Positions 1 to 59,320 of a stretch of 59,320 bases of DNA are shown here, piece after piece. Source of the stretch: an uncultured bacterium (GTDB taxonomy: Bacteria; Fidelibacterota; UBA2242); the NCBI GenBank assembly GCA_964485475.1, contig CAZAKB010000001.1, positions 1-59,320 of the forward strand, written 5' to 3'. Both the position numbers and the translations under genes were made by a program. Below the pieces are notes generated by a model, which searched no databases, had not been told where the DNA came from, and worked only from the letters and a program-made list of their open reading frames with translations. Numbering within the stretch: position 1 is the first letter of the stretch; every line of letters begins with the position of its first letter.

Positions 1-80
1 AGGTAAGTTCTGGTTACTATTTTTATGTGATGGATTCTGATAATTTCCACAAAACACAAAAAATGCTGTTACTGAAATAG
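1..80 (+). CDS. 3' end of a gene truncated by the window edge. It encodes the last 25 aa of a T9SS-type C-terminal sorting domain.
   Basis: Frame 3 reads VSSGYYFYVMDSDNFHKTQKMLLLK*. This matches the ends of six other CTD proteins in the window (G-[IVL]-Y-F ... K-M-[IL]-L-L-K stop). Confidence 0.6.
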   Translation, partial: VSSGYYFYVMDSDNFHKTQKMLLLK

Positions 81-94
81 CAAAATGGTTCTTG

Positions 95-125
95 AAAAAA
101 GGCTGCCTTCGGGCAGCCTTTTTTT
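95..125 (+). terminator. Rho-independent terminator
   Basis: A-tract, then GGCTGCC (101-107), TTCG loop, GGCAGCC (112-118), then TTTTTTT (119-125). It sits directly after the stop at 78-80. Confidence 0.85.
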
Positions 126-239
126 ATCTTTTTCAGGAAAATGAAATAGTCAAATTAAGATAAAATATTGTTTCGTCATTTATTGTGAATATTTAAATGT
201 ACATAAGCAAAATATCATTGATTTCAGCGAACATTTTTA

Positions 240-300
240 TTGACTTTTTAGGCATTATTCTGCAAACTTAACCGGAATTAATATTTATGAATTAATATTC
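240..300 (+). promoter_or_regulatory. Conserved promoter/operator block, copy 1, upstream of the GDPD operon
   Basis: TTGACT (240-245), 17 nt, CAAACT (263-268), 6 nt, then GAATTAATATTTATGAATTAATATTC (275-300). The same 61-bp geometry recurs at 6739-6799. The 26-mer contains a 14-bp-spaced direct repeat of GAATTAATATT. Confidence 0.55.
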
Positions 301-372
301 AGTTCTTTTAAATGTTGGGTTTTTTAATAATATTCACAAATTACCCAAAACCACTGAATAAGGAATTTCAAA

Positions 373-1263
373 ATGAGATTGATACATATGGCAAGTTTAA
401 TTGTTCTGATGTTTATGGGATGTTCAAATAAAGTTGAACAACCGATGGACTTTTATAATAAATTGAACATTCTGCCCATTCAGGCACATCGCGGGGGTGG
501 ATTGGCGTTACCGGAAAATACATTGGAAACATTTGAAACCACCTGGTCCTGGAATATAATCCCGGAAGCTGATATCCGCACTACCAGTGATGACATTATT
601 GTGTGTATGCATGATGATACTGTCGGCAGAGTTGCACCAGACGCTTCAGAGCAACTTAAAAAATTGAAGTTTGAAGAACTCGATTTAAAAACTGTTAAAT
701 CATTGGATGTAGGTAGTTACCGGGGAAAACCCGGAGAGCGGATTCCGACCCTTGAAGAGGTGTTTTCTGTCATGCAGGGACACCCTGAAAAATTGATGTA
801 TCTGGATTATAAACACATTGATATGGATCGTCTAGCGGCGTTAGTCCATAAATATCGACTTGAAAAACAGATTATTTTTACTACAAAAGAACATAATTTG
901 ATTATAGAATGGAAAAAACGAATACCGGAGTCCTTGACTATGATCTGGATTGGTGGCTCATTGCAGAATAAAAAGGACACATTTTCAGCTCTTCAGAAAA
1001 CAAAATTTGAAGGATTGACCACATTACAGATCCATGTAAAGTTGGATAAAAGCGGACAATTTACACCGAATGCTGAATATCTGAAGACCTGCCAATCTGA
1101 AGTTGAACAATACGGAGTACTTTTCCAGGTCTTACCGTGGAAAATTAATAATCCAGAAGTTTATCAAAAATTAATGGATATTGGAGTTCGTTCGTTTGCA
1201 ACAGATTATTCTGAAATGACCGTTTCTGTTTATAACAACTACTTAAAAAACCGGAAAAATTAA
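373..1263 (+). CDS. Glycerophosphodiester phosphodiesterase (GDPD family) lipoprotein
   Basis: Lipobox LMFMGC. GDPD catalytic motifs are AHRGG..LPENTLETFE and PEADIRTTSDD..VCMHDDT. It is about 55% identical by eye to the paralogue at 17715-18617. Confidence 0.85.
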   Translation: MRLIHMASLIVLMFMGCSNKVEQPMDFYNKLNILPIQAHRGGGLALPENTLETFETTWSWNIIPEADIRTTSDDIIVCMHDDTVGRVAPDASEQLKKLKFEELDLKTVKSLDVGSYRGKPGERIPTLEEVFSVMQGHPEKLMYLDYKHIDMDRLAALVHKYRLEKQIIFTTKEHNLIIEWKKRIPESLTMIWIGGSLQNKKDTFSALQKTKFEGLTTLQIHVKLDKSGQFTPNAEYLKTCQSEVEQYGVLFQVLPWKINNPEVYQKLMDIGVRSFATDYSEMTVSVYNNYLKNRKN

Positions 1264-1296
1264 AGATGACAAGGTGAAAATCAGGAGTATAACGAG

Positions 1297-2685
1297 GTGA
1301 TTTTACACGAAATAGAAACCGCTCAGCGTATTAATAATGCACTGAAAACGGCCGATACTACAAAATTGATTGAAATCGGTTCAGGCGCAATTCAAAAAAC
1401 AGGACCAGTATTTAAAAAGTGTTTCAACAATGCTCCAGCCATTATTATTGCAGATTCAAACACCTATAAAGCAGCGGGTAAGCTGGTTGAAAATAGTCTT
1501 AAATCGGGTGATATCGATCTTCAAAAAACATTTATAATGACCGATCCGGATTTGTATGCTGAAATAAAGTACATTGATCAATTAGTCAAACTGTTATCAG
1601 AAACAAATGCTATTGCGATTGCGGTTGGTTCCGGCACGATTAATGATCTGACAAAACTGGCTTCTTATCGCTGTGGCAGGCAATACATGTCCATTGCTAC
1701 GGCCGGGTCGGTTGATGGTTATACGGCATTTGGTGCATCGATTACCGAAAGGAGCTTCAAGCAGACGTTTTTTTGCCCTGCACCAATGGCAGTAATTGCA
1801 GATCTGGATGTGATCGCCGATGCACCTTTGGAAATGAACGCCTGGGGTTATGCCGACCTGTTGGCAAAAATTCCTGCCGGCGCGGATTGGATTATTGCGG
1901 ATGCCATTGGCGTAGAACCAATTGATAAAATATCATGGACACTGGTTCAGGGACCTCTTCGAAAATTAGTTTCTGATCCAACGGGAGTTAAGCACAAAAA
2001 TCATCAGGCACTGTGTTTTTTAATGGAAGGCCTGATCATGAGTGGCCTGGCAATGCAGCAGGCACAATCGTCACGACCGGCTTCAGGTGCAGAACATCAG
2101 TTCAGTCATCTCTGGGACAATCAACATCACAAGCACAATGGTCAAACACCTTCCCATGGATTTAAAGTTGCAATTGGATCACTGGCGTCTCTGGCATTGT
2201 ATGAAACCCTATTCGATCTTTGGGGAGATTCGACGAAGATTATGCTTAAAGATGTCCATTCTTACTGGAAAAATTTTTCTGATATTGAAAAAGAGATCCA
2301 CCATAAATTCCCGGATCCTGTTGAAGCAATGCTGGTAATTGAACAAAGCAGAGAGAAGTATATTGATTTCACTGATCTGGAAAAGCGGCTGATACGAGTA
2401 GCTGAAATATGGCCGGAATTAAAAGGTATGCTGGAACAACAGTTAATGGGATATTTGGAATTTAAAACAATGTTACAGCAGGTTGATGCTCCTATATCAC
2501 CGATGAATATCGGCATTGAATTAGGACGATTAAAAGAGAGTTATGGACTTGCCCAATTGATCCGGAAACGTTATACAATTCTGGATTTTGTGAAGGAACT
2601 CGGAATATTTGAGACCTGTGTAAATAATATATTTAACTCTGAAAAATACTGGAAATCTGAAACAGAACAACCGGGTAACCGATAA
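1297..2685 (+). CDS. sn-glycerol-1-phosphate dehydrogenase-like protein (Fe-ADH_2 / AraM-EgsA family), 462 aa
   Basis: GTG start 10 nt after AGGAG. Motifs are AVGSGTINDLTK (nucleotide loop), ATAGSVDGYTA, a D....AP....G.AD block and SGAEHQFSHLWD (metal-binding His pair), as in AraM/EgsA-type enzymes. It is longer than canonical enzymes of about 350-395 aa. Confidence 0.65.
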   Translation: MILHEIETAQRINNALKTADTTKLIEIGSGAIQKTGPVFKKCFNNAPAIIIADSNTYKAAGKLVENSLKSGDIDLQKTFIMTDPDLYAEIKYIDQLVKLLSETNAIAIAVGSGTINDLTKLASYRCGRQYMSIATAGSVDGYTAFGASITERSFKQTFFCPAPMAVIADLDVIADAPLEMNAWGYADLLAKIPAGADWIIADAIGVEPIDKISWTLVQGPLRKLVSDPTGVKHKNHQALCFLMEGLIMSGLAMQQAQSSRPASGAEHQFSHLWDNQHHKHNGQTPSHGFKVAIGSLASLALYETLFDLWGDSTKIMLKDVHSYWKNFSDIEKEIHHKFPDPVEAMLVIEQSREKYIDFTDLEKRLIRVAEIWPELKGMLEQQLMGYLEFKTMLQQVDAPISPMNIGIELGRLKESYGLAQLIRKRYTILDFVKELGIFETCVNNIFNSEKYWKSETEQPGNR

Positions 2686-2690
2686 CATAT

Positions 2691-3530
2691 ATGAGCAAAC
2701 AAGTGATTGATTTGGAGCAACTTTCGAAAATATGTCATATAGTCCTCGATATGGATGGGACTATTTATAATGGAAACAAACTGTTTGACTTCACACCTAA
2801 GTTTTTCAACACACTAAAAGAGTTGAATATCCATTATACATACCTGACCAATAATTCTTCCAGAAATGTTACCCAATACCTTGAAAAATTGCAGGGTATG
2901 GGACTCAAAGGTACAAAGGATAATATTTATACATCCTCTTTGTCAACGATAGATTATCTGGTATCTGAGCGTAAAGAAATCCGAAAACTGTATGTACTGG
3001 GTACAGAGGGTTTAAAATCTGAGTTTCGTGAATCCGGTTTTCAAGTGATAAACGATGAAAATGAAGAAGATCCTGATGCAGTTATTGTTGGTTTTGACAC
3101 ATCTCTGGACTTTGAACATTTATGTAAGGCCGGATACTGGATCAAGTTAGGGAAACCGTTTATTGCAACGCATCCGGATCGTATCTGCCCAACAGATCAG
3201 CCCACCTTACTTGTGGACTGTGGCGCTATTTGTGCCTCACTGGAATCAGCCACCGGCCGAGCTCCAGATAAAGTTTTGGGTAAACCCGATCCCGGTATGA
3301 TTTGGGGCATAATGGATCGTAATGGATTAAAAAAAGAGGAGGTTGCGATGGTTGGCGATCGTCTCTATACGGACATTGAAATGGCTCATCGGGCCGGGGT
3401 AATGGGGATTTTGGTATTATCCGGAGAGGCGACGCGGGATGATGCGAAAACCAGCACTACCCGACCGGATTTGATCGTTAAAAATATTGAAATTCTAGGG
3501 GAATTATTGATCGAAAGTCGCAACCAATGA
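2691..3530 (+). CDS. HAD-IIA family sugar-phosphate phosphatase (NagD/AraL-like)
   Basis: Motif I is VLDMDGTIY, motif II LTNNSS, and motif IV MVGDRLYTDI. At 279 aa it resembles B. subtilis AraL. Confidence 0.8.
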   Translation: MSKQVIDLEQLSKICHIVLDMDGTIYNGNKLFDFTPKFFNTLKELNIHYTYLTNNSSRNVTQYLEKLQGMGLKGTKDNIYTSSLSTIDYLVSERKEIRKLYVLGTEGLKSEFRESGFQVINDENEEDPDAVIVGFDTSLDFEHLCKAGYWIKLGKPFIATHPDRICPTDQPTLLVDCGAICASLESATGRAPDKVLGKPDPGMIWGIMDRNGLKKEEVAMVGDRLYTDIEMAHRAGVMGILVLSGEATRDDAKTSTTRPDLIVKNIEILGELLIESRNQ

Positions 3531-3572
3531 AAAAAGCCACATCTTCAGACTATGGAATACGGGAGTAATTAG

Positions 3573-4958
3573 ATGTTTTTAAGCAATATGTTCAGCTTTC
3601 TCAAAGTAGCACCGGATATACCCCGAATAGCCGACGACAGTGAGATGCGCAAACAGTACAAATATTGGCGTTTCAGGGTAATGTATGCAATGCTATTTGG
3701 CTATATTGGATTTTATTTTGTCAGAAAAAGTCTTGCAGTAGCGATGCCGGTCATCGAGCAGGAATTTAATATTCCGAAAGCGCATCTGGGATTAATTCTT
3801 ACGGCGTTTGGGGTAACCTATGGAATTTCAAAGTTTATCAACGGTTTTGCAGGAGATCGAACAAATCCACGGTATTTTATGGCTTTAGGATTGGTTTGTT
3901 CAGCGATTATTAATGTATTTTTCGGATTAAGTAGTGGAGTTATCGCCTTTGGCATTTTCTGGATTCTGAATGGCTGGTTCCAGGGCATGGGTTGGGCCCC
4001 TAATAGCCGCACATTGGTAAACTGGTATTCTGCCAAAGAAAGAGGAGTCAGGTTTTCAATAACAAATTCCGCTGTTTCGATTGGGGCTTCTGGGGTTGTA
4101 TTTTTGAATGGATTTTTAATTGTGCGGTATGGTTGGCGGTCCTGTTTTTTTGTACCAGCCGGAATAGCCGTACTGGCAGCATTATTTGTTTTAAATCGAC
4201 ATCGTGATCGGCCTCAGTCACTGGGTCTTCCTCCGGTTGAGGAATATATGGGTGAAGAGGCTGATATTACTGATACGGATGTGGGAAAAAGTATACCCTA
4301 TAAAGACATTGTAATGAAATATATTTTTAAAAATCCAGGAATGTGGATTGTCTGTCTTGCCAATCTTTTTTTATATGTTATTCGATATTCGGTTTTGGAT
4401 TGGGGAACAACGTTCTTGACGGAGAGCAAGGGGGCCGATATAACCCAGGCCGCCTGGATTGTCGGCGGTTATGAATTGGCCGGTCTTGCGGGAATGCTGG
4501 TAGGTGGATGGGCTATGGACAAGCTGTTTAAAGGCTATGGTGGCAGGACCTGTGCCATATATATGGCGTTATGCGGGATTTTTATTTTCCTTTTTTGGAG
4601 ATTGCCGATCCAGTCTGTTTATATCAATGGATTATTAATATGGGGGGCAGGTTTTATGATTTACGGGCCACAGTGCCTGGTAGCAGTAATTGCGGCCAAT
4701 ATGGTGCCGAAAAGTGCTGGCGCTGCCGCTATTGGATTAACAGGATTATTTGGCTATATGAGTACGGTGATTTCCGGCTGGGGACTAGGTGCAATTGTTG
4801 ATAGATATGGGTGGAATACCGGCTTTTTACTTTTGGTATTCTCGGCTGTTATTGCGATGATTTTATTTATTCTGTTATGGAATAGCAATCCCCATCTGCC
4901 TGGGACAAAGGCTTATGCAGAACATGGGAATAATAAACTTTCCGGCAGTGCAGCTTAA
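3573..4958 (+). CDS. glpT: MFS organophosphate:phosphate antiporter (GlpT/UhpT/UhpC family)
   Basis: It aligns by eye along its whole length with E. coli GlpT. Shared blocks are YFVRKS.AVAMP, GISKFI.G...DR.NPR, NGWFQGMGW.P, GLPP.EEY, LRY..LDWG.T.L, IYGPQ and GLTGLFGY. Substrate assignment is by context only. Confidence 0.8.
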   Translation: MFLSNMFSFLKVAPDIPRIADDSEMRKQYKYWRFRVMYAMLFGYIGFYFVRKSLAVAMPVIEQEFNIPKAHLGLILTAFGVTYGISKFINGFAGDRTNPRYFMALGLVCSAIINVFFGLSSGVIAFGIFWILNGWFQGMGWAPNSRTLVNWYSAKERGVRFSITNSAVSIGASGVVFLNGFLIVRYGWRSCFFVPAGIAVLAALFVLNRHRDRPQSLGLPPVEEYMGEEADITDTDVGKSIPYKDIVMKYIFKNPGMWIVCLANLFLYVIRYSVLDWGTTFLTESKGADITQAAWIVGGYELAGLAGMLVGGWAMDKLFKGYGGRTCAIYMALCGIFIFLFWRLPIQSVYINGLLIWGAGFMIYGPQCLVAVIAANMVPKSAGAAAIGLTGLFGYMSTVISGWGLGAIVDRYGWNTGFLLLVFSAVIAMILFILLWNSNPHLPGTKAYAEHGNNKLSGSAA

Positions 4959-5034
4959 TGAACGCGAAATAGTAAGTTTCTCTATTGCTAATTGAATTAA
5001 AATTAATGGATAAAATAGATATGGAAAAAGAAAG

Positions 5035-5487
5035 TTGAAAATAGCAATTGACTGTGACAACGCAGCCACTGACCTGAAAAAAGTGGTGTATGAATACCTG
5101 AGAGATTCAGGAGTAAATATTACCGATTTAAATTACAGTGCGGCAAAACCTGCCATGTATCCTGAAATTGGATATAATCTGGCGTTGAAGGTCCAAAAGG
5201 GTGAGTACGATCGGGGTATTCTGATCTGTGGTACCGGGCTTGGTATGGCAATAATTGCAAATAAAGTTGAAGGCGTTTACGCCGGAGTGTGTCACGATGT
5301 CTATTCCGCTGAACGTTTAATGAAAAGTAATAATGCCCAGGTATTAACAATGGGTGCGCGAGTGATTGGCGCTGAGTTGGCCAAGATGATTGTTGATGCC
5401 TGGTTAAATTCGGAATTCAGCGGTGGGCGATCACAGCCAAAGGTTGAAGAAATAAAAGACTTGGAACACCAGTCATTTCATTCCTGA
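5035..5487 (+). CDS. rpiB: Sugar-phosphate isomerase, RpiB/LacA/LacB family (ribose-5-phosphate isomerase B-like)
   Basis: A TTG start gives (M)KIAIDCDNAA. Family motifs are GILICGTGLGMAIIANK and GARVIG. The 150-aa length is typical. Confidence 0.8.
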   Translation: MKIAIDCDNAATDLKKVVYEYLRDSGVNITDLNYSAAKPAMYPEIGYNLALKVQKGEYDRGILICGTGLGMAIIANKVEGVYAGVCHDVYSAERLMKSNNAQVLTMGARVIGAELAKMIVDAWLNSEFSGGRSQPKVEEIKDLEHQSFHS

Positions 5488-5534
5488 AACGATACGGTTC
5501 CATTATCTCTCTTCTCGTTTCTCCTCTTCACAAA

Positions 5535-5581
5535 TTCTCTCAACATCCCAGTTTTACCAGGGTGTTGGGAGAATTTCTTTT
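5535..5581. terminator. Hairpin terminator between the convergent rpiB and SorC-family genes
   Basis: Arms 5535-5549 and 5560-5573 form 14 bp with one bulged T around a 10-nt loop. TTTCTTTT follows on the + strand. Confidence 0.6.
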
Positions 5582-5591
5582 ACAGACGATT

Positions 5592-6515
5592 TCAGGATAA
5601 TTCTAATAACGCTTTCGCACCGATATCATCGATGATTATCGAATTTATTAAATTACCTTTTATGGCAGCTGCGAGCGCTTCCGCGCGATTGGCTCCGCTG
5701 GTAACAGCAATTACCTGGGGAATCTTTTTCAACTGTTCCAGACTTACACCGATAACATGATTGCGATATTCCGTATCGCATTCTTCACCGGATTTGTTGA
5801 AAAAGTGGCCACATATTTCTCCAACAACGCCTTTTTGAATCAGGTAATTGATATCGTTTGTCTTAAGAAAATCCCGGTCATAAAACACAGAATTACCGTG
5901 CATACCCACTCCGACAAAAGCCAGATCGGCATTCCCGATCCGGGACAACACAAATTTTATTTGATCGTGAGAAACAAAGGCATCATGGGTGTGGCTATTG
6001 GTAGTAATTGCTGGTGCCTGAAGCCGTAAAAATTGACCATTCCAGCGCTTGGAAAGTTTCCGAGTGATCTCAATTGCATCATCCTCTTTAATGTGTGTAC
6101 TTATATCTCCCATAGCCTGAATAAATGTCACTCCTGGTTTGTTTCCCGAAGGAAACATATTGTCAGTCAGGCTGTTGATATGTCGGCCCGCTGCAACACA
6201 AATGGCAGAATTGGGTTGAATCATACAACTTACAATCGGACCGGCGAAATGACCCAAAGCACGTCGCCGATTTTCCTCAGAATGCCCGGGGGTTGTCTTA
6301 ATCACCACAACTGTGCCCAGATTATGGATTTTTTTAATTTTATCTTCAATTTCGTTGTCTCTGGGCGAAAAAGGTTTGACTGATATCTGGACGATACCAC
6401 GCTTGCGGGCTTCTTCCAATAAACGTGATACCGTTGCTTGCGAAATTCCGGCCAATTCCGAAACTTTGGCCTGTCCAAGACCCTCGAGATAATAAAGTGT
6501 TGATACTAAAAGCAA
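5592..6515 (-). CDS. SorC/DeoR-type sugar-binding transcriptional regulator
   Basis: N-terminal HTH: LYYLEGLGQAKVSELAGISQATVSRLLEEARKRGIVQI. The C-terminal sugar-phosphate binding domain contains AFVGVG and VGEICG. The start is uncertain: TTG at 6515 has no SD, and ATT at 6542 has a well-spaced GAGG. Confidence 0.8.
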   Translation of the reverse strand: MLLVSTLYYLEGLGQAKVSELAGISQATVSRLLEEARKRGIVQISVKPFSPRDNEIEDKIKKIHNLGTVVVIKTTPGHSEENRRRALGHFAGPIVSCMIQPNSAICVAAGRHINSLTDNMFPSGNKPGVTFIQAMGDISTHIKEDDAIEITRKLSKRWNGQFLRLQAPAITTNSHTHDAFVSHDQIKFVLSRIGNADLAFVGVGMHGNSVFYDRDFLKTNDINYLIQKGVVGEICGHFFNKSGEECDTEYRNHVIGVSLEQLKKIPQVIAVTSGANRAEALAAAIKGNLINSIIIDDIGAKALLELS

Positions 6516-6738
6516 TAAATCGTCGGATACATTAATCTTAATGGTTTACCTCACTTTAAAATGAACAGTTTCTTGATTCCCCTAGATCATCCTGACAGAA
6601 AAATAAGATATTTAGAATATTTATACAACTACAAAAAAACATATTATGAACATGTTCGTTGAAACAATAGTATTTTCTCCCAGATTTATTAATTTATCCA
6701 TGGGCAATAAAGAAAAAGATGGTTATATGAAAAACTTG

Positions 6739-6799
6739 TTGACTTTTACTTGCAAAGATTGCAAACTATGAAAGAATTAATATTTATGAATATATATTC
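6739..6799 (+). promoter_or_regulatory. Conserved promoter/operator block, copy 2, upstream of the TBDR operon
   Basis: TTGACT (6739-6744), 17 nt, CAAACT (6762-6767), 6 nt, then GAATTAATATTTATGAATATATATTC (6774-6799). The 26-mer matches copy 1 at 24 of 26 positions with identical spacing. Confidence 0.55.
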
Positions 6800-6928
6800 T
6801 ATACATTATCTCAGGTTATGCTAAAAAATAAAACACAAAAAATAAGCCAAACAAAAAACATCTCCCTAAATGATGATTTCAGGCTTTTACCATGTCAACT
6901 GATAATCATTTTATGAAAAGAATCCAGT

Positions 6929-9664
6929 ATGCTTAATTTGTCGGAGATTTTAATGAATAAACGATCTGTTATTGCTACTTTAATAATTACCGCTTTATTT
7001 CGGGTCGCTTTTTCGGGTACAACCGGTAAAATCAGCGGTAAGATTATAGATGCAAATACAAGTGAACCGGTTATTGGAGCCAATATCTATCTTGAAAATA
7101 CCGATTACGGTGCTGTATCCGACGTTGATGGAAATTATTTTATCATCAATGTCTCACCGGGAATGTATAGCCTGGTATGTTCATTTATTGGATATGAGAA
7201 AATCACATATACCGGGATTTCGGTCAGTGTGGACAGAACATCGTCGATGAATTTTGAAATTAAACCGGAAACGATTCAGGGCAAAGAAGTTATCGTTGTT
7301 GGTGAACGTAAAGTAATTGAAATGGACCGGACGAACACAGCTGCCTATGTCTCTTCCGAAAACATTGAAAAGATGCCAGTTCAGGAATTAGACGATCTGA
7401 TCCAGCTTCAGACTGGTGTTGTGAAAGATGCCAGTGGTGAATTCCATATTCGGGGTGGTCGGGCTGGTGAGATTGCTTACTTAATTGATGGTGTTCCCAT
7501 TACCGATCAGTACAATGGTGGCAGTTCAATCGGTCTGGAAAACAATTGGGTACAGGAACTTCAGGTTATCAGCGGCACGTTTAATGCTGAATACGGACAG
7601 GCTCAGTCCGGTGTGGTTAATATCGTGACAAAAGAGGGTGCTAAGCAATTTAAGGGAAATATTTCTGTTGCGATGGGGGATTATTTATCCACCCATAATG
7701 ATGTATTTATGAACATTGATCATCTGAACATAGGCGAAACGGATATTAGCACCAATCTTCAGGGACCATTTCCGATTATCCCAAAGGGCTCATTCTATAC
7801 ATCACTACGCTATTATACGACCGATGGGTGGCTATACGGACAACGGAACGTGCGGATTGAGGACACTGTGCCGATTCAGCAATATATTAACCAGGCCAAT
7901 AAAACGTATAGCTCAGATCAAACCCTATACGGAATTCCGATTTCCGATTCTTTGCAAACCGGTGATGGCGAATATATTCCAATGAACTGGAAGAACAAAC
8001 TTTCGTTCTATGGAAAATTGACCACAAAACTGGGTCCGGCGAAAATCAATTACTCACTATTTTATAATGACGATAAAAGTAAAAGTTATTCGGATGCTTA
8101 CCGATATGCTCCCGATGGTGTCCGGACGAATTATGGGACAAGTTTCAATCACATACTTAGTTTTAATCATGTGTTGAGCAACAGCACGTTTTATGTGTTT
8201 AATCTTTCATGGTACTCGAAAAACACCCAGGCCTATTTATTTGAAGATCCGCTGGATAACCGCTATCAAGGGGCGGCTTATTCTGCAGACGGATTTTCCT
8301 ATGGCGGAACACAAAAAGGACGGTATGATATTACCCGGTCGGCGATATCTTCCAAGTTTGACTTTACCAGCCAGGTGAATATAGCAAACCAGATTAAATC
8401 CGGCATTGAACTTAAACAGCATAATCTGAAATACATCCTTCTGGAAACAGTTGCAGAAGGTCCTACATATGAATATCCGGACTTACGCATTCCCGCTCAA
8501 ATTACAGTAGGAAACGATCGATATACAGTAAAACCGATGGAAGCATCGGCATACATTCAGGATAAAATTGAATTAAATGAATTGATAATGAATTTTGGGC
8601 TGCGATACGATTTCTGGGATCCCAATGCCGTCGTTCCGGATACTTTGCGGGCCGCAGCAGATTCAGGTACTATTCGACTTGGTACAACGTTCTCTGACGC
8701 CAAAACACAATCTCAAATCAGTCCCCGTTTTGGTCTTGCTTTTCCGATTTCCTCAAATGGTGTCATACATGCATCCTATGGACACTTTTTTCAGTTACCC
8801 CGCTTTGAAGCAATTTACAGTAATTATGAATGTGAGATCGAACTCGGCAGTTTACAGTCCAAACTCGGAAATCCAAATCTGAAACCTGAGAAAACAGTCA
8901 GCTATGAAATCGGCTTGCAGCAGGAAATGCTGGGACATTTTGCACTGGACGTGACGGTGTTTTACAAAGACATCAAGAACCTGCTCAGCCAGGAGATCGT
9001 GTCAACAATCGATAAAAAAGTATATGCTCGGTATATCAATCGCGACTACGGGAATGTTAAAGGATTTACAATATCCTTTAAAAAAGGCCGGGGATATTCC
9101 GATTTCATGTCCGCGTCGGTGGATTATACGTATCAGGTAGCCCGGGGAAATGCTTCTGATCCAAATGCGATATTTACAAATTTTCAATCCGATCCGCCGA
9201 AGGAGCCTGAAAAACAGGTATTACCGTTGGATTGGGACCAAACTCATACCCTGAATGCCTCTCTGGCTATTGGTAATCCCTCGGATTGGAACCTGGGAGT
9301 AATTGGACGGTTTGCGACGGGGCAACCATATACTCCCAAAAATCCTGGTAGTGCCCTGACAGCCCAATTTGAAAATAGCGACCGCAAACCTGTAACCTTT
9401 AATATTGATTTAACGTTCTACAAGTTCGTTTCATTGTCTGAATTCAAAGTCAAGTTGTTCTGTAAAGTATTTAATTTAACTGACCGATTGAATGAAATAA
9501 AAGTATATTCAGGTACGGGTAGTGCCGATTATAATTATCGGACAATGGCGGACCGATTGGCATTATTACGAAATCCGAATTTTACAATTAAACAAATTGA
9601 CCTTAGACCGGATTACTATTCTGAGCCGCGCAAAATTCTTGTTGGTATCAGCGTAGATTTTTAA
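6929..9664 (+). CDS. TonB-dependent outer-membrane receptor with an N-terminal carboxypeptidase-regulatory-like domain (SusC-like architecture)
   Basis: CarbopepD_reg motif: GKISGKIIDANTSEPVIGANIYLENTDYGAVSDVDGNYFI. Plug motif: HIRGGRAGEIAYLIDGVPI and NAEYGQAQSGVVNIVTK. The barrel ends in a terminal F. The start may be the internal ATG at 6953 (MNKRSVIATL). Confidence 0.85.
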   Translation: MLNLSEILMNKRSVIATLIITALFRVAFSGTTGKISGKIIDANTSEPVIGANIYLENTDYGAVSDVDGNYFIINVSPGMYSLVCSFIGYEKITYTGISVSVDRTSSMNFEIKPETIQGKEVIVVGERKVIEMDRTNTAAYVSSENIEKMPVQELDDLIQLQTGVVKDASGEFHIRGGRAGEIAYLIDGVPITDQYNGGSSIGLENNWVQELQVISGTFNAEYGQAQSGVVNIVTKEGAKQFKGNISVAMGDYLSTHNDVFMNIDHLNIGETDISTNLQGPFPIIPKGSFYTSLRYYTTDGWLYGQRNVRIEDTVPIQQYINQANKTYSSDQTLYGIPISDSLQTGDGEYIPMNWKNKLSFYGKLTTKLGPAKINYSLFYNDDKSKSYSDAYRYAPDGVRTNYGTSFNHILSFNHVLSNSTFYVFNLSWYSKNTQAYLFEDPLDNRYQGAAYSADGFSYGGTQKGRYDITRSAISSKFDFTSQVNIANQIKSGIELKQHNLKYILLETVAEGPTYEYPDLRIPAQITVGNDRYTVKPMEASAYIQDKIELNELIMNFGLRYDFWDPNAVVPDTLRAAADSGTIRLGTTFSDAKTQSQISPRFGLAFPISSNGVIHASYGHFFQLPRFEAIYSNYECEIELGSLQSKLGNPNLKPEKTVSYEIGLQQEMLGHFALDVTVFYKDIKNLLSQEIVSTIDKKVYARYINRDYGNVKGFTISFKKGRGYSDFMSASVDYTYQVARGNASDPNAIFTNFQSDPPKEPEKQVLPLDWDQTHTLNASLAIGNPSDWNLGVIGRFATGQPYTPKNPGSALTAQFENSDRKPVTFNIDLTFYKFVSLSEFKVKLFCKVFNLTDRLNEIKVYSGTGSADYNYRTMADRLALLRNPNFTIKQIDLRPDYYSEPRKILVGISVDF

Positions 9665-9709
9665 AAAGTGAATATTCAATATGAGCAGATGAAATAATAA
9701 ATAAGTGAA

Positions 9710-12700
9710 ATGAGGAATATGAGTCGCTATAAAAAAATATTGGTTACTCTGATAATATCGATGCTGTTGACAGGTTCCATGGCATTAGCGGGGCCGGAAC
9801 ACCGTCGTACCGGAATTCATAACGGAAATCTGGTCAATACGCGCTACTCAAATTTTGGCAACTTGGGAAGTCGGGATGAATATCCGAAGATGGAATGGCC
9901 CAAAGGTACCGGTTTTATTTATGGTTTCGAATTTATCATGGAGGCCGCCGCGGAAGTAGTAGATGCAAACGGCGTGACCGTCCAGATTACTTCTGAAAGC
10001 TACACTCATCCGACATCACACGATATATCTCTTGATGGTACACATCTATGGAATTGGGAACCGCTACCGGGATATTTTAACGAGAATACATCTGTTAATA
10101 AAGATGAGTTTCCGGCGATGAGTCATAAACCGGAAACCTGGCCAACATCCTGGCCCTATGATTATCCCGGTGATCCCGGAACTCGGGACGGCATGTGGAA
10201 TGGTGAATTCGGGGCCTATGTGCGTGCTGACCAGGAAAGTTATTATATGATTGATGACCGGAACAATGATGAATTTGAGTATTATCCCTTTATTAACAGT
10301 GCCATTGATTCCGGGGGCTATTATACCGGTGGCCGCAGAGGACTTGGTTTACAAGTAAGGGTACGTGGCTATCAATGGGCAGCTGTTGCTGCCGAGGATA
10401 TCCTGATTGTGCGGTATGATTTTAAAAATTACAGTCAAAAAGATTTACCGAAAGTTGTCTTTGGCATGTATGCGGATGTCATGGTCGGAGATTCAGGGGA
10501 TTCGGCTGATGATTTAGCCTATTTTGATGACATTGATGATATTGTTTATTGCTGGGATGCCGATGGTTTGGACATTCATAACCGTACGGGGCTGGGATAT
10601 TTTGGATACGCTTTTTTAGAAAGCCCTGGTGATCCTCTCAATGGTCTTGATGATGATGAAGATGGAATCGTTGATGAAGAGCAGGATAATGATCGTGGCA
10701 GCTTTGATGAAAGTTCCGGGCATTGGGAAGGTGACGAAGACGGTGACTGGCGCGATTATACAGATGTTAATTCTAATGGTATTTGGGATCATGGTGAGTT
10801 TATCGGTGATGACGTTGGGTCCGATGGAATTGGTCCCTATGACCAGGGATACACCGGTCCTGATACGGACGGTACCGAGGCAAATGGGATGCCTGATCAG
10901 GGCGAACCGAATTTTGGAAAAACCGATAACGATGAATCCGACCAGATTGGTCTGACCAGTTTTATTCTTGTGAATGCACAGAGTTTGAAATACGATGACC
11001 GCAATTGGCAACAAATGACGCCTGGTCTTTTTTCCATACCGCCGGTGACCAATCTCGCATTTGTTTATGGGTCGGGTTATTTTGAGTTGCCGGTTGATCA
11101 TACTCGCAAGTTTGCCATTGCCAATTTATTCGGAAATGACTGGGAAGACATTATCAAGAACAAACGAACGATGCAAAAGATATATGATGCGGATTACAGC
11201 TTTACCAAACCGCCCCTCAAACCAAATGTCAGGGCAGTTGCCAGAGATAAGATGGTTGTTTTAACCTGGGATAAGATGGCGGAGTTGTCTATTGATCCGA
11301 TCTACCGGGAAGATTTCGAGGGGTATTTGATTTATAAAGCAACCGATCCGTCTTTTAATGAAATTAAATCTATTACCGATGCCAATGGTAATGCACTTTA
11401 CTGGAAACCAATTGCACAGTATGATCGGAAAGATGGTCTTTACGGGCTGCATCCGATCACGATCGAAGGGACCGGAGTCCATTTTGATATGGGTACGGAC
11501 AACGGATTAAAATATCATTATATCGACACCGATGTGGATAACGGGCGTCGTTATTTTTATGCGGTTTGTTCTTATGACCGGGGTTATGATGAGGATTTTT
11601 ATGACCGTGGTATTTCAAGTGTTCAATACCTGGCTGCGGTCTATCCGACGGAATGCAGTAAAATTATTCAACTGGATGCTGTGGGCGAACTTGAGTTCGT
11701 GGATATTAATTGCGCCGTTGTGACTCCCAATGCAGGGAGTGCTGGATATGTTGAAGGCCAAATGGGTGGTGAATATGAGCACACCGGTCTGGCGACAGGA
11801 AACCTCGAAGTAAATTTTGCAATTCCCGATGATGTTCAGGATAATCATACCTATGAAATAACCTTTTCTGATACGACTGGAGGGCGTTTTACAAATGGAA
11901 TATGTATCAAAGATCTGACAGATGATGAAATTCTTTTTCTTAAAGATTTCTATGATGAATATGTTATCAGTGATGAAATTATTGAAGGCATGCGTTTTGA
12001 TCTGTACAACGATTCTTCATATGTGACGGAGCGTGGGTGGTTAATTGGAGATTGTAATCTGCCGTATACAGTTGGTCCCAGCAAGGATACCGCCAAGCGC
12101 AGAACTTTGCCCGAAGATATTGAAATCCGAGTACTGGAACCTAACGCTGATACGTCTTTTTTTAATCCTCTTGATACACAATCGAACCGGCCGGTAAATT
12201 TTCAGATATGGAGTGTCAGTTATAATCAAAAACTTGACTTTGCATTTTTTGAAACTACTAATAAAGATGGGCTGCTGAATGGCGGTGACCAAATCAGTAT
12301 TTGCCATGAAATACAAAATTTTGGTACAGCCTCTAAAATTGCCTGGATTTTTGAACTGGATACTCTAAGTAGTGGAATTGATCCGCAAGCCGGTGATGTA
12401 TTTTATTTTAATGTGACTAAACCTTTTAATGCAGGTGATACAATCAGGTTTACAACGAATGCATCGAAAATCGTTAATCAGAATGCCAAAGAAGAATTGG
12501 ATGATATTTATGTAGTTCCGGATCCCTACGTGGTTAGTGCTTCCTGGGAGAAACCGCTTTTTTATTCCAGTGGCCGGGGTGAACGCCGGATCGATTTTGT
12601 GAATCTACCTCAGGAATGTACAATCCGGATTTATACGGTTTCGGGGAAAATGATCAAGACGATTAAACATACTTCCGCAATGGCGTTGGGTGCGGAACCC

Positions 12701-12811
12701 TGGGACCTTGTTTCTGAAGATGGATTAACTGTGTCCTATGGGATATATGTTTTCCATGTGGATGCTCCGGGAATTGGTTCCAAAGTTGGCAAGTTTGCAT
12801 TGATAAAGTGA
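9710..12811 (+). CDS. Large secreted partner protein (1033 aa) with a D-rich Ca-binding repeat region, an FN3-like module and a variant T9SS-like C-terminal domain. Function is unknown.
   Basis: It has a signal peptide. It is a paralogue of 43068-46685, sharing the blocks AMSH..TWP, GLGL...VRG.QW, FLESPG, ESDQIGLTSF, KPNVR.VA.DK.V.L.WD, DFEGY.IY.ATDP and Y.YAV..YD. The C terminus reads VVPDPYVV...RIDFVNLPQECTIRIYTVSGK...YGIYVFHVDAPGIGSKVGKFALIK. Confidence 0.75.
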   Translation: MRNMSRYKKILVTLIISMLLTGSMALAGPEHRRTGIHNGNLVNTRYSNFGNLGSRDEYPKMEWPKGTGFIYGFEFIMEAAAEVVDANGVTVQITSESYTHPTSHDISLDGTHLWNWEPLPGYFNENTSVNKDEFPAMSHKPETWPTSWPYDYPGDPGTRDGMWNGEFGAYVRADQESYYMIDDRNNDEFEYYPFINSAIDSGGYYTGGRRGLGLQVRVRGYQWAAVAAEDILIVRYDFKNYSQKDLPKVVFGMYADVMVGDSGDSADDLAYFDDIDDIVYCWDADGLDIHNRTGLGYFGYAFLESPGDPLNGLDDDEDGIVDEEQDNDRGSFDESSGHWEGDEDGDWRDYTDVNSNGIWDHGEFIGDDVGSDGIGPYDQGYTGPDTDGTEANGMPDQGEPNFGKTDNDESDQIGLTSFILVNAQSLKYDDRNWQQMTPGLFSIPPVTNLAFVYGSGYFELPVDHTRKFAIANLFGNDWEDIIKNKRTMQKIYDADYSFTKPPLKPNVRAVARDKMVVLTWDKMAELSIDPIYREDFEGYLIYKATDPSFNEIKSITDANGNALYWKPIAQYDRKDGLYGLHPITIEGTGVHFDMGTDNGLKYHYIDTDVDNGRRYFYAVCSYDRGYDEDFYDRGISSVQYLAAVYPTECSKIIQLDAVGELEFVDINCAVVTPNAGSAGYVEGQMGGEYEHTGLATGNLEVNFAIPDDVQDNHTYEITFSDTTGGRFTNGICIKDLTDDEILFLKDFYDEYVISDEIIEGMRFDLYNDSSYVTERGWLIGDCNLPYTVGPSKDTAKRRTLPEDIEIRVLEPNADTSFFNPLDTQSNRPVNFQIWSVSYNQKLDFAFFETTNKDGLLNGGDQISICHEIQNFGTASKIAWIFELDTLSSGIDPQAGDVFYFNVTKPFNAGDTIRFTTNASKIVNQNAKEELDDIYVVPDPYVVSASWEKPLFYSSGRGERRIDFVNLPQECTIRIYTVSGKMIKTIKHTSAMALGAEPWDLVSEDGLTVSYGIYVFHVDAPGIGSKVGKFALIK
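10630..10960 (+). repeat. Acidic DxDxDG-type (thrombospondin-3/dockerin-like) Ca-binding loop region inside the partner protein
   Basis: LDDDEDGIVDEEQDNDRG...EGDEDGDWRDYTDVNSNGIWD...DDVGSDGIGP...PDTDGTEANGMPD...TDNDESD. The GAT/GAC-rich DNA produces spurious ORFs in other frames. Confidence 0.65.
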
Positions 12812-12841
12812 TTAAAATGATAATTGGATTGAGGATTATAT

Positions 12842-13915
12842 ATGCATAATACAATAAAGGGGTGGTCAGTAGTATTAATTCTGATTTTACTGGTTTTTAC
12901 CGGAACGATGGATAGCATTGCCCAGGAAGAACAAGATTATGCCGACCTTATATATACAGGTGATGTTACCAAAAAGGGATCCTCAACTGCCCAATTTCTG
13001 GAAATTGGAATTGGTGCGCGAGCATTGTCTATGGGCAGCGCATTTACTGCAGTTGCCGATGACGCAACAGCTCTTTATTGGAACCCGGCAGGCATTACCC
13101 AAATCGCAAGGGCCAGTGTCTCCGGTACCCATACGGAGTGGTTTGCCGATATGTCTCTGGACTATGTTGCGGCTCTGGTTCCGGTCAGTAATGGACAGGT
13201 ACTGGGCTTAAGCATGTCTGTATTTAATGCAGTCGATAAGCAGTTGGTACGGACAGTAAGTTATCCTGAGGGAACCGGTGAGTATTACAGTGCGGCGGAT
13301 ATTTCTTTGGCCCTGACATATGCCATTAAAGTCACTGATCGGTTTTCCGGTGGATTAACCGGTAAATATATCCGGCAGCAGATTTGGCATTCCAGTTCAT
13401 CGGGATTTGCCATGGATATCGGATTATTGTACAAAACACAATTCAAGGGATTGAATATGGGTGCAAGTATATCGAATTTCGGTACGGATATGCGCCTGAA
13501 TGGCCGGGACTTGCGAAGGGCCTACGATGAAGATCCCGTCCATTATTCCAATGATAAATTGAATGTAATGCTGGAAACCGATGCTTTTCCGTTGCCTCTT
13601 CTGTTCAGGTATGGACTGTCATATAGCTTCACACCGATTAAATACAACGATATTACTCTGGCTGTGGACTTACTCCATCCTAGCAGTAATGTGGAATATA
13701 TCAATATCGGCATGGAATATTTACTGGGTAAAATTCTTTTCCTTCGGGTTGGCTACGAATCTTTATTCGATTCCGAATCTGAAAATGGTTTGAGCTACGG
13801 TGCCGGTATAAATTACCATCTGTATCAACAAACCTCGATTAATTTCGACTATGCATACATTGATTGGGGACGACTGTCCTATGTACAGCATTTTACGATT
13901 GGATTAACATTTTAA
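12842..13915 (+). CDS. PorV/PorQ-family (UPF0164-like) outer-membrane beta-barrel protein
   Basis: It has a signal peptide. The hallmark N-terminal motif is GIGARALSMGSAFTAVADDATALYWNPAGI. Alternating beta-strand patterns follow and the protein ends in F. It is a paralogue of 41998-43056. Confidence 0.7.
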   Translation: MHNTIKGWSVVLILILLVFTGTMDSIAQEEQDYADLIYTGDVTKKGSSTAQFLEIGIGARALSMGSAFTAVADDATALYWNPAGITQIARASVSGTHTEWFADMSLDYVAALVPVSNGQVLGLSMSVFNAVDKQLVRTVSYPEGTGEYYSAADISLALTYAIKVTDRFSGGLTGKYIRQQIWHSSSSGFAMDIGLLYKTQFKGLNMGASISNFGTDMRLNGRDLRRAYDEDPVHYSNDKLNVMLETDAFPLPLLFRYGLSYSFTPIKYNDITLAVDLLHPSSNVEYINIGMEYLLGKILFLRVGYESLFDSESENGLSYGAGINYHLYQQTSINFDYAYIDWGRLSYVQHFTIGLTF

Positions 13916-13949
13916 ACAATTTTAAATAATAATAACCGTTGGAGGTCTT

Positions 13950-16529
13950 ATGAAAATGAAAAATGTTACAATGTTGGGCTTGTGCATGATCCTGCTGATC
14001 ATCGCATTTTTTCCAATTTCCACATCAGCACAGTGGGGAAAAGCACTCCATTATAAATGGTGGGAGCATGATCGGTTGTTGGTTTTGCAATCTGTGGATT
14101 ACTGGCCGGAACATGTGTACCAGGGAACCGTTGAATTGTTTTTCAAACTGGATTCTACACTTCGTTCAGATAATCATGGAAATACCTATACCTATCTTAT
14201 ATCGAAAAATCAGGGTGGAGCCGCCAAGGGTGATTTTGGTATCGCTTGGGAAACTGGTCAGGGTGATATTCATTCGTGGATTCAGGATGTTTCCAAAACC
14301 GCAGCTGTGCACAGTTATGAGATCCAGGTCTGGCAACCACGCTGGTATCATGTTGCCGTGACATGGGATGTTAACGATTCCATGCGTTTATGGATCGATG
14401 GTGTCCAAATGGCGCAAAGAATTCCTTCTGGTTTAATTAATGATACATATCCCCCATTAGATGTGGAGAGTGGTAATATGCCAATCGTTATCGGAAACCA
14501 AACAACCGAACAGATGTCGAGTACCTGGGATGGTTTTCGGGGAGTTATTGATGAATTCCGGATTTCCAATGTAGTTCGCTATACTGAAGATTTTGAAGTA
14601 CCCACAGAACCTTTTACGATGGACGCCGGGACAATGGCCCTTTGGCATTTCGACGAAGGCGAAGGATACATTGCTTATGACAATGCGTATGGATTATTTA
14701 ATGGAGCACTGGGCAATTCAATAAACGGATATGTCGATGCTCCACAATGGGTGGACATTGAGTATTCGGAAAAAATCATCATTAATGAAGTCTTACTGGA
14801 TGAAAGAAACAGTGATATTAACGGGGATGGGACCAGTGATGTAAAAGACGAGTTCGTCGAGTTGACGAATATATTTAATAAGGCTGTTGATTTGTCGGGA
14901 TGGCGGATAGGCGATGATGATGCAATCACTTTTACGTTTCCAGATGGTTATAAACTTGAACCAAATAAATTCGTCATCATCGTTGGTGGCGGTGATGTCA
15001 GCAGCCTACCGGGATATGACTCAGACCCATTAAAAACTGCAGTTTTTTCGGCTGGCGGCTCCATTGGTGACGGCTTGTCGGAAACCGGAGAGTATATCAT
15101 CCTACTATCGAGATTGGGCTATTCTGACTGTTACCTGGCTGTTGGCGACAAAGCCACTGCAGGAGCTCCGACATCAGCATTTCTCAGTGAAATTAACTGG
15201 GAATTTGTCAATACAACTGTTGCCGCTTCCGACCAGAATGCGTCTGTAACCCGAAACCAGGACGGGAATACGGAGATGGAAGATCCATTCGCGGTTCATA
15301 GCTCTACTGGAAGTGTTAACTATTCGCCAGGAACGACAATAGATGGTGCAGATTACTTGTCCTATTTAGTGACGATGAGTATGGACCCCGAAGGAGTTGG
15401 TACTTTGGAAATTGATACGGTAATGGCCCGCTATGAATATAACCAGGTGGTAACATTTAATGCAAAACCGATTTATGGTGAAGGACATGCCTTTGGGCAT
15501 TGGACGACCAATGATGTTGGTTTTACAAGTAAGTTAAATCCGCTGACCATGTCAATTAATAAACCCCAGCATGTGACTGCTCACTTTTTACCAAGGGTTC
15601 AAATTACACCGCGAGTAGTTATTAACGAGATCAACTTTGATGTTTACAAAGATGCCAATGGTGATGGTATCATCGAATCCAATCAGGATGAATTTGTCGA
15701 AATTATCAATATCTCTGCCGAAGATGTGGATTTGACCGGCTGGCGTTTGGGTGATGACGAAGAATTGTCTTTTACTTTTCCGGATGGATATGTAATCAAA
15801 TCCGGTCAGATCGTAACGGTTTTTTCCGGAGGAAATATCACGGGGGTTCCTGGCTTTAATGTGAATCCGACAAAATCCAAAGTCTTTGTCTCTGATGTTA
15901 TTGATCGCCTGGGAAACGGTCTGAATAATACAAATGAAGCAATATTACTGGTTTCTGCGGATGGGACCGAGGATATGTATGTCCAGAACCGTGACCGTAA
16001 TTTTAAAGGTGATCCGTTTATGAAGTCCGCTGAAGGTATTGACTTTGAAATTCGTATCGACGCGCAGGATTCCACCTGGAATAATAACTCGATTACCCTT
16101 TATCCTGATGGTGATTTGACTGAGGACGATCCCTATGTACAGCACAAAACCGTGGCGCTGAACGACTCCTGCTTTTCCCCTGGCCAGACGGTGGATTTCC
16201 AAAACTCCATAGTTGTAAATGCGATTGATGATTCGGAATCGGGTTTACCAAAATCCTTTGCACTGCATTCGAATTTTCCGAATCCCTTCAACCCGGAAAC
16301 TACGATTCGTTTTGATGTCCCTAGCCAATCAAAGGTTAGTTTGATTGTTTATGATATTTTAGGGAAAAAGGTTGCGGAACTGACGGATAATGAATTCAAT
16401 GCCGGATATTATCAGTTACGTTGGAATGGACGGAATAGTAACGGACAGATTGTCCCTGCGGGAGTCTATTTCTACCGGATTCAGACTGACAACTTTACTC
16501 AAACCAATAAAATGATTCTATTGAAATAA
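13950..16529 (+). CDS. Secreted T9SS cargo with a LamG (concanavalin-like) domain, two lamin-tail (LTD) domains and a type-A CTD
   Basis: LamG: WYHVAVTWD...LWIDGV...FRGVIDEFRISN. LTD1 at about 14778-15000: IINEVLLD...DEFVELTN...VDLSGWRIGDD. LTD2 at about 15618-15840: VINEINFD...DEFVEIINIS...VDLTGWRLGDD. CTD: NFPNPFNPETTIRFD...GVYFYRIQ...KMILLK. Confidence 0.75.
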   Translation: MKMKNVTMLGLCMILLIIAFFPISTSAQWGKALHYKWWEHDRLLVLQSVDYWPEHVYQGTVELFFKLDSTLRSDNHGNTYTYLISKNQGGAAKGDFGIAWETGQGDIHSWIQDVSKTAAVHSYEIQVWQPRWYHVAVTWDVNDSMRLWIDGVQMAQRIPSGLINDTYPPLDVESGNMPIVIGNQTTEQMSSTWDGFRGVIDEFRISNVVRYTEDFEVPTEPFTMDAGTMALWHFDEGEGYIAYDNAYGLFNGALGNSINGYVDAPQWVDIEYSEKIIINEVLLDERNSDINGDGTSDVKDEFVELTNIFNKAVDLSGWRIGDDDAITFTFPDGYKLEPNKFVIIVGGGDVSSLPGYDSDPLKTAVFSAGGSIGDGLSETGEYIILLSRLGYSDCYLAVGDKATAGAPTSAFLSEINWEFVNTTVAASDQNASVTRNQDGNTEMEDPFAVHSSTGSVNYSPGTTIDGADYLSYLVTMSMDPEGVGTLEIDTVMARYEYNQVVTFNAKPIYGEGHAFGHWTTNDVGFTSKLNPLTMSINKPQHVTAHFLPRVQITPRVVINEINFDVYKDANGDGIIESNQDEFVEIINISAEDVDLTGWRLGDDEELSFTFPDGYVIKSGQIVTVFSGGNITGVPGFNVNPTKSKVFVSDVIDRLGNGLNNTNEAILLVSADGTEDMYVQNRDRNFKGDPFMKSAEGIDFEIRIDAQDSTWNNNSITLYPDGDLTEDDPYVQHKTVALNDSCFSPGQTVDFQNSIVVNAIDDSESGLPKSFALHSNFPNPFNPETTIRFDVPSQSKVSLIVYDILGKKVAELTDNEFNAGYYQLRWNGRNSNGQIVPAGVYFYRIQTDNFTQTNKMILLK

Positions 16530-16559
16530 GTCAGTTTTTTAAAAATTAAGATTGTGATT

Positions 16560-16585
16560 ATGGGCGGCTTTAATAAGCCGCCCAT
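16560..16585. terminator. Strong 11-bp hairpin with no U-tract. It may be a terminator, or an RNA processing or stability element.
   Basis: ATGGGCGGCTT, TAAT loop, AAGCCGCCCAT. It lies 31 nt after the stop at 16529 and has no T-run on either strand. Confidence 0.4.
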
Positions 16586-16617
16586 GCTAATGTAATAATG
16601 GTGAAGGACAAGGTGAG

Positions 16618-17712
16618 TTGACTACTAAAGAACGAATGCTGGCTGTGTACAATAACCAGCAACCCTATTATATCCCGGTTTCCATATATTCCCGTTTCTT
16701 GAAAAGGGGAACACAGGAACGTGAAGCCCGCCGGCTTGGAATGGGAATAATTGATTATGTTCCGATTACATCTTTGATTGCGCCGCCCTGGCATTTGACG
16801 CAGGGATTCTTCTCGGAAGTAAAAAACGCTGAATTTAATATTCGTTATATCTGGCAAAATGGTGAAATCAGTGAAATCCGTACAATAAACACACCCGTTG
16901 GTTCTGTGTCTCAGCATCTTCGTAAAGATCCATCCTATGGCACTGATTGGGTTGATAAATTCTATATCGCCTGTCCTGAGGATTATAAGGTCATGCAATA
17001 TATTATTGAAAATACCATTAGTCGTCCTAATGAGAAGGCATTGTTGAAAAAACAAAATGAATTGGGGGATGATGGCGTCGTTCTTGGCCGTTTGGATCGA
17101 TGTCCCTTTCAAAAGATGCTGATTGAAATTGCAGGACCGGAGCAGTTCCTGGTAGATATTGCCACAGATTTTGCTCCAGCTATCGAATTATTGGAAGTGC
17201 TTGAGAAAAAAATGGATGAACAACTGGACATAGCGGTTAATTCCGCCGCCGAAATATTCTGGTCGCCGGAAAATGTAACCTGTGATATGACACCGCCATA
17301 CTACTATGAAAAATACTGCCTGCCACATTATAAAAAACGAGCGGAACGTTTAAATAAAACAAACAAACCGCTTTTTTTGCATTTTGATGGTCGTCTGAAA
17401 CCGCTGACAAGACTAATTGCTGATACCCCGATAAACGGAATTGAGTCATACTCTCTGCCTTTGGTGGGTAATGATCTGTCATTTTCTGAGGCCCAGGAAG
17501 CCTGGCCGGGTAAGGCTATCCTTCCGAATTTTCCGTCAACGCTTTGTTTGAAAGATGATTCTGAAATAGAAGCATTTCTTGAACAGATGTTGACCGAGAT
17601 TTTACCACAAACTTCAGTAATGCTTCAGATCAGCGAAGATCTTCCCGAAGAACACTATTATCGGGTATCAAGCCTGTTGGTCAGATTTATGCGGGAAAAG
17701 GGGAGGTATTAA
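16618..17712 (+). CDS. Uroporphyrinogen-decarboxylase (URO-D/MtaA-like) family protein, putative
   Basis: A TTG start gives an N terminus, TKERMLAVYNNQQPYYIPVS, that resembles the family-typical ..ER.LAAL.GE.PDRVPV. Length (364 aa) fits. No further motifs could be verified by eye. Confidence 0.4.
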   Translation: MTTKERMLAVYNNQQPYYIPVSIYSRFLKRGTQEREARRLGMGIIDYVPITSLIAPPWHLTQGFFSEVKNAEFNIRYIWQNGEISEIRTINTPVGSVSQHLRKDPSYGTDWVDKFYIACPEDYKVMQYIIENTISRPNEKALLKKQNELGDDGVVLGRLDRCPFQKMLIEIAGPEQFLVDIATDFAPAIELLEVLEKKMDEQLDIAVNSAAEIFWSPENVTCDMTPPYYYEKYCLPHYKKRAERLNKTNKPLFLHFDGRLKPLTRLIADTPINGIESYSLPLVGNDLSFSEAQEAWPGKAILPNFPSTLCLKDDSEIEAFLEQMLTEILPQTSVMLQISEDLPEEHYYRVSSLLVRFMREKGRY

Positions 17713-17714
17713 AA

Positions 17715-18617
17715 ATGAATAGAGTCAATTCAAGAATAATATCTTTCGCTTTTCTTGCTTTTCTATTGGCAGGCTGTTCTTCAGAAACCGATAATCCAGG
17801 AAAATTGTTCAAGCAGCTGAATGTAATTCCGATCGAAGCCCATCGTGGTGGTGGATTTCTCTTGCCTGAAAATACTTTAGAGACATTTGAATATACCTGG
17901 AACCAGAGATTGTTCCCAGAAGCGGATATTCGGACAAGCAAAGATGATGTAATCATTTGTATGCACGACGATACTCCGAGACGACTAGCACCTGATACAC
18001 CCGTTGATTTAATTGATAAAGATTTCAGTGAGATGAATCTAGCGACGGTTAAGACCCTTGATGTTGGCATCTTTCGTGGCAAACCTGGTGAACGGGTACC
18101 AACTCTGGAAGAGGTTTTTCAGGTTATGCAAGGTAAACCGGAACGGTTTCTAGCGCTTGACTATAAAGATATTGATCTGGATCGGCTGGCTGATATGGTA
18201 AGACAATATCATCTTGAAAAACAGGTTATTTTCACGTCACAGTATTATCATCTGATTCGGGAATGGAAAAAGCGGATTCCGGAATCCCTGACCATGATGT
18301 GGATGGGGACAAAACAAATTGATATCGAAAATAAAATAAGTATGCTAGAGGCTGCTGAATTTAAGGATATTTCAATCATTCAGGTTTACTTTGTGGCCAA
18401 TAAAGAGGCGCAAAATGGTAAAATACTTACGAATGCGAAGTTCTTTGCGGATAAAAGAAAACAAGTAGAAGCACATGATATTTTATTTTTGGTTTTTTCT
18501 TGGAAGGATGATCGGCCGGAAGTCTATCAAGAGCTAAAGGATTTGGGAATACAGGCATTTGCAACGGATTATCCTGAAATGGCTCGAAACGTATATCTGG
18601 GAAACGATAATCAATAG
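17715..18617 (+). CDS. Glycerophosphodiester phosphodiesterase (GDPD family) lipoprotein, second paralogue
   Basis: Lipobox LLAGC. Motifs are AHRGGGFLLPENTLETFE, PEADIRTSKDD and ICMHDDT. It starts 2 nt after the preceding stop. Confidence 0.85.
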   Translation: MNRVNSRIISFAFLAFLLAGCSSETDNPGKLFKQLNVIPIEAHRGGGFLLPENTLETFEYTWNQRLFPEADIRTSKDDVIICMHDDTPRRLAPDTPVDLIDKDFSEMNLATVKTLDVGIFRGKPGERVPTLEEVFQVMQGKPERFLALDYKDIDLDRLADMVRQYHLEKQVIFTSQYYHLIREWKKRIPESLTMMWMGTKQIDIENKISMLEAAEFKDISIIQVYFVANKEAQNGKILTNAKFFADKRKQVEAHDILFLVFSWKDDRPEVYQELKDLGIQAFATDYPEMARNVYLGNDNQ

Positions 18618-18681
18618 ATATTCATTAATTATTAAAATGGTATTAATTTTCAGCAAATCGCTAATTTAGAAAATAGAATAA

Positions 18682-20676
18682 ATGAGTAATATGAAATTAT
18701 TTAGTAATGCAGCAAAATGGCTTCCTTTTTTGACAGTAGTATTGACAATAAACGCAGTCGGTAACGTTCTATTCCGCTACAATTCGGATATTGAAGCCGA
18801 TTCACCGGTTCAGTCACCGGCTACACGAAATCAAATTACGATTCAGGAATATCTGCCGGAAAATGAAATTACTGCCAGGGGACCTTCCGGTTGGGGATTT
18901 GAAACGATGAATGTAACCCTTTTTGCCCGGGATTCATCCTGTATTTATTCACAGAATGAGATCAATACCACATTTTTCAACGATCATGCGATTTCCGGGG
19001 AAATTTGGATTAAACCATATTTATTGAATGGTAACCTGATGACCCTAGTTGACACTTATGGTGACAAGATAATATCTCTCTCGATTATTGACGGTAAAAT
19101 ACACTTTAAACGGAACCTTCAGAATTATATATTTGAGATTCAATCCCCGGATTTTTGTTCCCAGAATGAGTGGAATTATATTCACTGGATCAGTGGTACG
19201 GAAGAGGATACAATTTTCCAGAAACTGTATATTAATCGACAATTGGCTGTTGAGGAACGTCGGGCAATTATTCATTATCCACTTGGGTATGAAGTAATGA
19301 AGGGTTACCTGAAAATTGGTTTCGATGGTTCTTTGGCAAGCAGCGCTTATCGTGGTGAGATTTATGCGGTCGAATTGAAAAACATTGATTCTGGAAACGC
19401 CTATAATAATGCTTACTCCACATCCGATGGCAGCGCTTATTTCGGAATACCGGCATTCCGGTATTATGCCTCCGGTTCCTATATCAGACAAAAAACAATA
19501 AAGTCCTGCAAAGTCCCGGTGTTAAATACAATCTTTACTCCCTATATCAATGACGGCTATATTCCTCAGGGATTAACAAATTCCTATGAAGATGATCGAT
19601 TTAATGGTGACAGTGCTATGCTGTATTTAACGTTATATCATCGAACAATTACTGGAGAAATAGGGCAAAAACGGTCGCTTCTAGTGGAATTGGATCCCAA
19701 TAATGGCTATCAGGTTCGGCGATGCTTTCGCCTGAGCGCCGCTCTTGAAACCGCCCATGTTCCGGCAATGGCTTTTCGTGGTGGGAACATTATTATTACC
19801 AATGGCGGGGTCAGTTATAAACATGAAATCCCGGAATATAGTGGAGCCGGAACAGAGAAATATCAGACGCTGAATTATATCCGCTCAGTTAACATGTATT
19901 CCTCAAGTGCGACCTGTTATTCTGACTCAATCTGGTGCTGTACTTTGTTTGCTGATCAAGTCGGAGAGACTGCTTATCTCGCCGGATACCCGATTGATAG
20001 CACCGGTAATGTCAATCACACTGCGCCACCGAGGTACTACATGATGCCGATGTATGTTCAGGGTGCAGCGTGGACCCGATTCCAGGGTGAAGATTATCTT
20101 TTTGTTTCTGCCAGCTCCGGGGATAATGATTCAAAACTATATCGTTACTCACGAAAAAACCTATCCCGTTGGTTTTTAGCTGATCCCGACACGATATTTT
20201 ATTTACCTGCTGGAACGGAAGATGTGACATTTAACGAAAAAGGAAATTTACTGAACGTCTCGGAATCATCCGCGCTGTACTATTCCAGTCGGACTTCCAA
20301 TCCTTGGTCACAATTTTATCCATTTATTTTTGAAATCCAAAGAGATGTCCTGTTTGCAGATCTAATTAATGGAAGTACCGGCATTCGCTTGGAAAATCAT
20401 AGCACAATTCCCGATGATTTTGAGTTGTCTGCCTATCCAAATCCCTTCAACAACCAATTGAATATTCGGTACCAGATTAAGCCAGTATCAACTTCTCAAA
20501 TAAACATTTTCGACCTTAGCGGACGTTTGGTTGATTCATTTTCAAATATGAATACTACTAATTCCTATACTAATTATATCTGGAACGCTGCCAGCGTCTC
20601 TTCGGGTATTTATTTTGTTCAATTGATTGTAGATAGGATTCCAGCCCAATCAGAGAAAGTAGTTTTGCTTAAATGA
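18682..20676 (+). CDS. Secreted T9SS cargo with an N-terminal LamG-like domain, a central region of unknown function and a type-A CTD
   Basis: It has a signal peptide. A LamG-like pattern is present (ISGEIWIKP...WNYIHWISG...LYINRQL). CTD: AYPNPFNNQLNIRYQ...GIYFVQL...KVVLLK. Confidence 0.6.
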   Translation: MSNMKLFSNAAKWLPFLTVVLTINAVGNVLFRYNSDIEADSPVQSPATRNQITIQEYLPENEITARGPSGWGFETMNVTLFARDSSCIYSQNEINTTFFNDHAISGEIWIKPYLLNGNLMTLVDTYGDKIISLSIIDGKIHFKRNLQNYIFEIQSPDFCSQNEWNYIHWISGTEEDTIFQKLYINRQLAVEERRAIIHYPLGYEVMKGYLKIGFDGSLASSAYRGEIYAVELKNIDSGNAYNNAYSTSDGSAYFGIPAFRYYASGSYIRQKTIKSCKVPVLNTIFTPYINDGYIPQGLTNSYEDDRFNGDSAMLYLTLYHRTITGEIGQKRSLLVELDPNNGYQVRRCFRLSAALETAHVPAMAFRGGNIIITNGGVSYKHEIPEYSGAGTEKYQTLNYIRSVNMYSSSATCYSDSIWCCTLFADQVGETAYLAGYPIDSTGNVNHTAPPRYYMMPMYVQGAAWTRFQGEDYLFVSASSGDNDSKLYRYSRKNLSRWFLADPDTIFYLPAGTEDVTFNEKGNLLNVSESSALYYSSRTSNPWSQFYPFIFEIQRDVLFADLINGSTGIRLENHSTIPDDFELSAYPNPFNNQLNIRYQIKPVSTSQINIFDLSGRLVDSFSNMNTTNSYTNYIWNAASVSSGIYFVQLIVDRIPAQSEKVVLLK

Positions 20677-22244
20677 AACTTGTGTCAAAATTTCATTTAC
20701 CGGTCATGGTTATAGCAATATTATTGACTGCATCGTGCAGTAAACCACGGTTAGAGCCAGATTCACCAATTCTGGCAAAGGTCGGTGATAATCGGATTAC
20801 CGTAAAAAGTTTTACAGAAAGTTATAGCTTTGGCCCTTCCGTATTGAAAAGTGTTTCCGGTGCTAAAGAGAACTATTTAAAGGCTATGATAAACGAAGAA
20901 ATTCTGGCCCAATTACCGGAAGTGAATACGTTGCAGTCAAAACCAATCGTCCAAAAATCTTTGCGTTTACTGAAACAAGAATTGCTGGTTGAAAAATTAT
21001 TTAATGTTGAAGTTGGTGAAAAAGTATCTGTCAGCGACGAGGAGATTCGGGAAGCAGTTATTAAATCCGCTTATGAAAATAAAGTGAAGTACATCTATAC
21101 CGATGATCTTAAAGAGGCACAGCAATTTGAGAAAGAATTAAGTGCAGGGGCAGATTTCGACAGCCTGCTAGCGGGAAAACTCGGGCGAATAGGCATAACT
21201 CTTGAAAATGGCGAGACCGATTTTATTGGTTACGGTGAGCTGCAAGAGCCGTTTAACAAAACTATTTTTAATATTGAACTGAACGATGTTACCCCGATAA
21301 TTCCTAATGGTAAAGGCTATTACATCATCAAAAAAACAGATTCCCGCAAGATGATTATTTCGGAAATGGACTTTGCGACGTACAGGCACCGTTATGAGCA
21401 AATAATTCGTTATAAAAAGGACCGGGTCCAGACCGGCAAATTCCTGGCTGAATTTATGGATCCCAAAGAACTGATTGTGGACGGTAAGATTTTTACCACA
21501 TTGGTCAATACAATTTATCCGATTACTATTCAGTCACCATCGGATTCTCTTTTAACTCAAAACCAAAACGGAACTGACATTAGTCCATTTGGTCAAATAT
21601 CCAACAATCTCTTGGATTATTATGATTTGCCCGTAGTACGATTTAAAGGGGGGAATTGGACAGTCCGAGAACTACTGTATCATTTATCCTATCGGCCGCT
21701 TGATTTACGATCGACAAGCATTGAAGATTTTGCAGGAAAATTGCGGAGCATCATTGGCCTGACTGTGCGTGATGTATTTATGGAGGAAGAGGCGTTGAAG
21801 CGGAATTATGATCGTGATCCGCAAATTCGGTATGAATTGGACCGTTGGGAGCGGAAATACACGAGCCAGGTTTTTATAGATTCGATCAGGGCACAATGCA
21901 TTCCCGATGCTGCAGAAGTTCAATCACTGTTTAATAATTCCGCATATGGGTCAAATATTAAATTTAATCAGGTTGAGGTTTACTTAACGAACCTGATTAG
22001 GATGAAAAAGACCCATGGTCAGCTTAGAGAGTTAATTAATGCGAGTGGGATTGAGGTCACAACCTATCCTGAAAACTTGAAATCCGTTGAAGTCGATGAA
22101 CCACGAGCTGGTCGTTTACCGGATGTAAAACTGTATAAACTTGGTTTACCCTATTTTCGGGAAGCGTTTCCGACACCCGATATTTTATGGAGTGCCGATG
22201 AATTGTATCATAATATTTATCGGGAATCTGAACAATCAGAATAA
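20673..22244 (+). CDS. Parvulin-type peptidyl-prolyl isomerase lipoprotein (SurA/PpiD-like chaperone)
   Basis: Lipobox LTASC. It has an N-terminal SurA-like chaperone segment and a PpiC-like segment (GETDFIGYGELQEPFNKTIF...GKGYYIIKKTD). Its ATG overlaps the upstream stop (ATGA), which suggests translational coupling. Confidence 0.65.
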   Translation: MKLVSKFHLPVMVIAILLTASCSKPRLEPDSPILAKVGDNRITVKSFTESYSFGPSVLKSVSGAKENYLKAMINEEILAQLPEVNTLQSKPIVQKSLRLLKQELLVEKLFNVEVGEKVSVSDEEIREAVIKSAYENKVKYIYTDDLKEAQQFEKELSAGADFDSLLAGKLGRIGITLENGETDFIGYGELQEPFNKTIFNIELNDVTPIIPNGKGYYIIKKTDSRKMIISEMDFATYRHRYEQIIRYKKDRVQTGKFLAEFMDPKELIVDGKIFTTLVNTIYPITIQSPSDSLLTQNQNGTDISPFGQISNNLLDYYDLPVVRFKGGNWTVRELLYHLSYRPLDLRSTSIEDFAGKLRSIIGLTVRDVFMEEEALKRNYDRDPQIRYELDRWERKYTSQVFIDSIRAQCIPDAAEVQSLFNNSAYGSNIKFNQVEVYLTNLIRMKKTHGQLRELINASGIEVTTYPENLKSVEVDEPRAGRLPDVKLYKLGLPYFREAFPTPDILWSADELYHNIYRESEQSE

Positions 22245-22283
22245 TTATTGTGCGGGTGTAATCGAAATAATAGAGGAGTTATT

Positions 22284-23078
22284 GTGAATAGAGTGAGATT
22301 CAGGTTAACATTTGTGATTGTAAGTGTATTCATTGTGAATTCGGTTGTTTTTGGTTGGGGAAAGGAAAATCACGGAAATATAACCCGGGCGGCGTTTGAT
22401 TTATTATCAAAGCGTGAACAGCTGATGTTCGGTAGTGCCGCAGATTCATTGATAAATCATTACTGCCTGAATCCTGATAATCATCGCTGGGCTGTTCGGA
22501 ATAAAGTACAGGATATGATCACTTTTTATGATCCCTACGTTAATTTACTCCTTCTTCAAAACCAGAAACAATGGCATAAGAATGACGATGAAAATAGTGA
22601 GGTATGTTTTTATATCACGACAAAATTGATGCACGAAGCAATCCAAAATCTACGGGAAAAGAAACCTTTGGAAGCGGCCAAGTATCTTGGATCGCTGGCC
22701 CACTTTATCGAGGACAATGTTTGTCCAGTACACGTTCTGCCCGATGCGATCATTCAGCAGCTGATGCCATCACCGGATTATCCAAATAAGATGGACATAC
22801 ACCGGAAAGTTGAGAGGCCGACTTTTCCGATAAATCTGGAAGGCTATAAACCTGTGCTGTTGGGCGAGAATCTGGTGGAGGCTTCGGAGGCAATCTATCC
22901 ACGCTTTAAGGAAAACCGGCTCAATTCCCGGGCCCAGTTGGTCCCTCTGATCCAGGCGATGTACGCCGAAGATGAGGTAAAAACGAATAAGTACCGTGCA
23001 GCAGCAGCTGAACCGGCGGCGAAATTATATGCGGATATTTTACACACGGTTTGTTCCATTGCCCAAGAAGACAAGTAG
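22284..23078 (+). CDS. Secreted S1/P1-type zinc nuclease (phospholipase C/P1 nuclease superfamily), putative
   Basis: GTG at 22284 lies 5 nt after GAGGAG. A 24-aa signal peptide ends ..VVFG and is immediately followed by WGKENH, matching the mature N-terminal W-G-x-x-x-H of P1 nuclease. HFIEDNVCPVH matches the HF[IV]GD..QP.H zinc motif. Length is about 265 aa. Confidence 0.55.
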   Translation: MNRVRFRLTFVIVSVFIVNSVVFGWGKENHGNITRAAFDLLSKREQLMFGSAADSLINHYCLNPDNHRWAVRNKVQDMITFYDPYVNLLLLQNQKQWHKNDDENSEVCFYITTKLMHEAIQNLREKKPLEAAKYLGSLAHFIEDNVCPVHVLPDAIIQQLMPSPDYPNKMDIHRKVERPTFPINLEGYKPVLLGENLVEASEAIYPRFKENRLNSRAQLVPLIQAMYAEDEVKTNKYRAAAAEPAAKLYADILHTVCSIAQEDK

Positions 23079-23118
23079 ATCCCTCAATCTTATCGATAAA
23101 GATATAAGGAAACGGAAG

Positions 23119-24546
23119 ATGTTTTCAACACGCAGAAATATCATTGCCCTTTTAAGTATATTGGGACTTTTCTCTTGTGGAAGTAGAAAAGATGCTTTAG
23201 ACATTGGTCATACTGACAAATCTGTTCTGGAGGCGAAAAAGATTGCTGAAGTCGGTGGTTTTCGCTGGGACATGGCTTCAGGTGTTTCAATCAAGGTTTT
23301 ATTGAACCAGCATCCCTATGCCGAGGCGATCATACAAAAGATTCCGGATTTTGAAAAGTTCACCGGAATCGAGGTTGACTATGCCATTACCCCCGAGGAA
23401 AATTATTTTGATAAAGTGACGACTTCACTCAATAGCCGGACCGGTGAGCCCGATATTTTTATGACTGGCGCTTATCAGGTCTGGGAGTATGCCGGGGCGA
23501 ATTTTATTCAGAGTTTGGATCCGTTCATCCAGGATTCCAACCTGCTGAATCCGGATTATCGAATTGATGATATTTATCCGGGCGTGTTGGGAACTTTGCG
23601 CTGGGACCGTGTACCGGGACACTTGACGGGCACAGGTTCGCAATGGGCCTTGCCGCTTGGATTTGAACTCTATTCGTTGGCCTATAACAAAGTCGTCTTT
23701 GAAAAATTCGGTTTGAAACCGCCCAAAACCATAGCCGAGCTGATCAAGATTTGTGAGACGCTGCAGGAATTTGACGGACGAGGAAGCTATCCCATCGCCT
23801 TGCGGGGGTCCCGCAACTGGGGCACGATTCATCCCGGATTCATGAGCACCTTTGCCAATTACGGTGCCCGTGATTTCGCGGTCGAAAACGGAAAACTCGT
23901 ATCAAAAGTCAACTCTCCGGAATCGGTAAAAATGACTGAAGATTGGGTAAAACTTATCAAAATCGGCGGTTCGCCGTCATGGTCCAGCTACACCTGGTAC
24001 CAAGCCGGTGCTGATCTGGGTGCCGGAAAAGCGGCGATGCTCTTCGATGCGGACATCAATGGTTACTTTCAGACAGGCAAAGGGGCTTCCAAAGAGGCTG
24101 TAAATATCGCTTGGGCCGTGATGCCATTATCGGAAGGACAAAAGGAGATCAATTCCAATTTGTGGACCTGGGCAATCGCCATGAATAAAGCCTCTAATAA
24201 TAAATTGGCGGCCTGGTTATTTCTGCAATATTTTACCAGTGCAGACTATTCACTCTGGTCGGCATTGGAAATGAATGCGGTTGATCCGGCCCGTAAGAGT
24301 GTTTGGGATAATCCTGATTTTAAATTAAAAATGGCCGATCGGGAAGGCTATTATGAAACCTTTATATCTACTATTGACGGTACCCGGATTCTGTTTACGC
24401 CTCAGCCGCATTTCTTTGAAACAACAACGGAATGGGCTGCGACGCTGCAAAGTATTGTCGCCGGAAAATACTCTTCAGTTCAGGAAGGCCTGGATATTTT
24501 GAAGAAAAAAATGGACGAAGCCGTCGAAGATATTATTATCGAATAA
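23119..24546 (+). CDS. ABC transporter substrate-binding lipoprotein (CUT1 / family-1 solute-binding protein)
   Basis: An internal ATG gives MFSTRRNIIALLSILGLFSCGS, with a lipobox. The family-1 SBP pattern is present (DIFMTG, WALPLG, AMLFD). The longer ORF starting at 22996 overlaps the nuclease gene. Confidence 0.8.
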   Translation: MFSTRRNIIALLSILGLFSCGSRKDALDIGHTDKSVLEAKKIAEVGGFRWDMASGVSIKVLLNQHPYAEAIIQKIPDFEKFTGIEVDYAITPEENYFDKVTTSLNSRTGEPDIFMTGAYQVWEYAGANFIQSLDPFIQDSNLLNPDYRIDDIYPGVLGTLRWDRVPGHLTGTGSQWALPLGFELYSLAYNKVVFEKFGLKPPKTIAELIKICETLQEFDGRGSYPIALRGSRNWGTIHPGFMSTFANYGARDFAVENGKLVSKVNSPESVKMTEDWVKLIKIGGSPSWSSYTWYQAGADLGAGKAAMLFDADINGYFQTGKGASKEAVNIAWAVMPLSEGQKEINSNLWTWAIAMNKASNNKLAAWLFLQYFTSADYSLWSALEMNAVDPARKSVWDNPDFKLKMADREGYYETFISTIDGTRILFTPQPHFFETTTEWAATLQSIVAGKYSSVQEGLDILKKKMDEAVEDIIIE

Positions 24547-24564
24547 CCAATTACTGATATATTC

Positions 24565-25485
24565 ATGCAAGCCGGGCTGATCAATTCTGACACCAATTTT
24601 AGTAAAAAGCCGTTTCTGGTAAAAGCCAGACCTTATCTGATAATGACCCCGGCGTTGTTAATCACGATCGGCATTCTCTATCCCTTTTTTACGGCGATTT
24701 TTTATTCACTGACGAATTATTCTTTCCGGGCAACAACATTCCGATTCGTAGGTCTGAAAAACTGGACTCAGATGTTCATGGAACCGGAATTCTGGCATGC
24801 GATTCTGGTGACTGGAAAATATGCCTTGGCGACCACCGGCTCCGAAATGCTGCTGGGCTTGGGAATTGCATTATTGCTGAGCAAGGAAAGCAAGTTCACC
24901 CGGTTGTTACGGGTTTTGCTGATATTTCCCCTGATGATAGCCCCGGTCATTGCTACAATTATCTGGCAGTTGATGACCAATAATTCTGTAGGCATTCTGG
25001 AAAAATTTCTGAATCTCTTTGGAGTCTATAATTTTCCTTGGGCGTCATCAGCAAAAACCGCTTTATTGACTGCGACATTGATCGATGTCTGGGTCTATGC
25101 GCCCTTTGTCATTTTATTGATTTTGGCGGGACTGCAATCGCTGCCGAAATCGCCATTTGAAGCAGCCAAAATTGATGGTGGTTCGGCCTGGTTTACTTTT
25201 CGGACACTGACTCTGCCGATGTTGAAACCTTTCATGTATATCGCCCTGATTTTCCGTCTTATGGCTTCTCTGCAGGAATTTGCGATTATCTTCGCATTGA
25301 CCAAAGGAGGGCCTGGAAACACGTTGATGAATCTTTCGATTACCGGATATACGACTGGATTTGCGTATCTTAAATTTGGTGAATCTCTACCTTACGTGTT
25401 GACGCTCTGGCTCATCATCTATCTGATCAGCCGTAAACTGGTAGCAAAATGGTTGCTGGTGCAGAAAACGGCAGGCGGGAATTAA
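24565..25485 (+). CDS. ABC transporter permease (MalF/UgpA-like)
   Basis: It has six predicted TM segments and the EAA loop FEAAKIDGGSAWFTFRTLTLPMLKP. Confidence 0.85.
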   Translation: MQAGLINSDTNFSKKPFLVKARPYLIMTPALLITIGILYPFFTAIFYSLTNYSFRATTFRFVGLKNWTQMFMEPEFWHAILVTGKYALATTGSEMLLGLGIALLLSKESKFTRLLRVLLIFPLMIAPVIATIIWQLMTNNSVGILEKFLNLFGVYNFPWASSAKTALLTATLIDVWVYAPFVILLILAGLQSLPKSPFEAAKIDGGSAWFTFRTLTLPMLKPFMYIALIFRLMASLQEFAIIFALTKGGPGNTLMNLSITGYTTGFAYLKFGESLPYVLTLWLIIYLISRKLVAKWLLVQKTAGGN

Positions 25486-25488
25486 TTT

Positions 25489-26316
25489 ATGAATGCAAAA
25501 ATCAGAAGAACGTCTGTTTCTGTTGTCCGCAATACCTTACTGACACTTTATGCTCTGTTTGCATTGTTTCCGATTTTCTGGATGGTCCTGATTACGTTTA
25601 AAAGCGACTCGGAGATGTATACAACGACATTTCTATTCCATCCCACCCTGCACAATTACAAAGAAGTGCTGCTGCGGACCGATTATTTCCAGGCTTTTCT
25701 GGATAATATTATCGTCAGTAGTGGGGCGGTATTGGTATCTGTGTTAGTTGGCGTTCCGGCGGCCTATGCGCTGGCGCGCTACAAATTCAAGGGCAAGGAA
25801 GACCTGGCGTTTACGATCTTATCTTTCAAGTTTGCCCCGGAAATCCTGGTGATTCTGCCGCTGTTTATGGTCTACCAGGCGCTGGGCATTTATGATACCT
25901 ATTTCGGTTTGATCTGGGTGTATCAACTGATCACGATGCCGCTGCTGATCTGGGTAGTGCGAGGCTATTTTGAAGACATTAATGTTGAAATTGAACAAGC
26001 CGCTCAACTGGATGGTTATCCGTGGCATAGTGTTTTTCTGAAGATCCTGTTACCCTTGATTAAACCGGGACTTGTCGCGGCAGGACTGCTGGCGTTTATT
26101 TTTGCCTGGAACAGCTTCACATTTCCATTATTGCTGAGTGGTTTTAGAATTGAAACGGTAACGGTGGCCTCGCTGAAGTATATCGCTTCGGATACGGTTC
26201 ATTACGGACAGATGGCCGTGGCTGCAACGGTGGCGGCACTCCCGGAAGTGATTTTGGCCTTATTAATCCAAAAGCATCTCGTCAGAGGATTGAGTTTTGG
26301 CGCGGTAAAAGGATAG
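25489..26316 (+). CDS. ABC transporter permease (MalG/UgpE-like)
   Basis: EAA loop is EQAAQLDGYPWHSVFLKILLPLIKPG. It starts 3 nt after the upstream stop. Confidence 0.85.
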   Translation: MNAKIRRTSVSVVRNTLLTLYALFALFPIFWMVLITFKSDSEMYTTTFLFHPTLHNYKEVLLRTDYFQAFLDNIIVSSGAVLVSVLVGVPAAYALARYKFKGKEDLAFTILSFKFAPEILVILPLFMVYQALGIYDTYFGLIWVYQLITMPLLIWVVRGYFEDINVEIEQAAQLDGYPWHSVFLKILLPLIKPGLVAAGLLAFIFAWNSFTFPLLLSGFRIETVTVASLKYIASDTVHYGQMAVAATVAALPEVILALLIQKHLVRGLSFGAVKG

Positions 26317-26322
26317 GATACG

Positions 26323-27462
26323 ATGGCCTGCATAGAACTGACCCATATCAGCAAACAATTCAGAAAATATTTTGCTCTGGATGATGTCAGTTTTCAGGTG
26401 AATGACAAGGAATTCTTTGTTCTTTTCGGGCCGACTGGCGCAGGAAAAACAACCGTCCTGAAAACAATTGCTGGGATTGAGTCCCCCGATGAAGGGAATG
26501 TTAAAATCGATAATGAAATTGTCAATCTTATCGAACCAGCATATCGTAATGTGTCTATGGTGTTTGAGAATTACGCCCTTTATCCGCATTTTTCGGTTTA
26601 TGATAATATCGCCTCTCCGATGCGCAGCCCTTTACATAAAACCGATGAAGAGACAATTCACAAGGAAGTTCACCGCACTGCAGCGATGTTGAAAATTGAA
26701 CATCTATTGGACCGCTTACCGTCGCAGATTAGTAATGGACAAAAACAACGGGTAGCAATTGGCCGGTGCCTGGTTCGTAAACCAAATGTATTTTTAATGG
26801 ATGAACCACTGGCGCATCTGGATGCCAAACTGAGACATTTTATGCGAGCTGAATTAAAGGAGATGCAGGCAAATTTTGATACTACCACCATTTATGTGAC
26901 GCATGATTATTTGGAAGCCCTGAGCCTTGGCAACAGGATTGCAGTGATTAATCGAGGCCAGATTGAGCAAATCGGCACAGCGAATGAGGTGTATTACACT
27001 CCGGTAAATCAGTTTACTGCCAGACTATTTGGTGAACCGGAAATTAATATTTTTGGGATAGAATTGATCGAATGCGAAAATGGTCCAAAGATCAAAATGT
27101 TGAACAATGAACATTTTTTCGATCTTGAACCGGATGTCGTAAAAGTGCTTTCAGAACAAAACGTTCATGATTTGAACCTGGGAATCCGGGGAACCTGCAT
27201 TTCCTACTCATTTGCCAAAGAAGAAGATAACTTTTTTGATGGAACAGTTTACAGCTTGGAACCAATCGGTAATAAATCGATTCTGATCGTGGATATAGAT
27301 GGTGAACGCATTCGTATCATCGCGCCAAATGATTTACATGCGGAACTAGACTCCCCAATATTTTTAAAATTTGATTTGAAAAAAGCACTGTTTTTTGATC
27401 GAACAAGTGAGGAATTTATTATCCGGCACAATCAGGCACATTATATCGGAGGTTTGATATAA
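26323..27462 (+). CDS. ABC transporter ATP-binding protein, MalK/UgpC-like, with non-consensus Q-loop and signature motifs
   Basis: Walker A is GPTGAGKTT. The Q-loop reads VFENYALYPH, with Glu where Gln is expected. The signature is ISNGQ instead of LSGGQ. Walker B is VFLMDEPLAHLD and the H-loop YVTHD. A C-terminal regulatory (TOBE-like) domain is present. Confidence 0.9.
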   Translation: MACIELTHISKQFRKYFALDDVSFQVNDKEFFVLFGPTGAGKTTVLKTIAGIESPDEGNVKIDNEIVNLIEPAYRNVSMVFENYALYPHFSVYDNIASPMRSPLHKTDEETIHKEVHRTAAMLKIEHLLDRLPSQISNGQKQRVAIGRCLVRKPNVFLMDEPLAHLDAKLRHFMRAELKEMQANFDTTTIYVTHDYLEALSLGNRIAVINRGQIEQIGTANEVYYTPVNQFTARLFGEPEINIFGIELIECENGPKIKMLNNEHFFDLEPDVVKVLSEQNVHDLNLGIRGTCISYSFAKEEDNFFDGTVYSLEPIGNKSILIVDIDGERIRIIAPNDLHAELDSPIFLKFDLKKALFFDRTSEEFIIRHNQAHYIGGLI

Positions 27463-28577
27463 TGGCCAAACTTCTTCTGAAAAAACTTTACAAGCGTTAT
27501 TCCAATAAACATAGCAAATTACAGAATGATTTTGCGGTGAATGATTTTTCGCTGGAGTGTAACGATGGCGAGTTCGTCGGTATTTTGGGACCATCGGGTT
27601 GTGGAAAAACGACTACACTGAGGATGATTGCGGGTCTGGAAGATATTACCGCCGGGGATATTTTTATTGGTAATACTAGAATCAATGATTTGCATCCGAA
27701 AGATCGCCAAATCGGGCTAGCTTTTGAAGATTATGCGTTATATCCGCCACTGAATGTCTATGACAATATCGCTTTTAATTTAAGAGCGAAAAAGGTGAAG
27801 GAGGCCGATATTCTGTCTGAGATTAAGCGTATTGCACCATTACTGAAAGTTGACGATCTGCTGGATAGCCGGCCGGTATCGTTGAGCGGTGGACAGAAAC
27901 AACGGGTAAATATTGCCAGGGCAGTCATACGTAAACCAAAATTACTTTTACTTGATGAACCACTGTCTCATCTCGACGGTAAAATGCGTCAGGTTCTGCG
28001 TACTGAGATCAAGCGGCTGCACAAGGAGATCAACTGTACGACGATTATTGTCACCCATGACCAGCTGGAAGCCATGTCACTGGCAGATCGGATTGCCATT
28101 ATGAAAGATGGTAAGCTGCAACAATACGGGACACCACTGGAGATATACAATTATCCGGTTAATGAATTTGTGGCCGGATTTATTGGTGAACCACCGATGA
28201 ATATAATGACAGTGACAGTTTCGAAGACAGATGGTGTATTCTTTTTCAATTTTTCGGGAACTGATGTCAGCATTCCTGTCCCTACACAGTACTATCCGCA
28301 TGTGCAGGAAGGTGGAACGGTACGGTTTGGGATTCGGCCATCGGACGTATTGATCGGACAGCAAAGTAGCATGGGATCAATGGTCCAGGTAGCGGTTTTC
28401 GAGAATTTGGGAGAAGAGTGTCGAATCAGTATCAGGGTAGGAGATGATTACCTTACTATGACGACTTCAGAAGAAATCCGCTACCGACAAGGTGATGTTA
28501 TTAAACTGGTAGTTAAGTCAGACCGAATCCATCTTTTTAACCCGGTGAGTGGTGATCGATTAGGAGAGAAGATTTGA
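27462..28577 (+). CDS. ABC transporter ATP-binding protein, MalK/UgpC-like, second distinct subunit
   Basis: Walker A is GPSGCGKTT. The Q-loop reads AFEDYALYPP, again Glu for Gln. The signature is the canonical LSGGQKQRV. Walker B is LLLLDEPLSHLD and the H-loop IVTHD. Its start overlaps the upstream stop (TAATG). Confidence 0.9.
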   Translation: MAKLLLKKLYKRYSNKHSKLQNDFAVNDFSLECNDGEFVGILGPSGCGKTTTLRMIAGLEDITAGDIFIGNTRINDLHPKDRQIGLAFEDYALYPPLNVYDNIAFNLRAKKVKEADILSEIKRIAPLLKVDDLLDSRPVSLSGGQKQRVNIARAVIRKPKLLLLDEPLSHLDGKMRQVLRTEIKRLHKEINCTTIIVTHDQLEAMSLADRIAIMKDGKLQQYGTPLEIYNYPVNEFVAGFIGEPPMNIMTVTVSKTDGVFFFNFSGTDVSIPVPTQYYPHVQEGGTVRFGIRPSDVLIGQQSSMGSMVQVAVFENLGEECRISIRVGDDYLTMTTSEEIRYRQGDVIKLVVKSDRIHLFNPVSGDRLGEKI

Positions 28578-30250
28578 TGAGTTCAGAAAAATACAGCATT
28601 GGTGTGGATTTCGGGACCCTATCGGCCCGGGCGGTAATTGTAAATGTCAAGACCGGTGAAGAATTAGCGACGGCTGACAGTAGATACCGGCACGGTGTTC
28701 TGGATAAATTTCTTCCCGATGGAAAAACCATTGTTCCACCAAATTGGGCGCTGCAATATACTGGTGATTACCTGAATGCTATTTCTGAGGTAATTCCGTT
28801 GGTCATAAATAAAGCCGGAATCAGTGCCGATGATGTCATTGGGCTTGGTACTGATTTTACAGGAAGCACGATTGCACCGATTGACGCCGATGGCATTCCT
28901 TTATGTATGAAAGAGGAATTTAAAAACAATCCCCATGCCTATGTTAAATTATGGAAACATCATGGTGCTCAACAAGAGGCACTGGGTATTACCCGAATTG
29001 CAAAAGAGCGCAAGGAATCCTTTTTACAGCGCTACGGTGGCATGATTTCATCGGAAATGATGCTGCCAAAAATCTGGCAGACTCTCAATGAGGCACCGGA
29101 AATCTATCAGGCAGCTGATCGATTTATCGAAATGTGCGATTGGATCACGTTGTACCTGACTGGCAAAGAGCGACGCAGTGCTTGCGCTGCCGGGTACCGG
29201 GCATTATGGGATAAACTGGAGGGTTATCCTTCCGAAAAATTTTTCAGGGCATTAGATCTGCGGTTGGAAAATGTTGTAGATGAGAAACTCGGTCGTGATG
29301 TTTATGCGGTTGGATCAAAAGCCGGAGAATTAACAGCGGCTGCAGCCCGGATTACCGGCCTGAATACAGGGACAGCGATTGCAGTAGGAATTATTGATGC
29401 CCATGCAGGATTGCCGGGAGTCGGAATTACCGAACCCGGAAGACTGGTAATGATTATGGGTACATCAGGATGTGATTTGATTCTTGATGTGGAAAGGAAA
29501 GACGTACCTGGCATTTTCGGTGTCGTTACGGATGGAATCATTCCCGGTTATTTTTCCTATGAAGCGGGACAAACCGGGCTTGGCGATATTTATCAATGGG
29601 CAATTGACAACTGTGTATCTGAGACATATTACAAGGAGGCTGAACGTCGGAATCTCAGTATATTTCAACTTATGAATGATAAAGCCGCCGTATTGGCTCC
29701 CGGTGAATCGGGATTACTCGCACTGGATTGGTGGAATGGTAATCGATCGGTGCTGATGGATTTTGATCTCAGTGGATTGATGGTGGGATACACATTATCC
29801 ACAAAGCCAGAGGAAATATACAGGGCATTATTGGAAGCAACAGCCTTTGGCAAACGGAAAATTATTGAGAATTACCTGGAGTATGGAATTCAAATTAATG
29901 AAATCATTGCTGCCGGTGGAATTCCCGATAGGAACCCATTGTTGATGCAGATTTTTGCGGATGTATTGGAAAAGGAAATTAAAATTACGAATTCTCAGCA
30001 TTCGACTGCCCTTGGCGCAGCGATCCTGGGGGCCGTAGCTGCCGGAGAGGGGTGCGGCGGTTATAGTACAATCCGAGAAGCAGCAAAATCAATGGCAAAA
30101 AATAAGACTAAATCAATCCGGCCAATTCCAGAAAATTCAGTTGTTTATAATAAACTTTATAACGAATACCTGGTTTTACATGATTATTTTAGGCGTGGTG
30201 GGAATGATGTGATGAAACGGATAAGGAAAATCCGGAATGACGTTAAATAG
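28577..30250 (+). CDS. araB: Ribulokinase (FGGY carbohydrate kinase, AraB-type)
   Basis: The N terminus YSIGVDFGTLSARAVIVNVKTGEELA and the C-terminal GGIPDRNPLLMQIFADVLEKEIKI...ALGAAILGAVAAG match AraB of B. subtilis and E. coli. Length is about 557 aa. The ATG overlaps the upstream TGA (TGATG). Confidence 0.8.
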   Translation: MSSEKYSIGVDFGTLSARAVIVNVKTGEELATADSRYRHGVLDKFLPDGKTIVPPNWALQYTGDYLNAISEVIPLVINKAGISADDVIGLGTDFTGSTIAPIDADGIPLCMKEEFKNNPHAYVKLWKHHGAQQEALGITRIAKERKESFLQRYGGMISSEMMLPKIWQTLNEAPEIYQAADRFIEMCDWITLYLTGKERRSACAAGYRALWDKLEGYPSEKFFRALDLRLENVVDEKLGRDVYAVGSKAGELTAAAARITGLNTGTAIAVGIIDAHAGLPGVGITEPGRLVMIMGTSGCDLILDVERKDVPGIFGVVTDGIIPGYFSYEAGQTGLGDIYQWAIDNCVSETYYKEAERRNLSIFQLMNDKAAVLAPGESGLLALDWWNGNRSVLMDFDLSGLMVGYTLSTKPEEIYRALLEATAFGKRKIIENYLEYGIQINEIIAAGGIPDRNPLLMQIFADVLEKEIKITNSQHSTALGAAILGAVAAGEGCGGYSTIREAAKSMAKNKTKSIRPIPENSVVYNKLYNEYLVLHDYFRRGGNDVMKRIRKIRNDVK

Positions 30251-30261
30251 GAAGTATACTC

Positions 30262-31344
30262 ATGGATAATACACTTTCAAGACGTGATTTTTTAAAAATG
30301 ACTGGCACCACGATACTTGGTGTTACACTCTCTGGGAATGTATTGACGAAAGCATTTGCCAGGCCCAGCAGCGTCACTTTTAATCCAGTTCGTTTTGCTG
30401 TCATCGCTGATTTACATCTTGATATCGATGGTGAAAATGGCATGAAAATGAGTGCAGAGAGTGTAGAATGCCTACGTAGAACAGTAATTGACCTGAATGC
30501 TGAAGATGATCTGGCTTTTGTATTAGTACTTGGCGATTTACTTCTCGATGGTGAACTGGAAAACGCCAGAGTTGTGAAGAAATATCTGGATAAATTGAAT
30601 ATGCCATCGTACGTCATTTGTGGTAATCACGATTTTGTACCGCCGGATCCAAAGAAACATCGGGCAGGATTTACCTACCTGACGATTGATGAATTTGTAG
30701 CATTTTTCAGAGGACACGGATATAATAAATCTGGTAGTCGATATTATGCAAAACCAATTGTTCCGGGTTTACGATTGATCGGGCTTGATGCATGCCTACC
30801 TGACAATCCGAATCACTGGGGCGGCATTCTTCCAGATGAGCAGCTACAGTGGCTGGACAAGCAACTGAGTGAATATACCGATGAATTTAACCTGATTTTC
30901 ATGCATCATAATTTTATCCGATGGTCTGAGGATGAACAACCTGGCCGTCCAATGCAGAATTTCTGTATTGATAACGACGTGGAAGTAAAAGACCTACTAT
31001 CAAAACACGCTAACGCCGCACCGGTGGTAATTTCAGGTCACCGGCATATCGGTCTGCGTTCGAAAGAGGAAAATGGAGTGAACTATTTCGTTGTTCCCTC
31101 ACTTAATTCCCATCCCATGCGCTATTCGGTATTTAGTCTGACTCCTCAATCTATTTCATGGAAGACACCGATGGTGACCGCTTTGGAAACCGTTCATTTG
31201 GAAGCCCGGAATAATCTGCTGAAAGCGGACTTTTGGCGCGGCGAACAGTTTAAAGCCCGAGATATGGTCAATGACATGGCGGTCTTAAATTTTTACGAGA
31301 AGCCGGATAGGATTTTTGGTAATATAAAGTTAATTAAAAAATAA
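30262..31344 (+). CDS. Tat-exported calcineurin-like metallophosphoesterase
   Basis: The twin-arginine signal is SRRDFLKMTGTTILG. MPE motifs are IADLHLD, LGDLLLDGE, CGNHD, MHHN and SGHRH. Confidence 0.75.
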   Translation: MDNTLSRRDFLKMTGTTILGVTLSGNVLTKAFARPSSVTFNPVRFAVIADLHLDIDGENGMKMSAESVECLRRTVIDLNAEDDLAFVLVLGDLLLDGELENARVVKKYLDKLNMPSYVICGNHDFVPPDPKKHRAGFTYLTIDEFVAFFRGHGYNKSGSRYYAKPIVPGLRLIGLDACLPDNPNHWGGILPDEQLQWLDKQLSEYTDEFNLIFMHHNFIRWSEDEQPGRPMQNFCIDNDVEVKDLLSKHANAAPVVISGHRHIGLRSKEENGVNYFVVPSLNSHPMRYSVFSLTPQSISWKTPMVTALETVHLEARNNLLKADFWRGEQFKARDMVNDMAVLNFYEKPDRIFGNIKLIKK

Positions 31345-31402
31345 TGTATAATCTTTGATTATCTAGGATTTGTATTTTGAAGATTGTAAAACAGGAAAAA
31401 AG

Positions 31403-33892
31403 ATGAAAAAAACGATTGGTTCTCTGGTGCTGATATTTGAATTAGCCACACTTGTATGTCTCACACTTTCAACCCTTAACGCCAGACCGGCGACGAACGC
31501 CCGTTCTCCGTTTATGCTGGTTTTAATACCGGATACTCAATATTACTCATTGAGAGACCCCGGTACCTATAATGCACAGGCCGAATGGATTGTAGATTAT
31601 CGGCAAATATACAAAATTAAATTTGCGATTCATCTGGGTGATATTACTCATAACAATACTGAAGTGGAATGGCAGGCAGCAAGCGCGGCCCATGATATAT
31701 TGGACAACGCCGGAGTACCATACAGCGTTATTCCTGGCAATCATGATAATGTCGGTCAGGGTAAGACTCGTGATACGAAACGTTATAACCAGTATTTTGG
31801 TCTCGAACGGTTTGATGAACGGGCCTGGTATGGCGGTCATTTTCGGAACACGAATGATAATAACTATTGGTTTTTTGAAGTCGATGATCTGAAGTTCATG
31901 ATTGTCGGTCTGGAGTTTGCCCCAAGCAAGGAGGCTTTGTGTTGGGCGGATTCTCTGTTATTGCACTATCAGGACCGCCGGGTAATAGTAGCAACCCATT
32001 GCTATCAGGCCCATGGCGGTGATCATCAATGTAATTGCGGTACAGCTTATGATATTGTAGGCAGTGGTGGCAATACAACCTGGAATGAATTTGTTCGCCG
32101 GCATAGTAATATATTTTTGGTTGTGTCCGGTCATATTGGTGATTCGGAATTTAATATTCGTACCGGAAACTCTGGAAATACTGTCTATGAAATATTAACG
32201 GACTATCAATTTGAGCAACGTAATAACCAAAGTCATGGCAATGGCTGGCTCCGTACATTGAAATTTTTTCCTGATGAAAATCGAATTGACGTCAAAATAC
32301 TCACTGTACTTGATGAGGTTTATGAGTTCAATCAGGATGATTATCCGAAGTATCCGGGTGATCCGGTCCACACTTACTCAATCGATTATGATATGAGTGG
32401 TCCGGTTGAGGGGAAATATCTTCGGCTTAGTAACAGATTCAACGATATGACGGTACAGGCGGGTGATCGGGGCAATCAGTTTTTGCCTTCAATATCGATG
32501 GCTCCGAATGGTGATTTTGCCGTGGCATGGATGGATAGCAGTGAAAACAGCGCCGGTACCTATCAGGTTCTTACCCGTGGATTCGAACTTTCCGGCCGTC
32601 CCAAATTTCCCGGCATCACGGTGAATTCGCAAATTGGGAGTTCAAATCAAAATCCTGATATTGCAATTGGTTCAGAGGGACAGTTTGTTGTGGTTTGGGA
32701 AAACCATAACGGATATGGCGATTTTGATGTAAAAATGGTTGGTTATAACGCCGATGGAACTGAATATTTTGGTGAGATAACTGTCAATTCTGTATCAACC
32801 GGCAACCAAACTAGTCCTGCGGTTGCAATTGCGGAAGACGGTACGTTTATTGTGGTGTGGGAAGATGATGCAGATAACAACGGAAAATCTGAAATATTAA
32901 TGGCTGGTTTTCATCCTGACGGGTCGAAGCGGGTTAGTGACGCCCAGATAAACACACAATCCGGTGGAAACCAAAACAATCCGGATATCGTGATGAAATC
33001 TGATGGTGACGGCGTAATTGTCTGGGAAAGTGATAATGAAGCCGATGACTTGTTTCAGATAAATGTGGTCGGTATTGACATAAATGGTGCTGAACGATTT
33101 TCTGAAATGACTGTTAATGCAGTTACAAGTGGACAGCACTCCAATCCCTCAGTCGATATGAACGCTGATGGTTCGTTTGTTGTCACCTGGGAAGATGATA
33201 GTGATGGCAATGAGTTCTACGAGATTTATGTTGCCGGTTTTAATAGTAACGGGATTAAACAGTTTGGAAATACAACAGTCAATGCAATTCCCGGTGGCCA
33301 ACAGCTACGATCATCTATTGCAATGTCTGAAATCGGTGACTTTATTGTTACGTTTCAAGATGATAACGATGGCAATGGTTATTATCAAATATTTGCATCT
33401 GAATTTAATGCCGACGGATTACGTAAAACAGAGAGTGATTTTACGGTTAATGAAAATGGTGGTGGGCAGCAGTTTAATCCGGTTATTGCGATGAAGGACA
33501 TCAATAGTTATGTAATTCTCTGGGAAGATGATATGAATAATAATAATTACTATGAAGTTTTGGCCAGAGGATATGACAATGGTGAAACCTACGTGACTGC
33601 CATTTCACAGGCCACAGATGAAATGCCACGGAATTTCGAATTATATCAGAATTATCCTAATCCGTTTAACCCGGAAACAATCATCCGGTACGAAATTCCA
33701 AATGCAACAAATGTGACATTAACGATTTATAATACGGTAGGGCAAATCGTCGAACATCTGGTGAATCAGAAACAGGAGTCGGGGTCTTATTCTGTGAAAT
33801 GGAATGCATCTCATTATAGTACCGGCCTTTATTTCTACCGGATTGTGGCTGGTGATTTTCAACAGGTAAAACAGATGCTGTTGATCAAATAG
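31403..33892 (+). CDS. T9SS-secreted metallophosphoesterase fused to a seven-repeat (propeller-like) module and a type-A CTD
   Basis: ATG at 31403 follows AGGAAA. MPE motifs are LIPDTQYY, HLGDITHNN, PGNHDN and SGHIGD. Seven repeats of about 58-62 aa follow. CTD: [15 protein letters not shown]...GLYFYRI...QMLLIK. Confidence 0.7.
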   Translation: MKKTIGSLVLIFELATLVCLTLSTLNARPATNARSPFMLVLIPDTQYYSLRDPGTYNAQAEWIVDYRQIYKIKFAIHLGDITHNNTEVEWQAASAAHDILDNAGVPYSVIPGNHDNVGQGKTRDTKRYNQYFGLERFDERAWYGGHFRNTNDNNYWFFEVDDLKFMIVGLEFAPSKEALCWADSLLLHYQDRRVIVATHCYQAHGGDHQCNCGTAYDIVGSGGNTTWNEFVRRHSNIFLVVSGHIGDSEFNIRTGNSGNTVYEILTDYQFEQRNNQSHGNGWLRTLKFFPDENRIDVKILTVLDEVYEFNQDDYPKYPGDPVHTYSIDYDMSGPVEGKYLRLSNRFNDMTVQAGDRGNQFLPSISMAPNGDFAVAWMDSSENSAGTYQVLTRGFELSGRPKFPGITVNSQIGSSNQNPDIAIGSEGQFVVVWENHNGYGDFDVKMVGYNADGTEYFGEITVNSVSTGNQTSPAVAIAEDGTFIVVWEDDADNNGKSEILMAGFHPDGSKRVSDAQINTQSGGNQNNPDIVMKSDGDGVIVWESDNEADDLFQINVVGIDINGAERFSEMTVNAVTSGQHSNPSVDMNADGSFVVTWEDDSDGNEFYEIYVAGFNSNGIKQFGNTTVNAIPGGQQLRSSIAMSEIGDFIVTFQDDNDGNGYYQIFASEFNADGLRKTESDFTVNENGGGQQFNPVIAMKDINSYVILWEDDMNNNNYYEVLARGYDNGETYVTAISQATDEMPRNFELYQNYPNPFNPETIIRYEIPNATNVTLTIYNTVGQIVEHLVNQKQESGSYSVKWNASHYSTGLYFYRIVAGDFQQVKQMLLIK
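32430..33590 (+). repeat. Seven tandem protein repeats of about 165 nt each, with consensus [NQ]Q..P.[IV]A....G.F.V.WED....
   Basis: The repeat cores are as follows:
- GNQFLPSISMAPNGDFAVAWMD
- SNQNPDIAIGSEGQFVVVWEN
- GNQTSPAVAIAEDGTFIVVWEDD
- GNQNNPDIVMKSDGDGVIVWESD
- GQHSNPSVDMNADGSFVVTWEDD
- GQQLRSSIAMSEIGDFIVTFQDD
- GQQFNPVIAMKDINSYVILWEDD. Confidence 0.75.
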
Positions 33893-33906
33893 CACCATAT
33901 GGTAGG

Positions 33907-33950
33907 GGGGCAAGTAAGGGCCGGTTTTACCGAATACTGCCCCTTTTATT
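33907..33950 (+). terminator. Rho-independent terminator ending locus A
   Basis: GGGGCA(A)GTA pairs with TACTGCCCC (9 bp, one bulge). TTTTATTTT follows. It lies 15 nt after the stop at 33892. Confidence 0.7.
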
Positions 33951-34419
33951 TTGATTCATTTTAATGGAGTTAGCGTCTGCTCTAAACTTAGATACTCCCA
34001 CGTCATGAATCCCCGTATATGTCGTATACAATATAATTCTAATTCTTAAGTTGACACCATAGTTAATTTTTCATGTAGGGTTAGCAATCTTTTACGCTCC
34101 GTCGTGAAAAACAAAGTGTATCCCGTCCGTATCCGAAAAATTGATCATTATCTTACCATTTTTATATGTAGTGGATAATTATTTCAGTATCTGCTTTGAA
34201 GTACTATAATAGGGAATCGATAAATACAAATTCATGCACGTTGTATATGAATATATTCGATTTTGTGTAATTCTATTGTTTTAATGAACATTTGAAACCA
34301 CGGGATATTATTTGTATTGATCCTGGGAATTTTAAGTCTAGCCTATTGATGAACTGAGTTGCTCGACAAATTTATAATCAACAGATTACTTGAGAATAAA
34401 AAGGTTTTAGGATCAGTTG

Positions 34420-34503
34420 AAAAATACAAGGATACCAGATTATAAAATATAGGTGAAATATTGATTGAAAAATGTTTCGAATAAAATAATCCTTGTATTT
34501 TTT
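34420..34503. repeat. 14-bp inverted repeat with a 55-nt spacer in the long intergenic region
   Basis: AAAAATACAAGGAT (34420-34433) is the exact reverse complement of ATCCTTGTATTTTT (34489-34502). A T-run follows the right arm. Confidence 0.5.
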
Positions 34504-34520
34504 AAAATATCTATTAAATT

Positions 34521-34534
34521 CGAAAACGATTTCG
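34521..34534. promoter_or_regulatory. Candidate LacI-family operator: a CG-centred imperfect palindrome
   Basis: CGAAAACGATTTCG is self-complementary at 12 of 14 positions with a central CG. It lies about 135 nt upstream of the LacI-family gene. Confidence 0.4.
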
Positions 34535-34620
34535 TTATTTTAAAATTAGCAAATGTGTTTTAGCGACGGGAAATGTGAAATTTATTCTTTGTGATCGGCA
34601 TCGGCAAAATGTCTATAGTT

Positions 34621-34660
34621 ACGAAAAATAACGAAATATAACGAAACTTATGCGAAAATG
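34621..34660 (+). repeat. Four helically phased (10-bp period) [AG]CGAAA repeats abutting the LacI start codon
   Basis: The units are ACGAAAAATA, ACGAAATATA, ACGAAACTTA and TGCGAAAATG. They share the CGAAA half-site with the palindrome at 34521-34534. Confidence 0.5.
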
Positions 34661-34669
34661 GAGATATTC

Positions 34670-35674
34670 ATGACAACTATTAGGGATATTGCGAAAGAAG
34701 CAAACTGTTCACTGGCAACAGTTTCTAAAGCAATTAACGGCAGATCGGATGTCAGTGAATCTACGCGTGTTCGAATATTGAAAATTGCTAAAGAACACAA
34801 TTTTGTGCCAAGTGCCTTTGGGAAAGGATTGAAAAATGGCAAGACTGAGAATATTGGTGTTATTTTTTGCCGGGAATCACAACCTTTGTCACTAAATCCG
34901 TTTTATTCCAGGGTACTGGAAGGTATCGAAGCGGAGTTGGCAATAAATAATTATAACCTGGTTTTGCATATGTTGCCTGAAGAATACAGGGACGAATATC
35001 CGAAAATGTTGAAGGAGCGAAACGTAGATGGTGTAGTATTGATTGGTGTTCTTCAGGAGAAATTTATCAGTCAATTGAAAAAACAAAATATTCCTACAAT
35101 TCTTATAGATCCAAAAATCATTACAAAAGAATTCAATCAGGTGTTAATTGATAATGAACACGGGGCCTATTTAGCTACACAATATCTAATTAATAAAGGA
35201 CATAAACGAATTGCTTTCATATCCGGCGACTTAGAACGCGAAAGTTTTCGACAACGGTATTCCGGCTTTAAAAAAGCAATGAATCATTACAAATTAAATA
35301 TTGGTGACAATTATATCCAGACAGGTGGTCTTGAAAATGGGTACGAACTCGTTTCGGCGTTGCTGAATCAGAAGGACCGGCCAACGGCAATATTTGCTGC
35401 AAATGATATCAACGCTATTTATGGTTATCGGGCCATAAAAGATTGCAATTTTCAGATTCCTGAACATATTAGTATTATTGGATTTGATGACATTGAATTA
35501 GCCAAAATGGCTACGCCACCATTAACGACAATTCGAGTTTATAAAGAGGAAATGGGATCGATAGCCGTAAGAAATTTACTCCAAATAATTAACAAGGAAA
35601 CTGATCGGCCAATGTCAGTTTTAGTACCAGTCAGACTGATTGAACGAAGTTCAGTCAATGCTTTAAATGGATAA
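34670..35674 (+). CDS. LacI-family transcriptional regulator
   Basis: The HTH is MTTIRDIAKEANCSLATVSKAINGRSDVSESTRVRILKIAKEHNFVPS. A periplasmic-binding-protein-like sugar domain follows. An alternative ATG at 34658 is 4 codons upstream. Confidence 0.9.
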   Translation: MTTIRDIAKEANCSLATVSKAINGRSDVSESTRVRILKIAKEHNFVPSAFGKGLKNGKTENIGVIFCRESQPLSLNPFYSRVLEGIEAELAINNYNLVLHMLPEEYRDEYPKMLKERNVDGVVLIGVLQEKFISQLKKQNIPTILIDPKIITKEFNQVLIDNEHGAYLATQYLINKGHKRIAFISGDLERESFRQRYSGFKKAMNHYKLNIGDNYIQTGGLENGYELVSALLNQKDRPTAIFAANDINAIYGYRAIKDCNFQIPEHISIIGFDDIELAKMATPPLTTIRVYKEEMGSIAVRNLLQIINKETDRPMSVLVPVRLIERSSVNALNG

Positions 35675-35720
35675 TCTTGCTGATAAATGCTTTCAATAAC
35701 AATGTAACAGGAGGTAAAAA

Positions 35721-38708
35721 ATGAAAAAAATGTTAGCATGGCTAATCTTTGTGGTTATTGCATTGAGTGGAGGATTGTTTGCGCAGGTGATTTTCGATTT
35801 TGAAGTAGATAATGGTGGTTTTACTACTTCCTATGATCTTTTTTCATCGTTTGTGCAAGCCAGTGATCCCTCCGGATTGAGTGCGGGTGCTTTGGCCGCA
35901 ACTTTTGACATCAGTGTAACAGCTGATAATAAGGGTAATATTTACAAAGTAAATGTTGATCCAGATGCAGCACCAATCATAACCTTTTATGTGTGGTTGC
36001 CTGCGGGTATACCGGATTCCGTTTATTTTAAGTATTATTCCCAGGATTTTAGCTGGACTTATGCGGATTATAAATGGTATGCCAGCGCAATTCCAAAAGA
36101 GGTGTGGTATCCTCTCCAGTTTAATCTTGAGCAGGCACACCTGAAAAACAATGCTTTTGATGCTGCTGAAGGCGCTCTGCAGACTCTCGGTTTGTCAGTG
36201 TATACTGGTTATGAAAATGATGCTGACACAAGTTGGACAGGAACTATTTATGTCGACAACGTCACTCTACTTGGGGCATATCCGACGATTATTTCGGATT
36301 TTGAGTTTGATATTGATAGTTATGAATTGAAAAATGATTTGATCACAACCATTACCCACGCTACCGATCCGGCCGGAATAAGCAGTGGTTCGGTTGCGTT
36401 GACCATTAATGCAGATGCTACCACAAATAAAAAAGGTAATGCATATCAGTACTGCTACGTCAATGCAAAAGAAGCCAATGTAATGACCATGGATATTTGG
36501 TGCCCGACGGATTTGCCGGATTCTGTTTATATTAAATTTTATGTAAAAGACAGTACATGGACGACGGCATACACAACCTATCCTTGTTATGCTAAAGCAG
36601 TTCCAAGAGGAGTTTGGTATCCGTTACAGTTTGATCTGGAAGCAGCCTATTTACACAACAATAGCTTTAGTGTGATGGAAGGTGACTTAAGGACGATTGG
36701 AATTGAATTACAATCCTATGATTTAAGAGGCGATGACACACTGTATACAGGAACTGTCTATATTGATAATGTTAAACTGTTGAGCACTTATGTACCCCCG
36801 GAAGTCCCCAGCTATGTTGTGGCAGCTTTCGAAAAAGAGGCTGCCGGCACTCAGGGCTTTTCAAGATCAACAACGGCAGGATATGAAGCATGTACCGGGA
36901 TAGGAAGAGTCCTGGATCCAACAGAAACTTCAGATGGAATTTTAAGTTCCGGTTGGGATTTCAGTAAAGCTGTAAAAGGTTATTTCGGAAATTCCAGTTT
37001 CAATGTTTATTGGTCTGATACCGGGGCAGTTGTCGATACTGGTGCGACGGCAATATCCATTGATGTCTGGGTTCCGACGGATTTTCCTCAGACCGGAGCG
37101 ACTATCGGTATGGTCATTCGCGATAAGGTCAACTGGACCTGGAATGAGACCGGTTTTACAGTCAGTGATTCAACTATCATTCCTGGAGAATGGAATACGA
37201 TAACCCTGGATCTTTTACAATATATGACAGCCGGAACATATAATCCATTTGGGACCAGTGTATTTGGAATTCAGTTGCAGCACTCCAGTGATAACTCCTG
37301 GGTAGGCAATGTATATTTTGACAATGTAACTTTGATTGGAATAGAAGAACCTGAGGGAACATTGGCATCTCCAATTGCTATTGGTTCTGTCGAAACCTAT
37401 GATGAGGTTGGAGTACCGTTTGATTATGTTCATATTGTCTGGGTAGATAACACTATTGGGTCAGAGTCATACCAGGTTTTTATGAGTGAATCGGAAATCA
37501 CTGATATTGAGGCAACTGGTATAATTCGTATTGCTCGTGAAGTTCCGCATGGGACTGAAGAGTGGAATTATCGCCCATATAGCCGGTTATCAGAAGAAAA
37601 GACCTATTACTTTGCAGTTATTACATTGGGCGCAGATGGCACTATAACTGAATTAAACGAAAATTGCACGGTTGGTCCGATAACAATAAATACATCTGTT
37701 ACTGCAAAAGCACTTTATGATCCATGGTTTGCGGAATCTTTTGTGCTCGATGGTCTGGATACTGAATTTTTAGAAATGCATAAAGCCTATTCCATTATTC
37801 CTGAGGTTGCAGGTGGAATAGACACAAGTGGTTGGACACCGGCTTCTAGTGATATGAGCTTCAAAACGACCTTTGTTGTTGATGATGATTATCTCTACAT
37901 CTCTGCGGATGTTACGGATGATGATTTAAACGCTACAGGTAATGCAGCTATCGTTGGTGGACAGGCCTGGATGGGCGACGCTCTTGAATTCTATATGGGA
38001 GTATATGATATTAATCTTCTCAATCAATACCATGGCTACAGGGATGTGATGGCTGATGGAACCGGAGATTATCGGATCAGTTTCTGTGCCTGGGGCGAAG
38101 TTCAGAGTGCGACAGCTGTACATGATTTTCCCGGTATGCAAAGCACTCACTATCAAAAATTTGGTGGTGATGGATATATTATTGAAGCCCGCATCGCACT
38201 GGATTCTCTAGCGCTCGGTGGAGATATTGAGGTTGCTGATGGTGTGATGCTTCCGTTGCGGATCGATGGATGTGATCTGGATCCGAATTCCGCTGATGAA
38301 ACCCGCTCGCTGATTGTTCAATGGGGCAGCAATAGCAATACAGAAAACTGGTTGAGACCAAGCTGTTGGGCATATCTTGAAGTGTTTGTTGATTCTTCAA
38401 TTCTGGCGATTGACGATGCCAGTATGCTGAAACAGTTCAAACTCTATTCCAATTATCCCAATCCGTTCAACCCGGTTACCAGTATTAAGTTTGATCTCCC
38501 AAAAGCATCAAATGTCAATATGATCGTTTACGATGTTCTTGGAAAAGAGGTTAAAACTCTGGTTAATGAGAACAGAAATGCTGGAACTTATACGATTAAT
38601 TGGGATGGTCGCAATAACAATGGGACTATGGTTACAAGTGGATTGTATTTCTGCAAATTCATTACACCTGAATACCAGCGAACCCAGAAAATGATACTAT
38701 TGAAGTAG
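35721..38708 (+). CDS. T9SS-secreted multi-module glycan-binding protein with three tandem CBM-like modules, an FN3-like module, a CBM9-like domain and a type-A CTD
   Basis: A strong SD (AGGAGG) precedes the start. Each module begins [FS]DFE.. and ends in [IV]Y[VIF]DNV.L[LI][GS]. The CBM9-like block is DGLDTEF...[24 protein letters not shown]...[12 protein letters not shown]: [15 protein letters not shown]...GLYFCKF...KMILLK. Confidence 0.65.
35784..37356 (+). repeat. Three tandem protein modules of about 165-180 aa (diverged internal triplication)
   Basis: Modules lie at about 35784-36282, 36283-36786 and 36813-37356. Conserved landmarks are DFE, DP.G.S.G, LP(D)SVY.K.Y, VWYPLQF.LE.A.L.NN.F and G.[IV]Y.DNV.L. 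Confidence 0.65.
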
Positions 38709-38725
38709 TTCTCCTTTTTAATACT

Positions 38726-38763
38726 GGGGTGATCGTTGAAGAACAGCGGTCACCCCATTTTTC
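38726..38763 (+). terminator. Rho-independent terminator
   Basis: GGGGTGATCG (38726-38735) pairs with CGGTCACCCC (38747-38756), including one G-U pair. ATTTTT follows. It lies 18 nt after the stop. Confidence 0.75.
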
Positions 38764-38996
38764 CAACCAGTGTTTTTTGATTTATAGTAGTTCTTGTAAA
38801 GGATGAAGTACTATTCGGGCAACTGTACGTTTAGCAGTAATTTCAAATGATTAATTATTGTGGAATACGTATAGGTATTTTAATACAAATAAAATATTTG
38901 AACAATTATCTATAGAAATTTCAGTATGAATGACTTAAACTACAATTCAAATCTAGTCTATATAAAAATGGTATTTGGACAAAGCAAGGGGGAAAC

Positions 38997-41975
38997 ATGA
39001 AAAACCGGCTGCTGTTTTACCTGTTTTGCTGTTTGTTTCTGTTATCGGATCTACATGCCGGAGTCACCGGAAAAATTGCCGGTCGAATTATAGATGAACA
39101 TACTGGCGAACCCCTTGTAGGGGCCAATGTCATTATTATTGAAAAAACTGTGGATGGACAACTTGTGGCACTATCTCCTTCTTATCAACAAGGTGCTGCT
39201 TCAGATATAAATGGTGAATACTATATTCTGAATATTTCTCCTGGAATATATTCGGTCAAATTCGGATATATTGGATATCAATCGGTTATTGTTCCTGATG
39301 TTAGAATATCATCGGATATGACGACTCGAATAGACCGTGAAATGTCATCAACAATCATTGAAGCCGGTGAAGCGGTTATTGTTACCGGTGAACGGCGGGA
39401 AATCCAAAAGGACCTTACATCGTCTGAGGTCAGTATTGGAGCAGATCAGATTGGTGAAATGCCAGTACGCTCCGTCCGGGATTTGGTATCTTTGCAAGCT
39501 GGAGTTACACTTGATGCATCCGGGAATCTTCATATTCGTGGTGGTAGATCAACGGAAATTAGTTATATGGTCGATGGCGTTCAAATCCTTGATCCCCTGA
39601 ACCGGAGTTCGGGAATCAGTATCGATGATCAATCCATTGAAGAATTGAAAACAATTACTGGAACCTTTAATGCCGAATATGGTCAAGCCTTGTCCGGTGT
39701 CGTAAATATTGTTACGAAGCAGGGCAGTGATCAGTTTAAATTGAATTTGACAGGATATTTCGGGGATTATTACAGCACTGATTCCGATGTCTATTATGTC
39801 ATGAATAACTCGGAATGGGTAAATGCAGTGACCCATTTTGCCACCGGAGTGGATGAATCATTTAATTTCGATTTTCCGGGTTATAATCCGAATGATTCAG
39901 AAAACTATTTTAAGGATAAACCGTATCTGACGAAAAAATCTTATTTGAATACATACAATCCATTCCAGGCGAAGGATGTTCAGATGAATATTTCCGGTCC
40001 GGTACCATTGACTAATAAACGATTAACCTATTATGTTTCCGGGAGATATAACTATAATCCGGGATCCATATATGGAATACGTTATTTTATGCCCTGGGGA
40101 TTTCAATCACCGGTATCTAATACTATAAATTCCTTTCAAGAACCAGATAATGCATTGGTACCGATGCGTTCGTATGAAGGCTATTCGATGAATTCGAAAT
40201 TATTTTATAGATTATCAAATTCCGTCAATATCAGTTATGGAATTTATTATAATCATGATTCTGGAAATTATGGGTATAACAATCAATATAAATATATTCC
40301 GGATGCCCAGCGTCATTACCAGACCGATGCCTTTACTCATATTATTTCTTTAAAACAAACATTATCACCCAAAACATTTTATGATTTTAAAATCAGTTAT
40401 TACAATAAAGATCATTCCAATTATCTTTATAAAGATCCCGAAGATTATCGCTATATGCCGACTCAGTCCAGTGATTTTGAGATTTACGTTTTCGGATATG
40501 AAAACCAGGATAAAATCACAATGTGGTCTAATTCCTATGATTTTCTATATTGGGGAAATCCGGTAACCTATAGTAAAACAAATGTTCAGTATCAATCCTG
40601 TATGTTCGATTTGACAAGCCAAGTGACGAAACACCACCTGATGAAATTCGGATTTAAAGCGACTGCGCATAACCTGTTTTATAACCAATTCGATATTCAA
40701 TTCTCAACCAATGATTATCGCCCCTATGTACCATCGGACAATTCCCCGTATCATGTCAAATACAATGCAAAGCCGAAAGAATTTTCCGGATATGTTCAGG
40801 ATAAAATCGAGTTTGAGGAATTGGTTATTAATTTCGGTTTGCGGTTTGATTATTTTGATTCGGATGGTCGTGTTCTTGCTGATCTGCAAGATCCACAAAT
40901 TTATGATCCTTTTAAGATGAGTCACATCTATACAAATTACACATCTGATACACCGGATAGTGAATTGGTTGAATATGCTATTGCCGAACGGGAAGAATTT
41001 TGGTATCAAAACGTCAGCCCGAAATATCAGTTAAGCCCTCGATTCGGTCTGTCGTTTCCAATTACTGATCGGGGGGTGATTCATTTTTCTTACGGGCATT
41101 TTTTCCAAAACCCGGAATTCCGTTTTCTGTATGATAATCCAAATTTCTGGATTGAGGGTGCCGGAGCGGATAACCTGGTGGGAAACGCTGATCTGGATGC
41201 CGAACGTACCGTGATGTATGAATTGGGACTGCAGCAGCAATTATTCGATAATGTCTATATTCATGTGACAGGCTTTTACCGTGATATTCGGGATTGGATT
41301 GGTACCGGAAAACCTATTGACACTTATCAGGGGGTCACTTATTATAGATATGAAAATAAAGATCATGCATCCGCAAAGGGAATCACACTTTCGGGTAAAG
41401 CAAAATTCGGATATATTGCTTTAAATTTTGATTATACCTATATGACAGCACAAGGTACATCGTCCAATCCCCAAGATGAATACAATGATTCACAGTCAGA
41501 TAAAGCGCCACGTTTGACATTTATAAACCTGGATTGGGATCAGCGGCATTCATTAGGTACTGTATTAAATTATTCAAAAAATCAATGGTCATGGACATTA
41601 ACGGGTAGTGTAAATTCTGGTTTTCCTTACACTCCGGAATTTAGTCGAGGCGAGGTTTCAGGTTCTGGTACATTCGTTGGATTAACGGAAAATAGTGATC
41701 GGAAGCCGTGGACATACAACATGGATCTTCGCGTATCCCGAAAATTTAGTTTTGGAAAAGTTCGAATGACGATGTTTTTGAATATCAGGAATATTTTGGA
41801 CCAACGAAATGCCACAAGTGTGTATGCAGATACTGGATTACCGGATTACACATTACAGGGAATCACACAGAAAGACCGGGTCATTGAATTGTCCGATGTG
41901 GATGATTATTATGCAAATCCAAATTACTATAGTGCACCTCGTTTTATTCAATTCGGTCTGCGGATTGGATTATAA
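38997..41975 (+). CDS. TonB-dependent outer-membrane receptor with an N-terminal carboxypeptidase-regulatory-like domain, second copy
   Basis: Motifs are GKIAGRIIDEHTGEPLVGANVIII, HIRGGRSTEISYMVDGVQI and NAEYGQALSGVVNIVTK. It shares the barrel motifs SPRFGL.FPI...GVIH.SYGHFFQ.P with 6929-9664. Confidence 0.85.
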   Translation: MKNRLLFYLFCCLFLLSDLHAGVTGKIAGRIIDEHTGEPLVGANVIIIEKTVDGQLVALSPSYQQGAASDINGEYYILNISPGIYSVKFGYIGYQSVIVPDVRISSDMTTRIDREMSSTIIEAGEAVIVTGERREIQKDLTSSEVSIGADQIGEMPVRSVRDLVSLQAGVTLDASGNLHIRGGRSTEISYMVDGVQILDPLNRSSGISIDDQSIEELKTITGTFNAEYGQALSGVVNIVTKQGSDQFKLNLTGYFGDYYSTDSDVYYVMNNSEWVNAVTHFATGVDESFNFDFPGYNPNDSENYFKDKPYLTKKSYLNTYNPFQAKDVQMNISGPVPLTNKRLTYYVSGRYNYNPGSIYGIRYFMPWGFQSPVSNTINSFQEPDNALVPMRSYEGYSMNSKLFYRLSNSVNISYGIYYNHDSGNYGYNNQYKYIPDAQRHYQTDAFTHIISLKQTLSPKTFYDFKISYYNKDHSNYLYKDPEDYRYMPTQSSDFEIYVFGYENQDKITMWSNSYDFLYWGNPVTYSKTNVQYQSCMFDLTSQVTKHHLMKFGFKATAHNLFYNQFDIQFSTNDYRPYVPSDNSPYHVKYNAKPKEFSGYVQDKIEFEELVINFGLRFDYFDSDGRVLADLQDPQIYDPFKMSHIYTNYTSDTPDSELVEYAIAEREEFWYQNVSPKYQLSPRFGLSFPITDRGVIHFSYGHFFQNPEFRFLYDNPNFWIEGAGADNLVGNADLDAERTVMYELGLQQQLFDNVYIHVTGFYRDIRDWIGTGKPIDTYQGVTYYRYENKDHASAKGITLSGKAKFGYIALNFDYTYMTAQGTSSNPQDEYNDSQSDKAPRLTFINLDWDQRHSLGTVLNYSKNQWSWTLTGSVNSGFPYTPEFSRGEVSGSGTFVGLTENSDRKPWTYNMDLRVSRKFSFGKVRMTMFLNIRNILDQRNATSVYADTGLPDYTLQGITQKDRVIELSDVDDYYANPNYYSAPRFIQFGLRIGL

Positions 41976-41997
41976 CCTTTGATTTGGAGTAAAGTTG

Positions 41998-43056
41998 ATG
42001 AAACGAAAAAATGACCGGGAACAAAATAGTTTATTCAGATATGCTCTTCTGATTATTGTCTTTTGTTTTCAGATTCAGATTGTCACAGCCCAAACTGTTG
42101 CGAAAGTTGGTACTTCGGCGGCTAGTTTTCTAAAGATCGGAGTGGGTGGCCGTGCTCTGGGAATGGGCGAGGCTTATACAACCTGCGTCAATGATATTAC
42201 ATCAATTTTCTGGAATCCGGCCGGTCTGGCAAGCATTCAGAATACCCAGGTATTGTTAAATCATTATGATTATATCGCTGATGTAAATTACGAATATGGG
42301 GCAGTTGCTATGGCGATGCCTAATATTGGAACGATTGGCGCTCATATCAGTTTCCTTGGGATGCCCGATATTGAGCGAACAACGGTTTCGGAACCGGACG
42401 GGACCGGTGAAATGGTTGGTGCTTCATCAATGACGGCCGGAATCAGTTATGCACGGTTTCTGACTGATCGGTTTTCCATTGGGGCAACCGTAAAAATGAT
42501 CCAGGAACAGATTTGGCATTGTAGTGCAACTGGTTATGCAATGGATATCGGTGTCCTGTACCGTACATTTTTTAAAAATATTAAAATCGGAATGTCCATT
42601 TCGAATTTTGGAAGCAGCTTGCAGCTGGAGGGACGGGATTTACTGATTCAGCACGATATCGATGAACAAAGTGATGGAAACAACGCAAACATCAATGGGT
42701 ACCTGGCGACGGACAAATACACTATTCCAATATTATTCAGAGTTGGGATATCATCGAATTTGAGTAAAGATTTTCTCGGATTGAAAAATAATGATTTCAT
42801 CGTTTCTATCGATGCCGTCCATCCGAATGATAATTATGAATATGTAAATGCCGGACTTGAGTACCAGTTTAGACAATTACTTGCATTTCGGGTTGGTCGC
42901 AGGCAGATGTTTCTTAAAGATCGGGAGGGGGGCTTCAGTCTCGGATTCGGTTTACATCTGAATTTTAATAGTTATGACTTTTTTCTTGATTATGCCGCAG
43001 TCGATTTTGGCCGGTTGGATTATTTAAATAAATACTCACTGATTTTATCGTTTTAA
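41998..43056 (+). CDS. PorV/PorQ-family outer-membrane beta-barrel protein, second copy
   Basis: It has a signal peptide. The hallmark motif is GVGGRALGMGEAYTTCVNDITSIFWNPAGLA and the protein ends in F. The ORF track starts 3 nt earlier at a TTG. Confidence 0.7.
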   Translation: MKRKNDREQNSLFRYALLIIVFCFQIQIVTAQTVAKVGTSAASFLKIGVGGRALGMGEAYTTCVNDITSIFWNPAGLASIQNTQVLLNHYDYIADVNYEYGAVAMAMPNIGTIGAHISFLGMPDIERTTVSEPDGTGEMVGASSMTAGISYARFLTDRFSIGATVKMIQEQIWHCSATGYAMDIGVLYRTFFKNIKIGMSISNFGSSLQLEGRDLLIQHDIDEQSDGNNANINGYLATDKYTIPILFRVGISSNLSKDFLGLKNNDFIVSIDAVHPNDNYEYVNAGLEYQFRQLLAFRVGRRQMFLKDREGGFSLGFGLHLNFNSYDFFLDYAAVDFGRLDYLNKYSLILSF

Positions 43057-43067
43057 TCCCGGAGGTT

Positions 43068-46000
43068 ATGAGAATAATGAAAAATAGATATTGGTTTTTA
43101 ATTTTACTTATCGTTCAAACGTCATCGATGGCTCAACTGACTCATGGTGATGCCCAATATCGAGCAAGAAATGTTCATTCCGGGAATTTGATCAGGATTT
43201 CCTTTTACAATCATGGAATGGTGGGACGGCAACGAGGGGACCAAAGTATCGTGTATCCCGGTGAATGGCCGATTAACAGTGGTATGGTACAGATGGGAAA
43301 TGCAACCAGTTATGTTGGCACTGAGATGCAGGTCTTTGCCGGACTGGATTCAACCGGTGATTCAACATTTACCTATATTACACCATTTTCAATGTGCCAG
43401 GGATACAATCCTGAGCGATTTGCCCATGACTCTCTTGGAAATTTTCTGGGATTTGAACCATTACCCGGATATTTGAATATGACTCAAAAGGAGGCAGATC
43501 CATATAATGCTGTGGCTATGAGCCATGAGGCGTTTACCTGGCCGGCTTACTGGCCGGATAAGATGGAAGACGGGATCGATCCGGGCTGGGCTGGGCACTG
43601 GAATGGTTATTTTGGAAAAGACCAGCGCAATGCCGATGAAGAAAGCTATTATGTGATGGATGACTACCAGTTAAAGAAAAAGGTTTCGGGTCATAGTATT
43701 CCATTACCGATTCCTTCAGAGCCATTACGGGGCGGATTAGGATTACGCCAGGAAGTCCGGGGATTACAATGGTCAAATCCCGATGCGGAAGATTGTATTT
43801 TCTGGATTTACGATATAAAGAATATCGGGAAAAAGGATTACCCGATGACGGTTTTTGGTCTGAATGTTGGCGCAGGAATGGGAAGTAATCTGGCCAGCTC
43901 CGCTTCGGACAATAGTGACGATTGTGCGACGTTTTATCGTGAAACGAATTTGACAGTCAATTATGATTGGGACAATATCGGAGCCGGAGGTTATTCGCCG
44001 GTTCCCTGGGTTGGTTTTGCATTTCTAGAAAGTCCCGGTAATGCCTATGACGGTATTGATAACGATGGTGACGGTTTGGATAATATCGGTGGTGGCAAAA
44101 TAATATCTACCGATGATTTTTATGCGACTTACGATGTTGGTGATCCGATTGTTATCATTAATTACTATAATTATAATCGGGAAGTATCTACAATGCCGGC
44201 GAACGGGATTTCTTTTACAGTCAATGGAAAGAAATATACAAAGTTACCGAATACACTTCTAGGTGAAATTCCCCGGAATGGTGTTGATGATAATCTGAAC
44301 GGCATTATTGATGAATCGGACGGTGCCCAGTTAACCGAGACTGAAGAATACTACTATTTATACATTCGGGATGCCAATTATAACAACCGGGATTATGTGG
44401 CTGTTGATTATTTCAGCGGGGCCGGTCTTGACAATACCATGATTGATGAACGTCGCGATGATGGCATCGATAATGATGGTGACTGGGATCCAAATGTCGA
44501 CGATGTGGGCTTGGATGGCAAATCCGGAACCGGAGATGAGGGAGAAGGTGACGGAATTCCAACTCCGGGATATGGTGATTTACCGGGCGAGACCAACATA
44601 GATGTTACAGATGTGGACGAGTCGGATCAAATCGGTTTGACCAGTTTTGTGTTTTATGTGTATGGGACATTGACATATAGCAATGATGCCGATATGTGGG
44701 ATGTTTCGAAACCGGGCTATTTTGATGCAAGTCTTGTCAATGTCGATGCAGATTATGTGTTCTCATGTGGCTATTTTCCCCTTTTATCCGGCCAGAGTGA
44801 GTTTTTCTCGATTGCACTTATTTACGGTTGGGACAGGGATGATATTATTCGAAATAAACAGATTGTCCAGAAAATCTATGATTCAAATTATAATTTTGCG
44901 ATAGCGCCGGAGAAACCGAATGTTCGGGTTGTTGCAGGAGATAAAAAGGTCACCCTGTACTGGGATGAAAAATCAGAACTCAGTTTCGACCGTTATTTGA
45001 AAGAATATGATTTTGAAGGGTATAAAATTTACCGGGCAACCGACCCCGGTTTTTCCGATGCCGGTTCAATTACCGATGGATATGGATATAACCGGTTTAC
45101 CGTGCCGATAGAGACCTATGACAAAGTGGATAGCGTGTACGGATTTTTCCCGGAAACCTTCGGAACTGGTGTGCAATTCAACCTCGGAAGTGAAACAGGT
45201 TTGGTACATGCTTATGTTGATTCGCCGTTGGTGAATGGGAAACGTTATTATTATGCGGTTACTGCCTATGATAAAGGCGATATTGAAAAGAATATTTCTC
45301 CATCGGAAACAAATAAATATGTCACTATTGATGCCTCTGGAACCGTTACGACCGGTGAAAATGTGGTAACTGTTATTCCTCAGGCTCCGTCGCTCGGATA
45401 TAGTCCACCCGAGTTTGATACACAGCCGGAAGCGGTGGGTACAAGTATTTCTACCGGACAGGTGTATGTCAGTTTTATTGAACCCGATTCAATATATGAT
45501 AATCAGGAATACGAAATTCGATTTCTGGATCAAAGTATGGATAAACGTGATAACGATTGTGATTCATTAATTGATGGGCTGGATGATGATGAGTTACTAC
45601 CAACATTGACAACCGGATTTGTGATTGAAAACCTGACCCGTTCCGAAATTTTGGATACGGTCTGGATTTATGATTACCGTTATGAAAATGATAATTGGAT
45701 ATTGGTGAAAAATTTGTATAATGATGCCGATGGCAATCCAAATACTCTGACGACAATTGTCAATGGAATTCAATATTCCGTTTACAATCCATCTCCCGGT
45801 ATTATTAATATTCCGGGAAAGGCTATTTACAATGGGATTCAGTGGAGCGATTCGATTGACTATTCAACGGCATATAATGTACTGTTTTCAAGGTTCGAAC
45901 TGGGTGGATTTAACTCCGGTATCGATTATCCTCGTCAATACAAGATCATCTTTTATGATGACATTATCGGAAAATCTGAAACAGTTTACCCGATTTTGAA

Positions 46001-46685
46001 GACAACGGGAACACCGATACCAATACCTCCAACAGATGTGAATTTTGAGATTTTTGATCAGCAATCGGGTGAAGGGGTTCATTTTGGTTTTGTGGATGCT
46101 ACAGTTAATGCCACTATTGTTTCGAAGGGACATTTTTCCGCCAAAGACCGAATAATATTCTTTGAAAATTTACCAAATGGTTCTTCGGTCATTACAATGA
46201 ATGTATTGAACAATGATGTTGAAGATACCAGTTTTGTAAATTTATACGGAAGATCCCTAGGTACAGGAGATACGTTGAGCCTGTTCCCCGATTTTTCATT
46301 CAATAGTGGTTCGGCATATCGGTTTACCACAAATGGACAAAAAATTGATAATTCATTGGCAAAAAAAGGCTTGGACGACATTCGGGTTGTCCCAAATCCC
46401 TATGTGGTCACGGCGGGCTGGGAACCATCAAATCCCTATACAAGTGGCCGCGGTCCTCGGGAAATTCATTTTATCAATTTGCCAATGAAATGCACAATTC
46501 GGATTTATGCCATCGATGGAACATTAATCCGTAAACTGAATCATAATTCAACGATGACAAATGGGGCCGAAATTTGGGATGTACTGTCGAAAGATAGTAT
46601 GGAAATTTCTTATGGTGTTTATATTTATCATGTCGATGCTCCCGGAATCGGGGAAAAAGTAGGACGATTATTAATCATTAAATAA
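43068..46685 (+). CDS. Large secreted partner protein (1205 aa), paralogue of 9710-12811, with Ca-binding loops, an FN3-like module and a variant CTD
   Basis: It has a signal peptide. Ca-binding loops are GIDNDGDGLDN, NGVDDNLNGIIDESDG and DDGIDNDGDWDPNVDDVGLDG. The C terminus reads VVPNPYVV...REIHFINLPMKCTIRIYAIDG...YGVYIYHVDAPGIGEKVGRLLIIK. The start may be at 43077. Confidence 0.75.
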   Translation: MRIMKNRYWFLILLIVQTSSMAQLTHGDAQYRARNVHSGNLIRISFYNHGMVGRQRGDQSIVYPGEWPINSGMVQMGNATSYVGTEMQVFAGLDSTGDSTFTYITPFSMCQGYNPERFAHDSLGNFLGFEPLPGYLNMTQKEADPYNAVAMSHEAFTWPAYWPDKMEDGIDPGWAGHWNGYFGKDQRNADEESYYVMDDYQLKKKVSGHSIPLPIPSEPLRGGLGLRQEVRGLQWSNPDAEDCIFWIYDIKNIGKKDYPMTVFGLNVGAGMGSNLASSASDNSDDCATFYRETNLTVNYDWDNIGAGGYSPVPWVGFAFLESPGNAYDGIDNDGDGLDNIGGGKIISTDDFYATYDVGDPIVIINYYNYNREVSTMPANGISFTVNGKKYTKLPNTLLGEIPRNGVDDNLNGIIDESDGAQLTETEEYYYLYIRDANYNNRDYVAVDYFSGAGLDNTMIDERRDDGIDNDGDWDPNVDDVGLDGKSGTGDEGEGDGIPTPGYGDLPGETNIDVTDVDESDQIGLTSFVFYVYGTLTYSNDADMWDVSKPGYFDASLVNVDADYVFSCGYFPLLSGQSEFFSIALIYGWDRDDIIRNKQIVQKIYDSNYNFAIAPEKPNVRVVAGDKKVTLYWDEKSELSFDRYLKEYDFEGYKIYRATDPGFSDAGSITDGYGYNRFTVPIETYDKVDSVYGFFPETFGTGVQFNLGSETGLVHAYVDSPLVNGKRYYYAVTAYDKGDIEKNISPSETNKYVTIDASGTVTTGENVVTVIPQAPSLGYSPPEFDTQPEAVGTSISTGQVYVSFIEPDSIYDNQEYEIRFLDQSMDKRDNDCDSLIDGLDDDELLPTLTTGFVIENLTRSEILDTVWIYDYRYENDNWILVKNLYNDADGNPNTLTTIVNGIQYSVYNPSPGIINIPGKAIYNGIQWSDSIDYSTAYNVLFSRFELGGFNSGIDYPRQYKIIFYDDIIGKSETVYPILKTTGTPIPIPPTDVNFEIFDQQSGEGVHFGFVDATVNATIVSKGHFSAKDRIIFFENLPNGSSVITMNVLNNDVEDTSFVNLYGRSLGTGDTLSLFPDFSFNSGSAYRFTTNGQKIDNSLAKKGLDDIRVVPNPYVVTAGWEPSNPYTSGRGPREIHFINLPMKCTIRIYAIDGTLIRKLNHNSTMTNGAEIWDVLSKDSMEISYGVYIYHVDAPGIGEKVGRLLIIK
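44433..44628 (+). repeat. Acidic DxDxDG Ca-binding loop cluster in the second partner protein
   Basis: DERRDDGIDNDGDWDPNVDDVGLDGKSGTGDEGEGDGIPTPGYGDLPGETNIDVTDVDESDQIG. Confidence 0.6.
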
Positions 46686-46686
46686 A

Positions 46687-48099
46687 ATGTATCTGTACAA
46701 ATTCAAAATAGTAGTACTGTTAATTATCCCTTTTATATTCGGTTGTAGCGATCGAAATGATCCGGTTGTGGCACAATTCGGCAATCAGAAAATCTCGTTC
46801 GAAGAATTTCAAACAGTTTACCTTGATTTACTGAAAAAACCACATTCGATGGATTCAGAACAGCTGCGGGAATCCTGCCTTGATGAGATTATCACTTGGA
46901 AATTGTTGGCTTCGGAAGCAATTAAATCCGGTTTGGACGATGACAAAAAATATCGGTATAAGTGTGATGCTCATAACGATAAAGTGCTCCGCGAACTCCA
47001 TTTTCAGCATCAAATCGGGCCTCAAATCCAGATTGATGAATATGAATTAAAAGAGGTTTATGCTTTTATTACGCAGCAGCGGTATGTAAAGCATCTTTTC
47101 TTTAAATCACTTGAGGATGCGGATATCCATTACCGCCGGTTAACTAACGGTGAAGAATGGAATACAGTGGCCCGGGAAGTATTTCCTGATACTGATTTAG
47201 CAATGTCTGGCGGTGATCTTGGTTGGATTAACTGGGACCAGATGGAATATGATTTGGCGATGGCAACATTCAGACAGGAAATTGGAGTAATTTCGAAACC
47301 GGTTGCGTCTTCCTTTGGATATCACATCATTAAAGTTGTTGATTATAAGAAGAATCCTTTGATCAGCGAAGATAATTATCAATCCGCCCGGCGGAAAGTC
47401 AGATATATGCTTGAAATGAAAATCGGAGATAAAATTGCAGCAGAATATATAACTTCGATGATGAATGATAAACACATTGAAGTTCGGGCCGATATGATAA
47501 ATTTAGTAGCCGCAAGATTTCAGGAAGTGTTTAATCGTAAACCAAAACCCTATGAATTAACACAAGAGACTCAACTGACGTCCATGGAAATCCGCGAACT
47601 TGAAAATATATACTGGGCAAATCGCGATAATGTTCTGGCCATTATCGATGGGGATGAGTTGACAGTTGGCGAATTTATTTACAATCTGAATTATATTCCT
47701 TATTCTGCAATAGCAAGAGGATTTAAAACTGCATTAGATTTTGTCATCCGTGACCGGGTTTTAACAAAAGAAGCACGCAAAATGCGACTGGATCGTTTGT
47801 ATCCGGAGTATACCGATAAAACTGTCCTATTTCAGGATAAACTATTGCAGGCGGAATATCGGAAAATATTGAATCAGAAAATTACAGTATGTGACGAAGA
47901 AATTCATAGCCGATATCAGCAGGACCTGAACCGTCTATATAAAAATATTTCCTTCAATAATGCAAAAGATGATATTAAAAATATGATTTTAGCGGAGAAG
48001 CGAAGTAACGTTGTTAGTGAGCATATTTCTGCATTAAAAAACGGGATGCAGATTAAAAAAGATATGCAGATAATCCGTGATTATTACGATAACATTTAA
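46687..48099 (+). CDS. Parvulin-type peptidyl-prolyl isomerase lipoprotein (SurA/PpiD-like), second copy
   Basis: Lipobox FIFGC. The PpiC domain is GGDLGWINWDQMEYDLAMATFRQEIGVISKPVASSFGYHIIKVVD. It starts 1 nt after the partner-protein stop. Confidence 0.75.
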   Translation: MYLYKFKIVVLLIIPFIFGCSDRNDPVVAQFGNQKISFEEFQTVYLDLLKKPHSMDSEQLRESCLDEIITWKLLASEAIKSGLDDDKKYRYKCDAHNDKVLRELHFQHQIGPQIQIDEYELKEVYAFITQQRYVKHLFFKSLEDADIHYRRLTNGEEWNTVAREVFPDTDLAMSGGDLGWINWDQMEYDLAMATFRQEIGVISKPVASSFGYHIIKVVDYKKNPLISEDNYQSARRKVRYMLEMKIGDKIAAEYITSMMNDKHIEVRADMINLVAARFQEVFNRKPKPYELTQETQLTSMEIRELENIYWANRDNVLAIIDGDELTVGEFIYNLNYIPYSAIARGFKTALDFVIRDRVLTKEARKMRLDRLYPEYTDKTVLFQDKLLQAEYRKILNQKITVCDEEIHSRYQQDLNRLYKNISFNNAKDDIKNMILAEKRSNVVSEHISALKNGMQIKKDMQIIRDYYDNI

Positions 48100-48129
48100 A
48101 GCTAAGCAGTATTGGAGAAGTTGGAATAG

Positions 48130-49365
48130 ATGACCAAGGAATACAGTTCAAAAATAGAAATCCTGGAGCAATTCGAAAAGAAAGTTCGTGATAATCTGTT
48201 TCAAAATATTCTGCCATTTTGGTTGAATTATTCCATTGATAAAGAAAATGGAGGTTTTTTCGGACGGATAAGCAATGATTTGCAATGTGATAAAAATGCA
48301 CCGAAAAGTTTAATCCTGATTAGTCGCATATTGTGGACATTCTCTGCTCTATATCAATTCGAACCCAATGACCAATATCTGGAAATTGCAAACCGGGCAT
48401 ACAACTATCTGAAAGATCATTTGATTGATGACCAATATGGCGGAGCATACTGGCTGGTTGACACGAACGGACTCGTTATTGACAATATGAAGAAAATGTA
48501 CGGCCAGGCATTTTTGATTTATTCACTCAGTGAATATTATTCAGTCGTCGGTGAAACAAGTATTCTCGAACGGGCTATTGATACATTTCATTTAATTGAA
48601 AATCATAACTATGATAAGGAATTTGGTGGATATTTTGAAGTCTCGAACCGGGATTGGTCGATTGCTGAAGATATGCGCTTAAGTGCTGTCGATATGAATG
48701 AGAAGAAATCAATGAATACTCACCTGCATCTGGTTGAAGCGTATACTAATTTGTATCGTAATTGGAAGAACGATCATGTCGGGGATCAGTTACGGAAATT
48801 GATCGATAATTTTATTGATTATATTATTGATCCTGAAACCTATCATTTTAAACTTTTCATGGATGAAAAATGGCAACCGAAATCCGAGGGTGTATCATAT
48901 GGCCATGATATAGAAGGTAGCTGGTTGCTATGCGAAGCGGTCCAGGTCCTTAATGATGATAATTATTATCAAAAAGTCAATAATATTTCAGTGAAAATGA
49001 CGGATACAGTCATCCGGGAAGCGCTAAGTAATGAAGGAGCGGTATTTCTTGAAAAGGATGGCGCTGGGAAAATCCTCAAAGATATCATCTACTGGTGGCC
49101 TCAGTCAGAAGCGGTAGTTGGATTTTTAAATACGTTTCAGTTACGTGGTGATCTAAAATATCTTAATCTGGCAAATCGTGCTTGGCAATATATTGAGAAA
49201 TACCTGGTAGACAGACAAAATGGTGAATGGTTTTATGAAGTTTCTTCTACCGGGCAGCCAAATCCAAACAGACTGAAAGTATCGGAATGGAAAGGGCCTT
49301 ATCATAATACCAGAGCATGTTTAGAAATATTGAAACGAATTGAGGCAATTCGACAGAAAGCTTAA
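48130..49365 (+). CDS. Cellobiose/mannobiose 2-epimerase (N-acylglucosamine 2-epimerase superfamily)
   Basis: Blocks typical of cellobiose 2-epimerases are present: PFW...[56 protein letters not shown] and [10 protein letters not shown]. Confidence 0.75.
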
Positions 49366-49369
49366 TCTA

Positions 49370-50560
49370 ATGAACAAACAAGAATTTAGAAAAAATATCC
49401 TGCGAATGATTACAGAGCAGGAGAAGTTTATTGCCAGAAAAAATAAACCAATTCCATCACAAAATGGAATATTCCAACGCTATCAAAATCCGGTTTTAAC
49501 AGCCAAACATGCTCCGGTGGAGTGGCGTTTTAATTTGGATTTTAGTCATAATCCGAATCTCCTTGAACGTCTTGGAATTAATGCCGTTTTCAATTGTGGC
49601 GCCATTAAATGGCAGGGAAAATATTGTATCGTTGCGCGGATGGAAGGAGTGGATCGCAAATCCTTTTTTGCCATTGCAGAAAGTCCAAACGGCGTTGATC
49701 AATTCCGATTTTGGGATTATCCGGTTGTGATACCGGAAACAGATCGGCCGGAAGTGAATGTCTATGATGTGCGACTAACTCAACATGAAGATGGTTGGAT
49801 TTATGGTGTTTTTTGTACCGAGCGGAAAGATCCAAACGCAAGTGAATCTGATACTTCCGCAGCTGAAGCTAAAGCCGGGATTGCCCGGACGAAAGATATG
49901 GTAAATTGGGAACGCTTGCCTGATCTCGAAACAAAATCAAGGCAGCAAAGGAATGTTGTTCTGCATCCGGAATTCGTTGAGGGCAAATATGCTTTTTATA
50001 CACGACCTCAGGACGATTTTATCGAAGCCGGAAGCGGTGGCGGAATTTCCTGGGGGCTGAGTGATGCAATTGATCCTGCTGTGATTAAGGAAGAATTTGT
50101 TATTGATTCGCGGGAATATCACACAATTTATGAAGCGAAAAATGGACAAGGACCAGCACCACTCAAGACGGAAAAAGGCTGGCTTCATTTGGCACATGGT
50201 GTGCGAAATACGGCCGCCGGATTGCGTTATGTTCTGTATATGTTTATGACTGATCTTGAAAAGCCGTGGGTAAATACACATAAACCGGCTGGTTATTTCA
50301 TCGCGCCGGAAGGTGATGAACGGATCGGAGACGTTTCGAATGTCGTATTCAGTAACGGCTGGATTCTTGATGAGGACGGAAAAGTCTTTATTTACTATGC
50401 TTCCTCAGATACGAGAATTCACGTCATTACATCAACGATCGATATTTTGTTGGATTATGTTGTCAATACACCTGAAGATCCACTTCGGTCATCATTATGT
50501 GTAAAGCAACGAATTGAATTGATTGATCAAAATATCAAGATATTAAAGAACCTGAAATGA
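49370..50560 (+). CDS. GH130 4-O-beta-D-mannosyl-D-glucose / beta-1,4-mannooligosaccharide phosphorylase
   Basis: Blocks are [87 protein letters not shown] and [10 protein letters not shown]...G.RYVLY. ATG at 49370 lies 4 nt after the epimerase stop. Confidence 0.85.
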
Positions 50561-53457
50561 ACTATATTAAATTTCTAATTGTATCGATTGCGCTAACATT
50601 TTGTATTTTTGCCCAAGTGAATGGATTTATTGAGGATTTTAATGATAATGATCCCCTTGGCTGGGAAGTGCCTGAAACTCATCTGGTGACTTATGAGATC
50701 AGTGAAACAGATAGCGTTTTTGTGATTTTGTATCATCGGACAGTGAACAGTGGCGTTTGGGATGTCATCAATTATAATCCTCAGATAGTCGCTGATCTCT
50801 CCAGTAATCCATACATCTCAGTAAAAGTGAAATCCGACATCGCCGTGGAATTGGTGCTTAAACCTCGTTATGAAAATGCCAATACGGACTGGTTGGAGGC
50901 TCAACTTCCGGGTGACAATACCTGGCACACGTACTTTTTTCAGATAGAATCCGATCCGCCGCTTTTGTTGACCCGAATGTATGTATATCTGGATGGCGGC
51001 TCAACGGTTATAAAGTCCGGTACAGTTTGCCTGGATAATTTGAGTTTTGGAAGTTTTGTTGATACCACTTATGTTGATGTTTCGGATATGGAAACTGCGC
51101 TGACAAATGCCTATCTTCTATACAATAATTCAAACGAAGGAACAGATGAGAGTGAGTATGTAATCGGTTCCAAAACAGAATTATATTCTTCAATTTCTGA
51201 CGCTCAAGCAAAACTGACGTCAGGTGGACTGACTCAGGCAGATATTGAAGAAGCCACCTGGGATTTATATGATGCTTGTGTGACATTTGAATCGAAAGTA
51301 ATTACCGAGAGTGTTGGGATAATTGATAGTGACGCTACTCGGGAGACTCGCTATCTTTATACAAATTTGAAAAAAATTGCATCAGATTATATGATATTTG
51401 GGATGCACGATGTTACCGGTTACGGTGTGGGTTGGAGTGGTGATGATGATCGCAGCGACGTCAAAGATGTATGCGGTTCCTATCCGGCGATGTATGGTGA
51501 AGATATGAATAAAATTGCTCGCAACGTGGATGTGGAACGTGTCCGCTATCGGGTGATTTCAGCTTATAACCGTGGAGGAATCACCACATTTTCATGGCAT
51601 CAATATGATCCCGAGGATCGTGGTTTTTATGATGACGATGTGAACAATGAAAATATTGTTGCATCGATATTACCCGGTGGGAAATACCATACGAATTACA
51701 AAGAAAAACTTTATCGAATAGCATCATTTTTAAAATCTTTACGCGGTCCAAACGGTGAAAGTATTCCGATCATTTTTAGACCCTATCATGAGCATACTGG
51801 GGGATGGTTTTGGTGGGGAGCCGGTGATTGTACGGAAAGTCAGTATATCGCGATCTGGCAATTTACAGTAACATATTTACAGGATTCGCTGAATGTCCAT
51901 AACCTGTTATATGCCCTTTCACCAGCCGGTCAATACATAGTAAGCAAAGAGGATTATTACACGATTTTTCCGGGTGCAGACTATATCGATATTTTTGGAG
52001 TTGATGATTATTTCACTGAAAATATTCCTGAGTCGGAAAAACAAACATACCTGAATATGCTGAAAAGCTGTGTCGAAGCAGCCAATGATAACGATAAAAT
52101 CGTTGCATTGACTGAAATGGGACAGGAGAGTTTGACAACAGCGGATTTTTATACAAATGTTCTTTTAGATATTGTTAAAAATGATAATGTTGCGATTAAT
52201 ATCAGCTACGCTATGACCTGGCGTAATGCAAATGAAATTCATCATTTTGCTCCTTATCCAGAACATCCGTCGGTCCCGGATTTTTTAAAATTTTATGATG
52301 ATCCTTTTACGCTTTTCGAAGACAATCTTCCCGATATGTATCATTTAAGTTCGATAGATACACTTGCACCGACATATATATCTTTTCCTGAAAATTCCTT
52401 TATTGCTGTTGATACGGCTGTGACGATAACGATTACAACCAATGAAAAAGCGTTTTTACGTTACAGTTTAATCGATCAGTCTTTTAATGACATGCCGAAT
52501 GATTTCGAAAAAGGCCAGGGAACACTATATCATTCCACAACCCTTTTCGGTCGTCAGGGAGACACATTCCAGTTATACGTAAGATCAATGGATTATGCCG
52601 GGAATATGAGTTCAGAGTCCATGATGATTGATTTTACAATCGACACATTGCAAATGCCGGTTCATTGGTTTGATGAACGCTATTCAGTTCATGATTGGAC
52701 ATATGCACCGGCGCCTTTTGTATTTCAGGGTGAGGGAAATGGTACTACCGAAATAAGACAGGTTCGGACATCCTATTTTAAAAAGAATTTCACAATCGAG
52801 GATGCTTCCGTGCAGCAACAATTGATCATTTTTGTGCGTTTTGATAATGGATTTATTGTCTATCTGAATGGCCATGAAGTGGATCGCTATAGTGTCCCTG
52901 CTGGAGATTTGGAATATACTGACTGGGGAGCTGTTGCGAGTGCATCTCTAATAACGCGGACTCTCAATGCCGAGGATTGCCAGTACCTGGTTGATGGGGA
53001 GAACTGGATTTCAGTGGAAATTCACCAGGCAAAGACCGATTCCCTTGACCATCTTTTTGATCTGAAAATGATTGCGCCAACGATCCTTATCGATTATGGT
53101 GAAAATTGGTATTATTACGATAACGGACAACAACCAGCTGACCGGACAATAGGCGATATTGATTTTATTTCTGAAGATCGATTTCTATTGCCGGATCAGG
53201 CGACTCTATATCCGAATTATCCGAATCCATTCAATCCATCAACTACAATTCGTTATTCCATCCCTGCTGAAGATTTCATGACAATTTCTGTTTTCGATCT
53301 GAAAGGCTTTCGGGTGGACAATATTATTTCCGAACGACAATCAGCTGGCGTGTATTCGATACAATATAACGCAAATAAATTATCATCCGGGATATATTTT
53401 CTGGTGTTAAAGACCGGCCAATATGTTGATACCCAGAAGATTACAATATTGAAATAA
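50557..53457 (+). CDS. T9SS-secreted GH26 endo-beta-mannanase with an N-terminal CBM-like module, a C-terminal jelly-roll module and a type-A CTD
   Basis: The GH26 core runs FGMHDV...SWHQYDP...[14 protein letters not shown], which holds the acid/base Glu. IVALTEMG holds the nucleophile Glu. CTD: [15 protein letters not shown]...GIYFLVL...KITILK. The start overlaps the GH130 stop (ATGA). Confidence 0.85.
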
Positions 53458-53477
53458 GTATTTGAAAGGATTATGAA

Positions 53478-56400
53478 GTGAAGGGGATAATCAGCAGGTT
53501 CACGATATTATCTGTATTTATTTTTGTATTCAATCAGGTAAAGTCAGAACCTGTGCGGATAGCTTTGATAGGTGATCCCCACTTTAATGCTGTGACTGAA
53601 GTTAATCCTCTGTCAAGAATGATCATTGATGATATCCAGACAAATCCATCTTTTCCACCGGTTGATTTTGTCATGAACCTGGGAGATATGACCCATTATG
53701 GCAGCGCCGAGGATTGGGCATTGGCGAAAAAGGACTGGAATAAGCTGCTGATTCCGTGGATTTTTGTTTTTGGGAATCATGAAACCGCAAACCATCTCAG
53801 TGAACCGGAAACACCATACAGCGCTTATCAGCGTGGAATGACCGAAGCTGGGCTTATCAATCCTCACTATTCTTTCTTATATAATGGCATTCTGTTTCTG
53901 ATTATGGGTGAAGAAGGGGTTACCCACCTGACGCCATTGAACCAGAAAAACTGGTTGGAATTCATGACCAGTCAATACCCTGATTATACGACGGTTATTG
54001 CGTCGCATAATTCTCTTTATAACAGCGGTGAAGACACCGATGGAATCGATTATATGAATATTGGAGAATCGGAGTGGTGGCAGGAATTTTTCACAAAACA
54101 TCCGCAGGTGAAATTATTTATACACGGACACGCTCATGTGGAAACTAACTGTTTCAATCCGGCTTACGGTATTCAGTTCATAAATGCACCCGTGACCTGT
54201 ACGGCTGAAAGCGGTTATTTCAGTGGATATACCGCCGATCAATGTATTTATCTTGAAATCAATTCTGACAATATATCTGCCCGAAAATGGCATGCCATTA
54301 CCAATGACTGGGACAAAGAAAAACTTGATTTGGCGATGACAACAAGTCTTAGCATGGATGATCCGGGAATGGAATGGTATTCCGCAACCTGGCGCGTGCA
54401 GGATGGTCAGGAAATCGAAACTGCTAACCGCATGTTAGCGGAGTCCTATACTTTACAGGTTGCCGGTGAGAATGATCGTGAGCTCATTTTAATTAACCGT
54501 GACTTTGAGCATGTTGAAGTTACCGGAAACTATTATGCTCACTGGTGGGGTTATGACAACGCTTTTCCAACGAAAAATGGAAGTCAGATTGGCCAGATTG
54601 TCATGTCTGGACAAGACAATATTTCTGCATCGACTAAAAATCTGGTCTATAATAATTCCAATGTCTACTGGATAGAAGGTAAAGTTCCATATTCGACAGT
54701 GCCAAGGGCAATACCAGGAAAATCCTATCGGTTTAGTATGAGAGCCAAAGCATCCAGTACGACTGATACAGCAATGAATGTGATCATGAAAATTACCAGT
54801 GATAATGTTCGAAATGTCATCAAATCAGACACCTTATTCAAAGAATTAGCCTTAACCTCAGAGTGGCAATGGTATAAAACGGATTTTACTCTACCGGAAG
54901 ATTCGGCTGTCTGGTGTATGAAAACCTGTTGGGAGACACTCCAAACCGGCGCCAATTGCTACCTCGATGAATGGTCAATTGAACGGGTAGATACAACCGG
55001 TTCGACAACTGAGAGCTTCACGGTGACATTCAATGAACAGACCTATAATCACAGTGCAGTACTGGATAGTTATGAAACTGCCTCATTTAATATTGATCCT
55101 TCACGAATGCAAAACAATCTGAAAATAAAAGCGGGTATTCAGGGGAATCGGATGGGCTTTGTACGGTTAATCTATGAAAAACCGATCCTTTGGAGTGATG
55201 ACTTATCCGTAGGATTCAACAGTGCATCAGACAATTCTTATAACATTCACTTAGAGCCCGTGTCTGAATATATTGATGATTATGCTTCCATAAGTCTGTT
55301 TGACAACAGGTTTGATCTCGAGAATTCTGATGATGAATGTATTTGGGGTTACCATCTACCAAAACAGATTTCTATGGATAAAATTCCGGGAGATTTTGCT
55401 CTTTATTCGGGAACCCAAGCGGCCTATCTGCAACTATTTGTTACACCGATGGAAGTGTTAAGTAACGGCCAGGATTCGGCCTTGTTGATCTGTATTATTG
55501 AGGATAATGATGATATATTGTGCCCGGATGCAACCGAATCGGTGACGTTTTCAGTTATTGGTGATGGGACATTGATGTATAATGACGCTGTCACGCCGGT
55601 TAACGGTGTTTGCCGAAATATTTATTATCCGGGAACTCAGTCCGAATCTGTAAAGATTATTGTCTCCGGACTTGGTTTAACGCCTGATTCAGCTGCTATT
55701 AAAATTAACAGTAAAATCGCCATTGATGATTTCGAAAATTATGTTGACCAGACAGCCTTGGATGAAGTCTGGAGCAACATTCCGGGATTGACGGCCAGTG
55801 TATCTCTGAATAATAATTTTGTCAGCAGTGGTCCCAATAGTATGCAAATTAATTATTCAATTGGGGATGGAAGCCCTCCATATTCCGGAATTATTCGGGA
55901 TTTAGAAGGAAATTTTCTGAGTGCTGAGACCATCCATTTTTGCCTATTCCCCGATAATTCCCAACGCGATCTGATTGTCCGCTTATTTGATCAGAATAGC
56001 AGGGCGTGGGATTATTATATTGTGCTGGATGGAAATGCGCCAGTTGAAAAAACGATCCTTTTCGAAGAATTTAGTTCCAGTACCAGCACGGTACCTATTG
56101 ATAGCTGCAATTGGTCGCAGCTGGCTTTCTATATTCTTGCCGGAAATGGTGGCTATGGCAGTAGTACTTTTTATATTGATGATCTGGAATTTCGATTTGC
56201 ATCGACTTCTGAAATTGACAGTAAAGATGAAAGAAATCAACCGGATGAATTCAAGTTATATCCGAATTATCCGAATCCTTTTAATGCACAGACAATCATC
56301 CGTTATTATTTACCCCAAAGTTCGGAGGTGACCATTGAAGTTTATGATATATTGGGACATCAAGTTCGAACCTTGAAATCTGATTTTCAGAAGAGTGGTA

Positions 56401-56507
56401 ATCATCAAATTAATTTTAATGCGTATAATTTGGCGACGGGGATATACTTTTTAAAAATCGGTATCGGTGAAATCTCAAAAGTCCAAAAAATGCTTTTAGT
56501 AAAATAG
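53478..56507 (+). CDS. T9SS-secreted calcineurin-like metallophosphoesterase fused to CBM-like modules and a type-A CTD
   Basis: It has a GTG start. MPE motifs are LIGDPHFN, NLGDMTHYG, FGNHE, ASHNS and HGHAH. The C-terminal CBM11/CIA30-like module runs IDDFENY...FYIDDLEF. CTD: NYPNPFNAQTIIRYY...GIYFLKI...KMLLVK. Confidence 0.65.
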   Translation: MKGIISRFTILSVFIFVFNQVKSEPVRIALIGDPHFNAVTEVNPLSRMIIDDIQTNPSFPPVDFVMNLGDMTHYGSAEDWALAKKDWNKLLIPWIFVFGNHETANHLSEPETPYSAYQRGMTEAGLINPHYSFLYNGILFLIMGEEGVTHLTPLNQKNWLEFMTSQYPDYTTVIASHNSLYNSGEDTDGIDYMNIGESEWWQEFFTKHPQVKLFIHGHAHVETNCFNPAYGIQFINAPVTCTAESGYFSGYTADQCIYLEINSDNISARKWHAITNDWDKEKLDLAMTTSLSMDDPGMEWYSATWRVQDGQEIETANRMLAESYTLQVAGENDRELILINRDFEHVEVTGNYYAHWWGYDNAFPTKNGSQIGQIVMSGQDNISASTKNLVYNNSNVYWIEGKVPYSTVPRAIPGKSYRFSMRAKASSTTDTAMNVIMKITSDNVRNVIKSDTLFKELALTSEWQWYKTDFTLPEDSAVWCMKTCWETLQTGANCYLDEWSIERVDTTGSTTESFTVTFNEQTYNHSAVLDSYETASFNIDPSRMQNNLKIKAGIQGNRMGFVRLIYEKPILWSDDLSVGFNSASDNSYNIHLEPVSEYIDDYASISLFDNRFDLENSDDECIWGYHLPKQISMDKIPGDFALYSGTQAAYLQLFVTPMEVLSNGQDSALLICIIEDNDDILCPDATESVTFSVIGDGTLMYNDAVTPVNGVCRNIYYPGTQSESVKIIVSGLGLTPDSAAIKINSKIAIDDFENYVDQTALDEVWSNIPGLTASVSLNNNFVSSGPNSMQINYSIGDGSPPYSGIIRDLEGNFLSAETIHFCLFPDNSQRDLIVRLFDQNSRAWDYYIVLDGNAPVEKTILFEEFSSSTSTVPIDSCNWSQLAFYILAGNGGYGSSTFYIDDLEFRFASTSEIDSKDERNQPDEFKLYPNYPNPFNAQTIIRYYLPQSSEVTIEVYDILGHQVRTLKSDFQKSGNHQINFNAYNLATGIYFLKIGIGEISKVQKMLLVK

Positions 56508-56523
56508 AACGAAAGGTTTTTCA

Positions 56524-59320
56524 ATGCGGCAAACTCGCTATTCATTTTCCTTATTTGTAAATATTATAATTATTGCGGTATTTCATTTCCTGCAGGCGGC
56601 TGATTTACCAATAATCATCGAAGCGGAATACGGCCAATATACCGATTATAAATTGCTTTCTGATAATAAAGCATCAAATGGTCAATACCTGGAAATGAAG
56701 AGCAGTGGTAGTGCCAAATGGGAATTCCAAATTCCAAAAGACGGTTGGTATAATCTTAAAATACGATATCGCTCGCCTCAGGGTGAAAAAGAGAACACGA
56801 TTATCAAAAATGGCATTACCCTGAGGACGGGCTTTGGATGGACGGAAAACTGGACCAATCTGGAACGGCCACTAATCCTGAAAAAAGGAGTCAATATAAT
56901 CGAACTGCTTCCGAAATGGGGCAATATCGATATCGATTGTATAAGTATCGAAAATGTCGCACTTATACCGGAAGTAACTCCTCATAAAAACATATTCTAC
57001 AGCTCATTCCCAAGAGATATAATTCTGAAATTAAAAACCTATGGTCGTGAGATTGAATCACTGACTATTACCGGGCAGCCCTTACTATTTAGTAAAGAAA
57101 AATATGAATACGAAGAAGATACCTGGATGCTGTGCATCAAGGCCGAATCCCTGGTCGGATTAAAATCCGGCGAGCAAACGATTCAGATTCATTATAATTT
57201 CGGCGAATCCACATCATTTATTTTAGAAGTATTTGAAAAACGTGAACCGGCACAGATGACGATTATTGCACCGGATATCAGTCACGGCAATGCCGTACTG
57301 ATTTTATTGCCCAATGGTGAGATCATGCTGGTAGATTGTGCTCAAGCCTATTATCGGGATGCCGTACTTATTCCATTACTGGAGAAAAATGGCATTGATC
57401 GTATCGATTATTTTATTCTGACTCATTATCATGAAGATCACGATGGTGGCGACAAAGGGCAGACAATTCTAAATAAATTCAAGGTTGAACATTTCCGTGA
57501 TTACCGGAATTTTATGGCTGGCGACGAAATGGAAATTGGCGGTGCCCAATTCAAAGTGTTAAATGCCTTTTCCGATGGAACGGATGAAAATACGCGGTCG
57601 CTGGCATTCCGGATGGAATACAATGGTTTTGTGTATCAGCACGATGCTGATATTTATGCGAAGAACCAGCAGCAGATCATGGAGAAATACCCTGATAATG
57701 TAAGAGCGAATGTGTATTCTGCGAATCACCATTTTCATGGATCCACCGATGAGAATTATCTGCGATTGATGCAGCCGGATTTGGTTTTCATTCAGGCAGA
57801 GCAGGCAATCTATGCCCGTAGCGCTTATATGGAAAAATACCTGAAACAATCGGTGAATTGGCTGAAAGAGAATAAAAACAAGATTGTTGAAAACTTACCA
57901 ATGATTGAAGTTGGTACGGCTGTAATTCGGGTTAATTCATCTGATGACTGGAGTTATGAGACCTATAAAGATTGCAATGTTCCCTTTATTCCGTTTTTAC
58001 CTCAGAACAAAAACCTGGCAGAAAAACAGATGCAGGGCCCGGAAGCGCTTGAGGCCTTACAGAACCGGATAGAAAACTACCGGCAAATTATTAGTGATGA
58101 ATTGAAAATATCGCCGAAGTCGGGAGATAGATTATCAGCTACTTTTTATCTGCAATTGGAAAACCTTGAGCGGGCTAGTGAAAATCCGGCCGATAATGCA
58201 AACGATATAAAACGAACTGAAAAAGAATTGGCTGAATTGATTAATTGGGTCCGTGAAGGAAAAGACTATTTTCATGAAAAGCGAGGTCGAATAAAAATTG
58301 GTTATTTATCGGAAATTGATTCCACATTCCAGCCTTTTGATTTAATGATTCCCAATCAATACGATGAAAATAAACAGTATGGCCTGTTGATTTATCTTCA
58401 TGGCAAAGAAGATCCAATTCAGAAATACCGCAATCTGCTTTGGGCGGATGAAGACCCGGGTTTGGATGCGATGAATGTATTTAAAGTCGCGATCTACGGT
58501 CGCCGGAATTGCTATTACCAGGGAGCCGGTGAAGCGGATGTTTTGAGAGTGATTGCTGAAATTCGACAAAATTATCCCATTGATAATTCCCGCATTTTTC
58601 TGATGGGGGCCTCAATGGGTGGTTTCGGAAGTTGGTATTACGGACTGAACTATACTGATCAATTTGCGGCTATTAGTCCGATATGCGGACGAACGATTAC
58701 CGGAAAAGACTTCTATAGCCAGACTGTTAATCCGTCCTCTTATGTTGTAAATGCTCTGCATCTGCCGGTCAGATTCTATCATGGCGATACGGACCCCGTG
58801 GTTCCCGTGGAAGAATCACGAGTTATGGTTCAACAGTTGGATTCCTTGCACTATGATTATATTTATACGGAATTTCCGGGAGTGAAACATGATTCCTGGA
58901 AAAATGCTCGGGCCGACAAAGAACGCATACCCTGGTTAATAAAATATAGTCTTGATGCGTATCCCGATACTATCGTTAAAAAATGTTTTTATCTGAAACA
59001 TGGCAAAGCCTATTGGATGGAAATTACATCCAAAAGAACTTGGAATGATTTTGCCGTAATAAAAGCCTTTATTTCTGATGAGAACATGATCCAGGTAAAG
59101 ACCAAAAATATTGATGAGTTCAAAATTGGTGATCTGCCGATTCAGGGTGATAAATTACAGATAAATATTGACGGAAAAGAACTGACGGTCGCCAATAAAT
59201 CGGGCTGGACATCCTTTTTTCTTAATGACAATAACATCTGGCAAATAGGGGAAAAATCAGTATCCGGATTGTATAAACACAAAGGTTTGGAAGGGCCATG
59301 GCTGGATGCAGAGATGAAGC
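56524..59320 (+). CDS. Secreted three-part fusion, 3'-truncated by the window: a CBM6/35-like module, a metallo-beta-lactamase fold and an alpha/beta-hydrolase esterase
   Basis: This frame is open from ATG 56524 to the window end. It is absent from the ORF track because it has no stop. It has a signal peptide. The CBM-like module runs IIEAEYGQY...NGQYLEM...IDIDCISIE. The MBL motif is LTHYHEDHDGG. The esterase has a GASMGG nucleophile elbow, HGDTDPVVP and GVKHDSW (a Ser-Asp-His triad). Confidence 0.6.
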   Translation, partial: MRQTRYSFSLFVNIIIIAVFHFLQAADLPIIIEAEYGQYTDYKLLSDNKASNGQYLEMKSSGSAKWEFQIPKDGWYNLKIRYRSPQGEKENTIIKNGITLRTGFGWTENWTNLERPLILKKGVNIIELLPKWGNIDIDCISIENVALIPEVTPHKNIFYSSFPRDIILKLKTYGREIESLTITGQPLLFSKEKYEYEEDTWMLCIKAESLVGLKSGEQTIQIHYNFGESTSFILEVFEKREPAQMTIIAPDISHGNAVLILLPNGEIMLVDCAQAYYRDAVLIPLLEKNGIDRIDYFILTHYHEDHDGGDKGQTILNKFKVEHFRDYRNFMAGDEMEIGGAQFKVLNAFSDGTDENTRSLAFRMEYNGFVYQHDADIYAKNQQQIMEKYPDNVRANVYSANHHFHGSTDENYLRLMQPDLVFIQAEQAIYARSAYMEKYLKQSVNWLKENKNKIVENLPMIEVGTAVIRVNSSDDWSYETYKDCNVPFIPFLPQNKNLAEKQMQGPEALEALQNRIENYRQIISDELKISPKSGDRLSATFYLQLENLERASENPADNANDIKRTEKELAELINWVREGKDYFHEKRGRIKIGYLSEIDSTFQPFDLMIPNQYDENKQYGLLIYLHGKEDPIQKYRNLLWADEDPGLDAMNVFKVAIYGRRNCYYQGAGEADVLRVIAEIRQNYPIDNSRIFLMGASMGGFGSWYYGLNYTDQFAAISPICGRTITGKDFYSQTVNPSSYVVNALHLPVRFYHGDTDPVVPVEESRVMVQQLDSLHYDYIYTEFPGVKHDSWKNARADKERIPWLIKYSLDAYPDTIVKKCFYLKHGKAYWMEITSKRTWNDFAVIKAFISDENMIQVKTKNIDEFKIGDLPIQGDKLQINIDGKELTVANKSGWTSFFLNDNNIWQIGEKSVSGLYKHKGLEGPWLDAEMK

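Follow-up and report, generated by a model that had tools for sequence, protein, structure and literature searches.

The 59,320-nt stretch of Fidelibacterota DNA analyzed here (the window) carries five adjacent genes that would import glycerol phosphate cut from phosphodiesters outside the cell and then oxidize sn-glycerol-1-phosphate (G1P) with a relative of AraM, a reading to which we give, jointly with the organization of the five genes as one SorC-controlled operon, a probability of about 50%. All five genes are found where the preliminary description had placed them, and an ORF check and profile searches bear out its family assignments, within the following set of features.

93-126, + strand: strong intrinsic terminator of the upstream gene (15-pair stem, then a T-run), the 5' boundary of the operon.
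240-300, + strand: promoter-like module TTGACTTTT-N12-TGCAAACT, then the 26-nt operator-like repeat GAATTAATATTTATGAATTAATATTC; an identical module lies at 6739-6799.
373-1263, + strand: GDPD-family phosphodiesterase, lipoprotein, 296 aa (PF03009, E = 1e-19).
1297-2685, + strand: long-clade AraM/EgsA-family (Fe-ADH_2) predicted NAD(P)-dependent polyol-phosphate dehydrogenase, 462 aa (PF13685, E = 1e-32).
2691-3530, + strand: HAD-IIA (NagD/AraL-type) phosphatase, 279 aa (TIGR01460 at 134.6 bits, cut-off 100).
3573-4958, + strand: GlpT/UhpC-like organophosphate:phosphate antiporter (MFS), 461 aa (top solved structure E. coli GlpT, 1pw4, E = 1.3e-89).
5035-5487, + strand: RpiB-family isomerase, 150 aa, bearing a DerI/EryI-like signature (NF004051 at 171 bits, cut-off 135).
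5592-6515, − strand: convergent SorC/DeoR(Bsu)-type regulator, 307 aa, containing a sugar-phosphate-binding domain (PF04198, E = 2e-53).
6739-6799, + strand: second copy of the promoter/operator module, 5' of the TonB-receptor operon, an exact match to 240-300.
6929-33892, + strand: co-regulated uptake and hydrolysis operon or operons (Pfam, NCBIfam) with, in order, a TonB-dependent receptor, a 1033-aa protein without a family match, a PorV-like outer-membrane protein, an LTD/T9SS protein, a URO-D-like protein, a second GDPD lipoprotein (17715-18617), a 664-aa T9SS-tailed protein, a PPIase-like protein, a weak Zn-phospholipase-C-like protein, a CUT1-type ABC transporter, an AraB-type ribulokinase (28574-30250) and two metallophosphoesterases.

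The five genes are separated, in order, by 33, 5, 42 and 76 nt, with no terminator-like site found on the + strand between them, and a hairpin with a T-run follows the RpiB gene at ~5539-5585. The 26-mer occurs at two sites in the whole window (0 expected by chance), and the operator-like module is kept in two orthologous loci (L001 and L003), where the SorC regulator holds the same position and is again followed by the TonB receptor and the 1033-aa gene. Since both operons have the exact promoter/operator module in common, the five-gene operon would be the cytoplasmic arm of a ~34 kb phosphodiester-polymer utilization locus, with the shared module as the probable site of the regulator and with teichoic-acid-like polymers, deacylated phospholipid head groups and other glycerophosphodiesters as its presumptive targets.

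In the proposed pathway, secreted T9SS enzymes and the TonB-dependent receptor of the downstream operon would carry fragments into the periplasm, the two GDPD lipoproteins would cleave these to polyol monophosphates and the GlpT-like antiporter would swap the monophosphates for phosphate. The AraM-like enzyme would then oxidize, in the cytoplasm, the isomer that GlpD cannot use, most likely G1P, to dihydroxyacetone phosphate (DHAP), while surplus or non-oxidizable monophosphates would be split into phosphate and free polyol by the HAD-IIA phosphatase and a 2-ketose phosphate would be turned into an aldose phosphate by the DerI-like RpiB. All of these substrates, as well as the direction of the dehydrogenase reaction, are ones that we infer.

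The operon GDPD bears an N-terminal lipoprotein-type signal (lipobox LMFMGC followed by S, read off the sequence), has its HRG, ENT, ExD and HD motifs intact in translation and is 52% identical to the second GDPD. The HAD phosphatase is closest among solved structures to T. maritima 1vjr (E = 1e-58) and also akin to M. tuberculosis glycerol-3-phosphate phosphatase 4i9f (E = 8e-26). The antiporter falls under every NCBIfam equivalog cut-off and keeps the residues aligned with GlpT R45, K80 and R269, with Val opposite His165 (in what we take to be GlpT numbering).

As had been proposed, the dehydrogenase groups by HMM, profile and fold with the G1P dehydrogenases, and most closely with B. subtilis AraM, which is also its top Foldseek match (target-normalized TM-score of 0.83). 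With the clade profile, AraM scores 1.7e-65 and archaeal G1P dehydrogenases 7e-35 to 1e-28, versus 2e-14 for glycerol dehydrogenase and 7e-4 for dehydroquinate synthase. Neither profile nor Foldseek comparison places the enzyme with GldA or dehydroquinate synthase, the outcome that the preliminary description had held to speak against its assignment, and both identities are ruled out by the far weaker profile scores. Counting against the G1P reading, the enzyme reaches 183 bits with the NCBI G1P dehydrogenase equivalog, under the 413-bit cut-off. It represents a large uncharacterized "long" clade (~455 aa), and we found no measured activity for any long-clade member. Experiments have shown AraM, from the ara operon of B. 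subtilis, to be a G1P dehydrogenase (Guldan 2008, as cited in PMC5059525), and that operon and the present locus are alike in having an AraB-, AraL- and AraM-type trio.

The enzyme exceeds AraM (395 aa) by 67 aa and the archaeal enzymes (5fb3 chain of 338 aa; 328-337 residues modeled) by ~125 aa, a surplus described at first as a C-terminal extension of residues ~330-462. This proved wrong: alignments to AraM and the M. jannaschii G1P dehydrogenase restart at residues ~376-388 and end at 429-437, and the extra length is therefore mainly an internal insertion (~305-385) plus a ~25-aa tail. In the predicted model (mean pLDDT of 93.6, disorder only at 456-462), the insertion is confidently folded and helical, with helices at 320-323, 327-337, 341-354 and 358-382.

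D187, H267 and H287, invariant in 66 clade members, are the predicted metal ligands, on the basis of their alignment with the Asp/His/His Zn ligands reported to be conserved in G1P dehydrogenases (PMC6737245). The motifs SRPASGxEHxxSH, DW and RxRxTxL are likewise invariant in the 66 members and present in validated G1P dehydrogenases, and are missing from the E. coli GldA sequence used for comparison. The SRPASG loop aligns with a GldA segment that we take to contact glycerol C3 (structure 1JQA); if this holds, the phosphate would sit one carbon from the oxidized center, as in G1P. The most likely substrate is G1P. Where three validated G1P dehydrogenases have invariant columns, the clade changes GExYS to (V/I)EPID (206-210) and shows A183W, A214W, H420Q and S144A, and its ~80-aa insertion carries the invariant K354 and W372, so that the pocket may differ from that of the validated enzymes.

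The full cassette is syntenic in Marinimicrobia (dehydrogenases 63% and 55% identical), and pieces of it are also found in Planctomycetota, Verrucomicrobiota, Bacteroidota and Actinomycetota; Singulisphaera acidiphila and Proteiniphilum are among the cultured carriers. Across ~85 long-clade dehydrogenase loci from at least five phyla, the partners are a GlpT-like MFS protein (43 loci), GDPD (~26-28), HAD-IIA (27), SorC (25), a GlpD-like dehydrogenase (13) and RpiB (10), with about one-third of loci lacking any partner gene; the linked GDPDs bear signal peptides. Both the window and two planctomycetes have ribulokinase-equivalog genes close to the cassette. Fusion proteins join the dehydrogenase to GDPD (four cluster representatives), to DUF1667 (adjoining DAO/Pyr_redox genes of the glycerol-3-phosphate dehydrogenase complex type) and to RpiB (one stand-alone protein, two independent assemblies). 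The catabolic role first suggested for G1P is thus backed by linkage in many phyla to secreted GDPDs, a GlpT-like importer, a sugar-phosphate-type regulator and GlpD-like dehydrogenases, by the GDPD fusions and by the operator held in common with the TonB-receptor operon.

In the window RpiB, the residues that align with Cys66 and Thr68 of E. coli RpiB are retained and His10, His99, His134 and Arg137 are absent (PDB entries 1nn4 and 2vvr differ solely by H99N, at the His99 site), a pattern that does not vary among the 120 homologues closest to the window RpiB and is found in all eight cassette-linked RpiBs of other phyla. PDB 5ifz shares much of it (no His at 10, 99 or 134; SNNAQ motif) and passes the NCBI equivalog for DerI, the isomerase of D-erythrulose-4-phosphate, with 251 bits against a cut-off of 240. 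Within the cassette, RpiB genes occupy varied positions. DHAP does not require an RpiB, yet a DerI/EryI-type RpiB belongs to the cassette in three phyla and is once fused to the dehydrogenase, which speaks against the G1P reading. Homologues 70-75% identical to the window RpiB adjoin Dak1/Dak2 kinases and AP_endonuc_2 isomerases, a context that fits the kinase and LerI/DerI steps of tetritol catabolism if the protein families of those enzymes are as we presume. Kinase and LerI/DerI isomerase steps are used in that catabolism (PMC10733421).

A tetritol or pentitol phosphate would match the linked RpiB signature at least as well as G1P, and it is possible, if rather doubtful, that the dehydrogenase acts as a 2-dehydrogenase on a longer D-configured polyol phosphate and takes G1P as a side substrate at most. 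It would then convert D-erythritol-4-phosphate to D-erythrulose-4-phosphate or D-ribitol-5-phosphate to D-ribulose-5-phosphate, and RpiB would supply an aldose phosphate to the pentose-phosphate pathway, in parallel with the Brucella ery genes; the signature shared with 5ifz, the Dak1/Dak2 and AP_endonuc_2 neighbors, the RpiB linkage and fusion, and the changed pocket columns and insertion all fit this, as does the match of locus families (SorC regulator, GlpD-like dehydrogenase, FGGY kinase and RpiB are presumably the families of EryD, EryB, EryA and EryI). However, every characterized relative is a G1P dehydrogenase, the putative phosphate loop beside the metal site is unchanged, and erythritol-phosphate diesters are rare in nature. 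RpiB is missing from ~88% of loci, RpiB-linked and GlpD-linked enzymes are interspersed in the tree with no residue separating them, the window RpiB scores 163 bits, under the DerI cut-off, and the GDPD fusions and DUF1667/glycerol-3-phosphate-dehydrogenase-complex links indicate glycerol phosphate.

Oxidation of glycerol phosphate with NAD is thermodynamically uphill, which counts against oxidative use of G1P, and thermodynamics favors the reverse, biosynthetic reaction, in which the enzyme would reduce DHAP to G1P, whether for archaeal-type ether lipids (the other role suggested at first), for a G1P envelope polymer or, with the HAD phosphatase, for free glycerol or another polyol as compatible solute, the GDPD and GlpT links then being incidental. 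B. subtilis AraM and archaeal EgsA work in the reducing direction, glycerol-producing pathways have this layout of a dehydrogenase beside a HAD phosphatase, catabolic partners are missing at about one-third of loci, and Streptomyces araM sits in a teichoic-acid and secondary-metabolite region (PMC13118837). We nevertheless consider biosynthesis unlikely: within a single operon, the gene has a secreted phosphodiesterase on one side and an importer on the other, GDPD fusions tie the hydrolase directly to the enzyme, and the operator points to co-regulation with outer-membrane uptake and secreted hydrolases instead. Ether-lipid supply is further disfavored as no GGGPS/PcrB or DGGGPS/UbiA-type gene was found in the fetched flanks or among window ORFs of at least 120 aa, nor any PcrB-like match in the window or 92 loci (a weak test). 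Phosphorus scavenging, in which GDPD, antiporter and HAD free phosphate while the dehydrogenase and RpiB are housekeeping or hitch-hiking genes, would suit the abundance of phosphoesterases at the locus (two GDPDs, a phospholipase-C-like protein and three metallophosphoesterases), and RpiB could be the organism's sole ribose-5-phosphate isomerase. This is very unlikely, given that no cassette member is more constant across phyla than the dehydrogenase, which is also fused to GDPD, RpiB and DUF1667, and that the regulator is of the SorC sugar-phosphate type, with no Pho-box-type control evident.

Should the salvage of glycerol phosphate with oxidation of G1P hold true, the "archaeal" mirror-image glycerol phosphate would be burnt here by a protein akin to the one that ordinarily produces it.

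Five open reading frames, all on the forward strand, are recovered where the preliminary description placed them, and its family assignments for the five genes stand in light of Pfam, NCBIfam and structure homology.

Features of the cassette and the adjoining locus (coordinates refer to the window)
240-300 and 6739-6799: promoter-like module with 26-nt operator-like repeat (26-nt site at 275-300 and 6774-6799)
373-1263, +: GDPD (PF03009)
1297-2685, +: Fe-ADH_2 dehydrogenase, 462 aa (PF13685)
2691-3530, +: HAD-IIA phosphatase (TIGR01460)
3573-4958, +: GlpT-like MFS antiporter (homology to E. coli GlpT)
5035-5487, +: RpiB (subfamily model above cut-off)
5592-6515, convergent to the operon: SorC-type regulator gene (PF04198 and helix-turn-helix)
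6929-33892, ~27 kb: downstream operon(s), in the order TonB receptor, 1033-aa protein without family match, PorV-like outer-membrane protein, LTD/T9SS protein, URO-D-like protein, second GDPD lipoprotein, 664-aa T9SS-tailed protein, PPIase-like protein, weak phospholipase-C-like protein, CUT1 ABC transporter, ribulokinase equivalog, two metallophosphoesterases

The gaps between the GDPD, dehydrogenase, HAD, MFS and RpiB genes are 33, 5, 42 and 76 nt, with no terminator-like site between the five genes on the forward strand. A strong terminator at 93-126 closes the gene upstream of the operon, a hairpin with a T-run lies at ~5539-5585 between RpiB and the convergent SorC-type gene, and no RNA family or riboswitch was matched in Rfam across positions 1-7000.

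The GDPD scores 72 bits against PF03009 (gathering score, 23.6), its HRG, ENT, ExD and HD catalytic motifs are intact in the translation, and its N-terminus ends in a lipobox, LMFMGC/S. Compared with GlpQ and UgpQ, it falls far below equivalog level (50.5 bits versus 264 for the UgpQ-type model and 16.5 versus 254 for the GlpQ-type model). The HAD-IIA phosphatase passes the TIGR01460 subfamily model (134.6 bits versus 100.15) and reaches no equivalog. The MFS antiporter matches E. coli GlpT (1pw4, E = 1.3e-89), among the organophosphate:phosphate antiporters (TC 2.A.1.4), and scores under the GlpT, UhpC and PgtP equivalog cut-offs. It keeps the residues aligned with GlpT R45, K80 and R269, the first and last of these being the two substrate-binding arginines, and has Val opposite His165, so that its organophosphate substrate may be a different one. 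A PF04198 domain (181.6 bits) and helix-turn-helix-type matches at residues 6 to 43 place the regulator in the SorC/DeoR(Bsu) type.

The nearest named homologue of the dehydrogenase comes from Candidatus Neomarinimicrobiota (72% identity), with 77% identity reached in one of the fetched relative loci, L006. The enzyme scores 183 bits against the NCBIfam G1P dehydrogenase equivalog NF002022, short of the cut-off of 413, and 41 bits against the NCBIfam glycerol dehydrogenase model, so that it is at most a member of the G1P dehydrogenase family and not an equivalog. It belongs to a long clade of ~455-aa proteins comprising 712 clusters at 50% identity (E of 1e-30 or better), with full-length matches of ~430 to 460 aa reaching down to ~30% identity. 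In structure-sequence searches, a profile built from 66 members of this clade retrieved B. subtilis AraM (9h4x) at E = 1.7e-65, archaeal G1P dehydrogenases at 7e-35 to 1e-28, glycerol dehydrogenase (GldA) at 2e-14 and dehydroquinate synthase (DHQS) at 7e-4. The AlphaFold model (mean pLDDT, 93.6; pTM, 0.93) likewise has AraM 9h4x as its top Foldseek PDB match (target-normalised TM-score, 0.83); 3ce9 and the M. jannaschii enzyme come next. Because the profile E-values and the best Foldseek match favor AraM, the enzyme groups with G1P dehydrogenases, as had been proposed, and not with GldA or DHQS.

AraM, a Ni2+-dependent sn-G1P dehydrogenase, is thus the closest solved relative, and it has the metal ligands and the G1P-dehydrogenase-specific motifs in common with the window enzyme, just as archaeal EgsA (EC 1.1.1.261; 4rgq, 5fb3) has the fold and catalytic motifs. 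Aligned to the Asp/His/His zinc ligands conserved among G1P dehydrogenases (PMC6737245), D187, H267 and H287 form the predicted metal triad; they are invariant in 66/66 long-clade sequences, as are the motifs SRPASGxEHxxSH (259-271), DW (197-198) and RxRxTxL (423-429) and the residues H271, R260, R423 and R425. The triad and motif residues align with the AraM, M. jannaschii and P. calidifontis G1P dehydrogenases. These three enzymes are identical at 51 columns, 34 of which the clade keeps, compared with 23 in an approximate E. coli GldA sequence. The clade's departures from these columns include GExYS to (V/I)EPID at 206-210, A183W, A214W, H420Q and S144A.

In length, the window enzyme exceeds AraM by 67 aa and EgsA, in addition an archaeal rather than a bacterial protein, by ~125 aa. 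The preliminary description read the surplus as a C-terminal extension (residues 330-462), which is wrong: alignments to G1P dehydrogenases exit the query at ~303-309 and resume at ~376-388, and the extra length is therefore an internal insertion. It is modelled as four helices, with predicted disorder confined to residues 456-462, and two residues inside it, K354 and W372, are invariant in the 66 clade sequences. We found no AraM structure paper in open-access text, where reviews give the zinc ligands only.

The whole arrangement is syntenic in other Marinimicrobia contigs (dehydrogenase identity, 63% and 55%), in the order GDPD, dehydrogenase, HAD, MFS, RpiB, convergent SorC, TonB receptor and a ~1033- to 1045-aa protein. 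A scan at one genome per species added 80 loci with dehydrogenase identities of 43 to 77%, from Planctomycetota, Verrucomicrobiota, Bacteroidota (Proteiniphilum, Pedobacter, Prevotellaceae and Bacteroides), Solirubrobacterales, Spirochaetia and Sumerlaeales. Partners were counted by tblastn in the flanks of 85 nonredundant loci, many of them on short contigs: a GlpT-like MFS gene is present in 43, a GDPD gene in 26 to 28, HAD-IIA in 27, SorC in 25, a GlpD-like FAD dehydrogenase in 13 and RpiB in 10, while about one-third of the loci have none of these partners. The typical gene order is SorC-(RpiB)-GDPD-dehydrogenase-MFS-HAD-GlpD-like, and the GlpD-like proteins score 264 to 322 bits against GlpD equivalog cut-offs of 352 to 360. 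The FGGY kinases neighboring the cassette were considered as glycerol kinases and rejected, being not GlpK but of the ribulokinase/pentulose-kinase type.

The dehydrogenase is also found fused to partner domains. GDPD-dehydrogenase fusions occur in four cluster representatives; in the one whose sequence we inspected (P0134, on a 2.6-kb contig), there is no signal peptide and the GDPD domain resembles that of the window. Three cluster representatives are DUF1667-dehydrogenase fusions, one adjoining DAO and Pyr_redox genes, and a stand-alone gene for an RpiB-dehydrogenase fusion was seen in each of two independent assemblies. Across the representatives with a long-clade dehydrogenase (P0127, P0129, P0134, P0135, P0128, P0043, P0057, P0165, P0259 and P0156), the fused domains comprise GDPD, RpiB and DUF1667 as well as a NadD-like nucleotidyltransferase, an AraC helix-turn-helix and a SorC sugar-binding domain; gene-call merges may account for some of these cases. 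The nucleotidyltransferase fusion, P0156, was dropped as "TagD-like" evidence for glycerol phosphate, as the motifs of its cytidylyltransferase-like domain (GSFNPIHIGH and ISSTEIR) look NadD-like.

DHAP needs no RpiB, and RpiB is found inside the cassette in three phyla, at varied positions, with its domain fused to the dehydrogenase once. By alignment with E. coli RpiB, the window protein retains Cys66 and Thr68; His10, His99, His134 and Arg137, which serve ring opening and phosphate binding in the E. coli enzyme, are replaced by Asn, Ser, Ser and Lys, respectively. The window RpiB therefore departs from the canonical residue set (at position 99, the PDB entries 1nn4 and 2vvr differ by H99N). 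Its score against the TIGR01120 equivalog is 138.5 bits, with a cut-off of 138.65. The 120 closest homologues, 70 to 75% identical across Bacillota, Bacteroidota and Marinimicrobia, carry this pattern without variation, and it is found in 8/8 cassette RpiBs of other phyla. Three of four homologue RpiB contexts examined (L089 to L092) place the gene between AP_endonuc_2 and Dak1/Dak2 kinase genes, presumably the families of the tetritol-pathway isomerases and kinases. This setting suits the tetritol/erythrulose pathway, with its kinase and isomerase steps (PMC10733421). PDB entry 5ifz, which passes the D-erythrulose-4-phosphate isomerase equivalog NF051858 (251 bits versus 240), has much of the same pattern, with no His at 10, 99 or 134 and an SNNAQ motif; the window RpiB stays under that cut-off (163 bits). 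Because of the residue pattern, the Dak/AP_endonuc_2 contexts and the likeness to 5ifz, the window RpiB appears to be of the DerI/EryI type, acting on a short, non-cyclising ketose phosphate, which would fit a module running from a polyol phosphate through a 2-ketose phosphate to an aldose phosphate, with a C4 or C5 substrate. Sub-functionalisation within the clade was considered and rejected: RpiB-linked and GlpD-like-linked dehydrogenases are interspersed in a neighbor-joining tree and no residue separates the two, so that, as far as sequence can tell, the long clade seems to have one specificity.

Comparison of the regions upstream of the five-gene operon and the TonB-receptor operon yielded a module, TTGACTTTT-N12-TGCAAACT followed by the 26-mer GAATTAATATTTATGAATWWATATTC, that precedes both the GDPD and the TonB receptor genes. 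The 26-mer has only these two sites in the 59-kb window, where 0 are expected by chance, and the module is kept at both promoters in the orthologous Marinimicrobia locus L001 and at the TonB promoter in a second, L003; sigma-70 promoter matches were no commoner than in shuffled sequence. We infer that the module is the operator of the SorC regulator, and it ties the two operons into one regulon. The region from 6.9 to 33.9 kb, in which the second GDPD lipoprotein is 52% identical to the first and the ribulokinase reaches its equivalog (712 bits versus 428), is a predicted PUL-like utilisation locus for phosphodiester-linked material, and the five-gene operon is the cytoplasmic arm of this predicted locus.

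Several further features of the locus and its relatives deserve mention. AraB-type ribulokinase equivalogs lie near the cassette in the window (28574-30250) and in two planctomycete loci (L081, 15187-16671; L054, 12736-14229), and together with the AraL-like and AraM-like genes they recall the ara operon of B. subtilis; the scan of window ORFs of at least 120 aa turned up no AraA- or AraD-type family. A URO-D/MtaA-like gene directly adjoins a GDPD gene in the window (16618-18617) and in a Sedimentisphaerales locus of the Planctomycetota (L088, 10398-12999), and a URO-D gene is also close to the dehydrogenase in the relative locus L005. At 53478-56507, the window encodes a 1009-aa secreted (T9SS) metallophosphoesterase with carbohydrate-binding-like domains, its third secreted phosphoesterase. 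Between these regions, at 34658-53457, lies a second, LacI-controlled PUL with genes for a CBM9/T9SS protein, a TonB receptor, a PorV-like protein, a 1205-aa protein without family match, a SurA-like protein, a GlcNAc-2-epimerase-family protein, GH130 and GH26/T9SS, among which the epimerase-family protein, GH130 and GH26 correspond to the classical beta-mannan route (mannanase, epimerase and phosphorylase).

Each of the known systems that the cassette resembles differs from it in part. In B. subtilis, AraM, AraL and AraB sit in the araABDLMNPQ-abfA operon; here too the dehydrogenase adjoins a HAD-IIA gene and the locus has an AraB-type ribulokinase and a CUT1 ABC transporter, whereas the context is one of a secreted GDPD, a GlpT-like importer and a SorC regulator instead of arabinose genes. 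AraM supplies PcrB, while the direction of the window enzyme is presumed to be catabolic, in an operon that, unlike the setting of EgsA, looks catabolic. The combination of an extracytoplasmic GDPD with a transporter of the glycerol-phosphate:phosphate antiporter family follows a logic like that of E. coli glpTQ/ugp and of teichoic acid scavenging by B. subtilis GlpQ, whose stereospecificity for sn-G3P-type polymers is known (PMC7086022). In contrast to those systems, the downstream enzyme here is a G1P dehydrogenase relative and not only GlpD, the regulator is SorC-type, and the operon is coupled to a TonB-receptor/T9SS locus. Families matching those of the cassette also occur among Brucella EryA, EryB, EryC, EryD, EryH and EryI and M. 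smegmatis LerK, LerI and DerI, namely, a SorC regulator, a GlpD-like dehydrogenase, an FGGY kinase and an RpiB with the DerI-type residue pattern. However, the window RpiB falls short of the DerI equivalog, and in place of any EryC- or EryH-type gene the operon has an Fe-ADH_2 dehydrogenase, a GDPD and a GlpT-like importer. Finally, GpxB/UgpB of marine Phaeobacter also concern bacterial use of external G1P; that work covers ABC-type binding proteins only and names no intracellular G1P oxidiser (PMC12718374), whereas the window has an MFS antiporter and a candidate oxidiser.

Taken together, we give the catabolic use of sn-G1P by the cassette a probability of about 0.5. Every characterised relative of the dehydrogenase is a G1P dehydrogenase, and the putative phosphate-binding loop beside the metal site is unchanged. 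Linkage and fusion to GDPD, the links to DUF1667 and GlpD and the GlpT-like importer point the same way, as does an AraB/AraL/AraM-type trio also found in B. subtilis, whose AraM has proven G1P dehydrogenase activity. A longer polyol phosphate as the substrate is a rival that we regard as unlikely, if worth keeping in view: the DerI-like RpiB and the RpiB fusion, the ribulokinase-type kinases close to the cassette and the changes at putative pocket columns and insertion of the dehydrogenase would suit it, while the characterised relatives and the GDPD linkage speak for sn-G1P. The preliminary description also allowed for G1P supply to ether-type lipids, which finds no support here. The operon is centered on a secreted hydrolase and an importer and has its operator in common with an uptake operon, and no prenyltransferase gene was found in the window ORFs of at least 120 aa or in the fetched flanks. 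A PcrB/GGGPS search gave no match, a weak negative as the query was an approximate sequence. A biosynthetic use of the dehydrogenase is accordingly improbable, and we give even less credence to a role of the cassette in phosphate scavenging only.

Extending the catabolic sn-G1P reading beyond the window, we propose tentatively, at somewhat less than even odds, that the long clade and a dedicated GDPD subfamily constitute a missing bacterial route of sn-G1P catabolism. In this proposal, the GDPDs would release the sn-1 isomer from polymers of the lipoteichoic acid type, from head groups derived from phosphatidylglycerol or from debris of archaeal lipids, and the route would be common across Planctomycetota, Verrucomicrobiota, Bacteroidota and Marinimicrobia. 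All archaeal lipids, like type I lipoteichoic acids, are built on a G1P backbone. In a 2025 study, a marine bacterium grew on G1P as the sole carbon source and two transporters were found, and how archaeal G1P is used was stated to be unknown (PMC12718374). Two papers, of 2020 and 2026, present G1P dehydrogenases as a rarity among bacteria, confined to "a few bacteria, notably Bacillus" (PMC13400652, PMC7852524). NCBI already names many long-clade proteins "sn-glycerol-1-phosphate dehydrogenase," so the family itself is known; we found no description in open-access text of the long clade with its insertion, of its conserved catabolic cassette or of a G1P-oxidising route in bacteria.

The cassette is thus a concrete, testable candidate pathway for G1P use, with cultured carriers in Singulisphaera acidiphila DSM 18658 and Proteiniphilum sp. 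X52, and the enzyme family has a large branch (712 clusters) tied to uptake and hydrolysis genes. If the sn-G1P route is real, the "archaeal" enzyme family of the lipid divide would have a large catabolic branch in bacteria; if the substrate is instead a longer polyol phosphate, an enzyme of the G1P dehydrogenase fold would feed a DerI-like isomerase in a new route for phosphorylated polyols. Either way, the automatic label "sn-glycerol-1-phosphate dehydrogenase" in these phyla is not evidence of archaeal-type lipid synthesis.

Follow-up and report, generated by a model that had tools for sequence, protein, structure and literature searches.

The 59,320-nucleotide stretch of DNA analysed here (the window) carries two copies, in loci which we refer to as A and B, of an outer-membrane gene cassette made up of a TonB-dependent receptor (TBDR), a very large partner protein and a small barrel of the PorV/PorQ family, with a parvulin-type PPIase as an accessory. 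The cassette is a widespread module without a name and is not peculiar to this genome; our literature search found no paper describing this TBDR/T9SS-tailed partner/PorV-like system. We interpret it as a substrate-specific outer-membrane import unit, in which a T9SS-exported and barrel-held partner would capture substrate for a non-SusC TBDR, an interpretation to which we assign a probability of about 50%, and its role is probably that of a counterpart to SusC/SusD of Bacteroides.

Gene content, homology and distribution of the two loci

Locus A lies downstream of a divergently transcribed SorC-type regulator (5592..6515, reverse strand; Pfam Sugar-bind) and encodes, on the forward strand like all other genes described here, the TBDR (911 aa, 6929..9664), the partner (1033 aa, 9710..12811) and the 14-strand-type barrel (357 aa, 12842..13915). 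These are followed by a T9SS cargo with LamG and lamin-tail (LTD) domains (13950..16529), a 664-aa T9SS cargo in which Pfam recognised no domain besides the C-terminal domain (CTD) (18682..20676) and a PPIase lipoprotein (523 aa, 20673..22244; lipobox ...LTASC), the start of which overlaps the stop codon of the 664-aa cargo gene (ATGA). Locus B, a mannan locus headed by a LacI-type regulator (34658..35674, Pfam), encodes the TBDR (992 aa, 38997..41975; Pfam, BLASTP), the barrel (353 aa, 41995..43056), the partner (1205 aa, 43068..46685) and a PPIase lipoprotein with SurA_N and parvulin domains (470 aa, 46687..48099), which starts 1 nt past the partner stop codon. Intergenic gaps within the cassettes are 1–45 bp. 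Both cassettes are surrounded by enzymes and inner-membrane transporters with their own regulators, six Pfam-positive T9SS cargos are present in the window, and the CAZymes of locus B comprise GH26, GH130, CBM9 and CBM35. Locus B does not qualify as a strict PUL in the PULDB sense, as it has CAZymes and no susC/susD pair. These open-reading frames coincide exactly with those of the first-pass annotation, and the conserved gene content in rearranged order that it described, as well as the ATGA overlap, are present in the sequence.

Pairwise BLASTP aligned all four gene pairs between the loci: the TBDRs share 34% identity (E 3e-169), the partners 32% (E 7e-92), the PorV-like barrels 41% (E 7e-85) and the PPIases 20% (E 2e-17), and all four are real paralogues. 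The partner alignment starts at residue 1 and spans the conserved N-domain and FN3 domain, with a second HSP outside the acidic low-complexity stretch. The earlier proposal of functional linkage would have been undone had the 1033- and 1205-aa proteins, or the two barrels, proved non-homologous outside low-complexity regions, which the BLASTP alignments exclude. The DNA of the two loci is strongly diverged, as had been claimed, with only five patches of 65–188 bp matching in blastn (65–79% identity). The window copies are about equally distant in TBDR, partner and PorV-like barrel (37, 38 and 39% identity on alignments), which is the expectation under parallel divergence, and across loci the distance matrices of the three proteins correlate (r = 0.93, 0.90 and 0.84; none of 999 permutations was as high). 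The two cassettes are old, diverged copies of one module.

We surveyed 135 loci from Neomarinimicrobiota, Calditrichota, Rhodothermales, Ignavibacteria (including Melioribacter and Rosettibacter), KSB1 and others, and in nearly every testable case the partner gene lies between a TBDR and a PorV/PorQ-family barrel gene. A TBDR gene directly precedes the partner gene in 72 of 73 testable cases, and a barrel gene directly follows it in 71 of 76; 95 of 141 partner genes have both flanks and 15 of 141 the order of locus B. Against the import reading, four loci (L017, L018, L019 and L066) encode the family tail with no PorV-like gene within the flank available. The order TBDR-partner-PorV is the norm across the sampled loci, and that of locus B, TBDR-PorV-partner-PPIase, is the derived one. 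Every sampled locus with at least 54% identity to locus B has the derived order, and it is absent from all more distant ones. The first-pass annotation had called locus A permuted; the orders do differ, with the polarity reversed. The loci nearest to A (~58–63% identity), labelled Neomarinimicrobiota, Caldithrix and Ignavibacteria, share its gene order, and those nearest to B (57–80% identity) share that of B, the labelled ones being Marinimicrobia and a 'Bacteroidetes' MAG.

The idea that the two cassettes reflect a recent segmental duplication, or the chance co-location of common outer-membrane genes, is favoured by nothing more than that two copies lie within 59 kb of each other in the window, and it can be discarded, given protein identities of 32–41% with almost no DNA similarity, synteny in more than 100 loci, and closer relatives of each copy that keep its own gene order, some in differently labelled phyla. 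Linkage by function, as opposed to recent duplication, was the earlier inference, and the recurrence of the co-diverging trio across several phyla supports it more strongly than the window sequence by itself could.

Receptors, barrels and PPIases

Both TBDRs belong to the TonB-dependent receptor superfamily, with CarboxypepD_reg, Plug (PF07715) and TonB_dep_Rec barrel (PF00593) domains above cut-offs. Neither is a SusC/RagA protein: the locus A receptor reaches 88 of the 368 bits required by TIGR04056, over model positions 2–216 at the N-terminus only, and the locus B receptor has no match to this model at E ≤ 0.01. What they have in common with SusC is the N-terminal extension alone, which in locus A matches the SusC extension structure 9hfj_A (E 1.7e-6).

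Both small barrels are members of the PorV/PorQ family (NF033709, 206.5 bits in A and 180.6 bits in B against a cut-off of 90, model positions 1–326). They fall well short of PorV, PorQ and PorV2 proper (NF033710, NF033711 and NF052325), scoring 60–66, 82–98 and 90 bits where 250, 220 and 325 are needed, and to judge by these scores they form a separate subfamily from the three equivalogs. The only PDB sequence match of the locus A barrel is PorV of F. johnsoniae (6h3i_F), and we presume this barrel to be the cognate anchor for the partner CTD. The locus B barrel has a weak Toluene_X/FadL match. It could be invoked for a reading in which the barrel is an independent FadL-type channel and the CarboxypepD_reg-type TBDR works outward, exporting the partner or another protein, in the manner of the Oar receptor of Myxococcus, on which secretion of the protease PopC depends. 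For a TonB-dependent transporter that protein secretion requires, a precedent exists (PMC6434023). We consider this reading very improbable: the partner already has a T9SS-type export tail, the cassettes are accompanied by inner-membrane importers and catabolic enzymes, and a channel for hydrophobic substrates is implausible in a mannan locus.

Both window PPIases have a parvulin rotamase domain (Rotamase_3, 28.1 bits in A and 49.2 bits in B, cut-off 22.5) and a lipobox cysteine, and that of locus B also has SurA_N_3. Across cassettes the N-terminus varies, with a lipobox in some and a plain signal peptide in others. The PPIase is an accessory of the cassette: of 83 cassettes examined, 41 have one no more than 8 kb downstream. 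The distant position of the locus A PPIase, described earlier as displaced, is real, yet it is no accident of this genome, as the same string occurs in close relatives of locus A: those labelled Ignavibacteria and Caldithrix have TBDR, partner and PorV followed, after further genes, by an LTD/LamG CTD cargo, a ~665-aa CTD cargo and the PPIase. The LamG/LTD cargo accompanies the cassette in these close relatives too, the same gene being present in L001 and L002, in both of which a 660–665-aa CTD cargo precedes the PPIase. Similarly, the Rhodothermales-labelled loci, and L001 which is most like them, have the PPIase at a matching distance.

A pairing of PorV/FadL-like barrel and PPIase could also be a private outer-membrane biogenesis aid for the TBDR and partner, comparable to BamG with BamJ and BamK. 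In the Bacteroidota BAM, PPIase lipoproteins at the surface accompany a FadL-type barrel (PMC12578637), a PPIase accompanies about half of the cassettes, and the locus A barrel has a faint BamG match (NF053685, E 4e-6). That match reaches only 26 of the 250 bits required, whereas the barrel passes the PorV-family model with 206 bits; half of the loci do without the PPIase, which is not consistently a lipoprotein; and the T9SS-type tail of the partner would be left unexplained, so we regard this explanation as improbable. The likeness to BAM is that of a FadL/PorV-like barrel platform for surface proteins with PPIases (there BamG with the surface lipoproteins BamH-K, two of them PPIases); the cassette differs in having no BamA link, in not meeting the BamG model and in its optional, probably periplasmic PPIase.

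The partner family and its C-terminal tail

The partner family has more than 2600 homologues, forming about 1190 clusters at 50% identity, and every annotation is 'hypothetical'. No Pfam or NCBIfam model exists for the family, and neither window partner matched either database, Pfam giving nothing even at E ≤ 10. Partner A has a Sec signal peptide without a lipobox and a modular architecture, beginning with a conserved, beta-rich N-domain (~27–505) which contains an acidic, Ca-loop-like insert (~310–410), followed by FN3 (~506–625), variable Ig-like domains (~700–925) and a T9SS-like CTD; its AF2 model has a pLDDT of 69. Partner B has the same architecture with a longer acidic insert. Mean identity is 48% in the N-domain, 58% in the CTD and 27% in the variable middle, which consists of Ig-like domains or, in some members, of a Reg_prop propeller. 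No recognisable fold relative was found for the N-domain, and a catalytic role can therefore not be excluded. The partner is not a SusD, having neither a SusD/RagB Pfam domain nor a lipobox cysteine.

The CTD occupies the C-terminal ~104 residues of partner A (12497..12811, ending ...KVGKFALIK; partner B ends ...KVGRLLIIK). It remains below curated thresholds (13.9 and 13.7 bits against 23 for TIGR04183, with PF18962 not reported). A profile HMM of it matches the extreme C-termini of bona fide, Pfam-positive Por_Secre_tail cargos, hhalign relates it to the canonical CTDs of the window with a probability of 96% (E 3.6e-9), and a terminal K-x-(hydrophobic)3-K is common to the partner tail and the true cargos of the window. 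The tail is thus homologous to T9SS CTDs, and these profiles indicate a family-specific, divergent type-A member. That its secretion depends on the T9SS and that the CTD is retained are inferences. Two near-identical full-length relatives (P0230 and P0232) have a canonical PF18962 tail instead, and the locus of P0232 is a mannan locus without a TBDR and without a PorV-like gene, which is a hint, from one locus only, that the family-specific tail goes with the dedicated barrel. The partial correlation of CTD with PorV given the N-domain (0.31) is lower than that of CTD with TBDR (0.48), so region-wise co-variation does not single out the CTD-PorV pairing.

The tail also shows weak matches to the retained-CTD ends of PorZ and PorU, and this raises the alternative that partner and barrel form a locus-specific T9SS attachment or secretion module, like PorZ-PorQ or PorU-PorV, which receives, processes or tethers the neighbouring CTD enzymes without binding substrate or capping the TBDR. 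CTD cargos indeed flank most cassettes, often directly 5' of the TBDR, PorZ (5m11) is among the Foldseek matches of the partner with a probability of 0.99, but at rank 30, and the Reg_prop propellers of some family members are of a repeat type known from PorZ as well. Outside the tail, however, we found no sequence similarity to PorU or PorZ and no peptidase signature, the near-obligate pairing is with the TBDR and not with cargo genes, and a housekeeping complex would not need dozens of paralogues specific to substrate loci with a middle that varies by locus. We therefore consider an attachment role unlikely, though less readily dismissed than an assembly role.

A proposed route of polymer import

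In the import reading, the partner of ~1000–1200 residues would be exported by Sec and then recognised by the T9SS through its divergent CTD. The tail would be neither cleaved nor linked to LPS, and the PorV/PorQ-family barrel of the cassette would hold the partner at the surface by its retained CTD, as modelled on PorQ-PorZ and PorV-PorU. The N-domain and FN3 may then sit on or beside the non-SusC TBDR, with the variable Ig-like or Reg_prop module capturing the substrate of the locus and passing fragments to the receptor, whilst neighbouring T9SS-secreted enzymes would cleave the polymer extracellularly. We predict mannan as the substrate of locus B; for locus A, a glycerophosphodiester or teichoic-acid-like polymer is probable. 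The parvulin/SurA-like PPIase may, where present, act in the periplasm as a chaperone of these large secreted or membrane proteins. That the partner is retained on the barrel, touches the TBDR and binds substrate, and that the PPIase is a chaperone, is all inferred, with no experimental or structural evidence of contact between any of the proteins.

The retention of CTDs on cognate PorV-like barrels has precedent (PMC10202324). PorQ-PorZ and PorV-PorU likewise combine a PorV/PorQ-family barrel with a large surface protein anchored by its retained T9SS CTD (PMC10202324); they are single-copy secretion housekeeping, in contrast to the multiplied, locus-specific cassette pair tied to a nutrient transporter, and the rest of the cassette partner is unrelated to PorZ or PorU. 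The SprB-SprF/PorP-type system of Flavobacterium also has a cargo with a non-standard CTD that uses a dedicated PorV-like barrel. There, the SprF/PorP-type barrel gene adjoins that of its type B CTD cargo. The cassette tail is instead a type-A derivative, its barrel is of the PorV/PorQ family, and no gliding adhesins are involved.

SusC/SusD is the textbook account of Bacteroidota polymer uptake. The cassette resembles it in having a TBDR with a carboxypeptidase-regulatory-like N-terminal extension, the gene of which adjoins that of a presumed surface partner, in its regulated loci with secreted degradative enzymes, and in its many substrate-specific paralogues per genome, in which partner and transporter co-evolve. 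It differs in that the TBDR fails the SusC/RagA model and that the partner is unrelated to SusD, 2–3 times larger, not a lipoprotein, and equipped with a T9SS-type tail and a PorV-like barrel of its own. In Bacteroides, non-SusD lipoprotein 'lids' are encoded beside non-SusC TBDTs and have been proposed to cover their outer face (Price, Deutschbauer & Arkin, bioRxiv 10.1101/2023.03.17.533168). The adjoining of a non-SusD protein gene and a non-SusC TBDT gene is common to both systems, but the lids are small and follow the lipoprotein pathway, whereas the cassette partner is very large, of Sec/T9SS type and presumably anchored on a separate barrel. CUT loci of Xanthomonas and aquatic Proteobacteria, which are carbohydrate loci centred on a TBDT (PMC1790865), likewise group the TBDT with degradative enzymes, a regulator and a transporter of the inner membrane in the absence of SusD; unlike the cassette loci they are not known to have a dedicated surface partner, a PorV-like barrel or T9SS.

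A broader extension, which we offer tentatively and with less assurance than the import reading itself, is that much of the FCB superphylum, the classic Bacteroidia excepted, possesses a second, SusD-independent form of TonB-dependent polymer uptake, built on a T9SS-delivered partner held through an uncleaved, specialised CTD by a private PorQ-like barrel, in which PorV-family barrels act as structural subunits of importers as well as in secretion and which serves both non-glycan (phosphodiester, locus A) and glycan (mannan, locus B) polymers. In oceans, sediments and hot springs, abundant degraders include Marinimicrobia, Calditrichota, Ignavibacteria, Rhodothermales and KSB1, whose TBDR-centred loci to our knowledge carry no SusD. 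If true, this phylum-spanning module would fill the SusD gap and serve as a marker by which 'PUL-like' loci of these phyla could be recognised, and the role of T9SS and PorV-family barrels would extend from secretion to import machinery. The hypothesis is directly testable in the cultured carriers Melioribacter and Rosettibacter, the survey having placed cassettes in Melioribacter roseus and Rosettibacter primus (loci L035, L057 and L073).

Two diverged copies of the cassette

The window carries two copies (locus A and locus B) of a cassette encoding a TonB-dependent receptor (TBDR), a large surface-protein candidate (which we refer to as the partner) and a PorV-like barrel, often with a parvulin-type prolyl isomerase (PPIase), and everything from position 6929 to the window end lies on the + strand. 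In locus A the TBDR (6929-9664) is followed by a 1033-aa partner (9710-12811) and a 357-aa barrel (12842-13915), with a 523-aa PPIase at 20673-22244; in locus B the order is TBDR (38997-41975), barrel (41995-43056), 1205-aa partner (43068-46685) and PPIase (46687-48099). Pfam and NCBIfam assign CarboxypepD_reg, Plug and TonB barrel domains to both TBDRs and have no match for either partner, and both PPIases possess a parvulin rotamase domain and a lipobox Cys. The barrels of loci A and B score 206 and 181 bits, respectively, against the PorV/PorQ family model NF033709 (cut-off 90 bits) and are members of this family, the more specific PorV, PorQ and PorV2 equivalog models are not met.

Our ORF table reproduced all coordinates of the first-pass annotation, which had taken the four gene pairs to be strongly diverged paralogues. 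All four are homologous by pairwise BLASTP: 32% identity for the partner (E 7e-92), 34% for the TBDR (E 3e-169), 41% for the barrel (E 7e-85) and 20% for the PPIase (E 2e-17). The partner alignment spans the ordered N-terminal and FN3 regions, beyond the acidic stretch alone, and the objection that the proteins might not be homologous outside low-complexity sequence is thereby answered. At the DNA level the two loci share only five short patches of 65-79% identity (blastn), as strong a divergence as had been described. The reported translational coupling is likewise present: the end of a 664-aa cargo (a protein with a C-terminal T9SS sorting domain, CTD) overlaps the start of the locus A PPIase by ATGA (20673-20676); in locus B a 1-nt spacer separates partner and PPIase (46685/46687). 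We also considered the PPIases as surface lipoproteins, on the basis of acidic residues after the lipobox Cys, and dropped this idea, as no consistent signal emerged from N-termini that vary widely and often are plain signal peptides.

Distribution, gene order and co-divergence

Database relatives number >2600 for partner A and >3400 for partner B, and searching 1.84 billion representatives with a profile (E <= 1e-30) recovered the family as 1190 clusters at 50% identity. Among the matches listed, relatives are unnamed or 'hypothetical protein', except P0230 and P0232, two partner-family members with a T9SS sorting-domain annotation. The sources are labelled, among others, Marinimicrobia/Neomarinimicrobiota, Ignavibacteria, Rhodothermales, KSB1, Calditrichaeota and 'Bacteroidetes' MAGs; cultured carriers are Rosettibacter primus (L035) and, by MAG assignment, Melioribacter roseus (L057, L073).

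We sampled 80 genome loci (first set), 53 metagenome loci and a few exact look-ups, called ORFs and searched them with eight window proteins. In the first set the gene directly upstream of the partner is a TBDR homologue in 72 of the 73 cases that could be tested, and the one directly downstream is a PorV-like homologue in 71 of 76. Across all loci, 95 of 141 partner genes have the TBDR on the left and the PorV-like gene on the right, 15 show the locus B order and just one complete case lacks both neighbours. PPIase homologues occur within 8 kb downstream of 41 of 83 cassettes; in the first set, 16 of 67 have one directly after the PorV-like gene. Four cassettes from KSB1- or 'Cytophagia'-labelled MAGs (L017, L018, L019, L066) have a TBDR and a family-tailed partner without a PorV-like gene in the flank covered; L017 and L018 instead continue with several ~600-aa CTD cargos. 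Two tandem cassettes occur on one contig in L021, L037, L075, L128 and L132, much as susC/susD pairs are repeated in tandem in some Bacteroides PULs.

The first-pass annotation had called locus A permuted and its PPIase displaced. The difference in order is real, the polarity is the reverse. Wherever the partner is at least 54% identical to that of locus B, the sampled loci have the order TBDR-PorV-partner (L086, L088-L099, L107, L112, L115). The PPIase comes next where the contig reaches that far, and L086 has the same CBM9 cargo upstream and a GH26 cargo downstream of the cassette. Every locus more distant from B has TBDR-partner-PorV, including remote ones which align by the C-terminal half only. 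From this distribution, we read the locus A order as the family norm and place locus B in a sub-clade with a derived order. Similarly, the locus A PPIase is indeed distant from the partner, yet the string TBDR-partner-PorV-LTD/LamG cargo-~665-aa cargo-PPIase recurs in Ignavibacteria- and Caldithrix-labelled loci, and in Rhodothermales-labelled loci and L001 (which resembles these most) the PPIase sits at a matching distance; the 'displacement' is thus a conserved feature of this locus group. The LamG and lamin-tail-domain cargo (13950-16529) and the domainless ~665-aa cargo (18682-20676) accompany the A-type cassette across phyla. The latter is always directly 5' of the PPIase (window, L001, L002), and each window locus therefore has a CTD-bearing gene immediately before its PPIase gene.

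Over 67 cassettes, the distance matrices of the three core proteins are correlated (r = 0.93 for TBDR-partner, 0.90 for TBDR-PorV and 0.84 for partner-PorV), values equalled by 0 of 999 permutations; the five loci nearest to locus A are the same for all three proteins, and the identities between copies A and B on the alignments are 37, 38 and 39%. Judged from these distances, the cassette is inherited as a whole unit and the window copies diverged in parallel, which answers the phylogenetic check that had been proposed. The functional linkage argued for earlier gains the same support, from conserved synteny and co-divergence across loci. A recent duplication or chance co-location of the genes is refuted as an explanation; the distance matrices, the gene order of the B clade and blastn together rule out recent duplication.

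The partner protein and its tail

The partner begins with a Sec signal peptide that lacks a lipobox. The AF2 model of partner A (pLDDT 69), combined with region-wise conservation, gives a beta-rich N-domain (residues 27-505, 48% mean identity) containing an acidic disordered stretch rich in DxDxDG-like loops (~310-410), then FN3, Ig-like domains that form a variable region (701-925, 27% identity) and a conserved tail (last ~104 residues, 58% identity). In some members Reg_prop beta-propeller repeats replace the variable region whilst N-domain and tail are retained; P0242, P0249, P0258 and P0267 (1350-1590 aa, from other metagenomes) are of this kind and keep the family-specific CTD. PDB sequence profile searches with the partner found nothing, a separate N-domain model, built on an alignment of 10 sequences, was of low quality (pLDDT 45), and the structural matches to the full-length model were FN3/Ig chains only (TM <0.1), with PorZ at rank 30, too weak to decide the fold.

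Sequence comparison identifies the tail as a T9SS type-A sorting domain of divergent type. It ends in ...KVGKFALIK or ...KVGRLLIIK, like the true cargos of the window (...MILLK, ...VVLLK); six window proteins are Pfam-positive for the domain. An HMM of 87 partner tails matches Pfam-positive cargos, in the window and the loci alike, at their extreme C-termini, and hhalign of the tail against an alignment of the six canonical window CTDs with the P0230 CTD reaches 96% probability (E 3.6e-9). The tail falls below both curated thresholds (PF18962 and TIGR04183), which is why the family is annotated 'hypothetical', and full-length relatives P0230 and P0232 have the canonical PF18962 tail. P0232 (L087, 10001-13567; 45% identity to partner B) lies among GH26, GH5 and GH2 genes in a mannan locus that has neither a TBDR nor a PorV-like gene close by, a hint, from this single locus, that family-specific tail and private barrel go together. 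A region-wise mirror-tree did not reveal specific co-variation of the CTD with the PorV-like barrel, and we do not count it as support. In line with a T9SS-type tail, the NCBIfam models of PorZ and PorU match it weakly at their CTD ends. A locus-specific PorZ/PorU-like attachment module for the neighbouring cargos remains possible, at lower probability than the reading proposed below.

A proposed surface module and its surroundings

Beyond the observed homology, synteny, co-divergence, modularity and CTD homology, we infer a surface anchor by analogy. The T9SS substrates PorU and PorZ keep their CTDs, which anchor PorU on PorV and PorZ on PorQ, and cognate PorV-like barrels (PorP/SprF) serve particular cargos (PMC10202324). 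On these precedents, the T9SS would export the partner and the cassette's own PorV/PorQ-family barrel would hold it on the surface, where its conserved N-domain/FN3 may cooperate with the adjacent non-SusC TBDR and its variable module bind the substrate of the locus, whilst neighbouring T9SS enzymes would cleave the polymer. The PPIase (SurA_N and parvulin) would be an optional periplasmic chaperone. The proposal is weakened by the four loci without a PorV-like gene in the flank covered, by the mirror-tree result and by an N-domain that has no assigned fold. With less probability, the barrel and the PPIase could be private assembly factors, like BamG with the PPIase lipoproteins of the Bacteroidota BAM (PMC12578637), or the TBDR could work outwards, like Oar.

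The functionally closest system to the cassette is SusC/SusD, however the TBDR fails SusC membership (TIGR04056, 88 bits; cut-off 368) and the partner, which is no lipoprotein, lacks a SusD domain. Alternative lipoprotein lids (Price et al.) share the idea but involve different proteins and a different export route. We found no description of the cassette in the full-text literature searched or in the Melioribacter and Caldithrix genome papers, which does not prove it unpublished; as far as we found, the combination of a TBDT and surface partner with a T9SS cargo and cognate PorV-like barrel is undescribed. The module is large, phylum-spanning and unnamed, and its mechanism, though inferred, is testable.

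Locus A is headed by a SorC regulator (5592-6515, - strand) divergent from the cassette. Its enzyme set (373-6515 and 13950-33892) comprises two glycerophosphodiester phosphodiesterases (GDPD), a glycerol-1-phosphate-dehydrogenase-like Fe-ADH_2, a HAD phosphatase, an MFS transporter, RpiB, a phospholipase-C-like protein, a Ugp-like ABC importer, an FGGY kinase and two metallophosphoesterases; in related loci GlpD and PhoD join this set. The substrate therefore looks like phosphodiester polymers or head groups (teichoic-acid-like, glycerophosphodiesters, phospholipids) and not glycan, an inference only. Locus B, with LacI at its head, a CBM9 cargo, an N-acylglucosamine 2-epimerase-family protein (PF07221), GH130 and a GH26 cargo, is a mannan locus. 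A long ORF absent from the ORF table, with CBM35, metallo-beta-lactamase fold and esterase/alpha-beta hydrolase regions (56524-59319, + strand) runs off the window end and may be its acetyl-mannan esterase; the L087 mannan locus also has a CBM35 and Lactamase_B protein.

Promoter and terminator scans of locus A did not exceed chance level and Rfam found no RNA families in the window. A URO-D-like (uroporphyrinogen-decarboxylase-family) gene (16618-17712) lies within locus A, flanked by a T9SS cargo and a GDPD, and is absent from that position in L001 and L002. As annotated, the PLC-like ORF (22248-23078) and a GTG-started solute-binding-protein ORF (22996-24546) overlap by 83 bp, the true start of the latter is probably further downstream.

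Follow-up and report, generated by a model that had tools for sequence, protein, structure and literature searches.

The window analysed here, 59,320 nt of contig CAZAKB010000001.1 (GCA_964485475.1; Fidelibacterota, UBA2242) read on the forward strand, carries two modules, A and B, in which the gene of a large protein stands beside genes for a TonB-dependent receptor and a PorV/PorQ-family barrel; all features given below lie on the + strand. In module A, the receptor (6929-9664) combines a CarboxypepD_reg N-domain, a plug and a barrel (PF00593 1.9e-28, PF07715, PF13715), and is followed by large protein A (9710-12811; 1033 aa), which opens with a Sec signal peptide (MRNMSRYKKILVTLIISMLLTGSMALA|GP), and by the barrel (12842-13915; NF033709 7.5e-61, 206 bits, cut-off 90), itself below the PorV, PorQ and PorV2 equivalog cut-offs. 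The same locus (locus 1) also encodes a SurA-like PPIase lipoprotein (20673-22244; Pfam Rotamase_3/Rotamase_2; lipobox LTASC). Module B runs in the order receptor (38997-41975; PF00593 2.6e-23, Plug, CarboxypepD_reg), barrel (41995-43056; NF033709 5.5e-53, 181 bits) and large protein B (43068-46685; 1205 aa), the paralog of A, in which the acidic loop region is longer; one nucleotide past the stop codon of protein B starts a second SurA-like PPIase lipoprotein gene (46687-48099; Rotamase_3 9e-13, SurA_N_3; lipobox IFGC|SDRNDP). Against TIGR04056 the module A receptor reaches 88 bits (cut-off 368), aligned over residues 34-248 only (215 residues), and membership of the SusC family was rejected. 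Nor do proteins A and B qualify as SusD/RagB lipoproteins: no Pfam family matches their bodies, their signal peptides are of the signal-peptidase-I type without a lipoprotein Cys, and the predicted fold is all-beta.

The family and its gene neighbourhood

The first-pass annotation had described two partner proteins with shared collinear blocks; both ORFs are present, and they align as collinear paralogs (BLASTP E 7e-92, 32% identity, ~890 columns). Ten of its 12 quoted motifs occur exactly in both proteins, and the other two carried a one-residue spacing error (corrected forms, AMSH...TWP..WP and R...F[IV]NLP..CTIRIY). The label of an uncharacterised giant family was apt in its first part, since the bodies of A and B have no Pfam, NCBIfam or PDB sequence match and every named homolog is a "hypothetical protein", but "giant" somewhat overstates lengths of 1033 and 1205 aa. 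The family numbers at least 2,678 relatives, from Marinimicrobia, Ignavibacteria, Calditrichia, Rhodothermales, KSB1 and further groups, with members of 1000-1600 aa predicted to be all-beta; the literature searched holds no description of the family. With a mean column identity of 49% and ~150 invariant columns in an alignment of 40 sequences, the similarity is far above chance.

The gene context is similarly constant. The 80 fetched loci are the closest tail matches and, having been so chosen, hold mostly orthologs of protein A, with divergent paralogs under-sampled. A receptor gene lies upstream of the family gene in 54/54 loci with enough flank, the family gene usually being the first gene past it, and a PorV-like gene directly abuts the family gene in 52 of these 54, standing one or two genes off in the same cluster in the other two; in one KSB1 locus (L084) no PorV-like gene was found before the contig end. 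Intergenic gaps within modules are mostly -45 to +47 nt, several loci contain two or three modules in tandem, and a SurA-like ORF, found in 56/83 loci, is a frequent fourth member. The distance matrices of receptor, large protein and barrel are strongly correlated (pairwise r = 0.95, 0.88 and 0.92; protein-barrel r = 0.88; Mantel p = 0.001 for receptor-protein and protein-barrel, the two pairs tested), a correlation that any set of co-inherited operon genes would be expected to show and that is thus no proof of physical contact. Modules A and B of the window have likewise diverged in step, at 37%, 37% and 39% identity across the three proteins.

The loci resemble polysaccharide utilisation loci without SusD, no family of which is among the 25 commonest neighbour families. 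They include T9SS-tailed glycoside hydrolases, CBM proteins, phosphoesterases, ABC sugar transporters, GH130 and LacI/SorC regulators. Ordinary type-A tails occur on 15 of 95 neighbour ORFs; within the window six complete proteins carry one, not seven as first counted, the seventh candidate being an ORF (56503-59319) that runs off the end. The window includes none of the T9SS core genes of the source genome; the six tails suggest that it possesses a type IX secretion system.

Such richness in type-A-tailed enzymes would suit a role in which large protein and barrel together serve, locus by locus, as a platform on which the nearby T9SS enzymes are attached or scaffolded, much as PorZ-PorQ does within the attachment complex or as a scaffoldin might by calcium-dependent docking loops, while the receptor imports the products without direct contact. 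Further points in its favour are the acidic DxDxDG loops, reminiscent of calcium-dependent docking modules, the presence of PorZ and PorU among the weak best matches of the tail, and that of PorZ among the Foldseek matches of the full-length model. Yet receptor and barrel are the invariant neighbours, whereas the enzymes change from locus to locus; the three module proteins diverge in step; and searches of the large protein detected no resemblance to dockerins, TSP3 or the PorZ body. We consider a platform of this kind unlikely.

The variant C-terminal tail

Both large proteins end, as first reported, in a domain of ~100-105 aa, the coordinates of which had been 1-2 nt out of frame. In protein A the tail occupies 12494-12811 (in-frame domain coordinates 12494-12808; VVPDPYV ... 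SGRGERRIDFVNLP..CTIRIY ... GKFALIK) and in protein B 46368-46685 (46368-46682; VVPNPYV ... GRGPREIHFINLP..CTIRIY ... GRLLIIK). With ordinary type-A CTDs (TIGR04183/PF18962) it shares a C-terminal beta-sandwich of ~7 strands, a PxP[FY] start (here PxPY, VVP[DN]PY), the GxY strand (G.Y.[FY]HV) and a K/R...K end (terminal K/R-x-x-x-I-K, G[KR]..[LI]IK), and the domain runs to the stop codon. In the AlphaFold2 model of the protein A tail, a beta-sandwich is built from strands 934-937, 960-964, 969-976, 981-988, 996-999, 1011-1019 and 1023-1031, and an invariant loop (residues 941-956) is disordered, which would fit a partner-binding surface. Several features set the tail apart. From the PNP/PDP motif to the stop codon it measures 97 aa in A and B versus 78-83 aa in the ordinary type-A CTDs of the window, and after the first strand it bears a conserved insertion of ~15 aa, with an invariant E..GRG.R, that has no type-A counterpart.

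Profile comparisons agree with this division. The A and B tails score 13.8 and 13.5 bits against TIGR04183 (cut-off 23), all of 27 family tails fall below that cut-off (best E 1.5e-4), and PF18962 gave no report for the A and B tails alone, even at E up to 10. A distinct tail subclass had been proposed at first pass, with indistinguishable scores named as the counter-evidence; the two classes proved separable, 93 variant tails reaching 130-190 bits with a local variant model that gives 101 type-A tails at most 27 bits, a bimodal distribution without intermediates. The HMM cross-matches between variant and type-A tails are reciprocal and weak (18-27 bits), and hhalign of the 27 variant tails against the six type-A tails of the window gives a probability of 93.5% (E 2.2e-7) over the last 58 columns only. 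These comparisons support a tail that is homologous to type-A CTDs and nevertheless forms a discrete subclass. A type-B sorting domain was ruled out, as TIGR04131 matches only 2/27 tails (best E 0.0055) and CHU_C (PF13585) gives E 0.17 and 12.5 bits (cut-off 27), both below their cut-offs. Among T9SS-related models, the lowest E-values come from the C-termini of PorU and PorZ, a resemblance that is weak (15-19 bits) and barely above that of generic type-A models.

Within the sets searched, the tail is moreover confined to one protein family. Its predicted restriction to the receptor partner was borne out: no variant tail in the 83 fetched loci lies outside the family, and 143 of the best 150 tail matches among 1.84 billion representatives are family members or fragments thereof, the other seven being five that are not true variant tails and two ambiguous fragments. 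Homology to type-A CTDs and the retention of their key motifs could also be read as simple drift within one family, in an ordinary T9SS cargo that is cleaved and then released or lipid-attached; the barrel would then be either a channel of FadL type or a general PorV paralog and would not be tied specifically to the tail, and the PorV/PorQ-family barrels do have Pfam Toluene_X matches and are FadL-like. However, a transient signal is not expected to be the most conserved part of its protein, and the variant tail exceeds the body in conservation in 74/74 orthologs (63% vs 45%), whereas the type-A tails of neighbouring cargo orthologs are conserved no more than their bodies. The conserved insertion and the strict one-to-one linkage to the barrel, maintained across several phyla and among loci that differ in substrate, also argue against drift, which we regard as quite unlikely.

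Predicted fold and domain layout

AlphaFold2 predicts, after the signal peptide, an N-domain, an FN3-like module, a variable beta-sandwich region and the C-terminal beta-sandwich (~100 aa); the N-domain and tail are conserved and the stretch between them is variable. The N-domain of protein A (residues 27-507; 9788-11230) is modelled as a beta-supersandwich (pLDDT 88.9, pTM 0.90), and Foldseek matches it to the N-terminal sandwich domains of GH94 and GH116 enzymes, cyclic glucan synthase and YidC P1 (probability up to 1.0, TMq 0.31-0.37). Within it lies an acidic loop insert (residues ~307-413; 10628-10948) with 40% D/E and nearly no K/R, closed at its C-terminal end by the invariant ESDQIGLTSF and bearing DxDxDGxxD at residues 314 and 352. 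The strict motif occurs twice in each of A and B, within a region of up to 40% D/E, and the D/G columns of the loops are invariant in the 40-sequence alignment. A looser form of the motif is found 2-3 times per protein, a count not compelling by itself because shuffles average ~0.5-0.6 but reach 5; Pfam gave no TSP_3 or dockerin match in A or B. On sequence grounds it is plausible that these loops bind calcium.

The FN3-like module noted at first pass (protein A residues ~505-625; 11222-11584) is suggested by its strand pattern in the AlphaFold2 model, by Foldseek matches of the full-length model to FN3 tandems at low TM scores, and by a weak PDB profile match to 3mpc, an Fn3-like protein (E 0.42); no Pfam fn3 match was obtained. 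The variable beta-sandwich region (residues ~676-925; 11735-12484) is the least conserved part, with a column conservation of 0.40-0.56 versus 0.65-0.85 elsewhere and an A-B identity of 12-22% at residues 751-900, and we propose that it may be the substrate-specific part.

Glycoside hydrolases and lyases often contain a supersandwich, so that the large protein might act as an enzyme or in some other way. As an enzyme, secreted or surface-bound, it would represent a new family (a hydrolase, lyase or phosphodiesterase, for example) with its catalytic site in the conserved N-domain; the protein has many invariant His/Asp/Glu (including H37, E62, E82, D174, E176, D183, E229 and D230), and its fold matches are drawn from carbohydrate-active enzymes. 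The matched parts, though, are non-catalytic N-terminal sandwich domains, and AlphaFold2/Foldseek predicted no (alpha/alpha)6 or other catalytic domain in the protein A models; the conserved acidic residues fall largely in the loop region, fitting metal binding. Close paralogs, moreover, occur in loci for chemically unrelated substrates (mannan; glycerophosphodiester or phospholipid), which argues for a generic role. An enzyme appears decidedly unlikely.

A candidate surface subunit for TonB-dependent uptake

Because a private T9SS-type tail is coupled to gene linkage with receptor and barrel, the family probably assists nutrient uptake at the cell surface in several little-studied phyla. The explanation we favour as a whole, and consider about evenly poised between right and wrong, is that the large protein is the substrate-capturing surface subunit of an outer-membrane module of receptor, barrel and, usually, SurA-like protein, exported by the T9SS and anchored on the barrel; surface location, T9SS dependence, tail retention and physical or functional coupling to the receptor are all features that we infer. 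Under this model, Sec would export the large protein via its N-terminal signal peptide, and the type IX translocon would recognise the type-A-like C-terminal beta-sandwich and take the protein across the outer membrane, with the cognate PorV-like barrel, rather than the housekeeping PorV, as carrier. The tail would not be removed but remain on that barrel, as in PorZ-PorQ and PorU-PorV, holding the protein beside its receptor. There the supersandwich, acidic loops and FN3-like module may form a platform, from which the variable region would capture a locus-specific substrate and pass it to the receptor; in module B this substrate would be fragments of mannan, in module A a glycerophosphodiester or phospholipid-derived compound. 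The SurA-like lipoprotein may act as chaperone of the module, and the large protein would fill the place of SusD in Bacteroides utilisation loci.

Retention of the tail on the PorV-like barrel would accord with the strict gene linkage, with co-divergence within the module, with the unusually strong constraint on the tail and with published precedent. The tails of PorZ and PorU are uncleaved and retained on PorQ and PorV, respectively, and cognate PorV-like barrels have been proposed in a review as a shield of tails against cleavage (PMC10202324); alternative carrier proteins for non-type-A tails have been anticipated (PMC10994853). In these pairs of the Porphyromonas gingivalis attachment complex, too, a T9SS substrate with a type-A-like tail is matched with a PorV/PorQ-family barrel, the likeness here lying in gene linkage and tail sequence. 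In contrast, the bodies of A and B are unrelated to PorZ (beta-propellers) or PorU (a peptidase), the present barrel falls short of the PorV and PorQ models, and the module occurs in several copies per genome beside TonB-dependent receptors in nutrient loci, whereas PorZ-PorQ and PorU-PorV are single and part of the secretion machinery. Type-B cargo and PorP/SprF-like barrels likewise show a clustered cargo gene and dedicated barrel gene, and the tail of type-B cargo (SprB-SprF) is thought to stay uncleaved with the barrel as anchor (PMC10202324); the present tail is not type B, however, the barrel belongs to the PorV/PorQ and not the PorP/SprF family, and the cargo are not gliding adhesins.

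With SusC/SusD, RagAB and BtuBG the modules share a CarboxypepD_reg receptor gene followed directly by that of a large candidate surface protein, within a regulated locus that also encodes secreted glycoside hydrolases and transporters of the inner membrane. The partner differs, being all-beta and bearing both a Sec signal peptide and a T9SS-type tail where SusD is an alpha-helical lipoprotein, as do the receptor, which scores under the SusC family cut-off, and the presence of barrel and SurA-like genes as extra fixed members. A broader claim, which we find possible but lean against, is that the four-gene module is an unrecognised architecture for TonB-dependent uptake, alternative to lipoprotein SusD, and the main machinery of polymer and organophosphate capture in Marinimicrobia, Ignavibacteria, Calditrichia, Rhodothermales and KSB1.

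If correct, our model would link TonB-dependent uptake and type IX secretion, two hallmarks of Bacteroidota-related bacteria so far studied apart, add to PorZ-PorQ and the type-B/PorP pairs a third case in which a carrier or anchor barrel is specific to its cargo, and present a type-A-derived tail turned into a permanent anchor. It would also account for SusD-less utilisation loci in lineages that are abundant in the sea and in sediments but mostly uncultured, Marinimicrobia (SAR406) among them, an explanation that bears on the roles in carbon and phosphorus cycling read from metagenomes. Family and tail are easily recognised and could serve to annotate thousands of "hypothetical" genes and to flag substrate-uptake loci. 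The module is also contained in MAGs assigned to Melioribacter roseus and Caldithrix, groups that have cultured representatives.

Spread and gene linkage of the large-protein family

In this analysis, the large proteins of the window emerged as a real, robust and widely conserved feature, and the testable claims of the first-pass annotation hold. Protein A (9710-12811, 1033 aa) and protein B (43068-46685, 1205 aa) are collinear paralogs (BLASTP E 7e-92, 32% identity). Ten of the twelve shared motifs listed in the first-pass annotation occur exactly in both, the other two having been written with a one-residue spacing error; the C-terminal domain that it described is likewise present in both, measuring about 100-105 aa, though in frame it spans 12494-12808 and 46368-46682. 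Among 5.8 billion proteins, at least 2,678 proved to be significant relatives in a word-indexed search, the closest coming from Candidatus Neomarinimicrobiota/Marinimicrobia MAGs. The best 120 of these are almost all full length, at 43-93% identity; they carry no precomputed Pfam domain, and every named one is a "hypothetical protein". When the C-terminal domain, hereafter the variant tail, was searched against one genome per species, at least 600 stretches matched; among the matches listed, the genomes belong to Neomarinimicrobiota, Rhodothermales, Ignavibacteria/Melioribacteraceae, Calditrichia, KSB1, Stahlbacteria, Delongbacteria and unclassified "Bacteroidota" MAGs. The body preceding the tail found no match in Pfam, NCBIfam or PDB sequences, whether searched as single sequences, as a 40-member profile or member by member; thus, for the libraries and dates used, the label "uncharacterised" is borne out. 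The Pfam model LysM1_NFP_LYK was weakly matched by 27 of 40 family members (best E 0.0022), which is probably noise.

We then consider the genes with which these proteins are encoded. HMMs for the body, tail, receptor and barrel, run on six-frame ORFs of loci fetched from relatives, found the same order on a single strand in essentially all of them: TonB-dependent receptor, large protein, PorV-like barrel (PorV/PorQ family). Flanks of at least 3 kb upstream and 2.6 kb downstream were available for 54 family genes; the receptor lies upstream in all 54 and the barrel gene directly adjoins 52, being one or two genes away in the remaining two, in L022 (receptor, barrel, type-A protein, large protein) and in L056, where two large-protein genes stand in tandem. 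The gap between large-protein and barrel genes is mostly -45 to +47 nt, and the arrangement was repeated in independent look-ups of 3-5 Mb genomes. Several loci, namely L020, L034, L036, L051 and L081, hold two or three tandem modules. A gene for a SurA-like PPIase accompanies the module in 56 of 83 loci, usually either next after the barrel gene or between it and the large-protein gene (a further example is L060 10207-11700). Over 59 modules, distance matrices correlate at r = 0.95 for receptor versus large protein, 0.88 for large protein versus barrel and 0.92 for receptor versus barrel (Mantel p = 0.001 for the first two, the pairs tested), and the three core proteins of the two window modules share 37%, 37% and 39% identity. 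These correlated distances and matching identities indicate that the module was duplicated and has been diverging as one unit. We found no description of it in the open literature on Marinimicrobia, Melioribacter, Ignavibacteria, PorV-like/PorV2 proteins or TBDT + T9SS, and it goes unmentioned in the genome papers on Melioribacter and Caldithrix.

Two nutrient loci and their probable substrates

The window is AT-rich (34-45% GC), with nearly all genes on the + strand, and by Pfam annotation its ORFs make up two regulated nutrient-utilisation loci. Locus 1 (about 5.6-34 kb) comprises a SorC-type regulator, the receptor (6929-9664), protein A, the barrel (12842-13915), T9SS-tailed LTD/Laminin-G and metallophosphoesterase proteins, two GDPD phosphodiesterases, a Zn phospholipase C, a SurA-like PPIase (20673-22244), an ABC sugar-type transporter and an FGGY kinase. 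Locus 2 (34658-59320) carries a LacI regulator and a CBM9 T9SS protein, followed by receptor (38997-41975), barrel (41995-43056), protein B and a SurA-like PPIase (46687-48099), with an N-acylglucosamine-2-epimerase-like protein, GH130, a T9SS-tailed GH26 mannanase, a T9SS-tailed metallophosphoesterase and, incomplete at the window end, a CBM35/esterase ORF (56503-59319, +). Neither locus encodes a SusD homolog. Both SurA-like copies have lipoprotein-type N-termini (IFGC followed by SDRNDP; LTASC followed by SKPRLEPD), and the acidic residues past the lipobox Cys recall a rule for surface lipoproteins that has been quoted for BAM subunits of Bacteroidota.

Module A orthologs are recurrently flanked by GlpD-like dehydrogenases, GDPD, PhoD or metallophosphoesterases and a GDSL lipase, and also by LTD/Laminin-G T9SS proteins and a UgpB-like ABC system; judged by these annotations, the locus looks like one for uptake, through a TonB-dependent receptor, of a glycerophosphodiester, a phospholipid or possibly a teichoic-acid-like substrate. 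A Zn phospholipase C belongs to the setting in locus 1 (here taken as 373-34000) and in L001, L002 and L085. The module B locus, with its CBM9, GH26, GH130 and epimerase, is annotated as a mannan-utilisation locus without SusD. In a census of 95 flanking ORFs we counted 16 ABC permeases, 15 type-A tails (the ordinary T9SS sorting domain, TIGR04183/PF18962), 12 solute-binding proteins, eight PPIases, five GH130, three each of LacI and GH5, and two each of GH2 and CBM9; SusD is absent from the 25 commonest neighbour families. Given such differing loci, the same family serves chemically unrelated substrates.

Domain architecture of the large proteins

The N-termini of the large proteins bear a signal of the signal-peptidase-I type, without a lipobox Cys. 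A full-length AlphaFold2 model from 40 sequences describes an all-beta multi-domain chain (mean pLDDT 68.8); searched with Foldseek, it yielded generic matches to FN3/Ig tandems at TM <0.1, uninformative on the body. Since this model was only moderate, residues 27-507 were predicted again with 104 sequences, which solved them as a confident N-domain (mean pLDDT 88.9, pTM 0.90). Foldseek places it with beta-supersandwich N-terminal domains (probability up to 1.0, TMq 0.31-0.37) of GH94 phosphorylases, GH116 glucosidases, cyclic glucan synthase and other glycan-active enzymes, and with the YidC P1 domain; what is matched in those enzymes is a non-catalytic module that often contacts carbohydrate. 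Within the N-domain lies an acidic insert (residues about 307-413, up to 40% D/E and nearly without K/R), which holds two strict DxDxDGxxD motifs per large protein and many invariant D/G columns; calcium binding by it is plausible. A putative FN3-like module follows at residues about 505-625, suggested by the strand pattern of the AlphaFold2 model, by Foldseek matches of low TM and by a weak PDB profile match (E 0.42), and further beta-sandwiches occupy residues about 676-925. Column conservation is 0.65-0.85 over residues 26-675 and 926-1033 and 0.40-0.56 over residues 676-925, where the paralogs are only 12-22% identical.

The company of glycan-active enzymes in the fold matches raises the question of whether the large protein is itself a new enzyme. 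We consider this improbable, slightly more so than the other alternatives weighed here: the matches are to non-catalytic sandwich domains only, no catalytic domain is predicted after the N-domain, and the paralogs serve unrelated substrates. Loci for such unlike substrates speak for a generic role, in structure or in binding, with the variable region being substrate-specific.

The variant tail and a model for its role

Profile alignment indicates that the variant tail is homologous to type-A T9SS tails: in hhalign, 27 family tails matched six window type-A tails with a probability of 93.5% (E 2.2e-7), over the last 58 columns only. The type-A motifs PxP[FY], GxY and the terminal K/R...K are kept; the terminal Lys is the only position reported to be conserved and to matter functionally in binding the translocon (PMC10994853). 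The first-pass annotation had claimed seven type-A cargo proteins, whereas six complete ones are counted in the window. The incomplete ORF at 56503-59319 may be the seventh; it extends over at least 939 aa, with CBM35, a metallo-beta-lactamase fold and an esterase/alpha-beta-hydrolase, its C-terminus lying beyond the window. From P[DN]PY to the stop codon the large proteins have 97 residues, against 78-83 in the six type-A tails, and behind the first tail strand there is a conserved insertion, about 15 aa long (…SWEKPLF..SGRGERR…, with invariant E, GRG and R); its residues 941-956 are disordered in the AlphaFold2 model (pLDDT <50). Every variant tail tested fell below the TIGR04183 cut-off, and no PF18962 match was reported for them. 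With the HMMs built here, 93 variant tails score 130-190 bits on their own model and at most 25.7 bits on the type-A model, while 101 type-A tails from the same loci score at most 27 bits on the variant-tail model and 48-125 bits on the type-A model, and no intermediates occur. The variant tail thus forms a discrete subclass, and the earlier proposal of a tail related to the type-A domain yet distinct from it holds. Among T9SS-related NCBIfam models and solved structures, it comes closest by E-value to the C-terminal parts of PorU and PorZ, in weak matches of 15-19 bits. PorU and PorZ are the two T9SS proteins known to keep their tails uncleaved, bound to PorV and PorQ (PMC10202324); the likeness to these retained tails is only a hint. 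The top PDB matches of the tail profile, designed WD40 repeat proteins, are an artefact of many summed 3-bit repeats.

Restriction of the tail to the receptor partner had also been proposed, and a search for it on many unrelated proteins found no such spread, in the 83 loci as in the best 150 of 222 library proteins. In the 83 loci, a family-profile search found all true variant tails on proteins with the family body; two apparent tails without body (L022 4311-6722, L055 910-1515) are ordinary YPNPFNP type-A tails with a 23-bit cross-match. Run against 1.84 billion representative proteins, the tail profile retrieved 222 with E no higher than 1e-30. Of these, the best 150 comprise 42 full-length family members, 95 C-terminal fragments still matching the body HMM, six tail-only fragments, two short sequences with the tail and no body match, probably fragments whose start lies in the variable or the acidic region, and five false variant tails (four tandem FlgD_ig-like repeat proteins and one split match). 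The four repeat proteins, P0121, P0122 and P0123, the top three matches, and the lower-ranking P0201, are 1800-2400 aa long with 12-15 tandem FlgD_ig-like/CTD-like repeats; they use the CTD-like beta-sandwich as a repeat array and not as a terminal signal.

The large protein could also be ordinary cleaved T9SS cargo whose tail has merely drifted. We think this quite unlikely. Although the homology and shared motifs relate its tail to those of such cargo, tail identity exceeds body identity in 74 of 74 protein A orthologs (63% versus 45%), whereas for two type-A cargo proteins of the same loci tail and body are at 43% versus 45% and 27% versus 28%, the tail beating the body in only seven of 17 orthologs. 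Strongest conservation in the tail is expected of a permanent, specific binding surface, and not of a cleaved export signal.

Overall, we suggest a five-step model in which the large protein would be exported by Sec (on the basis of its signal peptide), its type-A-like tail would be recognised by the T9SS translocon (the homology was found, the function is assumed from it), and the cognate PorV/PorQ-family barrel would act as carrier, as gene linkage and the published alternative-carrier idea suggest. The tail would then be kept on this barrel and the protein stay on the surface, a step suggested by how strongly the tail is constrained, by its private insertion loop and by the precedent of PorZ-PorQ. 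Finally, the large protein would serve the adjacent receptor as a substrate-capture or lid subunit, SusD's role elsewhere; this is suggested by where its gene lies, by co-divergence, by a setting without SusD and by a variable middle between conserved ends. Sequence or homology supports the first two steps only, and we infer the other three; that localisation, tail retention and receptor coupling are all reached in this way is the main caveat. A T9SS surface protein is likely, anchoring by the barrel is rather favoured, partnership with the receptor is to a similar degree our preference, and the whole chain has about an even chance. A locus-specific scaffold or attachment platform for secreted enzymes, such as the T9SS-tailed ones encoded alongside, is an unlikely alternative role, if the least unlikely of those weighed.

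As a TonB-dependent transporter with a putative surface partner, the module would resemble SusCD, RagAB and BtuBG; as a T9SS protein putatively held by a cognate barrel, it would resemble PorZ-PorQ, PorU-PorV and the type-B/PorP pairs. It differs from these systems in that the variant tail falls below the cut-offs of both type-A and type-B sorting domains, the barrel below all equivalog cut-offs of PorV, PorQ and PorV2, and the receptor below the SusC family cut-off. The module appears to combine two known ideas and, by the defining models, is a member of none of these families.

Some further observations concern the window and individual loci. No RNA families were found in the window (Rfam), and a promoter/terminator scan performed no better than on shuffles. 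The Zn phospholipase-C-like ORF (22248-23078) and a solute-binding ORF (22996-24546) share 83 nt, probably because the latter was given a GTG start that lies too far upstream. On the short KSB1 contig L084 (4146-6944 and 6998-10339), the receptor is split into two ORFs, and the contig ends after the large-protein gene, before any PorV-like gene; it also encodes DHDPS-like, SSF transporter, DeoR and FG-GAP/ASPIC T9SS proteins. L015, L036, L051 and L064 contain a long family sub-type of 1578-1618 aa. In L036 and L051 it stands in tandem with a normal-sized module and its partner receptor is unusually long (1128-1149 aa); the receptor of L064 is of ordinary length (925 aa), and that of L015 is interrupted by the contig end.

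Follow-up and report, generated by a model that had tools for sequence, protein, structure and literature searches.

A TonB-dependent receptor-linked phosphoesterase locus in Marinimicrobia as a candidate system for harvesting extracellular phosphodiesters

What would a bacterium harvest with an outer-membrane receptor and a suite of exported phosphoesterases, having no recognizable glycoside hydrolase beside them? This question is raised by a gene run in a 59,320-nt stretch of DNA (further on, the window) from an uncultured member of Fidelibacterota (SAR406/Marinimicrobia). All the features of the locus described below are on the + strand, with the exception of one regulator gene. As the initial annotation had stated, the run is single and uninterrupted; it extends from the gene of a TonB-dependent receptor (TBDR) at 6929 to 33892, and a hairpin with a long loop (GGGGCA...TGCCCC) followed by TTTTATTTT, a T-run, read directly from the sequence at about 33905–33952, likely terminates the operon. 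The genes listed in that annotation are present, one of them under another assignment (see below) and in a different order, the two metallophosphoesterase genes being separated from the PLC/P1-like gene by those of the ABC importer and ribulokinase; the list had also left out the genes of a URO-D-like protein (16618–17712) and a PPIase lipoprotein (20673–22244).

We found no match to GH or PL families in Pfam and NCBIfam for any protein encoded in 6929–33892, in agreement with the earlier remark; this includes the products of the genes at 13950, 18682 and 9710, in which such a domain had been named as an argument against phosphodiester utilization. Nor did family searches detect a CE family in the proteins that the locus encodes within the window. 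Thus, the co-localized CAZymes characteristic of a Bacteroidota-type PUL are missing from 6929–33892 by Pfam and NCBIfam, and so is an adjacent SusC/SusD pair: the TBDR (6929–9664; CarboxypepD_reg, Plug and barrel) scored 88 bits against the SusC model TIGR04056 (cut-off 368), and no neighbour matched a SusD family. What is present is the layout of the phosphate utilization-type loci, PUS, in the sense of Lidbury 2021: the TBDR at 6929 together with two GDPDs, two metallophosphoesterases, a PLC/P1-like enzyme and an organophosphate antiporter-like MFS transporter at 3573.

The uptake cassette itself is not specific to this locus. A mannan locus at 35.7–56.5 kb of the same window, with GH26, GH130 and epimerase genes, has the same cassette composed of a TBDR, a PorV-like barrel, a paralogous protein of ∼1000–1200 aa and a PPIase. 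The PorV/UPF0164-like outer-membrane beta-barrel (12842–13915; PF19572 31.1 bits versus cut-off 27, PF03687 36.1 bits) has a paralogue at 41995–43056, and the SurA/PrsA-like PPIase lipoprotein (lipobox LTASC, Rotamase_3 3e-6) has a counterpart at 46687–48099. The secreted 1033-aa protein (9710–12811) matched nothing in Pfam or NCBIfam; it is a paralogue (36% identity) of the 1205-aa mannan-locus protein (43068–46685), which suggests that it is probably substrate-agnostic. Because one type of cassette serves both the mannan locus and the phosphoesterase-only locus, ‘PUL-like but for phosphodiesters’ appears to be a fair label.

Three proteins of the run, the products of 13950, 18682 and 31370, carry an N-terminal signal peptide and a C-terminal domain scoring above the PF18962/TIGR04183 cut-offs, as expected for T9SS type-A cargo. 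The first (13950–16529) has the domain order LamG, LTD, InlB-B-like, LTD (matches to Laminin_G_3, two LTD and Por_Secre_tail), in accord with its earlier description; it is conserved in five related loci (L001, L005, L008, L009 and L010) and is a putative binder of polyanionic substrate at the cell surface. For LTD domains, binding of eDNA or of comparable anionic polymers at surfaces is predicted (PMC11488536). The third (31370–33892) was correctly described as a T9SS metallophosphoesterase with a seven-repeat module: its Metallophos domain, a member of a widespread family of ∼320-aa metallophosphoesterases that has no name, is followed by seven repeats of ∼55 aa (residues ∼351–735), a probable seven-bladed propeller, and by the T9SS domain. 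Calcineurin-like enzymes that are secreted and carry fused LTD, LamG or propeller modules have been proposed to cleave (lipo)teichoic acid, eDNA or lipid head groups (PMC11488536).

The second T9SS protein (18682–20676) is a candidate surface enzyme, in which a LamG-like lectin domain precedes an all-beta domain of ∼300 aa and the C-terminal domain. The all-beta domain, with 676 relatives in the 50% library, none of those sampled being present in Pfam, belongs to no described family; it could still be a glycosidase. If this protein (and/or the product of 9710) were an undescribed glycoside hydrolase or lyase, the locus would be devoted to a glycan or phosphoglycan, with the ABC importer and AraB consuming the released sugar and with the phosphoesterases just stripping phosphodiester-linked decorations (glycerol-P, ribitol-P, sugar-1-P bridges) from capsular or wall polysaccharide. 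In favour of this explanation, when Foldseek matches of the 18682 product are ranked by E-value the sialidase NanB comes first, with a lectin-like and an all-beta domain in the same order, although with a TM of just 0.17; in relatives, the 18682 counterpart adjoins a SASA carbohydrate esterase whose sugar-binding domain is GH2_N-like; the substrate-binding protein of the importer is of the sugar-related CUT1 family, with the arabino-oligosaccharide binder AraN among its matches; and AraB is the kinase of the L-arabinose pathway. Still, not only the locus proteins but also 14 homologues of the 18682 product were free of GH, PL and CE families at E ≤ 5, and a profile search of PDB sequences with this product gave nothing credible. 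With the 9710 product probably indifferent to substrate and the ABC and AraB genes being accessory (see below), we consider a glycan locus improbable.

Several phosphoesterases are predicted to act in the periplasm. The second GDPD lipoprotein was confirmed at 17715–18617 (PF03009 59.6 bits versus cut-off 23.6, lipobox LLAGC); this GDPD2 is a paralogue, with 50% identity, of GDPD1 encoded upstream of the TBDR. The Tat-exported metallophosphoesterase (30262–31344) was likewise confirmed by a Metallophos match and the signal SRRDFLK (TIGR01409 18.8 bits versus 16.7); it resembles class III phosphodiesterases of the GpdQ/CpdA/SpdA type, with the glycerophosphodiesterase GpdQ as its closest PDB match (2zo9/3d03, 2.3e-6) and the 2′,3′-cNMP phosphodiesterase SpdA as its top NCBIfam match (59.7 bits). 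The product of 22284–23078 (start at 22248 or 22284), a Sec-exported protein with Trp as its predicted mature N-terminus, had been called an S1/P1-type nuclease, which we could not confirm as stated. It had no match to the S1/P1 nuclease model PF02265; its sole Pfam match was Zn_dep_PLPC (PF00882), at 21.6–21.8 bits, under the gathering score of 26.8. Its homologues, nine clusters found, all reside in similar loci; eight of the nine matched Zn_dep_PLPC (best 2e-7), while six matched S1-P1_nuclease weakly (best 7e-4). By Foldseek, zinc phospholipases C took ranks 1–17, with probability ∼1 but E of just 0.015–0.3 and TM of 0.35–0.53, and S1/P1 nucleases took ranks 18–20 (probability 0.38–0.63). 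The metal-ligand positions W25, H30, D54/D65, H98, H140, D144, H150, H173 and E/D177 are invariant or conserved, and the same set defines Zn-PLC. Their spacing matches that of nuclease P1 (W1, H6, ..., H116, D120, H126, H149, D/E153). The protein is best read as a rare and deeply branching member of the trinuclear-zinc PLC/P1 clan, which Pfam and Foldseek put a little nearer to phospholipase C.

This enzyme has a part in the explanation of the locus as one for foraging on eDNA or RNA, where LTD would bind DNA, the PLC/P1-clan enzyme would act as an S1/P1-like nuclease, the metallophosphoesterases as nucleotidases or 2′,3′-cyclic phosphodiesterases, the TBDR would import oligonucleotides and the pentose would be used via RpiB. 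The conservation of all nine ligand positions with P1-like spacing, the weak PF02265 matches and the SpdA similarity agree with it, as does the fact that the regulator of the locus is most like Bacillus DeoR, whose effector is deoxyribose-5-P. Also, in Flavobacterium (EndA1/2, PMC8115612) and in the DNA loci of Izemoplasma (PMC8289736) extracellular nucleases occur together with LTD domains, and Marinisomatota MAGs were found in DNA-amended enrichments (PMC8630151). On the other hand, neither the window nor the related loci contain a nucleoside transporter, nucleoside phosphorylase or hydrolase, deoxyribose-phosphate aldolase, phosphopentomutase, ribokinase, 5′-nucleotidase C-domain or canonical secreted nuclease; the zinc enzyme is nearer to phospholipase C by both Pfam and Foldseek; and the GDPD and organophosphate antiporter, which are partners throughout the phylum, have no role in the use of nucleic acids. 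Nucleic-acid foraging therefore seems to us rather unlikely.

The locus reaches upstream to position 373, beyond the run described initially. A first set of genes encodes the GDPD1 lipoprotein (373–1263; lipobox FMGC, PF03009 72 bits versus 23.6; closest PDB structures are GDPDs, including B. subtilis GlpQ 5t91), a cytoplasmic Fe-ADH_2 dehydrogenase (1297–2685, PF13685 1e-32), a HAD-IIA phosphatase of AraL/NagD type (2691–3530; Hydrolase_6 and Hydrolase_like, TIGR01460 134.6 versus cut-off 100), an MFS transporter (3573–4958) and ribose-5-phosphate isomerase B, RpiB (5035–5487; PF02502 1e-49, NF004051 171 versus 135). A SorC/DeoR(Bsu)-type sugar-phosphate-sensing regulator (5592–6515, − strand, PF04198 2e-53; 164 bits, below cut-off, for the Bacillus-type DeoR model) is divergent from the TBDR. 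For the dehydrogenase, glycerol-1-phosphate dehydrogenase (G1PDH) is the closest named family and the top PDB match (9h4x, 1.4e-36), though the score is below the EgsA/AraM equivalog cut-off (NF002022, 183 versus 413 bits). The MFS protein is of the organophosphate:Pi antiporter type (UhpC/GlpT/PgtP-like); the similarity to UhpC and GlpT models is full-length (E from 1e-104 to 1e-112), with scores below the curated cut-offs (UhpC 376 versus 564, GlpT 363 versus 633, TIGR00881 350 versus 408 bits), and by such scores it is classed as a relative of the GlpT/UhpC family with no specificity assigned.

We assigned these genes to the locus because they are contiguous with it in a distant relative and because an identical 18-mer precedes both operons. 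This sequence, GAATTAATATTTATGAAT, is located at 275–292, upstream of GDPD1, and again at 6774–6791, 138 bp upstream of the TBDR start, the second copy being within a block of ∼65 bp homologous to 240–303. With a copy carrying three mismatches at 4994–5011, there are three matches in total at ≤3 mismatches in 59 kb versus 0.5 expected, and related copies exist in orthologous intergenic DNA of L004, L009 and L011; the 18-mer is a candidate operator or regulon promoter element.

These observations bear on a third explanation, that the locus mainly scavenges phosphorus, as the Pi-starvation-induced PUS of Flavobacterium do, by freeing Pi from mixed dissolved organic phosphodiesters with carbon skeletons being incidental. 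PUS loci are defined by co-localization of a TBDT with phosphodiesterases and phosphomonoesterases (PMC8115612), and a related locus is found in open-ocean SAR406 (TARA contig L010), a habitat that can be short of phosphorus. Pho regulons typically include phosphoesterases that are secreted or Tat-exported. However, no PhoB/PhoR, pst or phoU genes were found in the window or related loci; the regulators (SorC in this locus, DeoR/GlpR-type in L010) belong to catabolic types that sense sugar phosphates; carbon-catabolic enzymes of the cytoplasm (the G1PDH-like enzyme, AraB and RpiB) appear to be co-regulated; and an organophosphate:Pi antiporter, if it works as GlpT and UhpT do, would export Pi in exchange, which would be counter-productive. 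Phosphorus scavenging as the main purpose is thus distinctly unlikely in our estimate.

The arrangement of the locus recurs in diverged Marinimicrobia contigs, and for this reason the grouping of genes is not due to chance. The taxon assignment and the conserved core rest on L001, L005, L006 and L008. A more distant locus, L004, contains genes for PPIase, SASA, a protein labelled unk664, GDPD, four LTD proteins, a PLC/P1-like enzyme and a metallophosphoesterase. In L009 genes on one strand encode a PorV-like protein, LamG/LTD, GDPD, SASA, unk664, a PAP-type metallophosphoesterase, LTD/Big_5, GDPD, Fe-ADH_2, HAD and MFS proteins, the GDPD1 and MFS orthologues having 73% and 85% identity. The TARA Oceans contig L010 carries TBDR, LamG/LTD, DeoR/GlpR-type regulator, MFS, HAD, GDPD and unk664 genes, and L012 carries TBDR, unk1032, PorV-like and unk664 genes; in these two, LamG/LTD and unk664 genes are linked to TBDR orthologues of 49–53% identity. 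The partners conserved phylum-wide are the TBDR, LTD proteins, the 660-aa T9SS protein with the uncharacterized domain, GDPD, metallophosphoesterase and MFS; no GDPD was found within the stretches retrieved for the closest sister loci, L005 and L008.

A glycerol- or polyol-phosphate substrate, e.g. teichoic acid, fits these data because the conserved neighbours are a GDPD, an organophosphate antiporter-like MFS, a G1PDH-like dehydrogenase and a HAD phosphatase. Such partners speak for phosphodiesters of glycerol or polyol phosphate (teichoic-acid-like polymers, phospholipid head groups) more than for nucleic acids. The initial proposal can be kept in its PUL-like, phosphoesterase-only form and on its teichoic-type side; its nucleic-acid side is weakened, with nucleoside and deoxyribose catabolism and nucleoside transporters missing. 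Our favoured reading, to which we give somewhat less than an even chance, is substrate-inducible, PUL-like harvesting of extracellular glycerol/polyol-phosphate phosphodiesters, the likeliest being polymers of teichoic-acid type and/or glycerophosphodiesters derived from phospholipids, both released from the envelope debris of microbial cells. An argument against teichoic acid is that the related locus L010 comes from the pelagic ocean, in which little Gram-positive teichoic acid is to be expected. Further, the GDPD, metallophosphoesterase and PLC/P1 families each cover many substrates, and relatives of GDPD are not limited to glycerophosphodiesters, sugar phosphodiesters being among their substrates as well (agrocinopine, xanthosan-type chemistry; PMC12807533). 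In favour of our reading, the sole cultured member of the phylum feeds on cell-wall fragments of other bacteria (PMC11652737).

Protein families, export signals and conserved synteny allow us to propose the following steps of glycerol/polyol-phosphate harvesting. The three T9SS proteins (LamG-LTD binder, LamG protein with the uncharacterized beta domain, metallophosphoesterase-propeller) would be displayed at the surface, possibly via the PorV-like barrel, and would capture and cut the polyanionic substrate. Fragments would pass the outer membrane through the TBDR; in the periplasm, the zinc phosphodiesterase of the PLC/P1 clan, the GpdQ-like diesterase exported by Tat and the GDPD lipoproteins would trim them. 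The GlpT/UhpC-like antiporter could then take in glycerol phosphate, or a different alditol phosphate, for oxidation to DHAP by the G1P-dehydrogenase-like enzyme or dephosphorylation by the HAD enzyme. The SorC-type regulator and the shared 18-mer may co-regulate both operons. In this lineage only, the ABC importer acquired in addition, whose binding protein is of polyol type, would together with AraB and RpiB send a pentitol or pentulose moiety to the pentose-phosphate pathway.

Two parts of the run are, by comparison with sister Marinimicrobia loci, lineage-specific insertions. The URO-D-like cytoplasmic protein (PF01208 2.5e-8, no PDB match) is encoded by a gene absent from L001, L005 and L008, inserted together with GDPD2. 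The second, accessory block (missing in L005 and L008, present in L001 and L006) contains the CUT1 importer and the ribulokinase, both identified correctly before: a substrate-binding lipoprotein (23119–24546; SBP_bac_1 1.5e-31; closest PDB match the sorbitol-binding 4rya, 1.4e-20, then TMBP and AraN), two permeases (24565–26316, BPD_transp_1 twice), two MalK/UgpC-like ATPases (26323–28577, by family matches) and, as the last gene, AraB (28574–30250; NF003154 712 versus 428 bits, TIGR01234 689 versus 583). Two ATPase genes are unusual for a CUT1 importer. As this block is accessory, the earlier argument that ribulokinase and RpiB funnel pentose carbon is weakened; also, no AraA, AraD or pentitol dehydrogenase was found in the window, although AraB is an L-ribulokinase.

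A PUL-like system for phosphodiester polymers had been deemed unusual, yet there are precedents in Flavobacterium PUS (PMC8115612), Xanthomonas XanT-XanP (PMC12807533) and Izemoplasma DNA loci (PMC8289736); importer-linked phosphodiester harvesting is a concept known from other phyla, of which the present locus would be a case in SAR406/Marinimicrobia. Flavobacterium johnsoniae PUSI–IV with PusCD (Lidbury et al., ISME J 2021, PMC8115612), also from the FCB superphylum, combine a TBDT with periplasmic or secreted phosphodiesterases and phosphomonoesterases, not CAZymes, including pf00149 metallophosphoesterases and CpdA-like enzymes, with inner-membrane organophosphate transporters and, in the PUS regulon, LTD-bearing secreted enzymes. 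The Marinimicrobia locus differs in having the ∼1030-aa protein, PorV-like barrel and PPIase instead of SusD/PusD, T9SS domains on its cargo, attached carbon-catabolic genes, SorC/DeoR sugar-phosphate regulators rather than an evident Pho regulon, and other enzyme families (the PLC/P1-clan enzyme and the uncharacterized beta domain). The DNA-degradation loci of Ca. Izemoplasmatales (Wasmund et al. 2021, PMC8289736), read as nutrient-harvesting loci of marine sediment bacteria, similarly unite ABC importers and a protein containing LTD with secreted enzymes that cleave phosphodiesters, but they occur in monoderms and have recognizable nucleases and nucleotidases, a phosphate ABC transporter and transporters of nucleoside type, none of which is present here. 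XanT-XanP also pairs a TonB-dependent transporter with a dedicated phosphodiesterase for feeding on a sugar phosphodiester, xanthosan, as the agrocinopine acc system of Agrobacterium, so far as described in the same paper, pairs an ABC system with one; XanP, however, is a 2H phosphoesterase acting on a cyclic di-galactose-phosphate from the bacterium's own effector (PMC12807533), and the Xanthomonas system has neither T9SS surface proteins nor a multi-enzyme cascade.

The pairing of a GDPD with a metallophosphoesterase is shared with GlpQ and PhoD of B. subtilis, the known teichoicases according to the citation in PMC11488536, and the ShfP surface phosphoesterases, for which (lipo)teichoic acid, eDNA or lipid head groups are the proposed substrates, likewise have calcineurin-like domains associated with modules of the LTD, LamG and beta-propeller kinds (PMC11488536; Myers et al. 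2016 as cited there). GlpQ and PhoD recycle the cell's own wall upon Pi starvation or sporulation and have no link to an outer-membrane importer, whereas in the present locus the modules are found on several separate T9SS proteins, the diderm host would attack foreign material, and PhoD itself (PF09423) is absent. E. coli GlpQ-GlpT and UgpBAECQ offer another parallel, with a periplasmic GDPD that supplies a GlpT-type antiporter and with a UgpC-like ATPase in a CUT1 importer, but there is no outer-membrane TBDR and there are no secreted binding proteins or enzymes. Also, the Marinimicrobia dehydrogenase is G1PDH-like rather than GlpD or GlpABC, and the substrate-binding protein of the locus resembles polyol and sugar binders rather than UgpB.

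From the TonB-dependent receptor (TBDR) at 6929 to 33892, the ORF listing and family scans gave an unbroken series of + strand genes. The receptor is followed by a 1033-aa protein without family (9710), a PorV/UPF0164-like barrel (12842), a protein with LamG, two LTD domains and a T9SS C-terminal domain (CTD) (13950), a URO-D-like protein (16618), a GDPD lipoprotein (GDPD2, 17715), a 664-aa T9SS protein (18682), a PPIase lipoprotein (20673) and a small putative zinc phosphodiesterase (22248/22284). Further downstream are the genes of a CUT1 importer, i.e. an SBP_bac_1 lipoprotein (true start at about 23119), two ABC permeases and two MalK/UgpC-like ATPases, then the ribulokinase AraB (712 bits against a cut-off of 428), a Tat-signal metallophosphoesterase (MPE; 30262) and an MPE with seven repeats and a CTD (31370; repeats of ~55 aa at residues ~351-735). 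The run ends with a hairpin and a T-run just 3′ of 33892; promoter and terminator scans of the window did no better than with shuffled sequence. The initial annotation had listed the genes essentially correctly, save that two genes were missed, the order was different and one label was insecure. Its statement that glycoside hydrolases are absent was borne out, as the family scans detected no GH, PL or CE family anywhere in the run.

The CUT1 importer has two distinct ATPase genes (26323-28577; products about 40% identical) where the usual number is one, which would imply a heterodimeric pair. For the T9SS MPE at 31370, the PDB sequence search gave nothing useful, and a homologue search with its catalytic domain returned only unnamed 'metallophosphoesterase' entries.

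A neighbouring locus (locus B, 35.7-56.5 kb) carries the same cassette as the phosphoesterase locus (locus A): a TBDR, a PorV-like barrel, a 1205-aa protein with 36% identity to the 9710 product (the two are paralogues) and a PPIase. Locus B is a mannan locus, because the partners of the cassette there are a CBM9 T9SS protein, GH26, GH130 and an epimerase. Its presence in both loci makes the cassette a generic uptake module without SusD, with phosphoesterases as its payload in locus A; the earlier proposal of a PUL-like system is supported by this recurrence. The cassette copies span 6929-13915 and 38997-48099, their enzyme payloads are unrelated and the PPIase lipoprotein is SurA/PrsA-like. 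The payload of locus B (35721-56507) comprises a GH130 phosphorylase, a GH26 T9SS mannanase and an enzyme of the GlcNAc-2-epimerase family (cellobiose/mannobiose epimerase-like), with a LacI regulator nearby at 34658. The locus-specific PorV paralogues might, as a prediction, tether T9SS cargo beside the receptor.

We considered whether the 9710 product could be a hidden substrate-specific glycoside hydrolase and rejected this, because its paralogue serves the mannan locus. The protein has a long acidic Asp/Gly-rich stretch at residues ~300-420, recalling calcium-binding repeats, and its C-terminus (VVPDPYV...GIYVFHV) has the look of a CTD or FlgD-Ig-type sorting domain, with no model matched. 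The 18682 product was modelled with moderate confidence (AF2, pLDDT 67) as a LamG-like lectin domain, an all-beta middle domain of ~300 aa (residues ~278-578, window 19516-20415) and a CTD; the Foldseek matches of the model reflect the LamG/lectin domain only. In the 50% library, 676 cluster representatives match the middle domain at E ≤ 1e-3; its relatives often have an N-terminal LamG and sometimes an LTD, and also occur as stand-alone proteins of ~330-390 aa. Pfam recognised no known family in 14 homologues of 18682 or in 10 remote relatives of the middle domain; PDB sequence and profile searches gave nothing useful either, and no glycosidase role was detected by the Pfam scan of the homologues or the PDB profile search. 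That locus A acts on a phosphoglycan by means of an unrecognised glycoside hydrolase seems to us quite improbable.

The zinc enzyme at 22284 had been labelled an S1/P1 nuclease. It is not assignable as a nuclease: in Pfam the window's protein matched Zn_dep_PLPC only, under the gathering score, and its AF2 model (pLDDT 82.6) was matched in Foldseek by zinc phospholipases C first (ranks 1-17) and then by S1/P1 nucleases (ranks 18-20), all weakly (E ≥ 0.015, TM ≤ 0.53). The family is rare, as a search of 5.8 billion proteins gave only nine homologue clusters, and a genome scan placed it in Candidatus Neomarinimicrobiota/Fidelibacterota, also called Marinimicrobia or SAR406. Zn_dep_PLPC was matched by eight of its nine members (best 2e-7) and S1-P1_nuclease by six (best 7e-4). 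PDB sequence and profile searches found neither the PLC nor the S1/P1 family. Given such weak matches and no PDB sequence match, the protein is therefore a deep-branching member of the PLC/P1 clan. The metal-ligand positions of this trinuclear-zinc clan are all invariant or conserved in the family, and the predicted mature N-terminus past the signal peptide is Trp; as predicted from ligand conservation, the product is surely a phosphodiesterase.

Locus A extends to genes upstream of the TBDR, which encode a GDPD lipoprotein (GDPD1, 373), a dehydrogenase, a HAD-IIA phosphatase, an MFS transporter with full-length resemblance to UhpC/GlpT/PgtP, RpiB and a divergent SorC/DeoR-type regulator. The dehydrogenase (Fe-ADH_2) comes nearest to the family of NAD(P)-dependent glycerol-1-phosphate dehydrogenases (at 183 bits, under the cut-off), and its best PDB match is the G1PDH 9h4x (1.4e-36). 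An 18-nt element stands 5′ of three transcription units of locus A. Exact copies (GAATTAATATTTATGAAT) lie at 275-292, 81 bp upstream of GDPD1, and at 6774-6791, 138 bp upstream of the TBDR, both inside a homologous (duplicated) promoter block of ~65 bp (240-303 and 6738-6802); a copy with three mismatches (4994-5011) lies 5′ of rpiB. The 59 kb have three matches in all, with 0.5 expected, and similar copies were found in intergenic DNA of orthologous loci (L009 at 12712, 16287 and 16347; L011 at 6867, 10406 and 10466; L004 at 6379). We infer that both operons are probably co-regulated, plausibly by the SorC regulator. The AraB, AraL-like, AraM-like and AraNPQ-like genes parallel B. subtilis araABDLMNPQ; the reading as an L-arabinose operon was rejected, with AraA, AraD and arabinofuranosidases absent.

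Conservation was assessed by mapping the window proteins onto fetched related loci. Two sister genomes (L005 and L008) share a core of the 1033-aa protein, PorV-like barrel, LamG/LTD protein, 664-aa protein, PPIase, PLC/P1-like enzyme, Tat-MPE and T9SS-MPE. Because the ABC-AraB block and the URO-D-GDPD2 pair are absent from both, they are lineage-specific accessories; the ABC-AraB block, which two other loci (L001 and L006) have in the same position as the window, was rejected as core evidence, being missing from L005 and L008. More distant versions (L004, L009 and L011) retain LTD proteins, the 664-aa protein, GDPD and a metallophosphoesterase, with enzyme types swapped (purple-acid-phosphatase-type MPE) and a SASA esterase added. 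In L009, orthologues of window 373-4958 lie directly behind the locus on the same strand, with identities of 73% (GDPD1), 62% (Fe-ADH_2), 72% (HAD) and 85% (MFS). A TARA Oceans contig (L010) has the TBDR orthologue, LamG/LTD, a DeoR/GlpR-type regulator, MFS, HAD, GDPD and the 664-aa protein; L012 has the TBDR, a 1032-aa protein, the PorV-like barrel and the 664-aa protein.

Because of their export signals, the products would be placed in three compartments: the LamG-LTD protein, the 18682 protein and the MPE-propeller at the cell surface (T9SS CTD); the PLC/P1-like enzyme (Sec), the GpdQ/CpdA-like MPE (Tat; best PDB match GpdQ) and the GDPD lipoproteins in the periplasm; and the dehydrogenase, HAD, AraB, RpiB and URO-D-like protein in the cytoplasm. 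According to a published analysis, the LTD is a predicted binder of eDNA or analogous anionic surface polymers, and where secreted calcineurin-like enzymes carry a fused LTD, LamG or propeller domain, their likely targets are (lipo)teichoic acid, eDNA or lipid head groups (PMC11488536). A locus for foraging on nucleic acids is unlikely, as nucleoside and deoxyribose genes are all missing. The conserved route, which would lead from GDPD through the GlpT/UhpC-like antiporter to the G1PDH-like dehydrogenase, suggests that the product taken up is glycerol or alditol phosphate. Scavenging of phosphorus alone has a still smaller chance, since the locus has catabolic-type regulators and the antiporter. 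The accessory substrate-binding protein, whose closest match is a sorbitol-binding protein, would fit, together with AraB and RpiB, an added pentitol/pentulose branch. Because of this branch and the conserved route we tentatively favour, at somewhat less than even odds, polyol-phosphate phosphodiesters out of envelope debris as the substrate. Such a substrate would fit, by analogy, the phylum's only isolate, which feeds on muropeptides of other bacteria (PMC11652737).

The furthest-reaching reading, a machine for foraging on teichoic acids and anionic lipids of other microbes' envelopes that includes a catabolic G1PDH homologue, is in our judgement rather doubtful. If true, it would bring catabolic use of a G1P-dehydrogenase homologue for sn-glycerol-1-phosphate, two new enzyme families (the ~300-aa 18682 beta domain and the deep-branching PLC/P1-clan phosphodiesterase) and a SusD-less cassette whose PorV paralogues tether T9SS cargo by the TBDR. 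To our knowledge, sn-glycerol-1-phosphate comes only from lipoteichoic acid, phosphatidylglycerol head groups and archaeal lipids. The literature yielded nothing specific on a teichoic-acid PUL or catabolic G1PDH.

Organic phosphorus, dissolved and in sediments, consists to a large extent of phosphodiesters (nucleic acids, phospholipids, teichoic acids), and SAR406/Marinimicrobia are globally abundant and almost uncultured. Known systems include TBDT-linked phosphodiesterase/phosphomonoesterase clusters of Flavobacterium, which are Pi-starvation-induced 'phosphate utilisation systems' (PMC8115612), a demonstrated TBDT and phosphodiesterase system for a sugar phosphodiester in Xanthomonas (PMC12807533) and LTD-containing 'DNA-degradation loci' of Izemoplasmatales (PMC8289736). 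Locus A differs in phylum, in its SusD-less cassette with a PorV-like barrel, in cargo displayed by T9SS, in regulator type and attached carbon catabolism, and in several unannotated families. A conserved modular cassette re-equipped with phosphoesterases in place of glycanases would reveal how necromass is turned over in the phylum, and the PUL/PUS paradigm would reach past Bacteroidota in a SusD-less, T9SS-dependent format. Genomic context would also give functional leads for a widespread metallophosphoesterase family of ~320 aa, the ~1000-aa cassette protein, the rare PLC/P1-clan enzyme and the 18682 beta domain with its ~680 cluster representatives. Catabolic use of a G1P-dehydrogenase homologue, if real, would bear on glycerol-phosphate stereochemistry in bacteria.

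The URO-D-like cytoplasmic gene and the second GDPD (window 16530-18617) form a two-gene insertion missing in the sister loci, with a perfect 11-bp-stem hairpin (ATGGGCGGCTT/AAGCCGCCCAT, about 16560-16586) at its upstream junction. The URO-D-like protein belongs to the URO-D/MtaA superfamily, and a PDB search with it gave nothing useful. At the 3′ side of the core, L005 (14035-19028) and L008 (14378-19162) have a ~515-aa Asp/Glu-racemase-like protein, a DUF2807 protein and a protein that combines CotH-kinase and LTD (+T9SS CTD). In the more distant locus versions the SASA (SGNH) esterase (~670 aa, with a GH2_N-like sugar-binding domain; L004 1395-3413, L009 6878-8878, L011 1028-3034) directly adjoins the orthologue of the 664-aa protein, and could remove ester substituents (O-acetyl or perhaps D-alanyl) from the substrate.
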